Both the position numbers and the translations under genes were made by a program. A model generated the notes under the pieces. That model had not been told where the DNA came from, did no database searches, and saw only the letters and a program-made list of their open reading frames with translations. Below, piece by piece: positions 1-64,000 of a stretch of 64,000 bases of DNA (positions are counted from its first letter, which is position 1; each line of letters begins with the position of its first letter). The stretch is from Chiloscyllium plagiosum (taxonomy: Eukaryota). The stretch is taken from contig NC_057735.1 of NCBI RefSeq assembly GCF_004010195.1, forward strand, positions 11,349,577 to 11,413,576. The letters are read 5' to 3'.

Positions 1-370
1 GTGCAGCAGGTCAGGCAGCATCTAGGGAACGGGAGAATCGACGTTTCGGGCATTAGCCCTTCTTCAGGAATGAGGAAAGTTGGTCCAGCAGGCTAAGATA
101 AAAGATAGGGAGTTGGGACTTGGGGGAGGGGCGTCGGAAATGTGAAAGAGGTCAAGGTGAGGGTGATAGGTCAGACCCTCACCTTGACCTCTTTCCACCT
201 ATCACATTTCCAACGCCCCTCCCCCAAGTCCCTCCTCCCTATCTTTTATCTTAGCCTGCTGGACCAACTTTCCTCATTCCTGAAGAAGGGCTAATGCCCG
301 AAACGTCGATTCTCCTGTTCCCTAGATGCTGCCTGACCTGCTGCGCTTTTCCAGCAACACATTTCCATCT
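1..370. mobile_element. Fold-back (inverted) pair of Penelope-like element 3' termini
   Basis: Positions 1-~170 are the near-perfect reverse complement of ~175-347. The arm sequence matches the ends of the GIY-YIG-bearing fragments at 8600-8790 and 37460-37720. Confidence 0.75.
275..312 (+). ncRNA. Minimal hammerhead ribozyme-like motif
   Basis: CTGAAGA(280-286)-A-GGGC-TAAT-GCCC-GAAA(300-303)-CGTC. This is the CUGANGA core, stem II, GAAA and a GUC triplet. Stem I is weak. A mirror copy is on the minus strand at 40-67. Confidence 0.6.
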
Positions 371-824
371 CATTTACTGTAATACAGTCAAGCTTCACAC
401 TCCTGCTCCCAAATGTATGTTCCCTGTTGAGGTCTCATATGTCTGTGTTGGACATGTTCACAACTCTAGACCCATCAACTTCAAGTCGTCTTAGAGCATG
501 ATATTGGATGCCATAATCGAGCCTGTCCTCATAGATTCTAACTTGGTAAGGGCATGGAATGCCCTACCTGCCAATGTAGTTAACTCAGCAGCATTAGGGA
601 GATTTAAACAATCTTTGGATAAGCATATGAACAATGAGGTAGCGACAATGAGGAAGGACAATGAAGGAGACAGCCAGTATGAATGAAGGAGAGGAAAGCC
701 AACAAGGTCATGGAAAAATAATGTGGAACTCAAAAGAGAAGGGTATATCAATGTTAATGTACTTTTGTTTCTGTGATGCGTAAAATATAATGTTTTAAAG
801 TTTACTATGTTTTCACATTTACAG

Positions 825-1160
825 TTACGCACGCTTCAATTAGTGGACCAGGAGATAAAAGTGGACACGTGGGAGCATCTGTCACAATCCAATGCAGTTT
901 TGACACATATTTTCAGAATTATCAGAAGTACTGGTGCAAAGGCTACTACAAGAGAAGCTGTACTGTTTTAGTACAAACTAATGGCCCTGAAAAGAAAAGT
1001 CATGATGGCAGAATAAAAATTACAGCTGATAATGCAAAAGGACAACTTACAGTACATATGGACCAGATAACGAAAAGTGATAAAGGATGGTACTGGTGTG
1101 GAATAGAGAGACCTAACCTTCTGGATCCATTAACTCCCATACAACTTAAAGTTCTTGAAG
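825..1160 (+). CDS. Gene 1 exon: Ig V-set domain of a CD300/pIgR-like (CMRF35-like/MDIR-like) receptor
   Basis: Acceptor tttcacatttacag|825 and donor GAAG|gtaagg at 1160/1161; 336 nt, phase 1-1. Translation (V)THASISGPGDKSGHVGASVTIQC...KYWCKGYYKRSC...DKGWYWCG...LKVLE shows the B/F cysteines, the DxGxYxC motif and the extra C-x7-C pair typical of CD300/pIgR/TREM domains. Confidence 0.93.
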
Positions 1161-1550
1161 GTAAGGCACAAATATGTGTTTATTTGCTGCACATTCAATG
1201 ACATATTTTTGTTCAGTGTAGGTTTATATAATTTGATGTATAAATTTGTTACATATTTTGCAAAATCTCTGCGATCCTGATTTATCAGTAAAGTTTTAGA
1301 ATTATAGTTTGGTTAAGAGTCAAATAGGACAACATTACAAAACCATGTACTGCGTTTTGATCGTTCTCATCAAAATTTCATTCACTGTACATGTACCTTG
1401 GCACAGATAACGTGAAGCTAATGAATGACCAAATAATACTTTTATACATCATTTTGAACAGGTCGAAAGGATTATACTAAGGACAAGGAAAGACTAAGGT
1501 AAATGACCAATTTATTTGAGCAGTGCATCTTGTAGATGGTACAAATAAAA

Positions 1551-1720
1551 AAACAGAAATTGCTGGAGAAACTCAGCAGATCTGGCAGCATCTGTGGAGA
1601 GAAAGCATAGTTAATGCTCAGACCTGAAACATTAGCTCTATTTTCTGTCCATAGATGCTGCCAGACCAGCTGAGTTTCTCCAGCAATTTCCATTTTAGCT
1701 TGTTTCAGACCTCCAGCATC
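1551..1720. repeat. Short fold-back repeat (PLE-terminus derived)
   Basis: Arms gctggagaaactcagcagatctggcagcatc and gatgctgccagaccagctgagtttctccagc. Related full or half copies at 5025-5120, 13970-14070, 23375-23470, 35420-35520, 41400-41470 and 43525-43645. Confidence 0.7.
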
Positions 1721-2543
1721 CATAGTTATTTAGCATGTTGCAAGTGGTATACTCTACTGCCAATATGCACTAGTTGTGGAGGGAGGGAATCATTGAGGTT
1801 ATGGATGAGGTGCCAGTATGCAAGCTGTTTTCTCCTAGATGTGTCGAGACACTGGTGTATTACTTGTGAGATCTGCACCTTTCTAGGCAAATGAGTAATA
1901 TTCCATCATACTCCTGACTGGTGCCTTGTCCAGGTTAGGTTCTGATCAATGGTAATGCCAAGGAATGATGATAAAATTGATGATACACAAATAGAAGAGA
2001 TCCCATTTCCAGCAGTTTGAGTTAAATTCATGCACAGCTTCATTAAGGAAAAGACAGTTTTTGTCACTGAACAAAAATCTCTCTGTCCTATAGAATTCCA
2101 TTGTGTTACATACAGCAATAATGCCTCAGTAATATGTAAGGTAGATTTTAGGTGGTTTTGTGTGCAATGCTGGTTTCAGTATCAATATAATTATGTATGT
2201 GTGAGATTAACCATTTTTTCTAGACAGTTTTCTGTTATGTATAGGGTGTAGCAAAGAAAGTGAAATTATGTCTCTTTTCTGTCATAATTTTACAGTTAAT
2301 TCTACTTCTAAGTTTAGATCTAAATGGAGACAGATGTGACGCCGTACAGAAGAAGGTCACTTGGCCTATTGTTTTTATGTTGTTGACAACTGGTTTTTAT
2401 CCAACTATCTACACAGTTGCCTCTTTACAATTCTGCATTTCTGATAAAGAACATTGTGTATATATTAGAAATGAAAATAATAAATTGGAATTCAATGTGC
2501 AGTGCCAATCCAAGTTTTCAATATGTGCTTCGAATAAACAAAG

Positions 2544-2607
2544 CTCTTTGCCAGGAGCATGAATTCATTAGAACTATCCCCATTACTACCAGCAACTCAG
2601 GAGAGAG
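2544..2607 (+). CDS. Gene 1 candidate stalk exon (ALCQEHEFIRTIPITTSNSGER)
   Basis: A phase 1-to-2 exon is needed between the IgV and TM exons. This 64-nt segment is open, Thr/Ser-rich, ends GAGAG|gtaaag and starts CTCTT like the gene 2 stalk. The acceptor (aaacaaag) is weak and the donor abuts a SINE end. Confidence 0.4.
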
Positions 2608-5341
2608 GTAAAGTCACCATTGCCTACTACTCAGTCATTAGAAACAGACAGCTGGTGGTGGTTTAACCTGAGGATCACTTTCCCTCAGACAGAGGGAGAT
2701 AGTGAGAAGGAAAGTCCTTCATGGCAGCCTCAGCCAATGACAGGAATTGAACCCATGCTATTGACATCACTACATTGAAAGACTAGCTGTCCAGTCAGCT
2801 GAGCTAAACCAAACAGCATTCCCTAGGACTAAGCAGCAATATGATTTAACCCATTACAATATCCTCAAATAAGCGCCACTGCATCAAACTAAGTTTGCAT
2901 TTAAATAGCATCTCTAAAGTAACAAAGTGTCCCAACATCCTTTGAGTCAACATTATCAACCTAAATGTGACTTTGAGGAACATAAAAAAGATATTAGCAG
3001 AGATGACCAGGAGTTTAGTCAGAGATATAAATTTTAGAACACATCTTAAAGAAGAAAAGAGAGGTAACAAAGTGAAGAATGCTGAAGAGGGAATTCCTGA
3101 GCTTATAGTCTAGGCATCTGAAGGTATGGTCATCAACACTGCAACAACTGAAATTGGAGACCCTCAGCAGCCAGATTATAAAGAATGTAAATACCTTGGA
3201 AGAGATATTGCAGAGATATAAAGGTATGATACTATAGAAAGAGTTGAAAATGAGGATGAGTATTTAAAAAGAAACCAGCAAAATAACTTACAGAATTACA
3301 TATCTTAAAAGTACATTGTTAAGCAATATCTGCTACAATTTTAATTAGGAGCGTTAAGGAAATGTAGCCTTCCCACTGTACTTTTAATTCAGCATTTTCG
3401 AAGTCAACCAAACTCTAGAACTGAAAATAAACCGTTTTCCAAAAAACATTTATAATATTCACCATAACTCTCCTTAACAACAGTTTGAAATGGGAAGATA
3501 ATTTTGTGGTTTAACAGATATGTGTTGATCTCGTATATTCCCCTGGGTTGCTAAGCGATCTAACACTTATGTAATCAATGCTTTCCTCTGCATGGTCTGG
3601 GAGTAACCGCATGTACCTGCCAACTGTGATTCACTGCTATTCTGTTTGTACAATGGTTAAGCGACAAAGTAATATAACTTAAAGCTCTTAATTGTCTTAC
3701 AAATACAGAAGAAAGTCCGTACTGGGGCTTGCCTGATACTTACCAGAATTAGTTATGTACTGTTCAGTAAATGTACTGTTAGTTTAAATAGTCTGCAAAT
3801 TATGTTATGTAGCCTGGGATTGAGTTGAGGGACATGGGATTTGCTAGACAAAAGAAAAGCGAGATTCACCACTCTCTACATTTTGACAATCGCACACTGT
3901 AATGGTAATGGAGTTACTGAGCAGTTCTAGCATTCAATCTCCATTAGTTACCACTGGTGATGATGAGTGGCAAATCCCAAAGTATTGGGATATTTAACCC
4001 TTCCCTTTGAGTTAATGTCAGAAAAGTTAATGATGAGAGCTGCTTAGTAATGCTGCATTTTCCAAACATTACTGAAAACAAACTATTTGTAAAATAGAGG
4101 GATTTATTTTCATTGATGTGATTCAGTTTTGTACACACTGAATGATGGGACCAAAAATACACATAAATTTTGGTACATTAAAATTTTTTTATGAAAAGAG
4201 TCATGCTGTTTGTCTGAGAATAGACTGGCACGAATTTTAATTCATTAGTCATCAGGAAATAATGCAACATAATTAGAATTTTTAAAAATAGGAGTCAAGC
4301 GGAAGTAGCAGAAAGGCTGATGGCAGGAATGTTCAACAAGACAAATAGTAGTTTAATGATTTTTACAAATTGGCATTCATAACAACAACATTTTATATTG
4401 ATGTAGCACCTTTAATGTAGTAAAGTTGCCATAGTCCCAAAGGACCAGAGGTCTGTTCTCTCGTCAGAGATGACTGATGGTGGTTTAACCTGAGGAGCAC
4501 CATGGCTCAGGCAAGGGGAGAGATTGAGAATGAGGAGCTTTTATGGTCCCTCATGTGGTATGTAAAATATTTCCAGGCATTTAAGAGGAGTATTATCAGA
4601 TAAAATGTGACGGAGCCATAGATTGAGATACAAGGCATTATTCATGTATATTATGTGGGTGCAGCTATTTGGACCAGAATTTATTGCCCATCCCTCGTTG
4701 TCTTAAAGAAGATAGGGGTGAGCTGCCTTCTTGAACCACTGCAGTTCATGTGCTGTATGAGACCCACAATGTCCATATGGAGGGGATTCCAGATTTTGAC
4801 CCAGCAACAATGAAGGAAAATGAATGCCTCAGAGGGGAATTATGAAATATAGATTACGTGGCAATCTGAAGGTGAAGAGCAGTAGAGTTACAGAGAATTT
4901 TAATATTAAAGCTAAGCTCAATGTTATATTACCAAAGTTAGTTCTAGTGTTAATTACAATTAAGATACTTATTTCACCGGACACAAAGTAAAATAATTCT
5001 AAGAATTAAATAATGACAAAATTGAAATAGAAAATGCTGGGAAACACTTAGCAGGTCAGGAAAAAATCAATGGAAAGAGAAACAGAATTAATCTTTCAGG
5101 TGATTGAGCTTTCATCAGTTGAAATAACAACAATCAGTTGTTAAACTGAAATAGTTGAACTATTAATACAGTGACATTAGATAATAGTCCACTCCATAAC
5201 CCTTTGATATCATCTGAAAGATTTAGCAGGTATTGAAAAATGTTGCACTGTTCTACATTATTATCTGTTATGGTATATGTGTGGATGATTACATTTGTCC
5301 TTAAACTCATATCATTTCTCTCTGCTTTTACACAAACCAAG

Positions 5342-5442
5342 ACTTTTCCTAACGTTGGGAATAATCTTTGGAATTCTGATGGTAATGTTTCTTGGACTTG
5401 TGATCCTAATTGTCAAAAAAATAAGGAAATACAAAGCTGATG
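5342..5442 (+). CDS. Gene 1 transmembrane exon (LFLTLGIIFGILMVMFLGLVILIV-KKIRKYKAD)
   Basis: Pyrimidine tract and aag acceptor at 5341; 24 uncharged hydrophobic residues followed by a basic stop-transfer patch; strong donor GATG|gtaagt; phase 2-1. This frame is not in the ORF track. Confidence 0.88.
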
Positions 5443-6384
5443 GTAAGTGCTAAAATAAAAATCAATTTCCATACAAAATAAACTTGTCTCTCAAACAAAC
5501 TAAGCAAAAAAAAGTCCTGATGTGGAACAAATTTTAATAATTGTGTCTTGATTTACTATTGAGATCATACCTACATCTGCACTTCAATAGAACGTGCATT
5601 TTTGTCAGGACAGAAATCTCCTTGTATTTACACTTCAACCTGGCACCAAGTTCAGTGAAATACAGAGCCAAAAATGACGGTACTTCCTTTATCTCTTTGG
5701 AAGAATAGGAACTCTGTTGCAGCGCCCATTCACTACAATATAATGGTGACAGGATTGCCAGTAACATTGTGGCAATTTGTATGTAGTGCATAGCAACATG
5801 TTTTGTTTCTTGCTGATAATTCTAAAGTGTTTGGGAGTCATTTTAGCAACACAAGAGGTGATTTTATTTCTTAATTAAAAGGACCACTTGTTTGTATTTT
5901 CTTTATTTGTTGTGAGCTGGGAAGCAAAGCCATGGTCCAGTTTGGTACTGGATGAAGAACTGGAACAATTATAATTTCTCAAACAAGTATGAAAAGCCAG
6001 ATGTATGAATGAGCTATCAAATGACCCTTTTGTAAATAGAACTATCATTATTGAGTCAGCTGATAATAATCACATGCAGAATTGCAATTAAATTATCCAA
6101 TTGTTATAGTATTGAGTTAGATTCATTTAGAATATTCCTCAATCTCAAAGATGTATAGAAAATGAAAAGAGATTCTGTTTCTACAGCATTCTCAGAACAT
6201 CCTGAGAAACTTCACAACCATTGAATTGCATATAAAATGTTGTTATTGTAGTTAAGTAGGCCCAGGTATGCAGCAATGTCCTGCAAACTGCAAATTAAAC
6301 AAATGACCAGCTAACGGCGATAATTATTAAAGAAGTCAGCTCACAAATGTAAATCACACATAGCGGTCATTTGTTGATGACACA

Positions 6385-6610
6385 AAGTGCTGGAAAAACT
6401 CAGCAGATCTGGACCTATTTGTGGAGAAAGAACCAGAGTTAACAATTTGAGTCCAATAAGATTCTTCATCAGAACTCAAATCGTTACAAGGAAGAGTCAT
6501 GCCAGACTCGAAACATTAACTCTGTTTCTCTCTACATGGATACTTTCCAGACCTACTGAGTTTCTCTAGCACTTTCCGATGGTATTTCAGATGTCTAGCA
6601 TTTGCAGTGG
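6385..6610. repeat. Short fold-back repeat with two degenerate hammerhead cores
   Basis: Inverted arms. The minus strand has GAGTT-CTGATGA...AACTC and the plus strand has GAGTC-atgcca-GACTC-GAAA. Confidence 0.65.
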
Positions 6611-6799
6611 TCTGCTTCTATATTAATGTATTGACAGCACTATGTTGCCGTGGGACAGCCTTTGAGTTTAATTATTTAATGCTCCAGGTGAAGATTTGGA
6701 CTGGTGCAATGCGCAATCTAAAGGTTTGCAGTTGGTTAAAGAGAAATTATGTTCTGTCAAATATTTTTCCAACCATCGGAAAGGCTTTAATAAAAAAAA

Positions 6800-7790
6800 G
6801 TATCTTAATTCTTGTACAGGGGGACAACATGAGCAACCCTCCAGTCCTCTGGCACCTCACCTGTATTTAAGGATCCCCCAAAGATGTCTGTCAGGGCCCC
6901 AGCTATTTCCTCTCTCACCTCCCTCAGCAGTCTGCGATAGATCCCATCCAGTCCTGGGGATTTGTCCACCTTAATAACGTCTCGCATACCCAACACATCT
7001 TCCCTACTTATGCCAACGTGATCCAGACTAATCAAACTTGTATCTCTAATTTCAACATTCATCATGTTCCTCTCCTCAATGAACACTGATGCAAAGTAAT
7101 CATTCAGAATCTCACCCATTCTCTCAGGTTCGACACACAGCCTTCCTTTGTTATCCTTTAGTGGAGCAATCCTTTCTCTAGTAACCCGCTTGCTTCTTAT
7201 ATAAGAATAAAATGCTTTGGGATTCTCCTTAATTCTGCTCGCTAAAGCTATTTCATGACCCCTTTTAGCCCGTTTGATTCCTCATTTAAGACTTGTCCTA
7301 CTCTTTTGATATTCCAGGTAAAAACAATGACTGCAGATGCTGGAAACCAGATTCTGGATTAGTGGTGCTGGAAGAGCACAGCAGTTCAGGCAGCATCCAA
7401 GGAGCTTTGAAATCTTTTAAACAACCTGTTCAGACACACTTCTGGAGCAGGTGGGAAGCTCCTTGGATGCTGCCTGAACTGCTGTGCTCTTCCAGCACCA
7501 CGAATCCAGAATCTTCTGATATTTCTCCAGGGCCCATTCTGTTCTTAGCTGATTAGACCTTATGTATGCTTGCCTTTTCCTTTTTGCTAGTCGTATGACT
7601 TCTTCTGTCATCCAAAGTTCACGAATCTTGCCTTTCCTATCCTTTGCCTTCAACGGGACATGCCTATCTTGCACTATCTTTAACCTATCTTTGAAAGCCT
7701 CCCATATATCAAATGTGGACTTCCCTTCAAATAGCTGTGTCCAATCCACATTTCCCAGTTCCTGCCTAATTTTGATATAATTGGCCTTGG
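6800..7790 (-). mobile_element. CR1 LINE ORF2 fragment
   Basis: ORFs 7417-7749 and 6805-7119: MGEILNDYFASVF...DKSPGLDGIY...GEVPEDWRVAHVVPLYK. Confidence 0.88.
7318..7512. repeat. Short fold-back repeat nested in a CR1
   Basis: gtggtgctggaagagcacagcagttcaggcagcatccaaggagc and its reverse complement. The arm matches the terminus of the PLE at 56145-56200. Confidence 0.75.
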
Positions 7791-8599
7791 CCTAGTTTGA
7801 TACTCTTCCCTTAGGACCATTCTCATCTTTGATTATGAAATGTGGAAATGTTTCTTATTGCAGGACTTTTACTTTGATTCTGAAGTGGTGATGGTGCTGT
7901 GAACTGTTACCGAATTGGCCACATGAATACCCCACAGACATTCTTTGCACTTGTGAGTCTGTTTAAAGTCACATCTTGTGCAACCTAACATGGCCAATGA
8001 TGTTGATTCCCACTCTTTTGACATTTTGACACTATCTTCCATACAGGATGAATCACTGATGTTTCCTCTCAGTATTAGATAACTTTGGTTTCTGCCTGCA
8101 TTGCAAATTGGATTGTTTGTTTTAATCTTAAATCCTTCTTGGAATAAAGAAACTCTGATCATTTCTCTTTCCTGACACCAACTACTATATTGTCTCTAAT
8201 TAATCTATCTTTCAAAATCCTGTTTACATAACATCTTTCCAAAATGTATAAATCTGTTATAAGGTTCCTACTGATTCTCCCAAACATTGAAATCACTGAT
8301 TAATTTTCTTCAGTCCCATCGTTTTTTGTGTGGGAAAAGTACACATAAATGCTTTAATGAATGCATCAAATTGGGTAGTGCTTTTCTTACGCCATATAAA
8401 AATATGGTAACCTTTTGGCATTACTGCGTTGTGTGTAAGACTGAAGCCCAGTCTATTGCACAGAAGCTGTTGCTTCAAGAGGACCCACTTCAGGCCTGCG
8501 TGTTTTCCATGTTACCAAATAGCCAAGGTAATAGAAAGCTCTCTATCAGAGCTGTCATCCCTACCTACTGTTATAGTTGACTCACCTCGGTGAACGAGA

Positions 8600-9150
8600 A
8601 GGAGAATCGACGTTTCGGGCATAAGCCCTTCTTCAGGAATGAGGAGGGTGTGCCAAGCAGGCTAAGATAAAAGGTAGGGAGGAGGGACTTGGGGGAGGGG
8701 CGTTGGGAATGCGATAGGTGGAAGGAGGTTAAGGTGAGGGTGATAGGCCGGAGAGGGGGTGGGGGCAGAGAGGTCGGGAAGAAGATTGCAGGTCAAATGG
8801 TCTGGCGATGGAGGAGTCCAAGGACCTGCATGTCCTTGGTGGAGTGGGAGGGGGAGTTAAAGTGTTTAGCCACGGGGCGGTTGGGTTGGTTGGTGCGGAT
8901 GTCCCAGAGGTGTTCTCTGAAACGTTCTGCAAGTTGGCGGCCTGTCTTCCCAATGTAGAGGAGGCCACATCGGGTGCAGCGGATGCATTAAATGATGTGT
9001 GAGGAGGTGCAGGTGAATTTCTGATGGATATTGAAGGATCCCTTGGGGCCTTGGAGGGAAGTGAGGGAGGAGGTGTGGGCCCAAGTTTTGCATTTTTTGC
9101 GGTTGCAGGGGAAGGTGCCGGGAGTGGAGGTTGGGTTGGTGGGGGGTGTG
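8600..9150 (-). mobile_element. Penelope-like element 3' fragment (GIY-YIG endonuclease remnant plus hammerhead-bearing terminus)
   Basis: The minus strand encodes ...CTRCGLLYIGKTGRQLAERFREH...HFNSPSH...MQVLGL, a GIY-YIG domain. Intact CTGAAGAAGGGCTTATGCCCGAAACGTC at ~8609-8636 (-). Confidence 0.8.
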
Positions 9151-9526
9151 TTATTTAGTTTTACATTAGTGAACAGTGATTAAACAGTGAAGCAATATCA
9201 GGATTTATTATAAAATTCAATACAACTGCCTGACATACTATTTTACCCAGCAACAAGTAACTAATATAAACCAGTTTTACATTCCAGTTTTCTTATATAA
9301 TTAATTATGAAACAACGGTTTAATTTTTTTTCTGCAACTTATGAAGTATGTACTCAATACTTTTCCAAAATTGCCTCACTACTCTCGCCTATCCTAATTT
9401 TTCATCTAATGTTGAATTAGGAAATCAAAAAGAGCAATTCAGTTTTAAGAAGCAGCATTTAATAAAAGTTGAAAATAGTTCTTCCTTCTGTTTTATTCAT
9501 GACTTTTATGTTTGCATTTTTTTTAG

Positions 9527-9582
9527 ATAACAGAGAGAAGGAAACAACAATAGAAAATTCTATCCCAAAGTCAAACTCCGTG
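9527..9582 (+). CDS. Gene 1 cytoplasmic exon (DNREKETTIENSIPKSNSV)
   Basis: Acceptor tttgcattttttttag and donor GTG|gtaagg; 56 nt, phase 1-0, which joins the TM exon to the last exon in frame. Confidence 0.82.
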
Positions 9583-10524
9583 GTAAGGCTGCAACTTGTT
9601 GACAATGCTTTAATACTTGTGTGTTTTAATACTTGTGGAATCCACTGGCCTATGAAGTGATGTATGGACACGATAGTTATGTATTCATCTGAAAGTCCTT
9701 CAAACCAGATCTTTCAGAAGTCACATTTAGAAACATTTCTACACACAGTCTTTGGGAAAAATTTAGAAATCTCAGCCAACAGCAGTTAATGCTAGTTCAA
9801 TAGTTTATATTAAATACGAAATTTTGCTAGATTTTTGTTGACCAAAGGAATAAAAGGAGTGACAGCAATGTTGAGTACACAGGGGAAGTTTGCAGATCTA
9901 GGCCTGAATTTTACACACATTTTACATGGTAGACGAGTGTGGCCCTTGCCCACATAATGGATTTACCAGTATCCTAATGAAGGGCTTTTGCTGAAACATT
10001 GATTTTCCTGCTCCTCGGATGCTGCCTGACCTGCTGTGCTTTTTCAGCACCACTCTGATCTAAACTTTTACCAGTATCAGGGAAGGTACTGCACAAGTTG
10101 CTAGTCCAACAGTTGTTCCCTTATTAAATGAAACATATTGATACATTGGAGGCAATTCAGAGAAGGTTCATGAGGATGATCCCCAGGATGGAGGGATTGT
10201 CTTATGGCTAAACAGCTTGTGACTTCCAGTCACTGGAGTTGAGAAGAATGAGAGGTGATCTCATTGTAACATATGGGATTCTTAAGGGACTTGACATGGT
10301 AAATACTAAGAGAATGATTCCCCTCAGCATAGAATCTCTACAGAGGTGGAGGCCATTCTTCCCATTAAGTCTGCACCTATCCTCCAAAGAGCATCCCACT
10401 CAGATCAACGCCACCCACCCTATCCCTGTACCCTATATTTACCATGGTTATTCCACCTAGCCTGCATATCCCTGGACTCTAGGGCAATTTAGCATGACCA
10501 ATCCACCTAACCAACACATCTTCA

Positions 10525-13178
10525 GTTCTTTACTACAGGCCCCCCAACACATCTTGTGGGCGGCATGGTGGCACAGTGGTTAGCACTGCTGCCTCACAGC
10601 GCCGGAGACCTGGGTTCAATTCCCGCCTCAGGCGACTGACTGTGTGGAGTTTGCATGTTCTCCCCGTGTCTGCGTGGGTTTCCTCCGGGTGCTCCGGTTT
10701 CCTCCCACAGTCCAAAGATGTGCAGGTCAGGTGAATTGGCCATGCTAAATTGCCCGTAGTGTTAGGTAAGGGGTAAATGTAGGGGTATGGGTGGGTTGTG
10801 CTTCGGCGGGTCGTTGTTGGGCCGAAGGGCCTGTTTCCACACTGTAATGTAATGTAATGTAAATGTAATGTAATCTTTACTACAGGCCCCCCAATAGCAG
10901 CAGGGAGATTGAAGAAAGCATAGGTCAGCAGATTTTGGAAAAGTGTGAATGTATTGGGTTTGTTGTAATGGGTGACTTTAACTTTCCCAATATTGATTGG
11001 AACCTCCTTCGAGCAGATGGTTTGGAAGGAGCTGTTTTTGTAAGGTGTGTTCAGGAGGGTTTCCTAACACAGACGTTGACAGGCCGACGAGGGGAGAGGC
11101 CATTTTGNNNNNNNNNNNNNNNNNNNNNNNNNNNNNNNNNNNNNNNNNNNNNNNNNNNNNNNNNNNNNNNNNNNNNNNNNNNNNNNNNNNNNNNNNNNNN
11201 NNNNNNNNNNNNNNNNNNNNNNNNNNNNNNNNNNNNNNNTCAAAAGAAAGAAGGCAGCTTATGTAAGGTGGAGGAAGCAAGGGTCTTGCTCAGCTCTAGA
11301 GGATTACAGGCAGGCAAGGAAGGAGCTCAAAAATGGTCTGAGGAGAGCCAGGAGGGGGCACGAAAAAGGCTTGGCATGAAGGATTAGGAAGAATCCAAAG
11401 GCATTTTACATGTATGTGAGGAATAAGAGAATGATCAAAGAAAGAGTAGCGCCAATCAGGGATAGCATAGGGAACTTGTGTATAGAGTCTGAGGAGGTAG
11501 GGGAAGTCCTAAATGAGTTTTTTGCTTCTATCTTTACTAAAGAAAAGGATCTTGTAGTGAATGAAACCATTGAGGAGCAGGTAAGCATGCTGGAACGGAT
11601 AGAGATTGAGGAAGCTGTTGTGTTGAAAATTTTGACAAGCATTAAGATTGACAAGTCACCAGGGCCAGACCAGATTTGTCTTCGGCTGCTTTGGGAACCG
11701 AGATATGTGATTGCTTCGCTACTTGCGAAGATCTTTGCATCTTTGCTCTCCACCAGAGTTGTACCTGAGGACTGAAGGGATGCAAATGTAATTCCTCTCT
11801 TCAAGAAAGGAAATAGGGAAATCTCCGGCAATTACAGACCAGTCAGTCTCACGCCTGTTGTCTGCAAGGTTTTAGAAAGGATTCTGAGGGATAGGATTTA
11901 TGACCATCTGGAAGAGCATGGCTTGATTAAAGGCAGTCAGCATGGCTTTGTGAGGGGCAGGTCATGCCTCCCAAATCTTATTGAGTTCTTTGAGGATGTT
12001 ACTAGACAGGTTGATGAGGGTCGAGCGGTAGATGTGGTGTATATGGACTTCAGTAAGGCATTCGATAAGATTCCCCATGGTAAGCTCGTTCAGAAGGTCA
12101 GGAGGAATGGGATACAGGGAAATTTAGCTGTCTGAATACAGAATTGACTGGTCGACAGAAGACAGCGAGTGGTAGTGGAAGGAAAATATTCTGCCTTGAA
12201 GTCAGTGGTGAGTGGTGTTCCACAGGGCTCTGTCCTTGGGCCTCTACTGTTTGTAATTTTTATTAATGACTTGGATGAGGGAATTGAAGGATGGGTCAGC
12301 AAGTTTGCAGACAACACAAAGGTTGGAGGTGTCGTTGACAGTATAGAGGGCTGTTGCAGCGGGACATTGACAGGATGCAGAGATGGGCTGAGAGGTGGCA
12401 GATGGAGTTCAACGTGGATAAATGCGAGGTGATGCATTTTGGAAGGTCGTATTTGAAAGCTGAGTACAGGATTAAGGATAGGATTCTTGGCAGTGTGGAG
12501 GAACAGCGGGATCTTGGTGTGCAAGTACATAGATCCCTTAAAATTGCCACCCAAGTGGATAGGGTTATTAGGAAAGCATATGGTGTTTTGGCTTTCATTA
12601 ACAGGGGGATTGAGTTTAAGAGTCATGAGATCTTGTTGCAGCTCTATAAAACTTTGGTTAGACAGCACTTGGAATACTGCGTCCAGTTCTGGTCACCCTA
12701 TTATAGGAAAGATGTGGATGCTTTGGAGAGGGTTCAGAGGAGGTTTACCAGGATGCTGCCTGGACTGGAGGGCTTATCTTACGAAGAGAGGTTGACTGAG
12801 CTCGGACTTTTTTCATTGGAAAAAAGGAAGAGAGGGGACCTAATTGAGCTGTACAAGATAATGAGAGGCATAGATAAACTTCATAGCCAGAAACTTTTTC
12901 CCAGGGCAGAAATTGTCAACACGAGGGGTCATAGCTTTAAGCTGTTTGGTGGAAAGTATAGTGGGGATGTCAGAGGTGGGTTCTTTATGCAGAGAGTTGT
13001 GAGAGCATGGAATGTGTTGCCAGCAGCAGTTGTGGAAGCGAGATCGTTGGGGATATTTAAGAGACTGCTGGACATGCATATGGTCACAGAAATTTGAGGG
13101 TGCATACATGAGGATCAATGGTCGGCACAACATCGTGGGCTGAAGGGCCTGTTCTGTGCTGTACTGTTCTATGTTCTA
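10525..13178 (+). mobile_element. 5'-truncated CR1 LINE (endonuclease remnant, RT, 3' tail), spanning a gap
   Basis: [42 protein letters not shown] and HLEYCVQFWSP motifs with stops and frameshifts; (TGTTCTA)n tail at ~13165-13178. Confidence 0.92.
10558..10874 (+). mobile_element. HE1-type tRNA-derived V-SINE
   Basis: A box TGGCACAGTGG, B box GGTTCAATTCC, central gtgggtttcctccgggtgctccggtttcctcccac domain, CR1-like 3' end and (TGTAA)n tail. Flanked by a duplicated ctttactacaggccccccaa. Confidence 0.9.
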
Positions 13179-14599
13179 TCTCTGGACTGTGGGAGGAAAC
13201 TGGAGTTCCCGATGGAAACCCACGCAGACAGGGGTGGACGTGCAAACACCACGCAGTTATCCGAGGCTGGAGTAGAACCCAGATCAATGGCACTGTGAGG
13301 CAGCAGTGATAGCCATAGTGCTACTGTCCTGCTGAGAACCAGGGGGCATAGTCACAGAAGAAATGGGGGTGAATTTAAGTCTGAGATCTTCTGTCAGAGG
13401 GTTGTGAGTCTTTAGAACTCCTTGGTGCAGAAAGCAGTGGGGGCAGAGTACTTGTGTATATTTAAGGCGAAAATAGATCGATTCTTGATCAGTCGGGGAA
13501 TCAAGAGCTATGGAGAAAGGGCTGGAAAGTGGATATGAGGAATGTTAGATCAGCAATGATGCTATTGAATGGTGGAGCAGGCTCAAATGGCCTCTTCCTA
13601 TTTCGTCTGGTGTTAAGGTCTTAATAGAGTACCTTAAATGGACAACTGGTAAAAATGTAGTGCAGCCAAAGCAGGAAACTAGGAGCGATGGGTAGAAAAA
13701 CAGTAAAAATGACAATAATAGCTGGAAATGAATGTACCAGTCCTACCAGACTTCCATTTGGAAACATGCAACATGCGCTGACTAGTGCACATCACTTACC
13801 ATTTTCATTAGTCTTTACTTCTAGATGGAAATTAATATCCACTAAAAGGCCTCATCCCATTGCTGTCTAGATTTACCTATTGGGTGGGAGAGGTGCACAA
13901 CAGGGACCAGCTGGCATTTTCTCCCTGGCTGGGTATTGGCAGGCAGAGGGTATCCCTCAAATAAAAGCGAATTACAACAGAAATCTGAAACGGGCACAGA
14001 TAATGCTGGAGAAACTCAGTATGTCTGGCAAATCTGTCGAGAGAGAAACATTGTTGATGTTTCAAGTGTGTTACAGCTCCTCCTCAGACCCTTACAAGCT
14101 CGTGGCGGGGATGAGGGGGGGCATCCATTCTAATACTGCTTCAGGACTTTCTCTAATGCTGCTCTGGGTCACAAACTGCTGAAAACTCCTGGACACATGG
14201 TAGAAATATTATCAGGAAAATACAACTGCTGCTTGTCAACTTACTCCCTTGATATGGAGAGTCCTGCAGGTGGAATGGTGATTTGTAAGAATAATGAAAA
14301 CTCTATCTCTTCTCCACCTTGGAACTCTCAACTCCAAGATTCCTCCCTCTTTTTTCTGATGCTCATCTATTATGCATGTTTCCAAGCTAGGCCAGATCTA
14401 GGTTCTGAAGCTTAGGCCTCTTCTTAGTTGGAAACAACTTTGAAGGGGAGATATATGGCCTGTAAATATGCAACCTGATCAATTGCTAAGATATCTTTAT
14501 GGAGTCAAACAGTTAAAGCAAGGCCCTTCAACCCATTGAATTCTCATATTTTAAACCGTGAAGGAAGCTATGCCAATTCTTGTCATTCTAATCAAACCT

Positions 14600-16445
14600 T
14601 TGCAACATGTGAGTCAGGAAGGCAAAAACAGGACACGAGATAGCTTTGGCAAATAGAGTTGAGGAGAATCCAAAAAGATTCTAGAAGTACATTAAGGGCA
14701 AAAGAGTAACTAAGGAGACAAAAGGCCCCATAAAGATCAAAGTGGCCTCCTATGTGTGGAACCACAGGAGATGGTTGAGATAATTAATGTGCAGAAGGAC
14801 ACGGAAACTGGGAACTTGGGAAAATAAACAGTGATCTCTTGAAAAGTGTTCATATTACAGAAGAGGAGATGCAGGAGGTCGTACAACACACAAAGATAGA
14901 TAAATTCCTAGGAACCGATCAGGTTTCCCAGAACTTTGTGGGAAGCTAGGGCAGAGATTGCTGGGCCACTTGCTGAGACATTTATATCATCAATATCCAT
15001 GGGTGAGGTACCAGAAGACTGGAGGTTGACTAATGTGGTGCCATTATTTAAGAAAGGCTGCAAGGAAAAGTTAGGGAACTATAGACCAGTGAGCCTTACA
15101 TCAATGGTGGGTTAGTTGTTGGAGGTGATTCTGAGGGATAGAATTCACATGCACTTGGAAAGGCAAAGATTGATTAGGGATAGTCATTGTGGCTTTATGT
15201 GTGGGAAATCATGTCTCACTAACTTGGTTGAGTTTCTCAAAGAGGGTGACAAAGATGATTGATGAAGGCAAAGCAGTAAACATTGTCTATAGAGTCTTCA
15301 GCAAAGTGTTCAATAAGGTTCCACATGGTAGATTGGTAAACAAGGTTAGATCACATGGGATCAGGAGGTGTTATCCAATTGGATACAAAAATGGCTTGAA
15401 GGTAGGAGACAGAGGGTGGTGATAGAGGGTTGCTTTTTGGACTGGAAGCTTGTGACCAGCAGTGAGCCATAAAGATTGGTGCTGGCTTCACTGCTTTTTG
15501 TCATTTATATATTTGATTTGGATAAGAATATTAAGGTATGGTTCATAAGCTTGCAGATGATATGAAAATAGATGGTGTAATAGACAGTGAAGAAGGTTAT
15601 CTCAGAGTACAGTTGGGACGTTGATCAGACAGGCCAATGGGCTGAGGTGTGGCAGATGGAATTTAATTTAGATAAATGTGAGGTGTGACATTATGGTAAG
15701 GCAAATTCAGGCAGGACTTATACAGCTAATGGTAGGGCCCTAGGGAGTGTTGCCAACCAAGGAGACCCAGGGGTGCAGATGCTTATTTCCTTGAAAGTGG
15801 AGTCACAGGTAGACAGGGTGGTGAAGGGGTTGTTTGCCATGCTTGCCCTCATTGGTCATAACATTAGCATAGGAGCTGTGATGTCATGTTGCGGCTGTAC
15901 AAGACATTGGTGAGGCCGTTTTTTGAAAACCTCATACAACTCTTTAATAAGAAAGATGTTAAAGTTGAGAGGGTGCAGAAAAGATTTATAAGGATGTTGC
16001 CAGAAATGGACAGTTTTATTTACAAGGAGAGGATGGGGTTATTTTTCCTGGAGCATCAGGTGCTGAAAGGTAACCATATAGAGGTTTATAAAATCATGAC
16101 AGGCATGGATAGGATAAATAACCAAAGTCTTTTTCCCAGGGTAGGGGAGTCCAAAACTAGAAGACATAAGTTTAAGGTCAGAGGGGGAAAGATTTTAAAA
16201 AGGATCTGAAAGATGACTTTTTCACGCATAGCGTGGGTGCATGCATGGAATGACCTGTCAAAGGAAATACAATTACAATATTTAAAAGGTATCAGGATGA
16301 GTTTATGAATAGGAAGATTTTAAAGGGATATAGGCCAAATGCTGGCAAATGGGCGGAGGTCAGATTGAGATGTCTGATCTGTGCTGACAAGTTGGATGGA
16401 AGAGTAGGGTCTGTTTCCATGCTGCATAAATCTATGATTCTATGA
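14600..16445 (+). mobile_element. Degenerate CR1 LINE RT and 3' end
   Basis: ORFs 15189-15422 and 15886-16209 (FSKVFNKVPHGRLV; RLYKTLVRP; ERVQKRFIRMLP); ctatgattctatga tail. Confidence 0.9.
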
Positions 16446-16863
16446 CTTGAACTCTGACTCCTGGTCCAGAGGCAGGGCGTTACCACTGCACCACAAGATC
16501 CTAGCAATGGACAGTAACTGATATTTTCCTCATATGTGGATGCCCAAACTTTAACATGGTTTCTGCCCATTCTTTGAACCAGGGACTCTCTTCATGCAAA
16601 GCAACCATGATGGCCACTTGTTCAGGAACCCTTGATATAATAGCAGCACTGAAATGGTTAATATTCTTTCCAAAAACAAAGTTAATAATTAACACAAGGA
16701 ACAGTTTCCCTGTCTATTTACTGATAAGAGTTTTACAGCAAGCACCTTTTTTAAACTAAAAAAAATGCTAATTTATACCTGACCTTTCCATTTATGTGCT
16801 TTTATGATGAATTGACTCATTCCTTCACTCTCCTCAATCATATCACAAACACTTTATCTTCAG

Positions 16864-17055
16864 TTATCAAAGGAGTTGGAAGAAGGAGTTACGTATGCCA
16901 CGGTGACGATTCAGCCCAATAATAACCCTCAAGAGGACTCTGCTGCTCACGAGAAGGTGAGAACCTCCAACAGTCAGGAAGCAATCAAGCCAGCTGTTGC
17001 CGAGCCTCCTGCTTCAGAACCAATAGAGTATTCGACAATTGTATTCAAAAAGTAA
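16864..17055 (+). CDS. Gene 1 terminal coding exon with two ITIMs (VTYATV, IEYSTI)
   Basis: Acceptor actttatcttcag, phase 0. Reads LSKELEEGVTYATVTIQPNNNPQEDSAAHEKVRTSNSQEAIKPAVAEPPASEPIEYSTIVFKK, then TAA at 17053-17055. ITIMs at 16888-16905 and 17023-17040. Confidence 0.9.
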   Translation, partial: LSKELEEGVTYATVTIQPNNNPQEDSAAHEKVRTSNSQEAIKPAVAEPPASEPIEYSTIVFKK

Positions 17056-17652
17056 TGTTCTTTCAACATGACATCTGCAAGCTACTTTCCACCCATTTTC
17101 TGAAAAGCGATATTCCTATGAATTGTAAATTGTTCCTTCGGGTATAGTATAAATAGACTTATCATGTCCTATTAGTGAATACTGGAATAATCCCAGGCAA
17201 TATTCCTGAACTTTTCTGATACTTGCCAATGGCATGAATCCTTCCCCTCAGATGACCTTTGTGCCTCACTATCTACCTTAGTTCCTCAAGTTGGAGGGTT
17301 GTTTGGGGTGGGTGGGGAAGTGAGCTAGTGGGTGAGTTGTTGCCCAGGGCAAGGAAGCAGAATATTAAATTTAGAATTGGGAATTTCTGAGCTAATGCTC
17401 TTTTCTTTCATTTCTTTTCAAGGAAGCAGTTCTTTAAATGAAGTAGGGGCCGTGGGGATAGAAATCTGGAACTATATCTCCCAAAAGGGTATTGAAGTGG
17501 AGGTCAATCCAAACACTCACATTTAAGACTGATAGTTTTTTTTATTCAGAAAAGATATAAAGGTGTAATTTTGTCCTGACTCACATGCAGGCAAATGAAT
17601 ATTCTTTGAAATGTTTAACAAGTTAGCATAAAAAGCATTATTGTGAACTGAT

Positions 17653-17658
17653 AATAAA
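17653..17658 (+). terminator. Candidate polyadenylation signal of gene 1
   Basis: AATAAA about 600 nt after the stop codon. ATTAAA variants also occur nearby, so the site actually used is uncertain. Confidence 0.3.
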
Positions 17659-18710
17659 TATGGAGAATCAGGTTAGTTCCATGTAATGTTTTAATCAGGG
17701 GAAGTTAATGGAGCTAAGATACAGTTCACCATGATTCAATTGAATGGCACAGCAGGTTAGAGGGATTAAATGGCCTATCATGTTCCTCTAAACACATAAC
17801 CATGACCTGTGTGCCTGCTGAACTTAACCAGCAATGTTCCCTCGAAACTGTCTGAGCATATGGCTGCAGAAAAATCTCAAAGGGCTGCATTCTACATTGA
17901 AAAATGAGAGAGAGCCAATGCCAAGGCAGTTATCCTCACTCTGGTAAAATGCTGGCCATTTTTTCAAAGCCAGGAGAAAACAAAAAAAAAAGGGCAAGTC
18001 CTTCATATTAGTGATGAATGGATGTGTGAACCAGAGATGTTGATGGGATAAACTTATATTCTTATGTCCCATGACTGTCATATTCGAACACATAAAGCAC
18101 CGGAACAAGGCAAGTTATTGTACACAACTGTAATTTCTTCCTTACTATTCACTATGTAGGGGTAAAATAATACAAAGGTGATCTTTGAAGTTTTTAACAA
18201 TTCTGTGTGAAGTGGCAATAATTCTTTCTGTAGCAATTCATACAAAATTATTGCTGTCAAACAGCGTTATTCACAATAATTCACTTTTATCATGTAATAT
18301 CATTAAAACTGCTGCTGGTGCGTGTCTGATTTTATGTAATGCTGATAGCATGTAACAAATGGAGTCCTCTTATCAACGTTACATTTTGTTTTGAAGATAC
18401 TGAGTGTTGACCATTATTTAACAAAATGCAGCTATGATCAACTTGTGCTTGGCTCTTGTTCCACTCAATAATACTGCATGACCAGAAGTAGTGCTAATGC
18501 CATTCCAAAATATTACAGTTGGAACTGACTGATGTTAACTTCACTCTAGAGTAGTGTGATTGGAACTGACTGATATTGAAATCACTCTCGAATGGTGCAT
18601 TTAGGACTGACTGATGTTGAAACTATTCTCGAGTAGTATAATTGTGATTGACTGATGTTAACTTTACACTAGAATGGTGTAATATGAACTGAGTGATGTT
18701 ACCATTACTG

Positions 18711-18977
18711 TAAAAATCACACAACACCAGGATATAGTCCAAAAGGTTAATTCGAAAGTACAAGCTTTCAGACCACAGCTCCTTCCTCATTCCCATTGCC
18801 CCACTATAAATTGCTATAAATTTTGTGACTTATGATCCTGGTCCACAGCTACCTGATGCAGGAGTAGTGCTCCAAAACCTTATACCTCCAAATAACCTGT
18901 TGGACTACAACCTGGTATTGTGTGATTTTTAACTTTGTCCACCCCAGTCCAACATTGGCACCTCCACATCATGGCTA
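18711..18977. repeat. Third-family fold-back element inside the 41-bp minisatellite
   Basis: aaaaatcacacaacaccaggatatagtccaa ... ttggactacaacctggtattgtgtgattttt inverted arms; degenerate core cctgatgcaggagtagtgctccaaaa at ~18852-18878. Confidence 0.6.
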
Positions 18978-19039
18978 CCATTACTCTAGAGTAGTGCAAT
19001 CAGGACTGAGTGATGTTATCATTCCTCTAGAATGGTGTA

Positions 19040-19513
19040 CAGAGGAACCTTGATTATTCGAATGTCAATTATCCCAATTTCAGATTATCCAAACAAGAAA
19101 ATGGGCGGCACGGTGGCACAGTGGTTAGCACTGCTGCCTCATACCGCCAGAGACCCGGGTTCAATTCCCACCTCAGGCGACTGACTGTGTGGAGTTTGCA
19201 CATTCTCTGCGTGGGTTTCCTCCGGGTGCTCCGGTTTCCTCCCACAGTCCAAAGATGTGCAGGTCAGGTGAATTGGCCATGCGAAATTCCCGATAGTGTT
19301 AGGTAAGGGGTAAATGTAGGCGTATGGGTGGGTTCCGCTTCGGTGGGTCGGTGTGGACTTGTTGGGCCGAAGGGCCTGTTTCCACACTGTAAGTAATCTA
19401 ATCTAATCTAATCTCAAGGTCCCGAAGCTTGGGTAAACTGTATTATCCAAACATTCAATTATCCAAACAAAATACTTCCCACCCAAGTTGTTCCGATAAT
19501 CGAGGTTCCTCTG
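19040..19513. mobile_element. Tc1/mariner-pogo-type MITE carrying an HE1 SINE
   Basis: TIRs CAGAGGAACCTTGATTAT and ATAATCGAGGTTCCTCTG, with TA on both sides (19038-19039 and 19514-19515). Confidence 0.8.
19103..19414 (+). mobile_element. HE1-type V-SINE, full length
   Basis: A and B boxes, V-domain, (TAATC)n tail; highly similar to 10558-10874. Confidence 0.9.
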
Positions 19514-22439
19514 TAATTGGGACAGAGTTAACCACAGTCTAGAATGGTGTAATATGAACTGAGTGATGTTAACTTTACTCTAGAATGGGACTGAGTGATG
19601 ATAAAAATCACTCTGGATTACTGAAATTGGGACTAAATTATGTTAACATTACACTCGATTATTGCAATTGGAACTGACTGATGTTGAATGCACTTTGGAT
19701 TTGCACAATTAGGACTGACTAATGTTTAACATTACTCATAAATATTTTAACTGGGGCTAAGTAATGTTAAAATCATCTTGATTGCTGAAATTGGGAATCC
19801 CACCAAATATCAGAAAAAGAACATTGGATGAATTCCTGTGACAACAGTGAAATTCCAGTATCAATATTGTTGCCACACCAGTGCCATTCCCATTTGTAAA
19901 ACCTTATTTTAGACTCGATGACATTGATTTTTCTGATATAAAGTTTTGCTCAGTTTGTGCTTTAAATCCACATCTGAATGGGAAAAAATGGATTAATTGA
20001 CACTTTGATCATAACAGACATCTGTGAGACAAAATCTTGAACATTCATGAAATATTTGTTTTCCTGAACTATTATTTAAAGAATCATAAGAATATGAACT
20101 TTGTTAGCGCATTAAGTGACTCAGACAAATAATCTGGATACCTTTAAGGAAATGTTAGACAAATGAATGATGCAAAAAAGGGAATAGAAGCCTGTGTCAA
20201 TAAGGTGAAATGCAACTAATCAGAGTGGGATGAGATTCACATGGAGTGAAACTGCCTGTTTTGGTTTCTAAACTCTATGCAATACTAACAGATTCATTGG
20301 CAAAATCAAAATTCTAATTCGCACATGATTAATTTTTAACATTAAACAATATTTTTCAGATTAGCTTTAAGGTGTAAACCCTGAAAAAATGTAACAAAGT
20401 TAAATTTTCTTAACTTATTTAGGATAGAAAATTAATTTCCCCACAATTCAACATCATATACTGTGCATATACATCTGTGTCTATTTATATATTTAAGGCA
20501 GCAACCATGAAGGATGAACCAGTTCAGGATTACCTTTGAGTAAGGTTAGTGATTAGTCTTGGCAACAACTGATGAAGATACCAAAGGCTTGAATTTTGCG
20601 ATAGTAATACTGGCAAATCTGTCAGCTTTCTGCATCGTTACTGCCTTGAAACTTGCAACAAATTCGGAGTCCACACATGCACAGAGTAACACAGAAATCC
20701 AGAAATCATCGCTAATGATTCTATGCTTCTCCATGAGATGTGCTGCTTATCTGCCCCAGTGTATAATCTCTCAGTTATCAGCTAAATGAGATGTTGGCCT
20801 CTCTGTAAAAACCTAACTAAGTTACATCTTGTTTTGTGAGAAGTAACTGGGTTTTAAACAAGGGTATTGACATTGTAACTCTTGCTAAACACCATCACTG
20901 GCCCTTTTAAAGCCAATTTTAAATTTGTGGAAAGTCAAATTTTCAGTAGACAACAAATGATAGCTTTAAGTTTTATAATAGTGACATTTAAATATCTGTC
21001 AAAATCCAATATTAATAATTTATTTCACTGTCTAAACATTTGAAATAAAAATTAAGTGATTTAGTGCTTTTAATTTCCTGGGTTTCTATGTGTGAGAATA
21101 TATCTATATGATTGGCTGGCCTGACAAAGGGCTTTTGCCCAACACGTCAATTCTCCTGCTCTTTGGATGCTGCCTGACCTGCTGTGCTTTTCCAGCACCA
21201 CACTCTCGACTCAAATCTCCAGCATCTGCAGTCCTCACTTTCACCATGTCTACTCTGCTTTCTGACACTGCTGTTGCATTCTTGGAGATTCCTTTGACCT
21301 GAAGTCATGTTCAACTTGTCTTTGGGAAAGGGGAAGTCCACAATACAAAGCATGGGAATTTTTTCTTAATGGTTAACCAATATCCGGTGGCATTATTTTG
21401 CCACTGAATGCAAAATCTAGCCCAATGTCATTAACACGATGTCGCCAACTGGTATAATTGGAGTGTGCCAATATTCAAGAACCCATGGCCTACTGGCAGC
21501 TATACGTCACTACTAAATAGAATTTGCTTTTACTTTATTGTCTTGCTGTCAACAATCCTTCACCCTACTGAAGTCAATAATTACTGAGCTGAACTTATTT
21601 CAAATCTTACATGTGACTGTAGTATTGCAAAAAATAAACAAGTGTGGTGTCAAGTACACAATCAGCTAGAGGCTGAGAATGAAGTGAATATTCATAATTT
21701 ATTATCCAGCAATACTAAGGCTGAACATATTCTTCACCTTTAACTCTGATCATTTTAACAGGATGGATAAACAGGAGAATGAGGTGATATGTTAGAAATA
21801 TGCTATGGGAGATAATGAAGTGTGTGCTATACTGCAAAATGTGTTTTGAAGTAATGAAAAATTGTTCCCAGATACATAAACAAAATTAAAGACTGCAACT
21901 GTACAAATGGAAGTTTGGAGTTCTGTTTGTTTTGTCAATCTTAAAGCAGAACTGTATACAAATTCAAAGGATTTGCTTAGAAATGTCTTCTATAACAATT
22001 TATGACTTTTGAAGTAAGATGGTTAAACTCAACAGACTTAGTAAGGCATAAACAATTTAGCAGATGTATTTACCGAGGTACTAATAGCACATTAATACAT
22101 TTTTTATTTAAATATATAGTAGGTGAGGGATTGCTAACTCACAGATACCTGTTTCTTTACATATTTGTGTGATGTCTTTATTACTTGTTGAAATTACTGC
22201 ATTGTTTCTTTATGACATTAAAACTTTACAAACACCTGCTGTGAGTGTGTGCCTTTTAACTTTACCTTCCAAGCATACTGAGATGTAACAGTGATTCAGA
22301 TTATGCAGGTACTGGATGTGATTGGATCTGTGAAACACGGGCGACAGATGTAACTGAGCAAATATTAGAATATCACCTGATACGACAAAGTCTGAAACCA
22401 CTAAAAACATAACATGACATTTGCAGCAGTACCTTGTGT

Positions 22440-22604
22440 AACAGATAACCTTGCAAAGGCTTTTGCGCAACCTATGGCAAACATTTCATTATTGCTAAGT
22501 CCATGAATTCTGTCTATCAGATAGGAAGGAGATTACAGTTTCTGATTAAAACCAGACCGCACATAGGGCATTCTGTCCACAATATTGGCCAGACCTTTTC
22601 AATC
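22440..22604 (+). promoter_or_regulatory. Putative proximal promoter of gene 2 with haematopoietic factor motifs
   Basis: AGATAA 22443-22448, C/EBP palindrome TTGCGCAA 22463-22470, inverted GATA pair CTATCAGATAG running into ETS AGGAAG (~22514-22528) and RUNX ACCGCA 22556-22561, all just upstream of the leader ATG. Confidence 0.45.
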
Positions 22605-22653
22605 ATGAAAATAATTGAATTTATTGTCATCCTAATTGCAGTTTCATTATCAG
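22605..22653 (+). CDS. Gene 2 signal-peptide (leader) exon MKIIEFIVILIAVSLS(G)
   Basis: ATG in aatcATGa context, hydrophobic core, strong phase-1 donor CAG|gtaagc. Splicing to 40628 gives MKIIEFIVILIAVSLSGSYG-VMAPNEV, a plausible cleavable signal peptide. Confidence 0.8.
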
Positions 22654-24359
22654 GTAAGCAAACAAATAGACTGAATCCAAATTGGAGATGTTACTTTATT
22701 AAATTTCTGTTTTAAATGCTATTTGGATTTGACAGAACATGTAATGTGTTATTGCCTGTAGCTAAATAGTAATGTGTGCATAAATCTTGATGCTTTCTAT
22801 AAAGTTTGATTTTCACAATACAGGAAGATATTCAGTAGATGGGAGAATATCATGCATATTAACAATTTGTTGTAGAAATGACAGTAATATTGGAACATTA
22901 GTGATTAAGATGTAATGAGAGTTCTCACTCAGAATATTGGGTTAATACAATTGTTAAAATAACTTTGAGAATGTGGTCAGCATTTACCAATTGCAAGTCA
23001 AAGACTCATTTCACAGAATTGTCACAGTGCAGATGGGGGCTTTTTTCTGGCTTTCTCGCCAAGGAGTTTATGGTCTATTATCTGTCAGCTTTATTCAGCA
23101 TGTCACTTAGTTTTTCTGTGAAAAATCTAATTAATGTGGTCATTACAAACTTTCTAAATCAACTACTGTTAAATCAAAAAGCCTTCTCATCTAATTTTTT
23201 AATGGTCTCTGCTTTCAAAGATTCTGCTGAATCTTCCCATTTCAGGAGGGATTGTAGGGGTTTTAAATGCAGCAGTTGATATGGTTCCATGGTATTTGAC
23301 TGCCAAGGGAGCAGGAAAATTTGGAATTTGGGTCAGGTTCTTGTTGCTCCAGCTTTTGCCACATGAGTGGAAAGCTCTGAGGGTCATCGGACCCAAAACA
23401 TTAACTCTGATTTCTCTTCACAGATGCTGCTAGACCCGCTGAGCTTTTCCAGCAATTTCTGTTTTTGTTTGAGAGGAACATTGAAGTTTGTCAGGAGGGG
23501 CAGAGCATTGAGCAGATCCTGTACCCGACCCTTCAAAGCGGGCCATCTCAGACGAAGATGTGACTGGTAACATGAACACATCTTTCCCAGCATTTTCCAA
23601 GCCCATGACCTCCATTATTTTGGAGGACAAAGACAGCAAAAGCAGGGGAACACCACTACCTGTAAGTTCTTCTCCTAGCCACACATTATTCTGACTTGGA
23701 GCAGTATTGCTGTTCCTTCAATGCTTCTGGGTCAAAATCCTGGATGTTCCTTCCTAACTGCTCTGCATGTGTACCCCTGTAGACTGAGGCAGTTCAGGAA
23801 GGCAGCTCACCACCACTGTCTCAATAGCAATTAGGGATGGGTAAGCAATGTGCTCCAGCAAGCTATATCTGCATCCCATCAAAGGATAATATAAAGAACC
23901 TACTACCGATGCTGCAATGTGTTATTTGAAGCAGAGCTGTTTTTCTGGAAGGTAGGGAAGAGAGTCATCAGTTGGCTAAGCTGCTGCAAGGAAAAGTGGG
24001 AAAGGAGATTACTCCTCAGATTTTATCTCCTGGGTCCAGGAATGTACTCTGCAGTTCAACAACAATGTCACAGTTTCCAGCCTTTCCTCCAATAAGATAC
24101 CCCAATTGGGTTGATAGAGACACAACACCCAACTATTCTGTGTAGTGTTGCTGGCCCATGGAATTCCAATGGTATCAAAGATATCACTAACAGGCTTTTG
24201 TTACAATGGAGGAAAGAAACTACATATTTTCAGCCCCAGTGATCTGGTACACAACAAATAAATGAAACCATTGGCAGATTATTGATAAATACACAAGCAT
24301 TTAGCAAATGACAATTAGCAATTTGATTTTAAATTGACCATATGCTTTAATAAAGTTCA

Positions 24360-24560
24360 AACGTGTGATGCTGGAAAAGAACAGCCGGTCAGGCAGCATC
24401 CGAGGAGCAAGAGAGTCAACATTTCGAGCATAAGCTCTTTAACAGGAAACTTGAAATGTCAACTCTCCTGCTCCTCGGATGCTGCTTGACCAGCTGCGCT
24501 TTTCCAGCACCACACTTACTGACTCTGACCTCCAGCATCTGCAGTCCTCACTTTCTCTGA
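24360..24560. repeat. Short fold-back repeat (PLE-terminus derived)
   Basis: Inverted arms of the family seen at 1-370. Other copies at 9975-10065, 21118-21245, 36930-37117 and 42430-42540. Confidence 0.7.
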
Positions 24561-25034
24561 TATGCTTTAATAGCACAGTCAGAAACTATTACAGCCAACT
24601 TTCACACAAAAAAAATGTACTAATAAGGAGCCATTGTCCACAAAGGGCTATAGACATCTCTTTCCATTGGAGAGATAAAATTGGTTATGCATGGTTAGGG
24701 CTGAGGAGACTGAAGGAAGACAGAATTGAGATGTATAAAATTATTAGTGGCATTGATGTGGTGGACAGGAAGGAACTTCTCCCCTTGGTAGAAGACCTGG
24801 GGCATAAATTTAAGGCATGGAGCAGGAGGTTCAAAGGAAATGTGAGGAATCTTTTTTCACCTAGAGGGTAGCGGGAAGTGAGAACTCACAGCCTGTAAAG
24901 GTAGTGGAAACAAAACCCTCATATCATTTAAGAAGTATTTAGATATGCACTTGTGATGCCAAGGCATACAAGACTATGAGCTAAATGGAATAAGAATACT
25001 TTATGGCTTGTGCAGACCCAATGAGTTGAAGCAA

Positions 25035-25265
25035 ATTCAGAAATTGCTGAAAAAACTCAGCAGGTATGGCAGCAGGTATGTAGAGAGAAATCAGAGTTAA
25101 TGTTTTGGTTCTGGTGACACTGCTTCAGAATTGGAGTGGTTCTGAAGAAGGGTTACCAGACTTAAAATGTTGACTCTGCTTTCTCTCCACAGATGCTGCC
25201 AGACTTGCTGAGGTTTTCCAGCAAGTTCTGATTTTTTTTTCTCACTTTCAGCATCCACTGTTCTT
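25035..25265. repeat. Short fold-back repeat inserted in a CR1 3' end
   Basis: Inverted arms with degenerate CTGAAGAAGGGTT core at ~25142. CR1 sequence on both sides (24690-25030 and 25280-25330). Confidence 0.7.
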
Positions 25266-26574
25266 TGGTGGTTTCTTATTTGATGGGCTGAAAGGTCTTT
25301 TTCTGTACTGTAAATCTCTACGACTCTACAAAGTCTTGAACTGCCACAGCCATTACAAGGATTGACAATGTACTGGACTGCATTCTATTCACATGGCCTA
25401 CTGAGCTAACCTTCATCCCCACTCATTGAAAACTAGAACTGAAGCTTCCACATGCACTACAACAAACTGCAGGGAAGAGAGCAGGACTCCATTCTGATCA
25501 TAACTTTGACAGTACATTTTATTAAATTTGGCAACATCATAAATTTTGGATTCATCACCCAACTGTAGGTGCCTCGAGAAAATTTCCTTGAGTCTGGCAA
25601 ACCTCATAGTGATGATCCTCCTACAGTCATGATGCATAGGAAATTCAAGTCATTGTCAATGCATGGCCATTTGTCTGAGACAAGGTGGTACATGACCTGT
25701 TGTTTCCATAACTCTTCTTGTAACTGTTGTGGTGTAAAGACGGATTATCAAACTAACTTAGTGAGCTGTTAGAGAGCAAGCTTCAAATAGTGCCTATGTT
25801 AGTGGTGGAAAATATGGATATTGAACCCAATGTTAGGGAAAGGCAAAGTCATTATAATCCCATGAGGCTGCTTTCAGGGGGAGACAACTAGTGGTGGGTT
25901 AACTTGAAGGTCCCCATGCCTCAGACAAGGGGAGAGGTTGAAGAAGGATAGTCCTTCATGATAACTTGAACCAGTGACAGGTATGAACCCACACTATCTG
26001 AAGTACTCTGCACTGAAAACCAACTATCCAGTCAACTGATCTAACTGACCCATGCACGAAGCAAGTTATCCCTTCCGTAGTATGGGGAGATTTCAAAACT
26101 AGGAAAGAGGAGAAAGATTTTAAAAAGACTTGAGAGACAATTTTTTTTTACACTGAGGGTGTTTTGCACGTGGAATGAACTTCCTGAGAAAGTGGTGGAT
26201 ATGGGTACAATTACAACTTTTAAAAGACATTTGGATAAATGTTTGAAAAGGAAAGGCTTGGAGGGATATGGGCCATGAGCAGACAGGTGGGATTAGTTTA
26301 TGGACTGGTTGGACCAAAGGGTCTGTTTCTGTGCTGTGTGACTCTATGACTCAAGGTCTCCATAATGTCAAGCTTGTTGTGTTACATACCCTTTGAGCAA
26401 CTAATGACAATTCCATCAGCTTCCTATCAGTCCGTAGAGTGCACAGAGGTCTTGAGGAAGTTAACAAGTGAACTACTTGTGGAATACACTCAGCCTTTGT
26501 CCTGCATTGGCGGCCACTCTGTCGAAGTGGATTGTATCGCTCCATTCTAATCAGTTGGATCACACATAGCTGAG

Positions 26575-29500
26575 TTTGTCAATAAATATGTAAGTTAGCT
26601 CGCTGAGCTTGAATGTTTGTTTTCAGATGGGGATGGGCATATGAATAGGAAGGGTTTGGAGGGATATGGGCCGGGTGCTGGCAGGTGGGACTAGATCTGG
26701 TCGGCATGGACGAGTTGGACCGAAGGGTCTGTTTCCATGCTGTACATCTCTATGACTCAATGACTATGTTTCGTCACCATACTGGGTAACATCATCAGTG
26801 AGAGCCTCTGGTGAAGCACTGGTGATATGTCCTGCCTCTCTATTTATAGGTCTTGGTTTCTTAAGATGGGTGATGTCATTTCCAATTCTCATTTTCAAGG
26901 GAAGGTAGATAGGGTTAAAATTGATGTGTTTATTGATGGAGTTCTGGTTAGAATGCCATGCCTCTAAGAATTCACGTGCGTGTCAGCACCCATCTTAAGA
27001 AACCAAGACCTATAAACAGAGAGGTGGGACATATCACCATAGTTTCACCGGAGTCTCACAGACAGAGTGCAGGAAATCCTCAAGGACGAAGGTGAAGAGC
27101 CAGAGGTGGTGATACATGTCGGCACAAATGACGTCGGCAAGAAGAGGAGGAACATACCACAGCGGGACTTCGGAGAACTAGGAAGAAGGCTGAAAAGCAG
27201 GACGTCCATGGTGGTTATCTCCGGTTTGCCTCCAGCTCCTCAGGCTGGTGAGGCCAGAAACAGGGAGATAATGGACTTGAACTTGTGGCTGGGGAGCTGG
27301 TGCAGGAAGCAAGGATTTAAATTCTTGGATCACTGGGGTATGTTTTGTGGTAAGCATAAATTATACAAGAGAGACGGTTTGCACCTTAATAGGTTAGGGA
27401 CCAGCATTCTGGCAGGCAGGTTTGCTACTGCAACACAGCTACGTTTAAACTAAGTAGAGGGGGGAAGGGGACAAACTGGATATTTAAGAAGGAAATTGAA
27501 GGGAAAGTTAGAAGGGAAGTCAAGAAAGACAACGGTATCAATGAGGCAGAAAACTCAGAAAGGGATCATGCTGTAAGGTTGAGTGAAATAGGAGTTGATG
27601 GGAAGGGTGAGGGCAGTAACAAATAAAAAATACTATACATGAATGCACGAAGCATTAGAAATAAGATGGATGAGCTTGAGGCTCTTTTGGAAATTGGCAG
27701 ATACGATATTGTGGGGATAACTGAGACGTGGTTTCAAGTGGACAGGGCCTGGGAAATGAATATTCAAGGCTACACGTGCTATTGTAAGGACAGACTGATG
27801 GGCAGAGGGGTTGGGGTTGGCCAGGTTGGTAAGGGATGATATTCAGTCCCTTGCGTGGGGGGACCTAGAATCAGGGGATGTAGAGTCAGTTAGGATAGAG
27901 CTGAGAAATATGAAGGGTAAAAAGACCCTTTTGGGAGTTACCTAGAGGCCCCCAAAAAGTAGTCTGGATGTCGGATGTAAGTTGAATCAGGAGCTGAAAT
28001 TGGCCTGTCGCAAAGATGTTACTACAGTTGTTATGGGGGATTTCAACATGCAGGTAGACTGGGAGAATCAGGATGGTATTGGACTTCAAGAAAGAGACTT
28101 TGTGGAGTGCCTCCGAGGTGGATTCTTGGAACAGCTGGTGCTGGAGCCGACCAGGGAGAAGGCAATTCTGGATCTGGTATTGTGCATCAGGGACCTCGAA
28201 GTGAAGGAGCCATTGGGATGTAATGACCATAATACAATAAGCTTCAATCTGCAATTTGAGAGGGAGAGAGTACAATCGGAAGTGACAATATTTGAATAAA
28301 GGGAACTATGGAGCTATGAGGGAGGAGCTGGCCAAAGTACAATGGTGCAATACCTTAGCAAGGATGACAGTGGAGGAACAATGGCGGATATTTCTGTGTA
28401 TAATGCAGAAGTTGCACCTTGAAGACAGAAACGGGAATATATTACGGGGAGCAAAGAAATGGCAGAAGAATTGAATTGGTACTTCAGATCTGTGTTCACT
28501 GGGGAAGACACAAGCAATCTCCCTGAGGTAACAGTGGCTGAAGGACCTGAACTTAAGGGAATTTATATTTGCCATGAATTGGTTTTGGAGAGACTGTTGG
28601 GTATGAAGGTTGTTATGTCTCCGGGGCCTGATGGTCTACATCCCAGGGTACTGAAGGAGGTGGCTCGAGAAATCGTGGATGCGTTGGTGATTATTTTCTA
28701 GAGTTCGATAGATTCGGGATCAGTTCCTGCGGATTGGAGAGTGGCTAATGTTGTACCACTTTTTAAGAAAGGTGGGAGAGAGAAAGCAGGAAATTATAGA
28801 CTAGTTAGTCTGACCTCAGAGGTGGGAAAGATGCTGGAGTCAGTTATAAAGGGTGAAATTACGACACATCTAAATAGTAGTAACAGGATAGGACAGAGTC
28901 AGCATGGATTTATGAAGGGGGAGTCATGCTTGACTAATCTTCTGGAATTTTTTGAGGATGTAACTCTGAAGATGGATGAGGGAGATCCAGTAGATGTAGT
29001 GTACCTGGACTTTCAGAAAGCTTTTGATAAAGTCCCACATAGGAGGTTAGTGAGCAAAATTAGGGCGCATGGTAATGGGGGCAAAGTACTAACTTGGACT
29101 GAAAGTTGGTTGGCTGATAGGAAACAAAGAGTAGTGATAAATGGCTCCCTTTCGGAATGGTAGGCAGTGACCAGTGAGGTACCACAGGGATCAGTACTGG
29201 GACCGCAGCTTTTTACAATATATGTTAATGGTATAGAAGATGGTATTAGTAATAACATTAGCAAATTTGCTGATGATACTAAGCTGGGTGGCAGGGTGAA
29301 ATGCGAGGAGGATGTTAGGAGATTACAGGGTGACCTGGACAGGTTAGGTGAGTGGTCAGGTGCATGGCAGATGCAGTTTAATGTGGATAAATGTATGGTT
29401 ATCCACTTTGGTGGCAAGAACAAGAAGGCAGATTACTACCTAACTGGAATCAATTTAGGTAAAGGGGCAGTACAAAGAAATCTGGTGTTCTTGTACACCA

Positions 29501-30270
29501 GTCAATGAAGGTAAGCATGCAGGTACAGCAGGTAGTGAAGAAGGCTAATAGCATGCTGGCCTTCATAACAAGAGGGATTGAGTATAGAAGCAAAGAGGTT
29601 CTTCTGCAGCCGTACAGGGCCCTGGTGAGACCACACCTGGAGTACTGTGTGCAGTTCTGGTCTCCAAATTTGAGGAAAGACATTCTGGCTATTGAGGGAG
29701 TGCAGCGTAGGTTCACGAGGTCAATTCCTGGAATGGCGGGACTACCTTACGCTGAAAGACTGGAGCGACCGGGCTTGTATACCCTTTTGAAGATTGAGAG
29801 GGGATATGATTGAGACATATAAGATTATTAAAGAATTGGACACTCAGAGGCAGGAAACATGTTTCAGCTGATGGGTGAGTGCCGAATGGTCTACCCCTTA
29901 AAAATACGGGGTAGACCATTTAGGACAGAGATGAGGAGAAACTTCTTCACCCAGAGAGTGGTGGCTGTGTGGAATGCTCTGCCCCGGAGGGCAGTGGAGG
30001 CCCAGTCTCTGGATTCATTTAAGAAAGATTTGGATGGAGCTCTCAAGGATAGTGGAATCAAGGGTTATGGAGATAAGGCAGGAACAGGATACTGATTAAG
30101 GATGATCAGCCATGATCATATTGAACGGTGGTGCAGGCTCGAAGGGCAGAATGGCCGACTCCTGCACCTATTGTCTATTGTCTATTGATGTTACCTAGTA
30201 TGGTGATGAAACATCTGAACACAAACCTTCAAGCTTATTGAGCTAAATTACGTACTTATCATCAACCTTC
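26575..30270. mobile_element. Second-family fold-back element with hammerhead motifs (probably Penelope-derived), split by two CR1 insertions
   Basis: 26575-26629 plus 26766-26875 is the reverse complement of 26985-27059 plus 30187-30270. Hammerhead core CTGATGA-T-GTTACC-cagtat-GGTGAC-GAAA on the minus strand at ~26768-26798. Confidence 0.65.
27060..30186 (+). mobile_element. CR1 LINE with ORF1 SGNH-esterase part and disrupted ORF2 (APE and RT)
   Basis: ORF1 has VIHVGTND...DGLHLN. ORF2 has [39 protein letters not shown] and KFADDTK. Tail (CTATTGT)n; internal deletion near 28415. Confidence 0.93.
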
Positions 30271-30974
30271 TCATAAAATGCTGAGTTTGTCAGTGTTAGG
30301 GAGGTGGTCAGCACCTTCCTATTGGCGATGCTCCATATGTGGTGCAAATGTTAACCTACTGTTCATTAACCCAAACATGAATGTTTCTGAGATGCGGCTT
30401 TAGGTATCATAAAAGTGTTGTGAATAAACATTCCCAATGTATGACGAAGAGAAGAGAGACTTATTTCTGACCTTCAGACAGAGACAGGATCATTGGTCAG
30501 GATGGTTGGGCCATATATGCTTTCTTGGCAATTCCTCTGGAGTGGGGAAGATGATTGACACAGAGTCCAAGAATAAGAAGAGAGAGAGAGAGAGATAGAG
30601 AGAAAGGAAGAAACAGGGGAGAGAAAGACAGAGGGAACCTGAAAGCAGCAGCATTGTACTAGCAAGATGTACAATAATTCGCCTCTAATTAGCATAACCA
30701 TTTTCTTTTGTCAAAATTGATTCTGGCCATCGGACAAATTTTCTTTTGTCTATCACTGACTTGTGTTTCCCAAGGAGCACGTGGTACTATATTTTCTGTA
30801 ATGCTGCCCTGATGCCAAGTTCAGCACCCTGGCTATTCAGCTCTTGTGCTGATGTCTCGGTCTGGGTGTCACAAAGACAGGAGCTGCACATTTATATGGC
30901 ATTGTAGGCACTCTTGTTACAGCTAACTTGTGAATGCTTTGCAATTTTTTTATATATATATATATATATAAATT

Positions 30975-32090
30975 TAACCCCCACACTACCGCCTAAGTGC
31001 GGTAGTGCTTATTTTTTCCCCAGCACCCATGGTGTGTGTGCAGGTGTGAGACACAGTGAGAGACACAAGGTGCACAAATCTTTATTCAACTTCTACCACC
31101 AGGAAGAAAGGAAACACCCGAGTGGCCAGTAACAAGCAGGGCCCTTTACATTGAAGGGCAATGCTGTGTGATCAAACAGTGAAGGGAAGGGCAGGGACTA
31201 AATCAAAATAGAGTTGGAGGGGGAAATAATGCACTCCACTCCCTGCGGCGCCGACCTCTCCCTGAACAACTCCAGGGTGTTGGTGGACACCGCGTGCTCC
31301 TTCTCCAAGGACACCTGGGCCCGAACATAACCGCGGAAGAGGGGCAGGCAGTCGGCCCTAACGACCCACTCCACGGCCCGCTGCCTCGACCTGTTTATGG
31401 CCAGTTTGGCCAGGCCCAGGAGCAGACCCACGAGGAGGTCTTCAGACCTGCCCTCCCTCCTCCGTACCGGGTGCCCAAAGATCAGGAGCGTGGGCCTGAA
31501 GTGCAACCAAAAGCAGAGGAGGAGGTTTTTGAGAAAATCAAAAAGGGAGTGCAAACGCCCACACCCAATATACACGTGATCCACGGACTCCACAGAACAA
31601 GCAGTTGTGCTGAGAGTCCTTGAACCACCGCAATCTACGGTTGCAGGGGACTGCTGCGTGCAGCACCCTCCACCCCAGATCCCGGAGAGAAAGGGGGAGG
31701 ACTCCCGCGTAGAGAGCCCTCCACTGGGGGTCCCCACCGCCCGGTGGCAAATGGGCACGCCAAGGCGTGTCCGGACGGTGGATGAGGGAGAAGAGGTGGA
31801 CGGTGTGCAGCAGCAGTCTATATAGGGCCCTCCGTTTTACATCCTTAAAAGGGACAAAATGAAAATTCCGGAGGTGGCTCAGGTTGTGAGGCACAGGCTC
31901 CCGCAGAGAAGTACGGGACCTTGGGGCCAATGTGAAATTCCGGCCGGGCTGGGGTGAGCGCGGACGGGATCCCACCGCACACCTGAGCATCCTCCAACTG
32001 GTGCACTACGTCGGGTCCGAACACCACCGTTTTAAGGCGTCGGATGGCGGTGGCCACGTACCGGACGCCTACTGCTGCGCTTTCCAATTT
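30975..32090 (-). mobile_element. Tx1-clade (L1-like) non-LTR retrotransposon 3' fragment, copy A
   Basis: ORF2 C-terminus LGWRVLHAAVPCN...CLFCG...ESVDHVYIGC (CCHC zinc knuckle)...LLGLAKLAI, followed by a 3' UTR with terminal hairpin CACTACCGC-ctaagt-GCGGTAGTG (30984-31007). Confidence 0.8.
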
Positions 32091-32109
32091 TAAATTCTGT
32101 CCGGGCTAC

Positions 32110-33127
32110 ACTCCTGTTTGTTTTTTTTTGTAGGGGAGGGTAGGGACTAAATCAAAACAGAATTGGAACACTCCTTTTTTTTTTTCTTTTATTAACCCCC
32201 ACACTACCACCTAAGTGCGGTAGTGCTTATTTTATCCCCAGCACCCATGGTGTGTGTGCAAGTGGGAGACACAGTGAAAGACACAAAGTGCACCAATATT
32301 TATTCAATTTCCACCACCAGAAAGATAGGAAAACACCCGGGTGGCCAGTGACAAACACTGCCCTTCACATCAAAGGGCAGTGCTGTGTGATCAAAACAGT
32401 GAAGGGGAGGGTAGGGACTAAATCAAAATAGAGTTGGAGGGAGAAGTGAAGCACTCCACTTTTTTTAAATTTAACCCCCACACTACCACCTAAGTGCAGT
32501 AGTGCCTATTTTTTCCCCCAGCACCCATGGTGTGTGTGTGCAGGGGTGAGACACAGTGAAAGACACAAAGTGCACAAATCTTTATTCAAATTCCACCACC
32601 AGGAACATTCCACGGACTCCACAGTGCCACAGAACAAGCAGTTGGGCTGGGAGTCCGTGAACCACCGCAATCTGCGGTTGCAGGGGGCTGCTGCGTGCAG
32701 CACCCTCCACCCCAGATCCCCGAGAGAAAGGGGGAGGACTCCCGCGTGGAGAGCCCTCCACTGGGGATCCCCACCGCCCGGTGGCAAATGGGCACGCCCA
32801 AGGCGTGTCCGGACATGGATGAGGGAGAAGAGGTGGACGGTGTGCAGCAGCAGTCTATATAGGGCCCGCCTTTTTACATCCTTAAAAGGGACAAAATGAA
32901 AATTCCGGAGGCGGCTCAGGTTGTGGGGCACAGGCTCCCGCGGGAAGTACGGGACCTTGGGGCCAATGTGAAATTCCGGCCGGGCTGAGGTGAGCGCGGA
33001 CGGGATCCCACCGCACACCTGAGCATCCTCCAACTGGTGCACTACGTCGGGTCCGAGCACCACCGTTTTAAGGCGTCGGATGGCGGTGGCCACGTACCGG
33101 ACGTCTACCGCTGCGTTTTCCAATTTT
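32110..33127 (-). mobile_element. Further Tx1-clade 3' fragments (short pieces 32132-32460; internally deleted copy C 32472-33127)
   Basis: Repeats of the same 3' UTR and hairpin, each with a T-run on the + strand. ORF 32506-33225 matches copy A, with a deletion junction at ~32605. Confidence 0.8.
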
Positions 33128-36109
33128 ATCATGGAAAGGGCCAATGAGTTGAAGAATTTACATGAAATTGGATGTTGATTTGATGGATTTTTGTCAAGGA
33201 AGAGTTGGGCCAGTTTCTGGTCCATAGGAAATAATAGCTTCTGGACAGACCAATTAGTCCAGGGTAGTCCCTAGCTTAGTTTTGATCAGTAAGAGGGCTT
33301 GCAGATCAATTATGGTTTTGAGTGTAAAGTAGGAAGTATAAATTGTAAAATTTATGTAATCCCAATGATTTATTTATTTTTATTATTCATTTGGGCATTC
33401 TACACCCTATTCCCAGTTATTAATATAGATAGTAAATTATTGAGATCAGAGGACAGATGCTTGTGACACTCCATTAATTACATCTTTCCAACCTGAAAAA
33501 GACTCCTTAATCCTGACTCTCTGCCTTCTGTGTGTTCACCTATCCTCAGTCTATGCTAATACAATATCCCAAGTACCATGTGCTCCCATCATGTGCAATA
33601 ACCTTTTATGTGGCATCTTTCAGAATGCCTTCTCGATATCCAAATACACTACATCTACTTTCATCGACATCCTCAAAGAACTCTAGCAAATTTGTCAAAT
33701 GTAGGCTCCCTTTCACAGAATCATGTTAGCTCTGATTAACTGCATTCAATCTTTCTAAAGGTCCTGTTACTGGACAAGACACTGGCTGAGGCTCTGCCAA
33801 ACATAAAACTTAGATCCCCATAATTGCCTCATCCACAGTCACACCCTTCTATCCATGATCACAGACTATATTTGATGTAATTAATCTAACCCTCTCTGTT
33901 GTGTTGCAGCATTCATATCTCAGTTCATTGACTCTGAACCAAAGGCCTTGAGCAGCCAACATTTATTGCAGGTAACACCAAGGTGCACCAAAGCCCACCA
34001 GTTCCCATATACTACAGCTGCAATACATAAATAGAATAGTTTTGACTGAATAGGTTAACTAATATGAAGGTTAATCCTCAACCTAGAGGGACAGCCTGAC
34101 GAGAAGACCACCAAAATGTAGACTAAAACATCAACATGTGTTTAAAACATCTGCAGTCTCCGCTAATAAAACAGAAGATTCTAGAAATGCTCATTAGGTC
34201 TGACAGCTTTGGGAAGAGAAGCAGGAATGCTTCCCATTCGGATTTTTAAAAAAAAAATTTCCTGAAGTGGGAACTCCACTTCTCTTCTAAAGAAGTTGCC
34301 CTAATTTTACTTCAGCATACCAGAATCCACAATATCCTCTTTTCAAGAAGTTAGTATTAGTTAGCATTATTTCCGAGCAGCAGAACACTATAGAATATGC
34401 AAATTAAGGCATTTCACATTAAAACCCTTAGAATTCTCCTGCAGCATTCACACTCATGGCCATGCTCACTCATGATGAAAGTTGTGTGTTGGATTATTGC
34501 ATATCATTTATTTGTTGCAGTGGTTGGTACTCACCATGAACAGAAAGGCAAGTGAAATATGTAAGATATTTTGATTTAAAGAAACTGATTAGAGGCTGAG
34601 AAAGACTCCCCACGAGCCTCCAGCTGGAAGAAAGGAAAGCGGAAAGTTAGGTTGCCACTTAAACTGCTCTCAGAAACTGGCTCAAAATCTCGAAGAGGTA
34701 GCTGTGAATGAGAAGTCAGTTGTAAGTAATTTTATTTTTTCTAGAATGTGGGCTGGTCATGCATGTTGTGAGAACCACAAATGAGCTGAAGTCATTATAG
34801 TTCAACATCTAAAAACAGGTCATAGTCAGTGGCCTGTAGATAATGCTTTTTGCCCTGAGCTTAAACCATTGCGCAAAGGAAATACTTAAATGAAAAGTTG
34901 TTCTTTCTCTTCTCTATTTACTCTGTGATTTTCCATGACGCAACTAAGATTAGATTTTTTTTTTAAATGTATAACTCACTGAAAAGAATAGTGAGGGGAA
35001 CCAACATTTTGAAGAGGGGGCAGACCCAGGCTACTTGTTATCAAATGGAATTTTAAAAAAGTCAATGACCTTTGTGGCCTGTTTAAAGTTCTGATTCATG
35101 GTCAGGAAATGGTCTGCCCGGAATTCAATACAAACATTTTGCAAGGTTAACAACAAACACTCTGCAAACAAGTGATTTATAAAATCAGCTTTTGTATACA
35201 GTATACACGCAAATTGTTTGAAATGCTTATTAACTTGTAGAGGTGGGAAATGAGTTGTCATTTATAAGAGCATGTTAGAACACCCTTTACCCACAGAACC
35301 TGCTTTATTGTTTTCAAAATTAGAGTTTGTGTTTTATTAATTGTGCTTTTTGATAGGTCATGAGTGACAGACTTACAAAGTGGACTATAAGTTGCTTAGT
35401 GGGGAGGAAGTGATAATGCAGTTCTGATGAAGGGTTAATTGACTTGAAAGGTTAATTCTGTTTCTCTCCATAGGTGCTGCCAAATCTGCTGAGTTTCTCC
35501 AGCAATTTGTTTTTGTTTCATTTTTTTTTATTGGTTACACTGTGACACTGTTACTTCAATGATTTGGATATCAGATCAGTCAGTCGTTTAGAGTGGGATG
35601 CAGAATGTAGGATGTACTGAAATGGTAAATTCATAAAGTGGAGTTGATACCTCAAAGCTAGTTGGAAACAATTTGTCTGTCTATTGGTTGAAGATGTCTA
35701 TGGTCCTTTGTTGACTATAGTTATTTACCAGATATCAGAATGCAAGAATTACCTTTACTCATGCTGCCAATATGTTTACGTCTAGCTCCTCATTCAATAG
35801 GAAAGGGTTATGGAGATAGGAGATCCTTGGTAGATTGCCCATGGCAATATCTTGACAAAATCAGATTCTACCTGTTGGGTCTGATTGTTGTCAGCGAAGA
35901 TCAAAAATTAACAGTTCCTACACTTCCATGCCAACATGATCCAAGCAATCAGCACCTGCTTCTCTTATTGGGTAAATGGTTGTTCCCTTTCTAAATTTAG
36001 AAACTTGTCCCAGTCCTTCACTTTCATGTCTCCAATGTTTCACTTTTAAAATTACCAAGCAACTACTTGTACAGTGCTTGCTAATAATTTGTAAGATACT
36101 TCTTTGAGA

Positions 36110-36437
36110 TGATAGAATCCCTACACTATGGAAACAGGCCATTGGGTCCAACAAGTCTACATGAGCCTTCCAAAGAGTAACCCACCCAGACCATTCCCCT
36201 ATATTTACTCCTGACTAATACACCTAACCTACACATCCCTGAAAACTACAAGCAATTTAGCATGGTCAATTCACCTAACCTGTACATCTTTGGATTGTGG
36301 GAAGAAATCGGAGCACCCGGAGGAAACCCGTGCACGCAGGAAGAGAATGTGTAAACTCCACACAGTCACCCGAGGCTGAAATCGAACCCAGGTCTTTGGA
36401 CGTGAGGCAGTAGTGCGAACCACTGAGCCACCATGCC
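36110..36437 (-). mobile_element. HE1-type V-SINE
   Basis: Reverse complement of the family at 10558 and 19103. Confidence 0.85.
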
Positions 36438-37169
36438 AACCTTTGCCACTGTGCTGTTCTTATGATTGAAGGGTCTCACAGCTTGGGCAACAAATGATCG
36501 GTAAGCTCACATGAATAATAATGTTCATGAAGCTTGCTGTTAATTGTCCATTACGTTCAGCAAGGCAGTCATGCATATCACTGCTATGTATATGACAAAC
36601 ACATTTTTCCCTATTCAAAGTGGCATGATGTAGCAAATAGCTGTCAAATATTGGTTAGAATCCTTTGTTTCCTATTGTCAGTGTACAGTTATCCATTAGA
36701 ATCATAGAATCCATACAGTATGGGAGCAGGCCATTCAGCCCATCAAGTCTGCACTGATCCTTTGTCAAGAATCCCACCCAGACCCATTTCCCCTACCCGT
36801 TCCTGTGGCCATGCATTTCCCATAGCTAACCTACCTAACCTGCACATCCCTGAACACTATGGGCCATTTAACATTACCAATCCACCTAACCTGACACCTT
36901 TGGATTATGGGAGGAAACGATCAACTAAGTAGTGAGGATTGCAGATGTTGGAGATCAGAGTCAAAAACTGGCACCAGAAAAGCACAACAGGTCAGGCAAC
37001 AGCTGACAAGCAGGAGTCGATGTTCTCCTGATGAAGAGCTCATGCTTGTATCGTCAACTCTCCTGCTCTGCAGATGCTACCTGATCTGCTATGCTTTTCC
37101 AGCACCACACTTTTTGACTGTGGGAGGAAACCAAAGCATGTGGAGGAAACCCACACAGAGACACAGGCC

Positions 37170-37725
37170 TCCTCTCCATTGGGGAGAGAGGCCGCCTACT
37201 TGCAGAATGTTTCAGAGAACACCTCTGGGACACCTGCACCAACCAACCCAAGCACCCTGTGGTTCAACACTTGAACTCCCCCTCCCACTCCGCCAAGGAC
37301 ATGCAGGTCCTTGGCCTCCGTCACCAGACCATGGCAACACGACACCTGGAGGAAGAGCGCCTCATCTTCCACCCAAGAACCTCCAACCACAAGGGATGAA
37401 TGCAGATTTCTCCAGCTTCATTTCCTCTCCCCTCACCCTCAAACTCAGCACCACCTTCTTGACCTGCAATCTTCTTCCCAACCTCTCCGCCCCCACTCCG
37501 GCCTATCACCTTAACCTCCTACCACCTATCACACTCCCAACATCCCTCCCAAGTCCCTCCTCCCTACCTTTTATCTTAGTCTGCTTGGCACACCTTCATT
37601 CCTGAAGGGCTTATGCCCGAAACATTGTTTCTCCTGCTCCTTGGATGCTGCCTGACCTGCTACGCTTTTCCAGCAACACATTTTTCAGCTCTGATCTCCA
37701 ACATCTGCAGTCCTCAATTTCTCCC
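37170..37725 (+). mobile_element. Penelope-like element 3' fragment nested in a SINE
   Basis: Same family as 8600-9150 (degenerate GIY-YIG segment, C/T-rich 3' region, degenerate hammerhead at ~37600-37625). Flanked by parts of a minus-strand HE1-type SINE (36695-37790). Confidence 0.75.
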
Positions 37726-38127
37726 ACAGGGAGAATATGCCAATACCCCACACAGTTGCCCAAAGGTGGAATCGTACCTGGATTCCTGATACTGCAAGGC
37801 AGCAGTGTTAGCCACTGAGCCACCATGCTACATTACTTGAATGAGATTCATCTATTGTATCATTCTGTTTCTATTTCTCATTGGCTTGACCTGTTTTTGG
37901 TTATTTCTCATTGCTGATCACAAATATGCCTGTATACTTCTTACCCTTTTTAGCTTTAATGAAGATGCCACAGCCAAAAATATTCAGCTGCCTTTTTTGT
38001 CCACATATGCTCATGAACTGATTGATTATTCCTAACATTTTCACGTGTCTATCATTTTTGGTGAACTTTTGTTTCCTCAAATGTTAACACTTTGCGTCAT
38101 CTTTGCTGAGCCAATTTCATACCATTC

Positions 38128-38335
38128 AAGATTAAAGTGGTGCTGGAAAAGCACAGCACGTCAGGCAGCATCAGAGGAGCAGGAAACTTGACATTTTGGA
38201 CAAAAGCCCTCCATCAGGGCTTTTGCCCGAAATGTCAATATTCCTCCTTCTTGGATGCTGCCTGACCCACTGTGCTTTTCCAGCACCATTCTAATCTCGA
38301 CTCTAATCTCCAGCATCTGCAGTACCCATCTCCAC
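38128..38335. repeat. Short fold-back repeat (PLE-terminus derived)
   Basis: Inverted arms meeting at gccctccatcagggcttttgcccgaaatgtc. Similar elements at 54878-55102 and 58250-58450. Confidence 0.7.
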
Positions 38336-40627
38336 CTTTTATACCACTCAGCAAATTACCACTTAAATAAAGGAATTACATATAAGATCAGTAAAGTTTA
38401 TTCTGTCAGTTTAAGTTTTAGTTTACTTGTGCAACATGATAGATTCTTTATTGGCTAATTGCCTTGGACAGAATGTAGAGAGAGATGGGTTGGTATTGGT
38501 TAAAGGAATCCTGGCTCCTGCCTGATGGAATTGGTCCAAAGCCTAATGCCTTTTCTGTGACCTCATGTTTTTGGAGCAGGTCATTGATGAGGAGAGAGTC
38601 AGGAGGTTTGACCTCTCTACTGCAGAACACAGCCTGGCGGAGTGGTGGGTGGTTGGATCACTTTAGAAAATCAGGCAAGGTGGTGGTGGGTAAATATTTG
38701 AGACCAGCAAGAGCTATCATTCACTACTTCAACTGAAAAACAACTTTTTCAAATCCCCTTTCTTTCATTACTTTGAGTGGGTTGCATTGTAAGACAACAA
38801 GACATAGGAGCAGAAGTAGACCATTTAGCCCATCGATTCAGCTCCACATTCAGTGAGATTGTGGCTGATCCTCAACTCCACATTCCTGTCCTTTCCCCCA
38901 TAATCATTGATTCTATCACTGATTAAAAAGCTGCACATCTCAGCCTTGAATATACTTAATGATCCAGGCTCTACAGCAAAGAATTCCACAGATTCACAAC
39001 TCTCAGAATAAGGTCCTCCTCATCTCAGAACTAAGTTGGCCACCTCTTACTGAGATTGTGCCTTTTGGTCCTGGAAGGGGGACAGTGCCTCTCCACATCT
39101 ACCTTCAAGTACCCTAAGAACCTTGCATACATTTCAATAAAGTCACCTTTTAGCTTTCTAAACTCCACTGAGTATAACTGTGACCGACTCAGTTTTTCCC
39201 CCCCATAAGGCATCCCTTCTATGCTGGAGATCAACTTAATGCGCTTATCTGGATGACCTCCATTACCAGAATCTTTCAGATTAATCCCTTCAGGAAGAGG
39301 TGGATGCTGGTATAATTACATTGTTTAAAAGACACTTGGATAAGTACGTGAATAGGAAAAGTTGAGGGATATGAGCCAAGAGCAGGCAGATGGGACTAGT
39401 TTAGTTTGGGGATTATGGTTGGACCAAAGGATCTGTTTCCATGCTGTATGACACCATGACTTCATGATTCCTCAAAACCAAGGTAATTGTGTGACAATTG
39501 CATCACCTATTGAAAGTCTACAACTGCATGAGGGCCTTAGTGATGTCAAGTTTCTGGCAGTCTCCTAGACCATGCAGTTCAGACCCTGAAAGAAAATGAA
39601 GACCACCCACTTGTCAATGGGAGTTGAGACACCAGTGTCCTTTTAATCCAGCAGCCATCTTATCTGCTCAAAAGAAATGACAATTAGTCCCATTGAATAA
39701 CTCACATTCACTTTTCAAAACAAAATAGCCACTGAGTTAACTAGTGGGGCAAAGGTGTGTTAATTTTAAAATAATTTTGCTTTTAATTTTCTAAAGGAAA
39801 GAAAGGAGATACTCTGCCTAAATATAACTAAATTAATAAGGCTTTCAAGCTGAACACTGCACAGAAGTAACATGCAGTGAAACTTGCAAATGATGCATGT
39901 GAGTCTGGCTGTTCTTGTGTATCTCGAAACAATGCTCCAGTACAACCATTGTATTCATTTCCAGGTATTAAACAAACTGACCACTTACAAATTCAGCATG
40001 TAACCAGATCATTTCAGCCAGACCAGTCAGAGAATTTCCACCATGCCTATTTAATCACACAAGAGGTCTTGTCAAACCCACCATAGGTCAGATTATAAAA
40101 TGTTGTAAATCAATCTGCTAGGATATATTATGTTACACCTCAGTCACAGGTGAGACTTCCTTTATCCTCAGGTTCTGGGCACCACTTGTTATGGCAAGTG
40201 TTTAATACCTATCCCTAATTGCCCAGAGGGCAGTTAAGAGTTTTCCAGATCCACAGGAATATGGCTTTATAGTGGGCCAGACCAGGTAAGGATGACAGAT
40301 TTTCTTCCCTGAAGGACATTAGTCAACCAAATTATTTTTCCAACAATGGAAATTAGACCCTTAATATCCAGATTCATTATTGAATGAACTTTCACCATCT
40401 GCCACAGAGGGTCCCTGGAACATGAACAGTTTCTAGATTAACAGTCCAGTGATAATACCACTAGGCTATTGGCTCCATATTAACTTGAATACAGATCTTC
40501 AACACAATGATAGGAACATCACCATTGTCCCACAAGATGCTCGAAACCACATACCAAATGGTTGAGACATTACACCAGCAGGTTTTTTTCAAATCTTAAC
40601 ACAGCCCATTTCTTTCTGCCCTGACAG

Positions 40628-40957
40628 GATCATACGGAGTTATGGCACCAAATGAAGTGAACGGAAGGTTAGGAAGCTCCATCACTATCAACTGCCAGTA
40701 CAACATAGCAAGGAACAGAGATTCCGAGAAGTATTGGTGTAAGGGAAAGTGGAGATTTTCATGCACTATGTTGGCGTCCACTCAAAGAATGCAGCAGGAA
40801 AGACCCAGTAGACTGTTTATTATGGACAATCAAACCAATGGGGTATTTTCAGTAACAATGCAGCAATTATCGCTGGAAGATGCAGGATGGTATTGGTGTG
40901 GGATAATAAAGGAGGGCACTGATGAAATGGCTGATGTTAAATTGAATGTTCTCCAAG
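40628..40957 (+). CDS. Gene 2 Ig V domain D1 (CD300/pIgR-like)
   Basis: Acceptor tttctttctgccctgacag and donor CAAG|gtaagc; 330 nt, phase 1-1. GSSITINCQY...EKYWCKGKWRFSC...EDAGWYWCG with the C-x7-C pair. Confidence 0.93.
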
Positions 40958-43900
40958 GTAAGCTGAGTAATTAATAAGAGACCATAGACCATAAGAGACA
41001 GGAGCAGAAGTTAGGCCATTCAGCCCATAGAGACTGCTCTGCCATTCAATCATGGCTAATAAGTTTCTCAAGCCCATTCTCCCACTTTCTCCCTGTAACC
41101 CTTGAACCCTTTGACACTCAAGAACCTATCTACTTCAGTCTTAAAACATGCTCAATGACCTGGTCTCCACAGCCTTCTGTGGCAATGAATTCCATAGCTT
41201 CACCACTCTGGCTGAAGTTTCTCCTTCTCTCCATTCTAAAAGGTCTTCCCTTTGCTCTAAGGCTCCAGCCCATTCATTGACCGTTTATTCACTTCAAGCA
41301 CATTGTAAGAATTCCAATAACTGAACAATTCATTATTTCAGTTATCGGTTTAAACAGAAAAGGTTCTTACATTTGTTCAATTAAAAAAGGTTTAAAACAA
41401 GGATAGAGAATGCTGGAGAAACTCAGCAGGTCTGGTGGCATCTGTGAAGAGAGAAACAGATTCTTCAGAAAGTAAAGGTTCTTTGGACTTCAATTGTATA
41501 TGCAAGCTAAAATCAATACCCCACACATTTGAATGATGGAGTGGAAAAATCAGATTAAAAGAGTGCTACATGATTAAAGAGCAGATACAGTCAGTAATTA
41601 CGCAGAGAAAACCTTCCACAGAACTGAACTTTGAAAGATAAACAGGAAACACTGGTGCAGGAATACTGATGCACAAGAATAACAATGTGCATCAAGTTAG
41701 AGATGAGTTACAGCAGGAAACATTCAGCCCATCACAAGTACACTGGCTCTCTGAATGAGCAGTTTGTGTAATACCATTCCCTTGCAATCTTCCCACACAT
41801 TCTTCCTTTCCAGTTAATAATCCAACTCCTTCCTAAAAACCTCAATTGAACCTGGATCCAATGCACTTTCAGGCATCCCATTCCTGTTCTTTCATGGTGT
41901 ATAAATATTTGTGTCTATCCCCATTGCATTTCTCCCCCCCCCCCCCATTGACCTTAAATCAGTGGCCTGGCATTCTCACCACAAGTGGGACAGATTTTCC
42001 TTTATTTACTCTGGACAGTAATTTTGAACACATCTCTCAAATCTCCTGTCTCCACAGAAAAGTTGAGAGTTTAGCTCTATTTAAGTCCATAACTGAAGTT
42101 CATGCCTGAAGCCATTTATGACTTTCTGCACTCTGGTACTGCATTCACATAACTGTGGAATAAAGCATATTTATGGTTTGGTGTGGGAAGTGGAGTCAAC
42201 TAAGCAATGCAATGTAATGTAATTGATGAAAGCTGTCAGAACTTGTGATGTGAAGTAACATATTCCAGACAGCAGCTGGTATCTGCACAAAGTCCAGAGA
42301 CAAATAGAGGGAAGAATCATATGAAACAGTTTGAGAGAAGTTGGAAATTTGGTCAAATTCTCAAATACAGAGAAAGAACAAAAAAGCAAAAAAACTTTCA
42401 AACATACTCATCTGACTTGGCTTGGACATTGGAGAAAGTAAGAACTGCAGATGCTGGAGATTAGAGTCAGAGTGCAGTGCTGGAAAAGCACAGCAGGTCA
42501 GACAGCATCAGAGGTGCAGGTGAATCGGTGAAGGGCTTGGGTAACGTTGCTGTCTTGTGTGGACAGGGTAATGTAGACAGCCTTCAGTCCCCATGCTGAA
42601 GGTGATATTTCTTGTAAAGGAATAATCAGCTGATAGAGGTTCAATGAGCTGGCAGTTGTTGTGTTGCAAAGTTTTTAAAAGTACAAAATGTAAATAGAAA
42701 GTGATGACTAAGAAAAGCCAAAATGGAAACAGGGAAACAGATGTTAGGGAAGTTACTATGAGTAGGTCACATTTAGCTTCGACCTGCCATTTTGTGATTT
42801 CCACATGGTTCTTCTTTCCTCTCCCACTAATTTACCAGCTGCAGATTTGTGACTTTATTTTGGTTATAAGTGAAGCAAGAGATAGCCAAGATGGTTTAGT
42901 GTTCAAAGCAAGAGTAGTTCTGTAACTGTCCATGAGAAATGGGAACAGGAGTAGACCTTTCAGCCCCTGGAGTCTGTTCTGCCATTCAATAGGATTATGG
43001 CTAATCAGATATTCCTTAATCACTTTCCTATCTTTCTCCTACAACCCTTAATTCCCTCAAACCAAGAAATTCTCAACTTTAAGTGTACAGAAGTGCTCTG
43101 CTCCCACAGCTGTGGAAAGGAGTTTCCCCAATCCTAAGAGATTCCTCCTTATCTCAGGGGGAAGTTGATATCCCCTTATTCTGCAATGATTCATCTGGTC
43201 ATAGACTCATGAGGGGAACATCTCAGCATTTACCCTGTCAAGTCCCTTAAGAATCCTATATATTTCAAGGAAGATTTCATCTCTTTCTAAAAGTAGTGAG
43301 GAGTGTCCCAAGCTGTTTAGCCTTTGCTCATAAGACAGTCCTTCCATACTAGAGGGTCACCCTAGTGAATCCTCAACTTCATTGAATGAATATCTTTCCT
43401 TCAATAAGGGAGGAAAACTGCTCTAGATATGGTCTCACCAGCACCTTGTACAATTGCACTAAGACTTCTCTACTCTTGTATTCCCCATAAATACTGTCTT
43501 CCTCGGTGAATTTTAAAAATTGTCAATTCTAGAAATCTGAAAAACAGGAAAGGCTGAAAATAGTCAGCTTCAGCAGCATCTGCAAAAAAGAAATAGTTAA
43601 CTATTCAGATCTATGGCTTTAGAATTCTGATGGTCAACCTGAAATGAAAAAGGCCATTATCCCATCTCCTTACCTGTACACTGGCTATGGCCAACCAATT
43701 CCCTGAATTGAGATTCAGGATCTGTTTTAGAATTTTTTGGTTGCTTATTCCCTGCTTCCCTCACTATTGGCTAACAGCAGTTTTATGGTGTGCAGATGTA
43801 GAGTGAAAAACAAATCATAGTAAGACCTGCCAGACCCAGGGACAGTGCAGGTAGTAGACCCAAAAATAGTTAATTACCAAAGTCCTTTTTGGCACACAGT

Positions 43901-45979
43901 TCAAATGGAGTCTTCAAAATAGGAGTCCACTCCTGAAGGCAGCAAATGCACACCCCACAGGTGTGCAGTCTCCATGGAGTCCTGGCCCAGCCTTGGAAAA
44001 CCAGGCCCACTCACTGGAATATAGTACATTGTACTGGTGCAGTTAACTCAGGGGTTTGGTCCACTCCTGAAGCAGAAGTCTTCTCCCAAACTCAAGACAG
44101 CAAGTGCTCACCTCCCAGTGCACAGGTGTTCAATCTTTAGAGGCCTGGTCTTAGGCCTCCCCACAGGAACAGCTCCTCTGGTAAAAATGTATGTCTTCCA
44201 CAAGGGCTCAGTCCAAACTGGAAAAGCAGTGAGGATACATACAAAAAGACAGGAGTCCAAGGGCTAAGCCCTACCACAAAATTATCACTACTTTCTCCTT
44301 TGAGAAAAGGATAACAGGCTGTAACCAGCCAGTGAAACAATCCCCTAATGAGAACTGAGTTACACCTGAAACTGTGCATCAGGAGTTTGTCCTCACTAAA
44401 AAGGAATACCAGTTAAACTGGCAAAATAATTCAGCCAGTTCAGGAATCAAGGTTTCTCCCCTCCAAAAAAGACTGACTATAGCACCAGCCAGCACAGAGT
44501 CAGTCTCTGAAACTGAGGGGTCTCTGAATCTCCTGTTTATAATATTTTATTAACCAAGTTACAAAACAATTAAAAACTTACAGCTGTATACAACAGCAGT
44601 TTAAGGGAGAGCAAAGCCAGGCCCTGAACCCTACCACTCAGTTTACAGGGAGACGAGGACAAACCTCAAATCCCAGTTTCACATAAAAGACAATGACGTT
44701 TGTACATGAGAATACTGTTACATACAAAAGTGCTGACAATACAGACCCAGCAAGCCTGTCCCTCCCACTTTGACCACTCAGTCAGCCCACCCTACACCTT
44801 CCAGCTCAGTCCACCCCATGCCCTTTCTAGTTCAGTCCACCCTGACACCTTTTGACCACTAGGACAGCCTGCCCTGGTACCACCCAGTCAGGATGGCCTA
44901 CCCACCTTCTGGCTTCACTAACCACCCTCAGCACCTTTTGACCACCTCTGGGGCAGCCCACCCCAGTACCTGCCTGGGGTGACAGTGCTGAGGATGGCTA
45001 CTCGCCTTCTGGCTCTCGGTCTGCCGTTATGTACCATTGGGCTCTTACCCATGCACAATGCACCTCCGGCCAGTGGGCTATCCTGGCACACCTTCTGGCC
45101 TCTCTAGGACAGCCCATCCCCTTCCCTGGGAAGACAGGGTGCAGGGTAGCCCACAAGCCTTCTGGATCTCAGCCTGCCCCTACGCAACTTCTGGTGCTTG
45201 GCTGCTCCAACACCTTTCAACCACCTCTAGGACAGCCTGTCCTGATTACCCTCAGGTTGATGCACCTAGAATGGCCTACCCACCATCTGGCTCAGGGAGA
45301 CTGGCATCAGGGTGGCCTAGCCCTGGGTAGAGAGGGCAGCCTACCAACCTGCAGGTTCACAGGATGGCCTACCCACCCTCCAGCTCTTGGGGTGACAGCT
45401 TTCATTACGACCCATGAGCCTCCCAGCTCACAGTAAGGCCTGCAAGACCCAGGGACACAAGACAGTGCAGGTGATAGACCCAGGAACCACCACAATACAA
45501 TTAATCCACAAGAACAAACCAGAGTCCTTTCTGGTACACAGTCCAAATTCTTCAAAGTATAGAGTCCATTCCCAGAAATGGAGTCCACTCCAGTTTTGAG
45601 GTGCATTGTCCAAAATGGAGTCCACTTCTGAAGGCAGCAAATGCACACCCCACAGCACAGGTGTTCAGTCTTCATGGAGTCCTGGCCCAGCCTTGGAAAA
45701 CCAGGCCCACTCACAGGAACATAGTACAGGTGCAGTTAACTCAGGGGTTTGGTCCACTCCTGAAGGAAAGGTCTTCAGGAAGCTCTAGGATACAGCAAGT
45801 GCTCACCTCCCAGTACACACAGGTGTTCAATCTTCAGAGGCCCAGTCCCAGGGCTAGGCCACCCCACAGGAACAGCTCCTCTGGGGAAGTGCATGTCTTC
45901 CACAAGGGCTCAGTCCAAACACCAATAAAAAGAAGGCACATACAAAAAACTAGAGTCCAAGGGCTAAGCCCTACCACAA

Positions 45980-46865
45980 AGCTGGGTGGCAGGGTGAAAT
46001 GTGATGAGGATGTTAGGAGATTACAGGGTGACCTGGACAAGTTAAGTGAGTGGGCAGATGCAGTTTAATGTGGATAAATGTATGGTTATCCACTTTGGTA
46101 GCAAGAACAGGAAGGCAGACTACTACCTCAATGGAATCAATTTATGTAAAGGGGCAGTAGAGAGATCTGGGTGTTCTTGTACACCAGTCAATGAAGGCAA
46201 GCATGCAGGTACAGCAGGTAGTGAAAGTGGCTAATAGCATGCTGGCCTTCATAACAAGAGGAATGGAGTATAGAAGCAAAGAGATGCTTCTGCAGCTGTA
46301 CAGGGCCCTGGTGAGACCACACCTGGAGTACTGTGTGCAGTTCTGGTCTCCAAATTTGAGAAAAGACATTCTGGCTATTGAGGGAAAGCGTAGGTTCATG
46401 AGGTCAATTCCTGGAATGGCAGGATTACCTTACACTGAAAGACTGAAGCGACTGGGCTTGTATACCCTTGAGTTTCGAAGATTGAGAGGGGATCTGATTG
46501 AGACGTATAAGATTATGAAAGGATTGGACACTAACAGTAGGAAACATATTTCCACTGACGGGTGAGTGCCGAACCAGAGGGCACAGCTTAAAAATACGGG
46601 GTAGACCATTTAGGACAGAGCTCAGGAGAAACTTCACCTAGAGAGTGGTGGCTGTGTGGAATGCTCTGCCCCAGAGAGCAGTGGAGGCCCACTCTGGATT
46701 CATTTAAGAAGGAGTTGGATAGAGCTCTCAAAGATAGTGGAATCAAGGGTTATGGAGATAAGGCAGGAACAGGATACTGATTAGGAATGATCAGGCATGA
46801 TCATATTGAATGGCGGTGCAGGCTCGAAGGGCTGAATGGCCTACTCCTGCACCTATTGTCTATGT
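45980..46865 (+). mobile_element. CR1 3' fragment inserted in the array, same subfamily as 27060-30186
   Basis: Highly similar to 29282-30186; interrupts cctaccacaaa/aatt, which is contiguous at ~44270-44284. Confidence 0.9.
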
Positions 46866-49326
46866 CAAAATTAACTTGTCCTTTTCTCAAAGGAGAGAAA
46901 AGAGTAACAAAGGCTGTAACCAGCCAGTGAAACCATCACCCCCTAATGAGAACTGAATTACACTTGAAACATTATGTGCATCAGGAGTTTAACAATCAGC
47001 CCTCACTAAAAAGAATGCCAGTTACCTGGCTAATTCAGCCAGTCCAGGAACCAGGTTTTCCCCTCCCTAAAAAGGGAAGCAGAAACTAACAGTAACATAC
47101 TGACTGTAGCCCAGCCAGCATAGAGTCAGTCCCCTAAACTGAGGGGACTCTGAATCTCCTGTTTATAATATTTTATTAAACAAATTAAAAACAGTTAACA
47201 TTTACAGCTGTTTACCACAGCATTTTTACAAGGGAGAGCAGCAGCAAAGCCAGGCCCCAAACCCTACCATTCAACCAGTTTACAGGAATGGAGGACAAAC
47301 CACAAATCCCAGTTTCAAATATAAAGAGACAGCAACAATGACCTTTATACATAAGACAATCCAGTTACATAAGTGCAGACAATACAGACCCAGCAAACCC
47401 CCATCCCTCCCACCTTCTGGCCACTCTTAGACAGCCTACCCCTACATGCCTTCTGGCTCTCGATCCACCCTATGCCCCTTCCAGTTCTCAGCCTGCCCTA
47501 GTACCCACCCAGGGTGGGAGTGGTCAGGATGGCCTACCCACCTTCACTAACCACCCTCAGCACCTTTCAACCACCTCTGGGGCAGCCCACCCCAGTACCT
47601 GCCCAGGGTGACATGCTGAGGACAGCTACCCACCTTCTGGCTCTCGGTCTGTCCCTACATACCATTTGTCTCACCCACCCTGATGCACCACTGGCCTATC
47701 CTGGCACATCTTCCAGCCACCTCTAGGACAGCTCATCCTTCCCTGGGAAAACAACGTGCAAGGTAGCCCAGACGCCTTCTGGATCTCAGCCCACCCCTAC
47801 ACACCACCTGGTGCTTGGCTGCTCTGACATCTTTCGACCACCTCTAGGACAGCCCTTCCCGATTACCCCTTAGAACAGCTTACCCACCATCTGGCTCTTG
47901 GGACAACTGGCATCAGGGTGGCCTACCCACCCTCTGGCTTTCAGGACAGACTACCAACCTTCAGGTTCACAGAATGGCCTACCCACCCTTCAGCTCTCGG
48001 GGTGAGCTTTCAGGATGACCCATGAGCCTCCCAGCTCACAGTAAGGCCTGCCAGACCCAGGGACACAAGACAGTGCAGGTGATAGACCCAGGAACCACCA
48101 CAATACAGTTAATTACCAAAAACAAAGAAAGCCCTTTCTGGTACAAAGTCAAAATATCAAGTCCATTTCCAGGAAGAGTCCACTCCAATATACAATGTGC
48201 ATTGCCAGAAATAGAGTCCATTGCCAAAACAGAGTCCACAACCAAGGGCAGAGTCCACTCCTGAAGGCAGCAAATGCACACCCCACAGGTGTGCAGTCCC
48301 CATGGAGTCCTAGCCCAGCCTTGGAAAGCCAGGCCCACTCTGGAACAGTGCATTATACAGGTGCAGTTAACATACAGGTTTGGTCCACTCCCAAAGGAAA
48401 GGTGTTCTTGCAAACTCCAGGATACAGCAAGTGCCCTCCTCCCAGCACACACAGGTGTTCAATCTTCAGAGGCCCAGTCCCAGGCCTCCCCACAGGAATA
48501 GCTCCTCTGCTAGAGTGTCTTCCACAAGAGCTCAGTCCAAACACCAATAAAAAAGTGAAGACATACAAAAAAAGAAAGCTAGAGTCCAAGGGCTTATTAT
48601 CCTTTTCTCAAAAAGAGTAAAAAGAGAAACATAAAGGCTGTAACCAGCCAGTGAAACAACAATCCCCTAATGAGAATTGAGCTACACCTGAAACACTATG
48701 TGCATCAGGAGTTTAACACTGTCATCCCTAAAAGGAATAAAAAAGTGAAGACATACAAAAAAAGAAAGCTAGAGTCCAAGGGCTTATTATCCTTTTCTCA
48801 AAAAGAGTAAAAAGAGAAACAAAGGCTGTAACCAGCCAGTGAAACAACAATCCCCTAATGAGAATTGAGCTACACCTGAAACACTATGTGCATCAGGAGT
48901 TTAACACTGTCATCCCTAAAAGGAATACCAGTTAACAAACTGGCTAAATAATTCAGCCAGCTCAGGAACCAGATTTCCACCCCAGAAAAAAGGAAGCCAA
49001 AACCAACAGTAACATACTGACTGTAGCCCAACCAACATAGAGTCAGTCCCCAAAACTCTGAATCTCCTGCTTATTTTTTATTTTTTTTTATTTTATTAAA
49101 CAAGTTACAAAACAGTTTACAAAAAACATTGACAGCTGTACACAAAAGACAGCAGTTTTACAAGGGAGGGGAGCAGCAAAGCTAGGCCCCGAACCCTACC
49201 GTTCAACCATTTTACAGGGAGAGGAGGACAAACCTCAAATCCCAGTTCCATGTGTGACAAGACAGTGACAATGACATTTATACATTAGACAATACCGTTA
49301 CATACAAAAGTGCAGACAATACAGAC

Positions 49327-50144
49327 NNNNNNNNNNNNNNNNNNNNNNNNNNNNNNNNNNNNNNNNNNNNNNNNNNNNNNNNNNNNNNNNNNNNNNNNNN
49401 NNNNNNNNNNNNNNNNNNNNNNNNNNNNNNNNNNNNNNNNNNNNNNNNNNNNNNNNNNNNNNNNNNNNNNNNNNNNNNNNNNNNNNNNNNNNNNNNNNNN
49501 NNNNNNNNNNNNNNNNNNNNNNNNNNNNNNNNNNNNNNNNNNNNNNNNNNNNNNNNNNNNNNNNNNNNNNNNNNNNNNNNNNNNNNNNNNNNNNNNNNNN
49601 NNNNNNNNNNNNNNNNNNNNNNNNNNNNNNNNNNNNNNNNNNNNNNNNNNNNNNNNNNNNNNNNNNNNNNNNNNNNNNNNNNNNNNNNNNNNNNNNNNNN
49701 NNNNNNNNNNNNNNNNNNNNNNNNNNNNNNNNNNNNNNNNNNNNNNNNNNNNNNNNNNNNNNNNNNNNNNNNNNNNNNNNNNNNNNNNNNNNNNNNNNNN
49801 NNNNNNNNNNNNNNNNNNNNNNNNNNNNNNNNNNNNNNNNNNNNNNNNNNNNNNNNNNNNNNNNNNNNNNNNNNNNNNNNNNNNNNNNNNNNNNNNNNNN
49901 NNNNNNNNNNNNNNNNNNNNNNNNNNNNNNNNNNNNNNNNNNNNNNNNNNNNNNNNNNNNNNNNNNNNNNNNNNNNNNNNNNNNNNNNNNNNNNNNNNNN
50001 NNNNNNNNNNNNNNNNNNNNNNNNNNNNNNNNNNNNNNNNNNNNNNNNNNNNNNNNNNNNNNNNNNNNNNNNNNNNNNNNNNNNNNNNNNNNNNNNNNNN
50101 NNNNNNNNNNNNNNNNNNNNNNNNNNNNNNNNNNNNNNNNNNNN
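49327..50144. other. Assembly gap (a second gap is at 11108-11239)
   Basis: Runs of N. Confidence 1.
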
Positions 50145-50419
50145 TTCTCAGAAAGAGGAGAGCGTAACACACAGGCTGTAACCAACCAGTGAAACAACAA
50201 CCCCCTAATGAGAACTGAGTTACACCTGAAACACATTATGTGCATCAGGAGTTTAACAAATCAGTCCTCACTAAAAGGAATGCCAGTTAACAAACTGGCT
50301 AAATAATTCAGCCAGTTCAGGAACCAGATTTCCACCCCAGAAAAAAGGAAGCCAAAACCAACAGTAACATACTGACTGTAGCCCAACCAACATAGAGTCA
50401 GTCCCCAAAACTCTGAATC

Positions 50420-50510
50420 TCCTGCTTATATCAGTCACTCAGTGCTCCCTGATTGGCCCAGGTTAACAACCCCAATCAACCCCAATGAGATCCACCTGGT
50501 TCCAATCGCC
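50420..50510 (-). promoter_or_regulatory. CCAAT plus TATA promoter-like (LTR-type) segment at the head of the array, antisense to gene 2
   Basis: Minus strand reads GGGCCAATCAGGGAGCACTGAGTGACTGATATAAGCAGGAG; CCAAT at 50452-50456 and TATAA at 50426-50430. Confidence 0.5.
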
Positions 50511-50526
50511 ATAATAACTAACTTGA

Positions 50527-50632
50527 TACCGCACTTAGGTGGTAGTGTGAGGGTTAAAAAAAAGTAAAAAAGAAAAAAAAAGAAAAAAAATTAAACAGAA
50601 AAAAAAGGGAAAAAAAATAAAATAAAAAATAA
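50527..50632 (+). mobile_element. Extreme 3' end of the Tx1-clade element with long A-rich tail
   Basis: taccgcacttaggtggtagtgtgagggtt matches the terminus at 32192-32225 (reverse complement) and is followed by about 75 nt of A-rich sequence. Confidence 0.75.
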
Positions 50633-51260
50633 ACAGGAGAAAACGGATTAAACAGAGGATTTAAATACAGACAACGGATTAACAAACCTTTCTGCTTTGA
50701 GATGCCATCTTACTGTTGTTTATTGACTGGCTCCTGTATTCCATCAATGTTGTGTTCCAGTCTGCGATGGGATTCAGCTGACACCAGACTTGGGCACAGT
50801 GCCCTCTTGTGTCAGTCTGTCTGTAATTCCAGTGTTCAGTTTGAACATCATACAAGAAAAAAAAAGGAAAAAAAAGAAAGAAAAAAAAATAACTAACTTG
50901 ATATTTGCATATACTGTCATCTGCTGAGCATTTCCAGGATTTTCTATTTTAGGAAAGAAGTGAACTGTTTTGACCAGAAGCAAAATAAATTATTTAATAC
51001 TGTGCATAAGATTTTTGTTTAACTGGTAAAGCCAATAAGAACTTGAACAATCTTGGAAAAAAATAATTTTAATCATTGGTGGAACAAAAGGAATGAATGA
51101 CGGGAATAATTACCTTCAGATAACCAATATGGGAATGATTGGCTATATTATTCACTTCCTGTGCTATAAATTTCCTAGATTCTGCAATACTTGTCACTGT
51201 TTTACTAACATGTATTCTGCTTGATGTTAAGTGGTTATATATTGTTCTTTATTCTTGCAG

Positions 51261-51584
51261 CTGGATTGACTGGGCTAAGACAAGTGTATGGAACTTTAGG
51301 AGATGGTGTCACTGTTGAATGCCAGTATCAAGTGCCATATTACAAGAGCCATGGAAAATACCTGTGTAAGGGTTCAGAGAGGAAATCGTGTATTGTGATA
51401 GCTAGAACTCAAAAACAGAATGCAAACAGCAGTGGAAGGATATCAGCTGTGGATAACCAGAACAGTGGAGTGTTTGCAGTGACCATTACCCAATTAACGA
51501 TGGAGGATGAGGGACTCTACTGGTGTGGAATCACAATGTTTGGATATGACAGAATGGATCCTTTACAACTGAACATTTTTGAAC
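51261..51584 (+). CDS. Gene 2 Ig V domain D2 (CD300/pIgR-like)
   Basis: TACTAAC branch-point match at 51203-51209, acceptor tttattcttgcag, donor GAAC|gtaaga; 324 nt, phase 1-1. VTVECQY...KYLCKGSERKSC...EDEGLYWCG. Placed in gene 2 because no TM or leader exon was found between D1 and D2. Confidence 0.9.
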
Positions 51585-54500
51585 GTAAGATACATGTTGA
51601 ATTCTTCTTATAGAGTCAAAGAGATGTACAGCACGGAAACAGACCCTTCGGTCCAACTCATCCATGCCGATCAGAAATCCTAACCTGATCTAGTTCCATT
51701 TGCCAGTATTTGGCCCATATCCCTCTAAACCCTTTCTATTCATATACCCATCCAGATGCCTATTAAATGTTGGAATTGTCCCAGCCTCCACCACATCCTC
51801 TGGCAGCTCATTCCATACACGTACCACCCTCTGCTTGAAAAGGGTGCCACTGAAGTCCCTTTTATATCTTTCTCCTCTCACCCTGAAGCTATGCCCTCTC
51901 GTTCTGGACTCCCACCCCAGGGAAAAGACCTTGTCTGTTTACCCTATCTGTACCCCTCATAATTTTATAAACCTCTATAAGGTCACCGCTCAGCCTCCAA
52001 CACTCTAGGAAAGCAGTTTCTACATATGTAAAGTACTAGATATTCTGCTGAGAATAATGGTTGGAACAGATATTATTTGTTTGTAATTAATCTGTTGAGA
52101 TTTTGTGCCAGAAAATGGATCTACTGGGCTCTGTCTCAGTCACGAGCAAACACCATGTTCTGTCTAGTGAGTCAGGCATGACGTAGAAGCAGAGAAAGAG
52201 GCCAATGTTCTTCTCCCTACCCCAAGCCTTGGACCCGATAATGCTTTTCTTATCAGCAAAATCTAGGCAGGGTGTGTCCGGAATGCGTAAAATAGCTTCC
52301 CAAACATTACATGAGCTATATCTCCACAGAGACTAGCTGTTGATGCAATTTGAGTCTTATAACGCAATGACCGATGAGGAAAGTGCCCCAGTGGCACCAA
52401 AGTTCAAAAGGAGAACAAAAAGCCAAACTCATTTATTTCTTTATTAATAGTTTATAAGCTTTGACAGCAAGGTGAGTATTTATTTCCCATCTCACATTGC
52501 CCTTGCGAAGCTGGTAGTGAGACACTTCCCTGTAATGTGACAATCCGAATGGTATAGGTACACACACAGTGCCATTGGAGAAGGAATTTCAAAGGTTTGA
52601 TCCAGTGACAGTGAAGGAATTGTGATATAGTTTCAAGTCAGGATGGTGTGTGTTTTCAGTTAAGAGTCAATCATTTCATTGTAGGTCTGGACACATAGGT
52701 AGACCAGACCAAGTAAGGAGAGCAGATTTCTTGCCTAAAGGGATATTAGTGATGGGTTTTTACAACAAGGCTACCATTATGCTATCATCCTGACTTGGAA
52801 TTACATCCTCATTCCTTCGGTGTCACTGGGTCAAATCCTGGAGTTCCTTTCCTCCTGGCATTGTGGGTCAATTTACAGCACATGGATTGTCGCGGTTAAA
52901 AGTAGCAGCTCACACTACCTGCTCAAGAGGCTTAGGGCAATAAATACTGGCCAGCCAGCAACCTCCACATCGCACAAGTGAAAATGAAGACTGTAAAGAT
53001 TTCAGATTTCAATTCTTGCCGTTGTGGGATTGTGAAGCTATGTCTCCGGCATATCAGGCTTGGTGTCTGGATTATTAATCCAGCAATATTGGCACTACAT
53101 GAGCACCTCTCCAGTACCACAAAAATTGATTATCTTAAAGATAGAAAAAATGTCCCAAGGTTGTACAGAGGAGCGTAACCATATAAATGTTGGCAGCATA
53201 CAGATGCTGGAGTGTAATGTCGACACAACTAAAGTAGAAGCAGACTTTGTCACCAAGTTATATATTACAACAAGTGGCTACAGGTTTGATCAGAGGCAGA
53301 TTTGAAGGAGCATCTGCAAGGGAGAGAGAAAAGTGGAAGGTTTTAAGGGTAGGATTGTAGAGGGTAAGCTCTTGGCAGTTGAGGACACCATTGCCAAAGA
53401 TGGCGTGGGTATAGCTCTCAGATTTTAGGAAGGAATGAAGCACAATTGCCTGAGAGATGTTCTTTTAAGGCCACTGTTCAGATAACCTGTTAGGACAAAT
53501 GGGAACATTGCTTACCCTGTTTCATGTGCTGAATGTTTGACACGAAGATACTTGACAAGAGGAGAAGTATTTATTTCTACAATACCTCGCTGTAGTTAGA
53601 AGTGTCTCTGCTGATGTAAACAATCTGGCAGATGACTTTACTTCGCAGACTGGCTTAATTGCAATTTTGGACAATCTCATTTCCTTAACTTATCCTCCTC
53701 AAAATTACTTTAAAATGGCAAAATGATCAGTACTCTAGTTAGTTTGTAATCAATGTCATTTGGTGTGAATTTTACTAATACACTTGTCTCATATTTAGTA
53801 TCTAATATCGCTGGGTTCTTCACCCATGCCAGAAGTGTAGCAGAGTGGGATGCAGAGTGACAATGTCTGACTAATGATGTTTCTCCTAAATACTTTATTG
53901 CATTTTTTTCTGACGACCTTAGATTAATGGCCCTTATTTGTGGACTTTTCCACAAATGGAAATACTTTCTCCACTTTTATTTGATAAAACACCTTTGTAG
54001 TTTGAAAGAAAAATTTGAATTGAGTAAATATTTATGTTAAGTATAGAACAGACTGGGGATTTTTTTTAGCTGAAGGTTTAATACTTAAATTGAATTAATT
54101 TCCTTTAAAGTTCAAGCTAACAATCTTATCTATTTTGTCATTACGATCAGGTGTATGATAATGTATAACTGACATGAGGATGTAGGCATTGTCAGATCCT
54201 TATGGCTTTAATGTAATTTAGCATGAATTCTGCACAGGGAGTCATCACAATCAAATCTGCAATGATTTACAGCTAAATTGTTAATTAATTTGGCACCATT
54301 CGCATTTGTCGCTGACACTTTTCAACTGTTTGTTATTTGAAGGATCCACTGAAGTGTACATCAGACATGGTTTCTTCAGTTATCCTGAAGACTATAGAGT
54401 AAAAGTAAAATTCAATCTAAATCAAATGCAGGCACAACATTGCTGCAAACCAAATCAAGTATGAACAACATTATTTTTCCAAACTTCTTGCTGGTGATCC

Positions 54501-55347
54501 CACCATCAAAACAAAAATGATTTTGAAAAGCCGTATTCTCCTTTTTGAGAAATGTGGGCTTAACCACCACCTTCTCAAGAACAATTAAGGATGGACAACC
54601 ATAACACCCATATCCTGAGAAAGAATGAATAAAAATGAATATTTGCTCCACCCAATTTTATTTTTTGCTTTTAGTTAATAAATAAAATGTACAAACACAG
54701 GGAGAAATCATCCACTAGAGAAGACAAACTTGGAATGTCTCATAATCTGAGGAGCATCCCTGTGAATCACTATGCTAGCAGGCTGTCATAAAAATTCCAG
54801 CTGGTTATAATTGACATACCAAAGAGGACAAAGCACTGGTTTTAGTGATTTTGCAATATGACAGGAAATAGAAATAGGAGAAAGTGAGGACTGCAGATGC
54901 TGGTGATCAGAGTCAAAAAAGTGTGGCACTGGAAAAGCACAGCAAGTCAGACAGCATCCGAGGTTCAGGAAAGTCAACACTGCAGACATAAATCCTTCGT
55001 CAGGCACATTCCTAATGAATGGCTTATCCTTGAAACATCAACTCTCTTGCTCCTTGGATGCTGCCTGACCTGCTGTGATTTTCCAGTGCCACACTATTTG
55101 ACTCAGGAAATAGAAACAGATATATAACGAGCAATAATTTAATATCAGAATCTGAGCTGCGATAGCGCGTAAATAGGAGGCAATCTAATTTGATCTTATC
55201 AAAGTATAAAAGCAATGAAATACAATAAGCACTCAGAATGATCATCGACCTAATTTCAGTCAATCCACGCGCTTCACAAAAATGGTTCAGATGGTAGTCT
55301 CACTTAGATAAGAAAATGAATGAAAAAACCACAGACACCATATACCC

Positions 55348-55580
55348 CTTGGTTTAACTCAGCTGGCTGGACAGTTGGTTTGAGAAGCACTGTAATGCCA
55401 ACTGTTTGGGTTCAGTTGAGATGATTGCCAAACACCAGTTGAGATGATTGCCACGACGGTCTCTACTTTTGAACCTTTCCCCTCGCCTGAGGCCTCAGTT
55501 TAAATCACCATCAGTTGTCTCTGTCTCTCTCTGTAATGAAAGACCATCCCTCCAGTCAGGCAGGACTATGGCAACTTGAC
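55348..55580 (+). mobile_element. Second SINE family (tRNA-like head); reverse copies at 2610-2810, 4420-4560 and 25850-26052
   Basis: Shared cccctcgcctgagg...ttaaa(t/c)cacca core and gactatggcaactt 3' end across four dispersed copies. Confidence 0.6.
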
Positions 55581-55984
55581 TTGATACCAAACATGAGGGC
55601 CCCACAGGAAGTCAACTAACAGGGCACTGATACCTCAATTTGGAGAGAGGACACTACTGGGTAGACCAAGTACAGTTGCTAGAATAGTCAGAATTCACAA
55701 AAACTAAACAACAGGCTCTGAAAAACAATAGAGACAAAAATCTGTAGATGCTGGAACCCAAGGTAGACAAGCAGGAGACCGGAAGAACACAACAATCCAG
55801 GCAGCATCAGGAAGTGGAGGAGTCGACGTTTCAGGTATAATCCTTCTTCCAGACTTCAAAAAACAATAGGCATCCAACAAGTTAATTCCCTTCTGCCTGC
55901 TACTTGTTGTTAGATTAAACAACAGTGGGTAATGGGGGATCACGGTTCTTTCAAATACAAAGCTCAGGTACCCACTGGATTGGA

Positions 55985-57922
55985 ACAAACAACAAAGAAA
56001 ATTTACAGCCCACGAACAGGCCCTTCAGCCCTCCAAGCCTGGGCCGATCCAAATGTTACTGTCTAAATCTGTTGGTCAATTCCTAAGCATTGTATCCCTC
56101 TGCTCCCCATCTACTCATGCATCTGTCCAGACGCATCTTAAATGATTCTGGATTAGTGGTGCTGGAAGAGCACAGCAGTTCAGGCAGCATCCAAGGAGCA
56201 GCGAAATCGACGTTTCGGGCAAAAGCCCTTCATCTGGAATAAAGGCAGAGAGTCTGAAGCGTGGAGAATTAAGCTAGAGGAGGGTGGGGGTGGGGAGAAA
56301 GTAGCATAGAGTACAATAGGTGAGTGGGGGAGGGGATAAAGGTGATAGGTCAGGGAGGAGAGGGTGGAGTGGATAGGTGGAAAAGGAGATAGGCAGGTAG
56401 GACAAGTCCGGACAAGTCATGGGGACAGTGCTGAGCTTCCAGGCGTCTGGTGGTGAGGGAGCGTCGGTGGAGTAGGCCCAGCACCTCCATATCCTCGGTA
56501 GAGTGGGAGGGGGAGTTGAAATGTTGAGCCACTGGGCGATTTGGTTGATTGATGCGGGTGTCTCTGGGATGTTCCCTAAGGCGCTCTGCTAGGAGGCGCC
56601 CAGTCTCCCCGGTGTAGATGAGACCGCATCGGGAGCAACGGATACAATAAATGATATTAGTGGATGTGCAGGTAAAACTTTGATGGATGTGGAAGGCTCC
56701 TTTAGGGCCTTGGATAGAGGTGAGGGAGGAGGTGTGGGCGCAGGTTTTACAGTTCCTGCAGTGGCAGGGGAAAGTGCAGGATGGGAGGGTGGGTTGTAGG
56801 GGGGCGTGGACCTGACCAGGTAGGCACGGAGGGAATGGTTTTTGCGGAAGGCGGAAAGGGGTGGGGAGGGAAATATATCCCTGGTGCTGGGGTCTGTTTG
56901 GAGGTGGCGGAAATGTCGACGGATGATTTGGTTTATGCGAAGGTTGGTAGCGTGGAAGGTAAGCACCAGGGGTGTTCTGTCCTTGTTACTGTTGGAGGGG
57001 TGGGGTCTGAGGGCGGAGGTGCGGGATGTGGACGAGATGCATTGGAGGGCATCTTTAACCATGTGGGAAGGGTCTCTAAAGAAGGAGGCCATCTGGTGTG
57101 TTCTGTGGTGGAACTGGTCCTCCTGGGAGCAGATATGGCGGAGGCAGAGGAATTGGGAATACAGGATGGCATTTTTGCAGGAGGTAGTGTGGGAAGAGAT
57201 GTAATCCAGGTAGCTGTAGGAGTCAGTGGGTTTGTAAAAAATGTCAGTGTCAAGTCGGTCGTCATTAATGGAGATAGAGAGGTCCAGGAAGGGGACGGAG
57301 CGTCTACCACCTCTGCTGGCAATGCATTCCAAATGCCCACCACCCTCTGTGTGAAGTACTTGCCGCGTGTATCCCCCTTAAACCTTCCATCTATCACCGT
57401 GAAAGTATGACCTCTCGTTATTGAATCCTTACCCTGGGAAAAGGCTTGTCTCTATCCACCCTGTCTATACCCTTTATGACTTTGTAAACCTCAATCAGGT
57501 CTGCCCTCAATCTCCTTTTTTCTAGTGAAAATAAACCGAATCTACTCAACCTCTCGTCATTGCTAGCACCTTCCATACCAAGCAACATCCTCGTAAACCT
57601 TCTCTGCACCCGCTCCAAAGCATCCACATCCTTTTGGTAATGTGGCGACCAGAACTGTACACAGTATTCTAAATGCGGCCGAACCAATGTCTTGTACAAT
57701 TTTAACATGACCTGCCAGCTCTTATACTCAATACCCCGTCCGATGAAGGCAAACATACTATATGCCTTCTTGACCACTCTATCCACCTGTGCAGCAACCT
57801 TCAGGGTACAATGGACCTGCACTTCCAGATCTCTCTGCTCATCAACTTTTCCCAAGGCTCTTCCATTCATTGTATAATTCGCTCTATAATTAGACTTGCC
57901 TAAATGCATCATCTCGCATTTG
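55985..57922 (-). mobile_element. CR1 3' fragment split by the Penelope insertion
   Basis: ORF 57418-57912 has KLYKTLVRPHLEYCVQFWSP. The 3' UTR and tail are at 55985-56144. Confidence 0.9.
56145..57295 (-). mobile_element. Penelope-like element fragment (RT C-terminal region, GIY-YIG and terminus) inserted in a CR1
   Basis: ORF 56589-57332 contains FLDLSISI...DIFYKPTD...YLDYISSH...KNAILYSQFL...ICS (PLE RT C-terminus). ORF 56350-56532 contains HFNSPSHS. Confidence 0.85.
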
Positions 57923-57999
57923 GACTAGATGTTGTGTATGGGAAATCTGTAGCTGGAGATCTGCTATTCCACTGTTATTATCTGTTACTGTTTTTACAG

Positions 58000-58060
58000 C
58001 TCTTACAACAACAGCACTGCCTGAAGAATCTCAGATAGGAATGGGCTTCAAAAATGAAAG
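58000..58060 (+). CDS. Gene 2 stalk exon (PLTTTALPEESQIGMGFKNE)
   Basis: Acceptor tgttactgtttttacag and donor GAAAG|gtatct; 61 nt, phase 1-2 as expected before a TM exon; Thr/Pro-rich start; lies in unique sequence between repeats. Confidence 0.7.
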
Positions 58061-59263
58061 GTATCTTTATGAATCAATAAATAAGTGAATAAAGTTAATA
58101 TTGTTTCAATATTTACAGAAGAGCTTTGATATTCTATACTGATGTTATGCTGTTCTAACATAAATGCAATAACTAGCTATTCCTTTTTCACATTGGTTAG
58201 ATCTTCACAGAAAATGCCTCTTGACACCCTCAAAACAGAGCAGAAGTGTGTACTGCAGATGCTGGAGATTAGAGGCAAGGTTAAAGTGGTGCTGGAAAAG
58301 CACAGCAGGTCAGGCAGCATCCGAGGAACAGGAAAATAGATGTTTTTGGCAAAAGCCTGATGAAGGGCTTTAGCACAAAACCTCGATTTTCCTGCTCCTC
58401 GGATGTTGCCTGATCAGCTGTGCTTTTCCAGCACCACTCTAATCTTGACCCTCAAAATAGAGCAGAAATGGGATTGAGGAATGCCGGAATTGGCAGGGGA
58501 GACGGGCAATAAGTACTGCAAAACTAACAGGATTTAGTTTTGACGAGGATCTGCCATTGTAATACACTGCGTTTGTTCAGTATCCTGCTGTCTTACAATG
58601 CACAATCTAAGTTGATAACACAACATCAGGAGGAGTCCATTCAATCTGCCAAGCCTCCTCCACCTTTCAATTAGATCATAGCTGGTCATCTATCACAACT
58701 CTCCTTTCATGCATTATCTCCATATCCCTTCATGTCATGATTTTCCAAAAACTCATTGCCTTTTATCTTGAACTTTCTCAATGATTGATTTTCCCTACTC
58801 TTCAAAGTTGAGGATTCCAAAGATTTAGTGCCCTCAAAGTGGAAAAAATTCCTCCTCTTGTCAGTCTCAAATGGCCTATTTGTTATCCTGAGATTATGCC
58901 CCCTAGTTTTAGACCCACCAACCAGGGGAAAAACTTTTTCAACATCCACCCTATCTGCCATGGAAAAACTTTGTAAAGTAACTAAGTTGGTAGGTTTTGC
59001 TTCAAGCCTCGCATACTCAAATATTCAGCGGTTTCCCCAATGTTAATTTCCTTTTGATGATTTAATATGCTGTGGCTTCCGCTAGGTTGAAACTGTAACA
59101 CTGAAGTCTATTTTCAGATTGTGGTTTGAAAGAGACAACTTTGTAACCGCAGATTTTCCTTTGCACCCCGCTGTCAACATAAATCTGACCCTTACCTTCC
59201 TTTTCAAATCAGATAAACTTTTGAAATGTTATCCTAGGTAACTGATGAAGAAGCCTAAGGGTT

Positions 59264-59483
59264 TTAGATTAGATTAGATTAGATTACGTTACAGTGTGGA
59301 AACAGGCCCTTCGGCCCAACAAGTCCACACCGACCCGCCGAAGCGAAACCCACCCATACCCCTACATTTACCCGTTACCTAACACTACGGGCAATTTAGC
59401 ATGGCCAATTCACCTGACCCTGCACATCTTTGTGACTGTGGGAGGAAACCGGAGCACCCGGAGGAAACCCACGCAGACACGGG
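59264..59483 (-). mobile_element. 5'-truncated HE1-type V-SINE
   Basis: (GATTA)n tail followed by sequence nearly identical to the reverse complement of 19205-19414. Confidence 0.88.
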
Positions 59484-59734
59484 TTTTAAGTCTGCGTCAG
59501 TACCATTATACACCACAATAACAAGTTCCGCTTTTTACAAATATTTCTCCAATTGGCACTTAACGCATGGAATGTCATAGAGGTGCAGCCAAAAGTTTGA
59601 TCTTCATCTGCGAGTGATGGACTTTAACTTTTTTTTCAAAGCTAAAGATTCCAGAATCCCCATTTAAAAATTAGCTGTTGGTTATGCTTCAAGCAGGGGA
59701 AATTGGCTCCCTTTTTAACCAACTCAATGGAAAA

Positions 59735-60560
59735 TAGAGTCATAGAGGTGTACAGCACAGAAACAAACCCTTCAGTCCAAATTGTCCATGCTGACCAGAT
59801 ATCCCAACCCAATCTAGTCCCACCTGCCAGCACCCAGCCCATATCCTTCTAAACCCTTCCTATTCATATACCCGTCCAGAAGCCTTTTAAATGTTGCAAT
59901 TGTACCAGCCTCCAACACTTCCTCTGGCAGCCCATTCCACAAGCGCACCACCGTCTATGTGAAAAAGTTGCTCCTTAGGTCCCTTTTATATCTTTCCCTT
60001 CTCACCCTAATCCTATGCCCTCTAGTTCTGGACTCCCCCATCCCAGGGAAAAAGCCTTGTTTATTTATCCTATCCATGCCCCTCATGATTTTATAACCCT
60101 TTATAAGGTCACCTCTCAGCCTCCAACACTCCGGGGAAAACACTCCCAGCATGTTCAGCCTCTCCCTATAGCTAAAATACTCCAACTCTGGCAACATCCT
60201 TGTAATTCTTTTCTGAACCCTTTCAATTTCATAGCATCCTTCCGATAGGAAGGAGACCAGAATTGCACACAATATTCCAAAAGTGGGCCAACCAATGTCC
60301 TGTACAACCACAATATGACCTCCCAACTTCTGTACTCAATACTCTAATCAATACAGGAAAGCATACCAAACACCTTCTTCACTATCCTATCTACTTGTGA
60401 CTCTACTTTCAAGGAGCTATAAGCCTGCACTCCAAGGTCTCTTTGTTCAGCAACACTCCCTAGGACCTTACCATTAAGTGTATAAGTCCCACCAAGATTT
60501 GCTTTCCCAAAATGCAGGTTCTCGCATTTATCTAAATTAAACTCCATCTACCACTCCTCA
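59735..60560 (-). mobile_element. CR1 3' fragment
   Basis: ORFs 60344-60547 and 59955-60326; ctatgactcta tail. Similar fragments at 33440-33770, 38795-39280, 40980-41265, 42935-43490, 51610-52010 and 58620-58960 (all -), and 535-640, 26065-26352 and 39285-39470 (+). Confidence 0.88.
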
Positions 60561-60844
60561 AAGATAATGTTATTGAACAATTATAAAGGACTTTTTTTTA
60601 ACAAGAGGGGAGAGGCAGTTGGGCTGGTCCCCCCATTGCCACTTCTCAACTGATGAAGACAGATGCATTTTAAAACAAAACTTGTGTTTGTTTTACCCTG
60701 AGTGCTGTAGCCATCAAAAACTGTCACAGGTTTTCTTGTAAGTTTTGAAAAAGATAAATGTTTATTCTTCAGCAGCTGAATATATCTGCAAAAAAAAAAC
60801 CCATTCTCTCACTTATACACAACAGGCGTTCATTCAAGAATATC

Positions 60845-62570
60845 CCTGGGTCCTGATCAGATGTTTCCCAGAACTTTATGAGAAGCTACGGAAGTGATTG
60901 CTGGGCCCCTTGCTGAGATATTTGTATCACCGATAGCCACAGGTGACATGCCAGAAGAATGGAGATTGGCTAACATTATGCCATTATATAAGAAAGGCTG
61001 GAAGGAAAAGCCAGAGAAATATAGGCCAGTGAGCTTTATGTTAGTGTTGTTGAAGGAGTTGTTGAAGGAGATTCTAAAGGATAGGATTTACATGCATTTG
61101 GAAAGGCAAGGGCTAATTAGGGATAGTCATCATATCTTTGTGTGTGGGGAATCATGTCTCATTAAATTGATTGAGTTTTTTGAAGAGGTAACAAAGAAAT
61201 TGATGAAGGCAGAGTGCTAGACATAGTCTATATGGACTTCAGCAAAGTGACTGACAAGGGTCCACATGGTAGACTAGTTAGTAAGGTTAGATCACATGGG
61301 ATCCAGGGGAGCGAGGCAATTAAATCAAAATTTACTTGAAGGTAGGAGACAGCAGGTGGTGGTAAAGGATTGTTTTTCAAACTGGAGGCCTGTAACCAGC
61401 AGTGTGCCACAAGAATCAGTGGGCTTTTCATCATTTATATAAATAATTTGGATGAGAAAATGGGGTGTGAATATATGAACATGGTTACTAAGTTTGCAAA
61501 TGACACCATATTAAGTGGCATTGTTGACAACAAAGAAGATTACCTCAAAGTACGACTGGACCTTGATCATATGAGCCAGAGAGTGGCCGACAGAGATTAA
61601 TTTAAATAAATGCAAGGTGCTACACTTTAGTAAGGCAAACCAAGGCAGGACTTATAAAGTTAATGGTAGGGCCCTGCTGAATAAGGAGGCCTAGGGGTGC
61701 AGGTGCATAGATCCTTGAAAGTGAGTTGCAGGTAAATAGGGTGTGAAGAAGGTGTTTGACACACTTTCCTTCAATGGTCAGAAGACTGAGTTTAGGAGTT
61801 GGGATGTCATGTTGCAGCTGTACAGGACATTGGTGAAGCTGCTTTGGGAAAATTGCATACAATTCTGGTTGCCCTTCTAGAGTAAAAGATGTTATTAGAC
61901 TTGAGAGGGTGCACAAACGATTTACAAGGATGTTGCCGGGTTTGAAGGGTTTGAGTTATAGGAAGCAGCTGAATTGGCTAGGGTGATTTTCCTGGAGCAT
62001 TGAAGACTGAGGGATGACCTTAGAGTCATAGAGCCATAGAAATGTATAGCACGGACACAGACCCTTCGGTCCAACCCATCCATGCTGACCCAGATATCCC
62101 AATCCAATCTAGTCCCACCTGCCAGCACCCAGCCCATATCCCTCCAAACCCTTCCTATTCATATACCAATCCAGATGCCTTGTAAATGTTGCGATTGTAC
62201 CAGCTTCCACCACTTCCTCTGGCAGCTCATGAGGGTATGGACAGGGTGAATAGACAAGGACTTTTTTCCCAGGGCAGGAGAAAAAAAACAAGAGGGCATA
62301 GGTTTAATATGAGAAGGGAAAGATTTAAAAAGGACCTGAGGGGCAACTTTTTCATGCAGAAGGTGGTGCGTATATGGAACAAGCTACCAGAGAGAGTGGT
62401 GGAGGCTGGTACAAGTACAATATTTAAAGGCATCTGAATGGCTACATGAATAGGAAGGGTTTAGAGGGATATGGGCCACAATCTAGCAAATGATCAGATT
62501 GGGTTGTCTGGTCAGCAGGGACGAGTTGGACGAACGTAACTGTTTCCATGCTGCATGACTCTATGATTCC
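60845..62570 (+). mobile_element. Degenerate CR1 RT and 3' end, with an inverted CR1 3' piece (62020-62230) nested inside
   Basis: ORFs 60894-61220 and 61370-61600 (KFANDT); CR1 sequence resumes at ~62229. Confidence 0.88.
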
Positions 62571-62784
62571 ATAAAAGATTTGACGAGACAAGGTAGATGC
62601 ATTTACGTCTTAACAGCCTGAGGTCTCCATATCACTTGCTTTTCCCAAGATCAAGACTTCAAACGTTGCATGCATATGATTTCTTTCTGGTCTGCTGAAG
62701 AATGGAGTCAGGAGATTTAGGAAGACTAATTCATTGTGGGCTAATGCTTGCAGTACCTGCTTTCTCTTGCTCCATCCCAAGGGT

Positions 62785-64000
62785 TAGTCACTGACGCTGG
62801 GAATGGTCAGAGAGTGAGGGTCAGTGTGTTACGGTGGAAATGATCAGAGAATGAGGGTCAGTGTGTGCCCCTGGGAATGGTCAGAGAGTGAGGTTCAGTG
62901 TGTGACAGTGGGAATGGTCAAAGAGTGAGGTTCAGTGTGTGACCCTGGGAGTGGTCAGACAGTGAGGGTCAGTGTGTGACCATGGGAATGGTCAGGGAGT
63001 GTGGGTCAGTGTGTTACGGTGGAGATGCGCAGAGAATGAGGGTCAGTTTGTAATCCTGGGAATGGCCAGAGAGTGAGTGTCAGTATCTGACCCTGGAAAT
63101 AGTCAGAGAGAGAGGGTCGGTGTGTGACAGTGGGTATGGTCAGAGAGTGAGGTTCAGTGTGTGACGCTGGGAATGGTTAGAGAATGAGAGTCAGTCACTG
63201 ACCCTTGTAATGGTCAGAGAGCAAGGGTCAGTGTGTGACCCTGGGAATGGTCAGAGAGTGATGGTAAGTGTGTGACTCTGGGAATGGTCAGAGAGTGAAG
63301 GTCAGTGTGTGACCCTGGGAATGGTCAGAGAGTGAAGTTCAGTGTCTGACGCTGTGAATGGTTAGAGAATGAGAGTCAGTCACTGACCCTGGTAATGGTC
63401 AGAGAGTGAGGGTCAGTGTGTGACCCTGGGAATGGTCAGAGAGTGAGGATCGGTCACTGACCCTGGGAATTATCAGAAAGTGAGGGTCAGTGTGTGACCC
63501 TGGGAATGGTCAGAGAGTGAGGGTCAGACACTGACCCTGGGAATGGTCAGAGAGTGAGGGTCAGTGTATGACCCTGGGAATGGTCAGAGAGGGAAGGTCA
63601 CTGTGTGACCCTGGGAATGGTCAGAGAGTGAGGGTCAGTGTGTGACCCTGGGAATGATCAGAGAGTGAGGGTCGGTCACTGACCCTGGGAATGGTCAGAG
63701 AGTGAGGGTCAGTCACTGACCCTGGGAATGGTCAGAGAGTGAGGATCAGTTTGTGACGCTGGTAATGGTCAGAGAGTGAGGGTCAGTGAGTGACACTGGG
63801 AATGGTTAGAGAGTGAAGGTCAGTCACTGACCCTGTAAATGGTCAGAGAGTGAGGGTCAGTGTGTCACCCTGGGAATGATCAGAGAATGAAGTTCAGTCA
63901 CTGATCCTGTGAATGGTCAGAGAGTGAGTTTCAGTCACTGATACTGGGAATGGTCAGAGAGTGAGGGTCAGTAATTGACCCTGTGAACGGTCAGAGAGTG
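62785..64000. repeat. 37-bp minisatellite (GGGAATGGTCAGAGAGTGAGGGTCAGTGTGTGACCCT)n running off the window end
   Basis: Period 37 (for example gggaatgg at 63243 and 63280); roughly 33 units. Confidence 0.95.

Follow-up and report, generated by a model that had tools for sequence, protein, structure and literature searches.

Gene structure

The window that we analyzed, a stretch of 64,000 nucleotides from Chiloscyllium plagiosum, contains the 5' part of a receptor gene that continues beyond it. The complete gene has seven exons separated by GT-AG introns and encodes a reading frame of 350 amino acids (leader, V-set domains D1 and D2, stalk, transmembrane [TM] segment, and tail). Its features are as follows.

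22605..22653, + strand: exon 1, signal peptide (phase 1); AG/GT boundaries, in frame; D1 contigs of three runs have their upstream loose end at its 3' end
40628..40957, + strand: exon 2, V-set domain D1 with an extra C-x7-C disulfide motif; V-set E 2.8e-16; AlphaFold pLDDT 91.3; top fold match CD300lf
40693..40740, + strand: B-C loop (CDR1-like) of D1, CQYNIARNRDSEKYWC; N-R occupies 40714-40719, and the Glu that matches pIgR Arg34 is encoded at 40726-40728
51261..51584, + strand: exon 3, V-set domain D2; 41% identity to D1; D1 contigs of three runs have their downstream loose end at its 5' start
58000..58060, + strand: exon 4, short stalk (phase 2)
58061..64000, + strand: intron 4, continuing past the window end
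71280-71386 (window numbering extended beyond 64000; contig G000:C26): TM exon, no charged residue
73644-73699 (extended numbering): tail exon with overlapping NPxY and YxxPhi (NPVYNDM)
78303-78428 (extended numbering): last exon with ITYDM, FPTYI, and the stop

The leader, D1, D2, and stalk exons claimed in an earlier note on this DNA are all present, in frame, and bounded by AG/GT, and the TM exon that it proposed to seek beyond 64000 was found together with two tail exons that complete the reading frame. D1 and D2 belong to one gene and one transcript, as loose ends of sequencing-run contigs join leader, D1, and D2 in three runs; separate genes, the outcome that would have spoken against the earlier note, were not seen. 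This evidence comes from three of four runs, the fourth (about 2% of a single-cell run) having given 0 reads and hence no test, and our run search found no run containing the gene that was recorded as RNA. The predicted splicing from D2 through the stalk and TM segment to the tail is supported by splice sites, reading frame, and orthologs.

The product would be a type I membrane protein whose gene, part of a tandem cluster, gives each domain its own exon, and an extra C-x6-9-C disulfide follows K-Y-W in the V-set domain (KYWCKGKWRFSC and KYLCKGSERKSC). Both traits, the latter seen in sequence, Pfam V-set match, and fold, belong to the group related to CD300, TREM, and pIgR. The complete reading frame holds two Ig domains rather than the four or five V domains of tetrapod pIgR, and D2 is separated from the TM segment by about 25 residues rather than by a long mucin-like stalk of the FCAMR type. 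At least two Ig domains also occur in CMRF35-like proteins (turtle and paddlefish), pIgR-like proteins (sturgeon), and a rodent model, so this number does not single out the shark gene.

The D1 loop and its conservation

The partial match of D1 to the CDR1 motif of pIgR and FCAMR, the central claim of the earlier note, proved real, uncommon, and kept across sharks. N-R is absent from the other two V domains of the window (CSFDTYFQNYQKYWC and CQYQVPYYKSHGKYLC), and alignment to human pIgR D1 bears out a loop that is one residue shorter (C-x11-K versus C-x12-K) with D-S-E replacing H-T-R. N-[RK] at positions -5/-4 before K-x-[WFLY]-C was found in 18 of 383 family domains, namely, 15 of tetrapod pIgR/FCAMR D1 type (by motif), one shark ortholog, and two others, so that outside the D1 type it occurs in 2 of about 364 domains (~0.5% per domain). 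A pair so spaced is uncommon in domains other than pIgR/FCAMR D1, which makes the likeness more than a routine one; by our own estimate, the chance of N-[RK] somewhere among the roughly 20 domains of the cluster is of the order of 5 to 10%. The usual residue at -5 is aromatic (Y in 230 of 383 domains), where D1 has N-R instead, and among 18 aligned domains from the shark's own genome N-R is confined to D1, with paralog L003 having N-Q there.

Passages of a preprint on human pIgR name R31, H32, R34, Y55, N97, and R99 as side-chain contacts (bioRxiv 2020.09.10.291138). By alignment, shark D1 keeps one of the six (R31) and differs at five. Its loop reads C-x11-K with N-R-[DN]-x-E, not the C-x12/13-K and N-[RK]-[HY]-x-R that, with CDR2 and CDR3 contacts, mark pIgR and FCAMR. 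The AlphaFold model predicts a helical turn at D1 residues 26-29.

Orthologs were found in eight further sharks (nine species in total). Eight of the nine retain N and eight retain R, and since 63 of 110 D1 columns are kept across sharks, the two are not alone in their conservation. Glu occupies the Arg34 position in all nine D1s, and K is found at the R99 position in four. The four ray proteins retrieved have D2-type domains and no D1 type. In one catshark model D2 is duplicated. Long database proteins (638-766 aa) might be read as a shark pIgR of three to five domains, a reading that we rejected, as they are fusions of neighboring genes with internal leaders, TM segments, and tails. The shark "pIgR-like" database entries that we examined are CD300-side receptors, mostly fused gene models.

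Phylogeny

The tree was built from 70 rows and 117 columns, with teleosts represented by pIgR-like and CMRF35-like proteins rather than true teleost pIgR; dropping 20 long or redundant rows left a reduced tree of 50. With 70 rows, shark D1s form a single clade (99/95, starred) that groups with shark D2, ray domains, and the domains of one chimaera protein (91/91, unstarred), and tetrapod pIgR/FCAMR D1s form a separate clade (95/98, starred). With 50 rows, all 34 rows of sharks, CD300s, and ray-finned fish lie across a branch (98/96, starred) from the 16 of pIgR, FCAMR, and coelacanth. An AU test of shark D1 joined to tetrapod D1 did not reject this arrangement with 70 rows (P = 0.077) and rejected it with 50 (P = 0.015). 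In the domain phylogeny that the earlier note suggested, the sisters of D1 are its own D2 and domains from rays and a chimaera. D1 stands on the starred branch's CD300 side, outside the tetrapod D1 clade.

After eight orthologous D1s, the top three single-domain matches of D1 are D2s (109-111 bits), and frog and bird pIgR/FCAMR-type D1s among the matches listed score 53-62 bits against shark D1. The top PDB sequence match is CD300lf (83.6 bits, versus 54.6 for isolated pIgR D1), which also fills Foldseek ranks 1-9 with the D1 model (TM-score up to 0.89, ~41% identity). D1 and D2 probably arose by a duplication in cartilaginous fish.

Genome position

In the human order, PIGR, FCAMR, and FCMR lie between the IL10 cluster and C1orf116. 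The synteny check places the shark gene outside this slot, ~6 Mb from IL10/C1orf116 on the same contig/chromosome, in a 20-domain paralog cluster between CNTN2 and AHCYL/AMPD genes. The 800 kb scanned from IL10 to C1orf116 (21.6 kb of it N) contained no family domain (best E 0.63), and the PIGR slot therefore offers no rival ortholog.

The cluster chromosome also carries NFYA (9.43 Mb) and a FOXP match (0.97 Mb). The mammalian CD300 locus adjoins RAB37/NHERF1; EBP50_C (NHERF) matches were found only on C24 and C21, which hold none of 28 D1 matches (three of these are on unplaced contigs). Judged by EBP50_C matches, the cluster is therefore not simply the mammalian CD300 locus, as it shares its chromosome with IL10, C1orf116, NFYA, and FOXP and lies off both EBP50_C chromosomes. 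A TREM locus, another candidate, is not supported by the places of NFYA and FOXP and the true flanks of the cluster.

The gene that ends the cluster is placed by the tree on its pIgR side (99/97, starred). With a branch length of 2.35 and an AU test that does not force it inside the pIgR group (P = 0.42), we treat it as a lead only. A suspected likeness of the upstream gene to human TMIGD3 was not borne out by searches, which returned named cartilaginous-fish matches, one unnamed protein, generic names, and, in one case, nothing of relevance.

Transmembrane segment and tail

The TM segment has no charged residue and the tail no canonical ITIM, so that neither hallmark of mammalian CD300s, an ITIM tail or a charged TM segment, is found. 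NPxY and YxxPhi are sorting signals; NPxY occurs in six of nine sharks and one ray (missing in three sharks) and YD[MIV] in all nine sharks. At the first tyrosine, a canonical S-x-Y-x-x-L is seen in two catsharks, and seven of nine sharks are without a canonical ITIM; the invariant tail tyrosine is not followed at +3 by a hydrophobic residue such as an ITIM has. Neighboring cluster genes, unlike this one, bear ITIM/ITSM-type tyrosines. The juxtamembrane pIgR motif S-[IV]-[GR]-SYRT, present in three of four tetrapod sequences checked, is absent from the shark model.

IgM and J chain

According to passages of the preprint on human pIgR, R34 of D1 is salt-bridged to E468 of IgM, and R31 and H32 touch the C-terminal YPD of the J chain (bioRxiv 2020.09.10.291138). 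In an ungapped alignment to human Cmu4, 14 of 15 IgM-type copies of shark Cmu4 have R at the E468 position, facing the Glu of D1. This Glu is also found in most shark D2s, ray domains, and 31 of 383 library domains and is thus not specific to D1. The elasmobranch J-chain C terminus is described as unique, with polymerization as its sole role, in the part of a publication that deals with it (PMC10801876); the putative last J-chain exon in C. plagiosum lacks YPD and gave no PDB match.

Interpretation

Our results lead us to favor, with somewhat better than even confidence, a shark uptake receptor of the CD300/MDIR-like kind whose pIgR-like loop was acquired by convergence. D1 and D2 would likely capture a ligand, which may then be internalized via clathrin adaptors, as the NPxY and YxxPhi signals of the tail suggest, and the N-R loop is likely of convergent origin. 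The ligand is more likely of CD300 type (lipids, dead-cell or microbial surfaces) than J-chain-bound polymeric Ig. Family tree and genome position together make a look-alike receptor likely, rather than the missing shark pIgR. What weighs against this account is that the AU test with all rows stays at P = 0.077 with only 117 columns under the trees, that N-[RK] is rare outside Ig-binding D1s and both residues are well kept in sharks, that NPxY is missing in three species, and that the chromosome of the cluster is that of IL10, C1orf116, NFYA, and FOXP, not that of EBP50_C.

A rather unlikely alternative is that the gene encodes an IgM Fc receptor, the first for cartilaginous fish, in which a CD300-type domain arrived independently at the docking mode of pIgR and FCAMR. 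D1 would grip Cmu4 and the tailpiece by its N-R and by a salt bridge of reversed polarity (Glu on the receptor, Arg468 on IgM). The tetrapod J-chain contact would play no part, and the NPxY tail would internalize the bound IgM or transport it through the cell. The rare, conserved N-[RK] pair in an N-terminal domain, the invariant Glu facing Arg in nearly all shark IgM copies, and K at the R99 position in some sharks are consistent with this, and a tail without ITIM and a TM segment without charge are traits of pIgR, FCAMR, and FCMR. Arguing against it are the occurrence of the same Glu beyond D1, the loss of H32, Y55, and N97, the distinct elasmobranch J-chain terminus, and the D2-type-only ray proteins, although rays also produce IgM. 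Its place among tandemly arrayed receptors with ITIM/ITSM motifs instead raises the idea that three phosphorylated tail tyrosines recruit SH2/PTB adaptors and tune leukocyte activation, with uptake incidental. YD[MIV] is indeed better kept than NPxY, and two catsharks have the S-x-Y-x-x-L; nonetheless, the rarity of a canonical ITIM, the invariant tyrosine without an ITIM-type +3 residue, and a TM segment without charge for an ITAM adaptor leave this improbable.

A true ortholog of tetrapod pIgR/FCAMR, or their direct ancestor, that left the IL10-C1orf116 interval and retains a degenerate CDR1 is in our view a very improbable reading of the gene. The shared chromosome, the neighboring CNTN2, the slot free of rivals, and the unrejected AU test with all rows would fit such a history, but the test rejects it once long rows are removed, the starred branch parts D1 from pIgR domains, and the loop is shorter. 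The ancestral-type pIgR that the earlier note entertained fails on the sisterhood of D1 with its own D2, a PIGR slot that yielded no such domain over 800 kb, the five changed contacts, and the lack of the pIgR tail motif; its caution that this is not a demonstrated pIgR ortholog stands, given the CD300-side tree and off-slot location.

According to passages of a 2014 survey (PMC4016189) and a 2026 review (PMC13337447), cartilaginous fish have neither pIgR nor any classical Fc receptor; by what route their Ig reaches secretions is a question that the review raises. To this we add an assembly in which the tetrapod PIGR slot is free of such domains and a related cluster lies on the IL10/C1orf116/CNTN2/NFYA chromosome. 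Within that cluster, the gene is a specific candidate for IgM binding, for which N-R and the Glu/Arg swap give predictions at the level of residues. Should IgM be bound, Fc-mu recognition would have evolved twice and be present in sharks; otherwise, this is another orphan receptor of a known group.

Comparison with known systems

With the two-domain pIgR/pIgRL of teleosts, the shark gene has two V domains in common and a 34% match to the pIgR ectodomain 5f1s, which does not establish orthology. Tetrapod pIgR carries J-chain polymeric Ig, once bound, through epithelia by transcytosis, and its cleavage there yields secretory component. The shark gene resembles tetrapod pIgR/FCAMR D1 in the spacing of N-R from KYWC, the N-terminal place of the domain, the predicted helical turn, the lack of ITIM and charged TM segment, and the IL10/C1orf116 chromosome. 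It differs in the ~33% identity and separate clade of D1, the shorter loop with five of six side-chain contacts changed, two domains, a short stalk, no SYRT, and a place outside IL10-C1orf116.

Passages on the MDIRs of skate, or modular domain immune-type receptors (Cannon 2006), describe a multigene family of cartilaginous fish that resembles CD300, TREM, and pIgR (PMC3031540). Our comparison with MDIRs is one of description, and the ray proteins retrieved were without the D1 type. Mammalian CD300s have one Ig domain and bind lipids (PS/PE/ceramide) and dead-cell or microbial surfaces. From CD300/CMRF35-like receptors the shark gene differs by its two domains, N-R at -5, the lack of a canonical ITIM or charged TM segment, and a cluster off the EBP50_C/NHERF chromosomes, but it shares with them, CD300lf/CLM-1 being the nearest solved structure, a V-set domain with K-Y-W-C-x7-C, its side of the tree, and the tandem cluster.

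Gene structure and transcripts

All four exons that the earlier note described, for the leader, D1, D2 and stalk, were found in place (D1 and D2 being the first and second V-set domains), and the transmembrane (TM) exon that it sought beyond position 64000 lies downstream of the window, where a tblastn search of the following 200 kb with orthologue proteins located it and two tail exons. When joined across GT-AG introns, the seven exons give an open protein of 350 amino acids. The window, at G000:C26:11,349,577-11,413,576, holds three V-type exons, and the features considered here include the following.

Window about 830-17052, + strand: upstream one-domain receptor gene, with V exon about 830-1165, short exon 1461-1499, TM 5340-5441, tail exons 9526 and 16864-17052, and its own stop
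Window 22605-22653, 40628-40957, 51261-51584 and 58000-58060: leader, D1, D2 and stalk exons of the gene under study
G000:C26:11,563,274-11,571,381, on the contig of the window: divergent two-domain receptor at the cluster end (loci L026, L043-L044)
G000:C32:3,419,380-3,426,977, on another contig: J-chain gene (loci L136, L137), with a candidate last exon

That D1 and D2 might belong to separate genes can be set aside. In three of four sequencing runs (three studies), whose RNA origin is a guess, contigs span exactly the D1 exon, lack the 18-kb and 10-kb introns, and run out into the leader exon's 3' end on one side and into the start (5') of D2 on the other, which places both domains in one spliced transcript.

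The upstream gene carries VTYATV and IEYSTI, is conserved in sharks and rays, and has a domain with a possible resemblance to that of human TMIGD3. The 150 bases preceding the leader ATG (window 22455-22604) are an open frame with a possible splice acceptor ahead, and in the databases, models from three sharks run through this stretch, fusing the upstream gene to the gene under study; the fusion is probably an annotation artefact. By eye, the window introns are filled with broken LINE-type reverse-transcriptase/endonuclease fragments (e.g., 10869-13097, 27043-29813 and 56589-57924), and an open frame resembling a retroelement integrase precedes the cluster closely (G000:C26:11,008,945-11,010,153).

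Conservation and the D1 loop

The D1-D2-stalk-TM-tail unit is also present in eight other sharks (C. punctatum, whose protein is 92% identical to the window's gene product, Stegostoma, Rhincodon, Cetorhinus, two Scyliorhinus species, Mustelus and Heptranchias), a set that spans both shark superorders. In the databases, seven of these eight orthologues are modelled as fusions with a neighbouring gene, and several bear the automatic name "polymeric immunoglobulin receptor-like." Only D2-type domains were found in ray proteins (4 retrieved), and the N-R loop is absent from two chimaera proteins.

The partial match of D1 to the polymeric-Ig-binding CDR1 motif, the central claim of the earlier note, is real. 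In nine sharks, the N and R at -5/-4 before KYWC are each kept in 8/9, and the following D/N and the E before KYWC are kept in 9/9; because 63 of 110 D1 columns are kept at 8/9 or better, the pair is not unusually conserved. A library of 383 family domains whose loop could be read was drawn from 148 of the top 150 matches in a 1.84-billion-protein search, omitting two shark orthologues that were already known; position -5 holds Y in 230 of them and N in 23. Eighteen of the 383 have N-[RK], namely 15 tetrapod pIgR/FCAMR D1-type domains, one shark orthologue and two others. The D1-type classing is partly circular, since it was made by motif, and source names gave "polymeric immunoglobulin receptor(-like)" for three of the proteins, with two more unnamed or generic. 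The match is uncommon, at about 0.5% per domain, but a chance hit is not impossible in a 20-domain cluster.

Phylogeny and synteny

In a tree of 70 rows and 117 columns, shark D1s form a clade (99/95, starred) that joins shark D2, ray domains and the domains of one chimaera protein (91/91), and the D1s of tetrapod pIgR/FCAMR make up a separate clade (95/98, starred) among other pIgR domains; forcing shark and tetrapod D1s together costs 20.9 log-likelihood units (p-AU 0.077). After 20 long or redundant rows were dropped, the outgroup among them, a starred branch (98/96) splits 16 pIgR/FCAMR/coelacanth rows from the other 34, which are shark, CD300 and ray-finned; the same constraint gives p-AU 0.015. 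The reservation that D1 is no demonstrated pIgR orthologue is borne out by this CD300-side position, but the suggested reading as an ancestral-type receptor is not, in trees that were built without FCMR, TREMs, MDIRs or true teleost pIgR. The best fold matches of the D1 AlphaFold model (pLDDT 91.3, 14-row alignment) are to CD300lf (ranks 1-9, 40-42% identity) and then pIgR (30-35%), with small differences in TM-score.

A genome search with D1 (3.56 Gb) gave 28 matches from 62 candidates; these are listed with the markers on contig C26.

C26:11.02-11.57 Mb: 20 D1 matches
C26:7.45-7.54 Mb: 3 D1 matches
Unplaced contigs: 3 D1 matches
C14, another contig: 2 D1 matches that look TIM-like by motif
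C26:0.97 Mb: FOXP gene
C26:9.43 Mb: NFYA
C26:17.36 Mb: IL10-family exon
C26:18.11 Mb: C1orf116

Flanking the cluster are a contactin (best PDB match CNTN2, 116.8 versus 98.1 bits), an AHCYL1/2-type gene and an AMP deaminase; EBP50_C matches lie on contigs C24 and C21. Tetrapods keep FCMR-PIGR-FCAMR between IL10 and C1orf116, and in human, IL10/C1orf116 mark the PIGR region and NFYA/FOXP the TREM region. A profile search of the 800 kb between IL10 and C1orf116 (26,133 six-frame fragments; 21,583 N) found no family domain (best E 0.63); with this profile, D1s of pIgR/FCAMR type from frog and bird reach about 61-82 bits. The cluster therefore shares a chromosome with the PIGR/TREM-region markers but occupies neither slot and has no NHERF gene alongside.

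The FOXP match and NFYA are 8.5 Mb apart on C26; their human counterparts are close neighbours around the TREM cluster. A related sub-family, several members of which have stops or truncations (L020, L021, L022, L024, L025), is split over two C26 sites about 3.5 Mb apart (11.02-11.27 and 7.45-7.54 Mb), which may reflect birth-and-death expansion, an inversion or a mis-join. The cluster-end receptor has a D1 without the B-strand Cys, exons about 0.7 kb apart and ITIM/ITSM-type tail tyrosines. The D2 of this receptor groups with the pIgR side (99/97, starred), but its branch is long, and the AU test gives p=0.42. In a coelacanth "pIgR" (library protein P0035), the TM and tail match Pfam RHEX/DUF4692 at 38.7 bits, above the curated cut-off. 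Human RHEX is an adaptor without an Ig domain; this match suggests a possible origin of RHEX from a receptor of the present group with two Ig domains.

Immunoglobulin contacts and possible function

In human secretory IgM, the D1 side chains R31, H32, R34, Y55, N97 and R99 are described as touching J chain and Fc, with R34 forming a salt bridge with IgM E468 (bioRxiv 2020.09.10.291138), and R31 and H32 as binding the J-chain C-terminal YPD (PMC10680632). By alignment, D1 of the window keeps only R31 of the six. The elasmobranch J chain is reported to have a unique C-terminus and a role in polymerisation only (PMC10801876), and the J-chain gene of this genome has a candidate last exon, identified from its position and Cys pattern and with no PDB match, that ends without the tetrapod YPD motif. 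Shark and human Cmu4 align ungapped around 468, where R is found in 14 of the 15 IgM-type copies read (21 loci examined, 5 without a match to the search pattern); one further locus, taken for IgNAR, has N at 468. As E occupies pIgR position 34 in all nine shark D1s, E34/R468 is a reciprocal charge swap relative to human R34/E468. E at 34 is not confined to D1: most shark D2s have it, as do ray domains and 31 of the 383 library domains, and the swap is therefore compatible with IgM binding without showing it. A convergent IgM Fc receptor, which the swap would suit and the loss of the other human contacts would not, is a rather unlikely alternative. A displaced pIgR/FCAMR orthologue, with the shared contig and the empty interval on its side and the reduced tree and the missing pIgR tail motif against it, is very improbable.

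Three of the four tetrapod sequences examined carry an S-[IV]-[GR]-SYRT motif, which the shark tail lacks. This tail has NPxY in six of nine sharks and one ray, YxxPhi at the NPxY tyrosine in seven of nine and YD[MIV] in all nine. NPxY and YxxPhi are known clathrin-adaptor signals, and we therefore lean, by a little, toward a receptor that captures and internalises its ligand. A receptor signalling through an adaptor is unlikely. The TM segment has no charged residue, and a canonical ITIM is found only in two catsharks of the nine sharks. Motifs of VTYxTV/IEYSTI/VEYAAL type end the tails of flanking genes. All five proteins that end at the last-exon stop (L030, about 14.4 kb beyond the window) have a [DE]-x-[IV] terminus (ESI, EPI, EAI, DPV, DPV), a possible PDZ-binding end.

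Relation to known receptors

Our search of titles and abstracts, incomplete in coverage, found no description of this gene and does not establish its absence from print. No PIGR homologues are reported from shark genomes (PMC4016189), and cartilaginous fish were said in 2026 to lack all classical Fc receptors and PIGR (PMC13337447); further background is found in PMC3743840, PMC10663602, PMC9321927, PMC9716071 and PMC7916673. Skate MDIRs are described as CD300/TREM/pIgR-like (PMC3031540), and a NILT preprint describes the homology signal between NILTs and human CD300/TREM/pIgR-type families as eroded. The gene under study is real and conserved; it belongs to a known receptor group, had been annotated automatically before, and is not pIgR. 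As a candidate for IgM binding it is worth testing, and can be tested directly.

Follow-up and report, generated by a model that had tools for sequence, protein, structure and literature searches.

A non-coding poly(A) retroposon stacked at the TATA box of a Gypsy-type LTR in Chiloscyllium plagiosum, and its likely Tx1-clade LINE partner

An array of four units in an intron of a pIgR-like gene

The window, i.e., the whole 64,000-nucleotide stretch analyzed here (Chiloscyllium plagiosum, assembly GCF_004010195.1, contig NC_057735.1, positions 11,349,577 to 11,413,576), contains a pIgR-like gene, one intron of which carries in antisense an array of four repeat units (A to D), each joined at ATAA(A/G)CAGGAG (Table 1). 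The exons on either side of this intron encode consecutive V-set domains and were placed with a 653-aa homologue (P0002). As they match its residues 314-429 and 427-537, they are not its first two domains; the first-pass annotation, which located the array antisense in a "D1-D2 intron", was thus right about orientation and consecutive domains but not about which domains these are. An antigen-receptor reading of "D1-D2" was rejected, with no recombination signals found and the exons being V-set domains of a pIgR-like gene.

Table 1 Features of the window discussed in the text
Feature	Coordinates	Strand	Remarks
Stack of 5'-truncated Tx1-clade LINE copies (likely mobiliser)	30950..33120	-	One ACAAACAGGAG junction at 32121
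V-set Ig exon upstream of the intron	40600..40974	+	PF07686; 88% to P0002 residues 314-433
Unit D, 3'-truncated	43815..44541	-	Without poly(A) signal
Unit C, complete, with an unrelated RT fragment inserted in it	44542..47167	-	
LINE RT fragment (0.9 kb) inside unit C	about 45976..46876	+	Frame 46161-46565
Unit B, complete	47168..49075	-	188-bp internal tandem duplication 48546-48927
Unit A, youngest	49076..50430	-	AATAAA + A tail; 818-N assembly gap 49327-50144
TATA-box target motif TATAAGCAGGAG	50419..50430	-	Recurs at 49075, 47167 and 44541 as target duplications
U3 half of Gypsy-type LTR (promoter side of the target)	50431..50513	-	Start ~50513; CCAAT box 50456-50447
V-set Ig exon downstream of the intron (next exon)	51209..51613	+	PF07686; 98% to P0002 residues 427-537

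Minus-strand units joined at a TATA-like motif, the first of them opened by a CCAAT, had already been described in the first-pass annotation, and we find both the three junctions and the CCAAT box, the latter behind an LTR-type start. The accompanying claim that every unit ends in AATAAA plus a tail running into the next one holds for A, B, and C (AATAAA at 49099, 47179, and 44553, respectively) but not for D, behind whose end (~43815) there is neither a poly(A) signal nor an LTR R/U5 remainder. A long A tail is seen at the A/B junction only; B and C end in AATAAAATAT and pass directly into TATAAACAGGAG. A full unit measures ~1.87 kb (1803-nt body plus ~70 nt head) instead of the 1.7 kb given before, and the units are, as had been stated, diverged and sub-repeated: tails differ by 16.1% (A-B) and 17.2% (B-C), and the ggatggcctacccac sub-repeat occurs six times with up to two mismatches as part of a diverged repeat of ~100-nt period in the G-rich half. 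Nearest-neighbour distances in the tail alignment are 0.018 for unit A, 0.081 for B, and 0.123 for C. The tail of unit A is 96-100% identical to its best matches among 40 scored candidates, and its first 160 nt are 98-100% identical to the head of B, with 75-92% identity beyond. The LINE RT fragment inside unit C, putatively of CR1 type, shows 89.6% identity to positions 29278-30178 of the window.

A dispersed retroposon that targets an LTR TATA box

The element is dispersed in the genome, with 63 matches among 2908 first-look candidates, and its exact head pattern was matched 74 times as opposed to none for the reversed control, which together exclude chance; a young subfamily exists at 96-100% identity. 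In the majority sequence of 29 full-length bodies, the longest sense stop-free frame is 119 aa and the longest ATG frame 59 aa, neither reverse transcriptase nor endonuclease is encoded, and four frames taken from the array had no Pfam match, in agreement with the earlier description of units without ORF and of a non-autonomous element. The body is composite and includes a G-rich, diverged tandem repeat. An Rfam search over 43700-50900 (E up to 1) gave no tRNA, 7SL, 5S, U1/U2, or ribozyme match, and no known structured RNA scored in the unit at E < 0.6. A hairpin leader was considered as a defining feature and rejected: the heads of unit C and of copy L173 fold better than all of 200 shuffles (z about -4), but unit A has z +1.0, and across 10 sequences z ranges from -4.2 to +1.0, with six within 2 SD of the shuffles. 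The element is a non-coding, non-autonomous poly(A) retroposon of ~1.9 kb. It does not belong to the SINE/SINEU class, whose members are under about 500 bp, as its head matches an LTR and no small-RNA match was obtained from Rfam; nor is it an LTR or the internal part of an LTR element, given that only its first ~70 nt match the LTR, which it interrupts, and that it ends in AATAAA/poly(A).

Of the young copies, 27 could be evaluated; every one is 5'-truncated, and 14-23-nt target duplications flank 23 of them, off-target copies included. These truncations and duplications, together with the A tails, show that the element moves by target-primed reverse transcription (TPRT), as had been proposed. 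Dispersed copies also share the downstream motif expected of them: 109 of 156 element 3' ends (from loci mostly picked by head or body) run into the target motif, compared with 57 of 1972 50-nt background bins, and TATAAGCAGGAG is duplicated around insertions at other genome loci too. Read-through into TATAAACAGG plus poly(A) occurs at 14 of the 156 ends. An initial count of target specificity (17 on target, 10 off, 2 unscored) was dropped since its loose motif matches 18% of background bins, and so was a count of LINE 3' ends (4/10, with 10 loci lacking a scorable end and one false positive); both were replaced by a strand-controlled test of LTR context within 1.5 kb. By this test, 16 of 28 tail-selected young loci lie in same-strand LTR context versus 0/28 for the opposite strand, and 12 lack LTR context.

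As its target, the element uses the TATA box of a family of Gypsy-type LTRs (40 scored matches, from 1313 first-look candidates), which is also the source of the element's head. Hence the idea of insertion into the TATA motif of the element's own head was correct as to the motif, but the primary target is the LTR, from which the head derives. Empty LTR copies run from TG to CA and contain TATA and AATAAA; some LTR copies are followed by a TGG primer-binding site and by frames resembling gag/pol, and RT_RNaseH lies downstream of one LTR. The same TATA box is struck by a Tx1-clade LINE, by truncated copies, and by tRNA-type SINEs. Each insertion duplicates ~14-20 nt starting at TATAAACAGGAG and so leaves a fresh target on either side of itself, with the result that independent copies stack head to tail.

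The LINE stack in the window is 45% identical to Xenopus Tx1 ORF2 over 128 aa, and the C-terminal half of the LINE ORF2 reaches 45% over 593 aa (E 2.8e-140). With an RVT_1 domain and an APE-like N-terminus (L1 endonuclease structures, E 5.5e-06), an ORF2 of APE and RT closest to Tx1 places this LINE, by sequence comparison, in the Tx1 clade. Its loci lie in LTR context in 7/20 cases versus 0/20 on the opposite strand; this value and the 16/28 of the element exceed Kojima's target-preference criterion of > 20% of flanks, albeit in a small sample and a 1.5-kb window. A composite leader could be aligned across three element copies, one short variant, and three LINE copies; it is present in 8/109 heads, and the other heads share LTR-derived sequence only. 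No 3' similarity was detected between the element and the L144 LINE (blastn and tblastx, best E 0.025-0.42). Descent from this LINE by internal deletion (SIDE or HAL1 type) is accordingly not supported, and the partner is assigned by target and leader only. Based on the common site, the similar duplications, and the shared leader, we consider that the element is likely mobilised by the endonuclease and RT of a Tx1-clade LINE; this may also be a member of a different Tx1 family.

Probable promoter carriage and the order of copies

A TATA-proximal variant of the U3 (GGAAAGCCC...GACTGA) precedes the element head in 17 of 18 genome-wide matches by eye (13/18 by script), and none of these 18 is an empty LTR; the common U3 variant is found before a head in 3 of 30 examined (of 45 matches). 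Nine of the 18 are new loci, with heads in eight. Likewise, the variant stands before 14/22 heads versus 3/82 other U3 junctions. Some copies have the structure head, proximal U3, TATA, and head again (nine exact head-U3 junctions were seen), and one such double-head copy (L293) has the common U3 variant. Given that the variant travels with heads and that head-U3-head copies exist, it is likely, judging from sequence, that the promoter is contained in the element RNA, whose start would then not simply lie 25-30 nt past it. The spare promoter may be weak, as the carried CCAAT reads ACAAT in several double-head copies.

Our preferred reading, which we regard as probable, is that of a TPRT passenger at the TATA box of a Gypsy-type LTR, moved via a Tx1-clade LINE, with target-like RNA ends and LTR-driven masters. 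Insertion at the LTR TATA box proceeds by TPRT, likely with LINE endonuclease and RT. The RNA would have target-like sequence at both ends, because the head is LTR-derived, one subfamily has its composite leader in common with the LINE, head-U3-TATA-head copies occur, and read-through into TATAAACAGG is seen at some 3' ends. The nicked strand would be bound by the 3' end of this RNA, whereas base pairing of its 5' end would overwrite the proximal promoter of the target or the head of a resident unit (compare the 160 nt common to A and B). Master copies are predicted to be transcribed from the LTR promoter in front of them, and a double head would supply the daughter copy with a spare CCAAT/TATA segment. 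Because the preceding unit has a poly(A) signal, units further down would be separated from the promoter and not co-transcribed.

A rather unlikely alternative is that the element is transcribed from an internal promoter of its own, or by read-through of upstream host or LTR-element transcripts; the LTR would then serve only as a safe landing site present in many copies, and long 5' extensions would account for the U3 variant. Insertions in LTRs with a primer-binding site behind (4/12), off-target copies, and reads from both strands would agree with this, but the transferred U3 stops near -45, with distal U3 of mixed type 1 and type 2 at the variant loci, and the same head-U3 junction recurs at at least nine loci. 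Single-cell poly(A) data yielded 407 of 12.96 million reads in one dataset and none in a second; at the tail most of the depth comes from one strand, in the middle from the opposite one, without start or end peaks, and these reads match priming in host pre-mRNA equally, as oligo-dT priming there would give the same pattern.

In the first-pass annotation, the RNA started 25-30 nt past the adjacent TATA (50426), every new copy landed directly behind the promoter, and the units of an array shared it. This we consider improbable. In its favour, an initiator-like TCA can be read off at TATA+28 to +30 in both LTR types, and 6/109 heads (three loci, including A and B) join at AG +28, i.e., where a TATA-driven start would fall. 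However, 87/109 heads keep +21 to +30, type-2 LTR targets acquired a type-1 head from +13 on (L017, L150, L317, L322, and L324), the U3 variant moves with the element, and units A, B, and C each have their own poly(A) signal. As most full-length heads hold sequence upstream of the TATA-given start, such a start appears to fit a minority class only, A and B among them.

The order of copies speaks for part of that proposal. Using nearest-neighbour distance in a 221-column tail alignment as an age proxy (pairs being non-independent and subfamilies unevenly sampled), the 5' unit is younger in 35/46 pairs, and in 25-26/35 once ascertainment-prone pairs are removed; first versus last units gave the same order in 24/32 arrays. 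New copies are hence biased towards the promoter end, but at ~75% this is not true of every copy, the older one being in front in 11/46 pairs. Neighbouring units differ by a median of 13.6% versus 13.5% between loci, and no pair (0/46) is below 5%. Stacking by independent insertions, as the earlier note had it, is thus borne out: neighbours are no closer than copies at different loci, and neither a plain satellite or local tandem duplication nor a part of an LTR element is at hand. Only over the 30 nt before GACTGACTC do neighbouring heads show a significant excess of similarity (0.81 versus 0.70, p 2e-5, 40 pairs); past +100 there is none, so the 160-nt match of A and B is an upper-end case. 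That the element hitch-hikes in an LTR copied by LTR retrotransposition, or that arrays are local tandem duplications, can be dismissed as highly improbable despite the constant position in the LTR and the shared A/B head, since the host LTRs are diverged and of different subfamilies, 5'-truncated copies have their own target duplications, and neighbours are no closer than random copies.

Going beyond the TPRT passenger that we prefer, we tentatively postulate a promoter-less retroposon that parasitises the LTR promoter and might renew itself through a spare CCAAT/TATA and overwritten targets, its pole position silencing older copies. If true, arrays would be age-ordered queues with the newest copy alone expressible. 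Age-ordered arrays preserve the succession of insertions at a single site, and the 5' junctions offer numerous natural cases of second-strand resolution driven by homology.

Relation to known systems

No paper describing this element was found in the text covered by our literature searches. The closest published system is that of the crocodilian SINEUs and Tx1-Mar LINEs (Kojima 2015, PMC4494074), where retroposons (SINEU-1/2/3) and Tx1 LINEs likewise prefer the same transposon target, with tandem insertion, common 5' heads, and no common 3' tail, as here. SINEUs have a U1/U2 snRNA head and are < 500 bp, in contrast to the target-LTR head, ~1.9 kb, and TATA-box site of our element, and PMC4494074, as far as it was available, describes neither array polarity nor carriage of a promoter segment for them. 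How promoter-less Tx1 passengers are transcribed was left open there, with transcription of SINEUs from the flanking target put forward as a possibility. This idea becomes directly testable here: insertion is into a canonical CCAAT/TATA LTR, and the upstream reach of the RNA can be read from diagnostic U3 variants. Crocodilian Tx1 families that prefer LTR retrotransposons are also described (Tx1-8_Crp and Tx1-4_AMi); their target alignments (supplements of PMC4494074) may bear on novelty, our comparison being with the text description.

R2 and its non-autonomous SIDEs (PMC3414825, PMC6530143) resemble ours in combining a non-autonomous element, a fixed multicopy target, and 3' read-through of the target; in the parts of these papers available, they depend on the target co-transcript, and 3' target read-through improves priming. 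Unlike SIDEs, which are internally deleted and retain a 5' ribozyme as well as the 3' end of the LINE, the element shares no 3' end with the L144 LINE, has no Rfam ribozyme match, and inserts into an LTR promoter of Pol II type. SVA and Sadhu, likened by description only, are similarly ~1-2 kb, non-coding, poly(A)-bearing, and LINE-mobilised, and the composite body of our element with its G-rich tandem repeat adds to the likeness, but the available text of PMC4494074 does not describe them as site-specific or stacking. Tx1L of Xenopus laevis (ORF2 P0008; PMC4494074), to which the partner LINE is related as given above, also inserts site-specifically into another transposon; there a LINE enters the piggyBac-type Tx1D, and here a non-coding passenger enters an LTR. 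Tx1-type targeting of other transposons is thereby extended to a passenger that is long, does not code for protein, and lands on a promoter of Pol II type.

The element family and its mode of insertion

The array opens with an LTR-type U3 (the promoter half of the LTR), behind which units A, B, C and D follow as stacked copies of the ~1.9-kb poly(A) retroposon (the element). Unit A is interrupted by an 818-N assembly gap, unit B carries an internal 188-bp duplication, unit C is split by an inserted 0.9-kb RT fragment, and unit D is 3'-truncated, with no LTR remainder following the cut. The whole lies antisense in an intron bounded by consecutive V-set exons of a pIgR-like gene, whose closest homologue is a bamboo shark protein.

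Features of the array and other window features (window coordinates)
Feature	Position	Strand
Array: U3, then units A, B, C, D	43815-50513	minus
CCAAT of U3	50456	minus
TATAAGCAGGAG motif behind U3	50430	minus
TATAAGCAGGAG motif repeated at unit joints	49075, 47167, 44541	minus
Insertion adjoining the LTR start (short, A-tailed Tx1 3' tail; ~220-nt A-tailed piece)	50514-50902	plus
14-nt direct repeat flanking this insertion	50514 and 50889	
ATAAACAGGAG junction within this insertion	50628	
LINE fragments	30950-33120	
Further V-set exon, similar to domain 1 of the pIgR-like homologue and 40 kb upstream of the intron with the array	791-1201	plus
Tandem repeat (37-bp unit, at least 32.7 copies), continuing past the window end	62792-64000	

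With the body of unit B (the unit without its ~70-nt LTR-derived head) as query, the genome search yielded 2908 first-look candidates and 63 matches, of which the best, among the 40 candidates scored, reach 74-81% identity. The tail (3' part) of unit A is 96-100% identical to its 40 scored candidates, so that a young subfamily exists; the dispersed copies that the first-pass annotation proposed to examine are present. The majority sequence of 29 full-length bodies (1803 nt) is T-rich at both ends and G-rich in the middle, where a diverged ~100-nt repeat lies. Its longest sense frames are 59 aa (from ATG) and 119 aa (stop-free), with a stop-free frame of 210 aa on the antisense strand, and the earlier view that the units hold no recognisable ORF agrees with the short sense ATG frame. 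The tail search sampled 29 loci besides the window, of which 27 were scorable (one lacked flank and one duplicated another locus). All 27 copies are 5'-truncated and 23 have flanking duplications of 14-23 nt (one mismatch tolerated, off-target copies included), as target-primed reverse transcription, the mode originally proposed, would produce. We consider it highly probable that the element is a target-specific non-autonomous retroposon.

In eight further loci the target is occupied by more diverged sequences (74-84%) related to the element's 3' part, which may represent sister families. An unusual head junction, with a gap adjoining, recurs identically at two loci located on different chromosomes; these may have arisen by recent duplication or be duplicated in the assembly.

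Independence and polarity of stacking

Array growth was assessed in 80 stretches of 9.9 kb fetched around heads and bodies. Median tail divergence was 13.6% within 46 adjacent pairs (32 loci) and 13.5% between loci (4789 pairs), and none of the 46 fell below 5%; as neighbours are as divergent as copies from different loci, the units represent independent insertions. When age was approximated by how far a unit is from its nearest copies elsewhere, the younger member was the 5' one in 35 of 46 adjacent pairs (p = 5e-4 in a binomial test, on pairs that are not independent), and the first unit was younger than the last in 24 of 32 arrays. When 11 pairs with a pattern-selected unit as 5' member were dropped as an ascertainment control, the 5' unit was still younger in 25-26 of 35 (p = 0.006-0.017). 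Within the window these distances rise from A (0.018) through B (0.081) to C (0.123). The suggestion that new copies land behind the promoter thus holds as a bias and fails as a rule, 11 of the 46 pairs having the opposite order. Units A and B are 98-100% identical over their first 160 nt and divergent beyond, as expected if A inserted in front of B with a homology-resolved 5' end; across loci, neighbours usually share only the first ~40 nt of the head.

The LTR target and the probable ends of the element RNA

The window U3 retrieved ~225-bp elements with TG..CA ends, CCAAT, TATAAACAGGAG and AATAAA, either empty or with the TATA box filled by LINE fragments, truncated elements or tRNA-type SINEs. 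A U5-end pattern had 278 genome matches (control pattern, 0); of 12 examined, most continue into a TGG primer-site-like stretch, several into gag/pol-like frames, and four have an occupied TATA site. An RT_RNaseH domain was detected downstream of one LTR and, together with similarity to Gypsy elements, leads us to presume a Gypsy family. Within 1.5 kb, LTR sequence lies on the same strand at 16 of the 28 element loci selected by tail and at 7 of the 20 LINE loci (opposite strand, 0 in both), so that targeting is strong and not exclusive; the proposed insertion at the TATA motif stands.

At nine loci, short A-tailed elements (60-200 nt, at ~position 2500 of the oriented loci) built of the LTR-derived head, often with ATAACCAGGAG, are stacked at the shared target and are possibly head transcripts polyadenylated prematurely. 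Four loci have SINE copies, which we take to be tRNA-type, at the identical TATA motif, suggesting a LINE relaxed in its choice of cargo.

The U3 variant GGAAAGCCC ... GACTGA precedes 14 of 22 full heads versus 3 of 82 other U3 junctions, with diagnostic sites beside it at 11/22 versus 9/82 and 4/22 versus 2/82. An exact genome-wide search found this variant 18 times (nine already sampled, nine new), followed by head and body in 13 (script) or by a head in 17 (by eye), with heads at eight of the nine new loci, no empty LTRs among the 18 and distal U3 of mixed type. The common variant had 45 matches; of 30 examined, three held the element and at least nine were empty (Fisher p = 1.6e-5 between variants, script classes). 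Six of the 18 are internal, running from head through U3 (from ~-45) and TATA into a second head, and the exact head-U3 junction occurs at nine loci, two with an A tail right behind the U3 piece. The simplest reading is that the master RNA would carry the proximal promoter segment of the LTR, which, on insertion behind a U3, would pair with and overwrite the target's own; in its entirety, this mechanism is tentative and rather doubtful. Heads joining at TATA+28, where a TATA-driven start would fall, number 6 of 109 at only three loci, units A and B among them. The start predicted 25-30 nt past the adjacent TATA fits these six and not the remaining heads, and loss of a short stretch between two AG could also account for such joints.

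Among 156 distinct element 3' ends, 57 pass straight into the target motif, 38 reach it through an A tail, 14 show TATAAACAGG followed by poly(A), and the remaining 47 lack a strict motif match, many being degenerate targets. The 14 suggest that cleavage may occur within the downstream duplication, which would make the RNA end target-like; for R2Ol, PMC6530143 describes increased insertion efficiency through such 3' read-through. Use of one shared promoter by the units is hypothetical, and the poly(A) signals of units A, B and C speak against downstream units being co-transcribed. Of two single-cell poly(A) runs, one placed 407 reads on a young copy, from both strands and lacking any peak at a start or an end, and the other placed 0.

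A candidate mobiliser and related systems

The LINE fragments of the window belong to a family with 13328 genome candidates. A near full-length copy, with an APE-like start and RVT_1, is 45% identical to Xenopus Tx1 ORF2 over 593 aa, and its 5' end, likewise in other LINE copies, is LTR-derived. A composite leader, made up of type-2 LTR, a T-rich linker and a type-1-like segment, is common to the LINE and one element subfamily (8 of 109 heads). The 3' ends of element and LINE proved unrelated on comparison, so that at this end the element differs from an internally deleted LINE; we thus infer, as the likely arrangement, that the Tx1 LINE mobilises the element in trans.

The element also differs from SINEs and SINEUs in its length and in lacking a small-RNA head (Rfam search). 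No description of this family was found in the literature searched. The principle of its targeting is already known, since PMC4494074 (Kojima 2015) describes crocodilian SINEU passengers and Tx1-Mar LINEs with a common transposon target, tandem insertion and shared 5' heads, as well as two Tx1 families preferring LTR retrotransposons, and proposes transcription from the flanking target.

At six loci part of the 3' UTR of the LINE itself stands in front of full-length LINE 5' ends; its point of fusion with the LTR-derived leader is identical in several loci.
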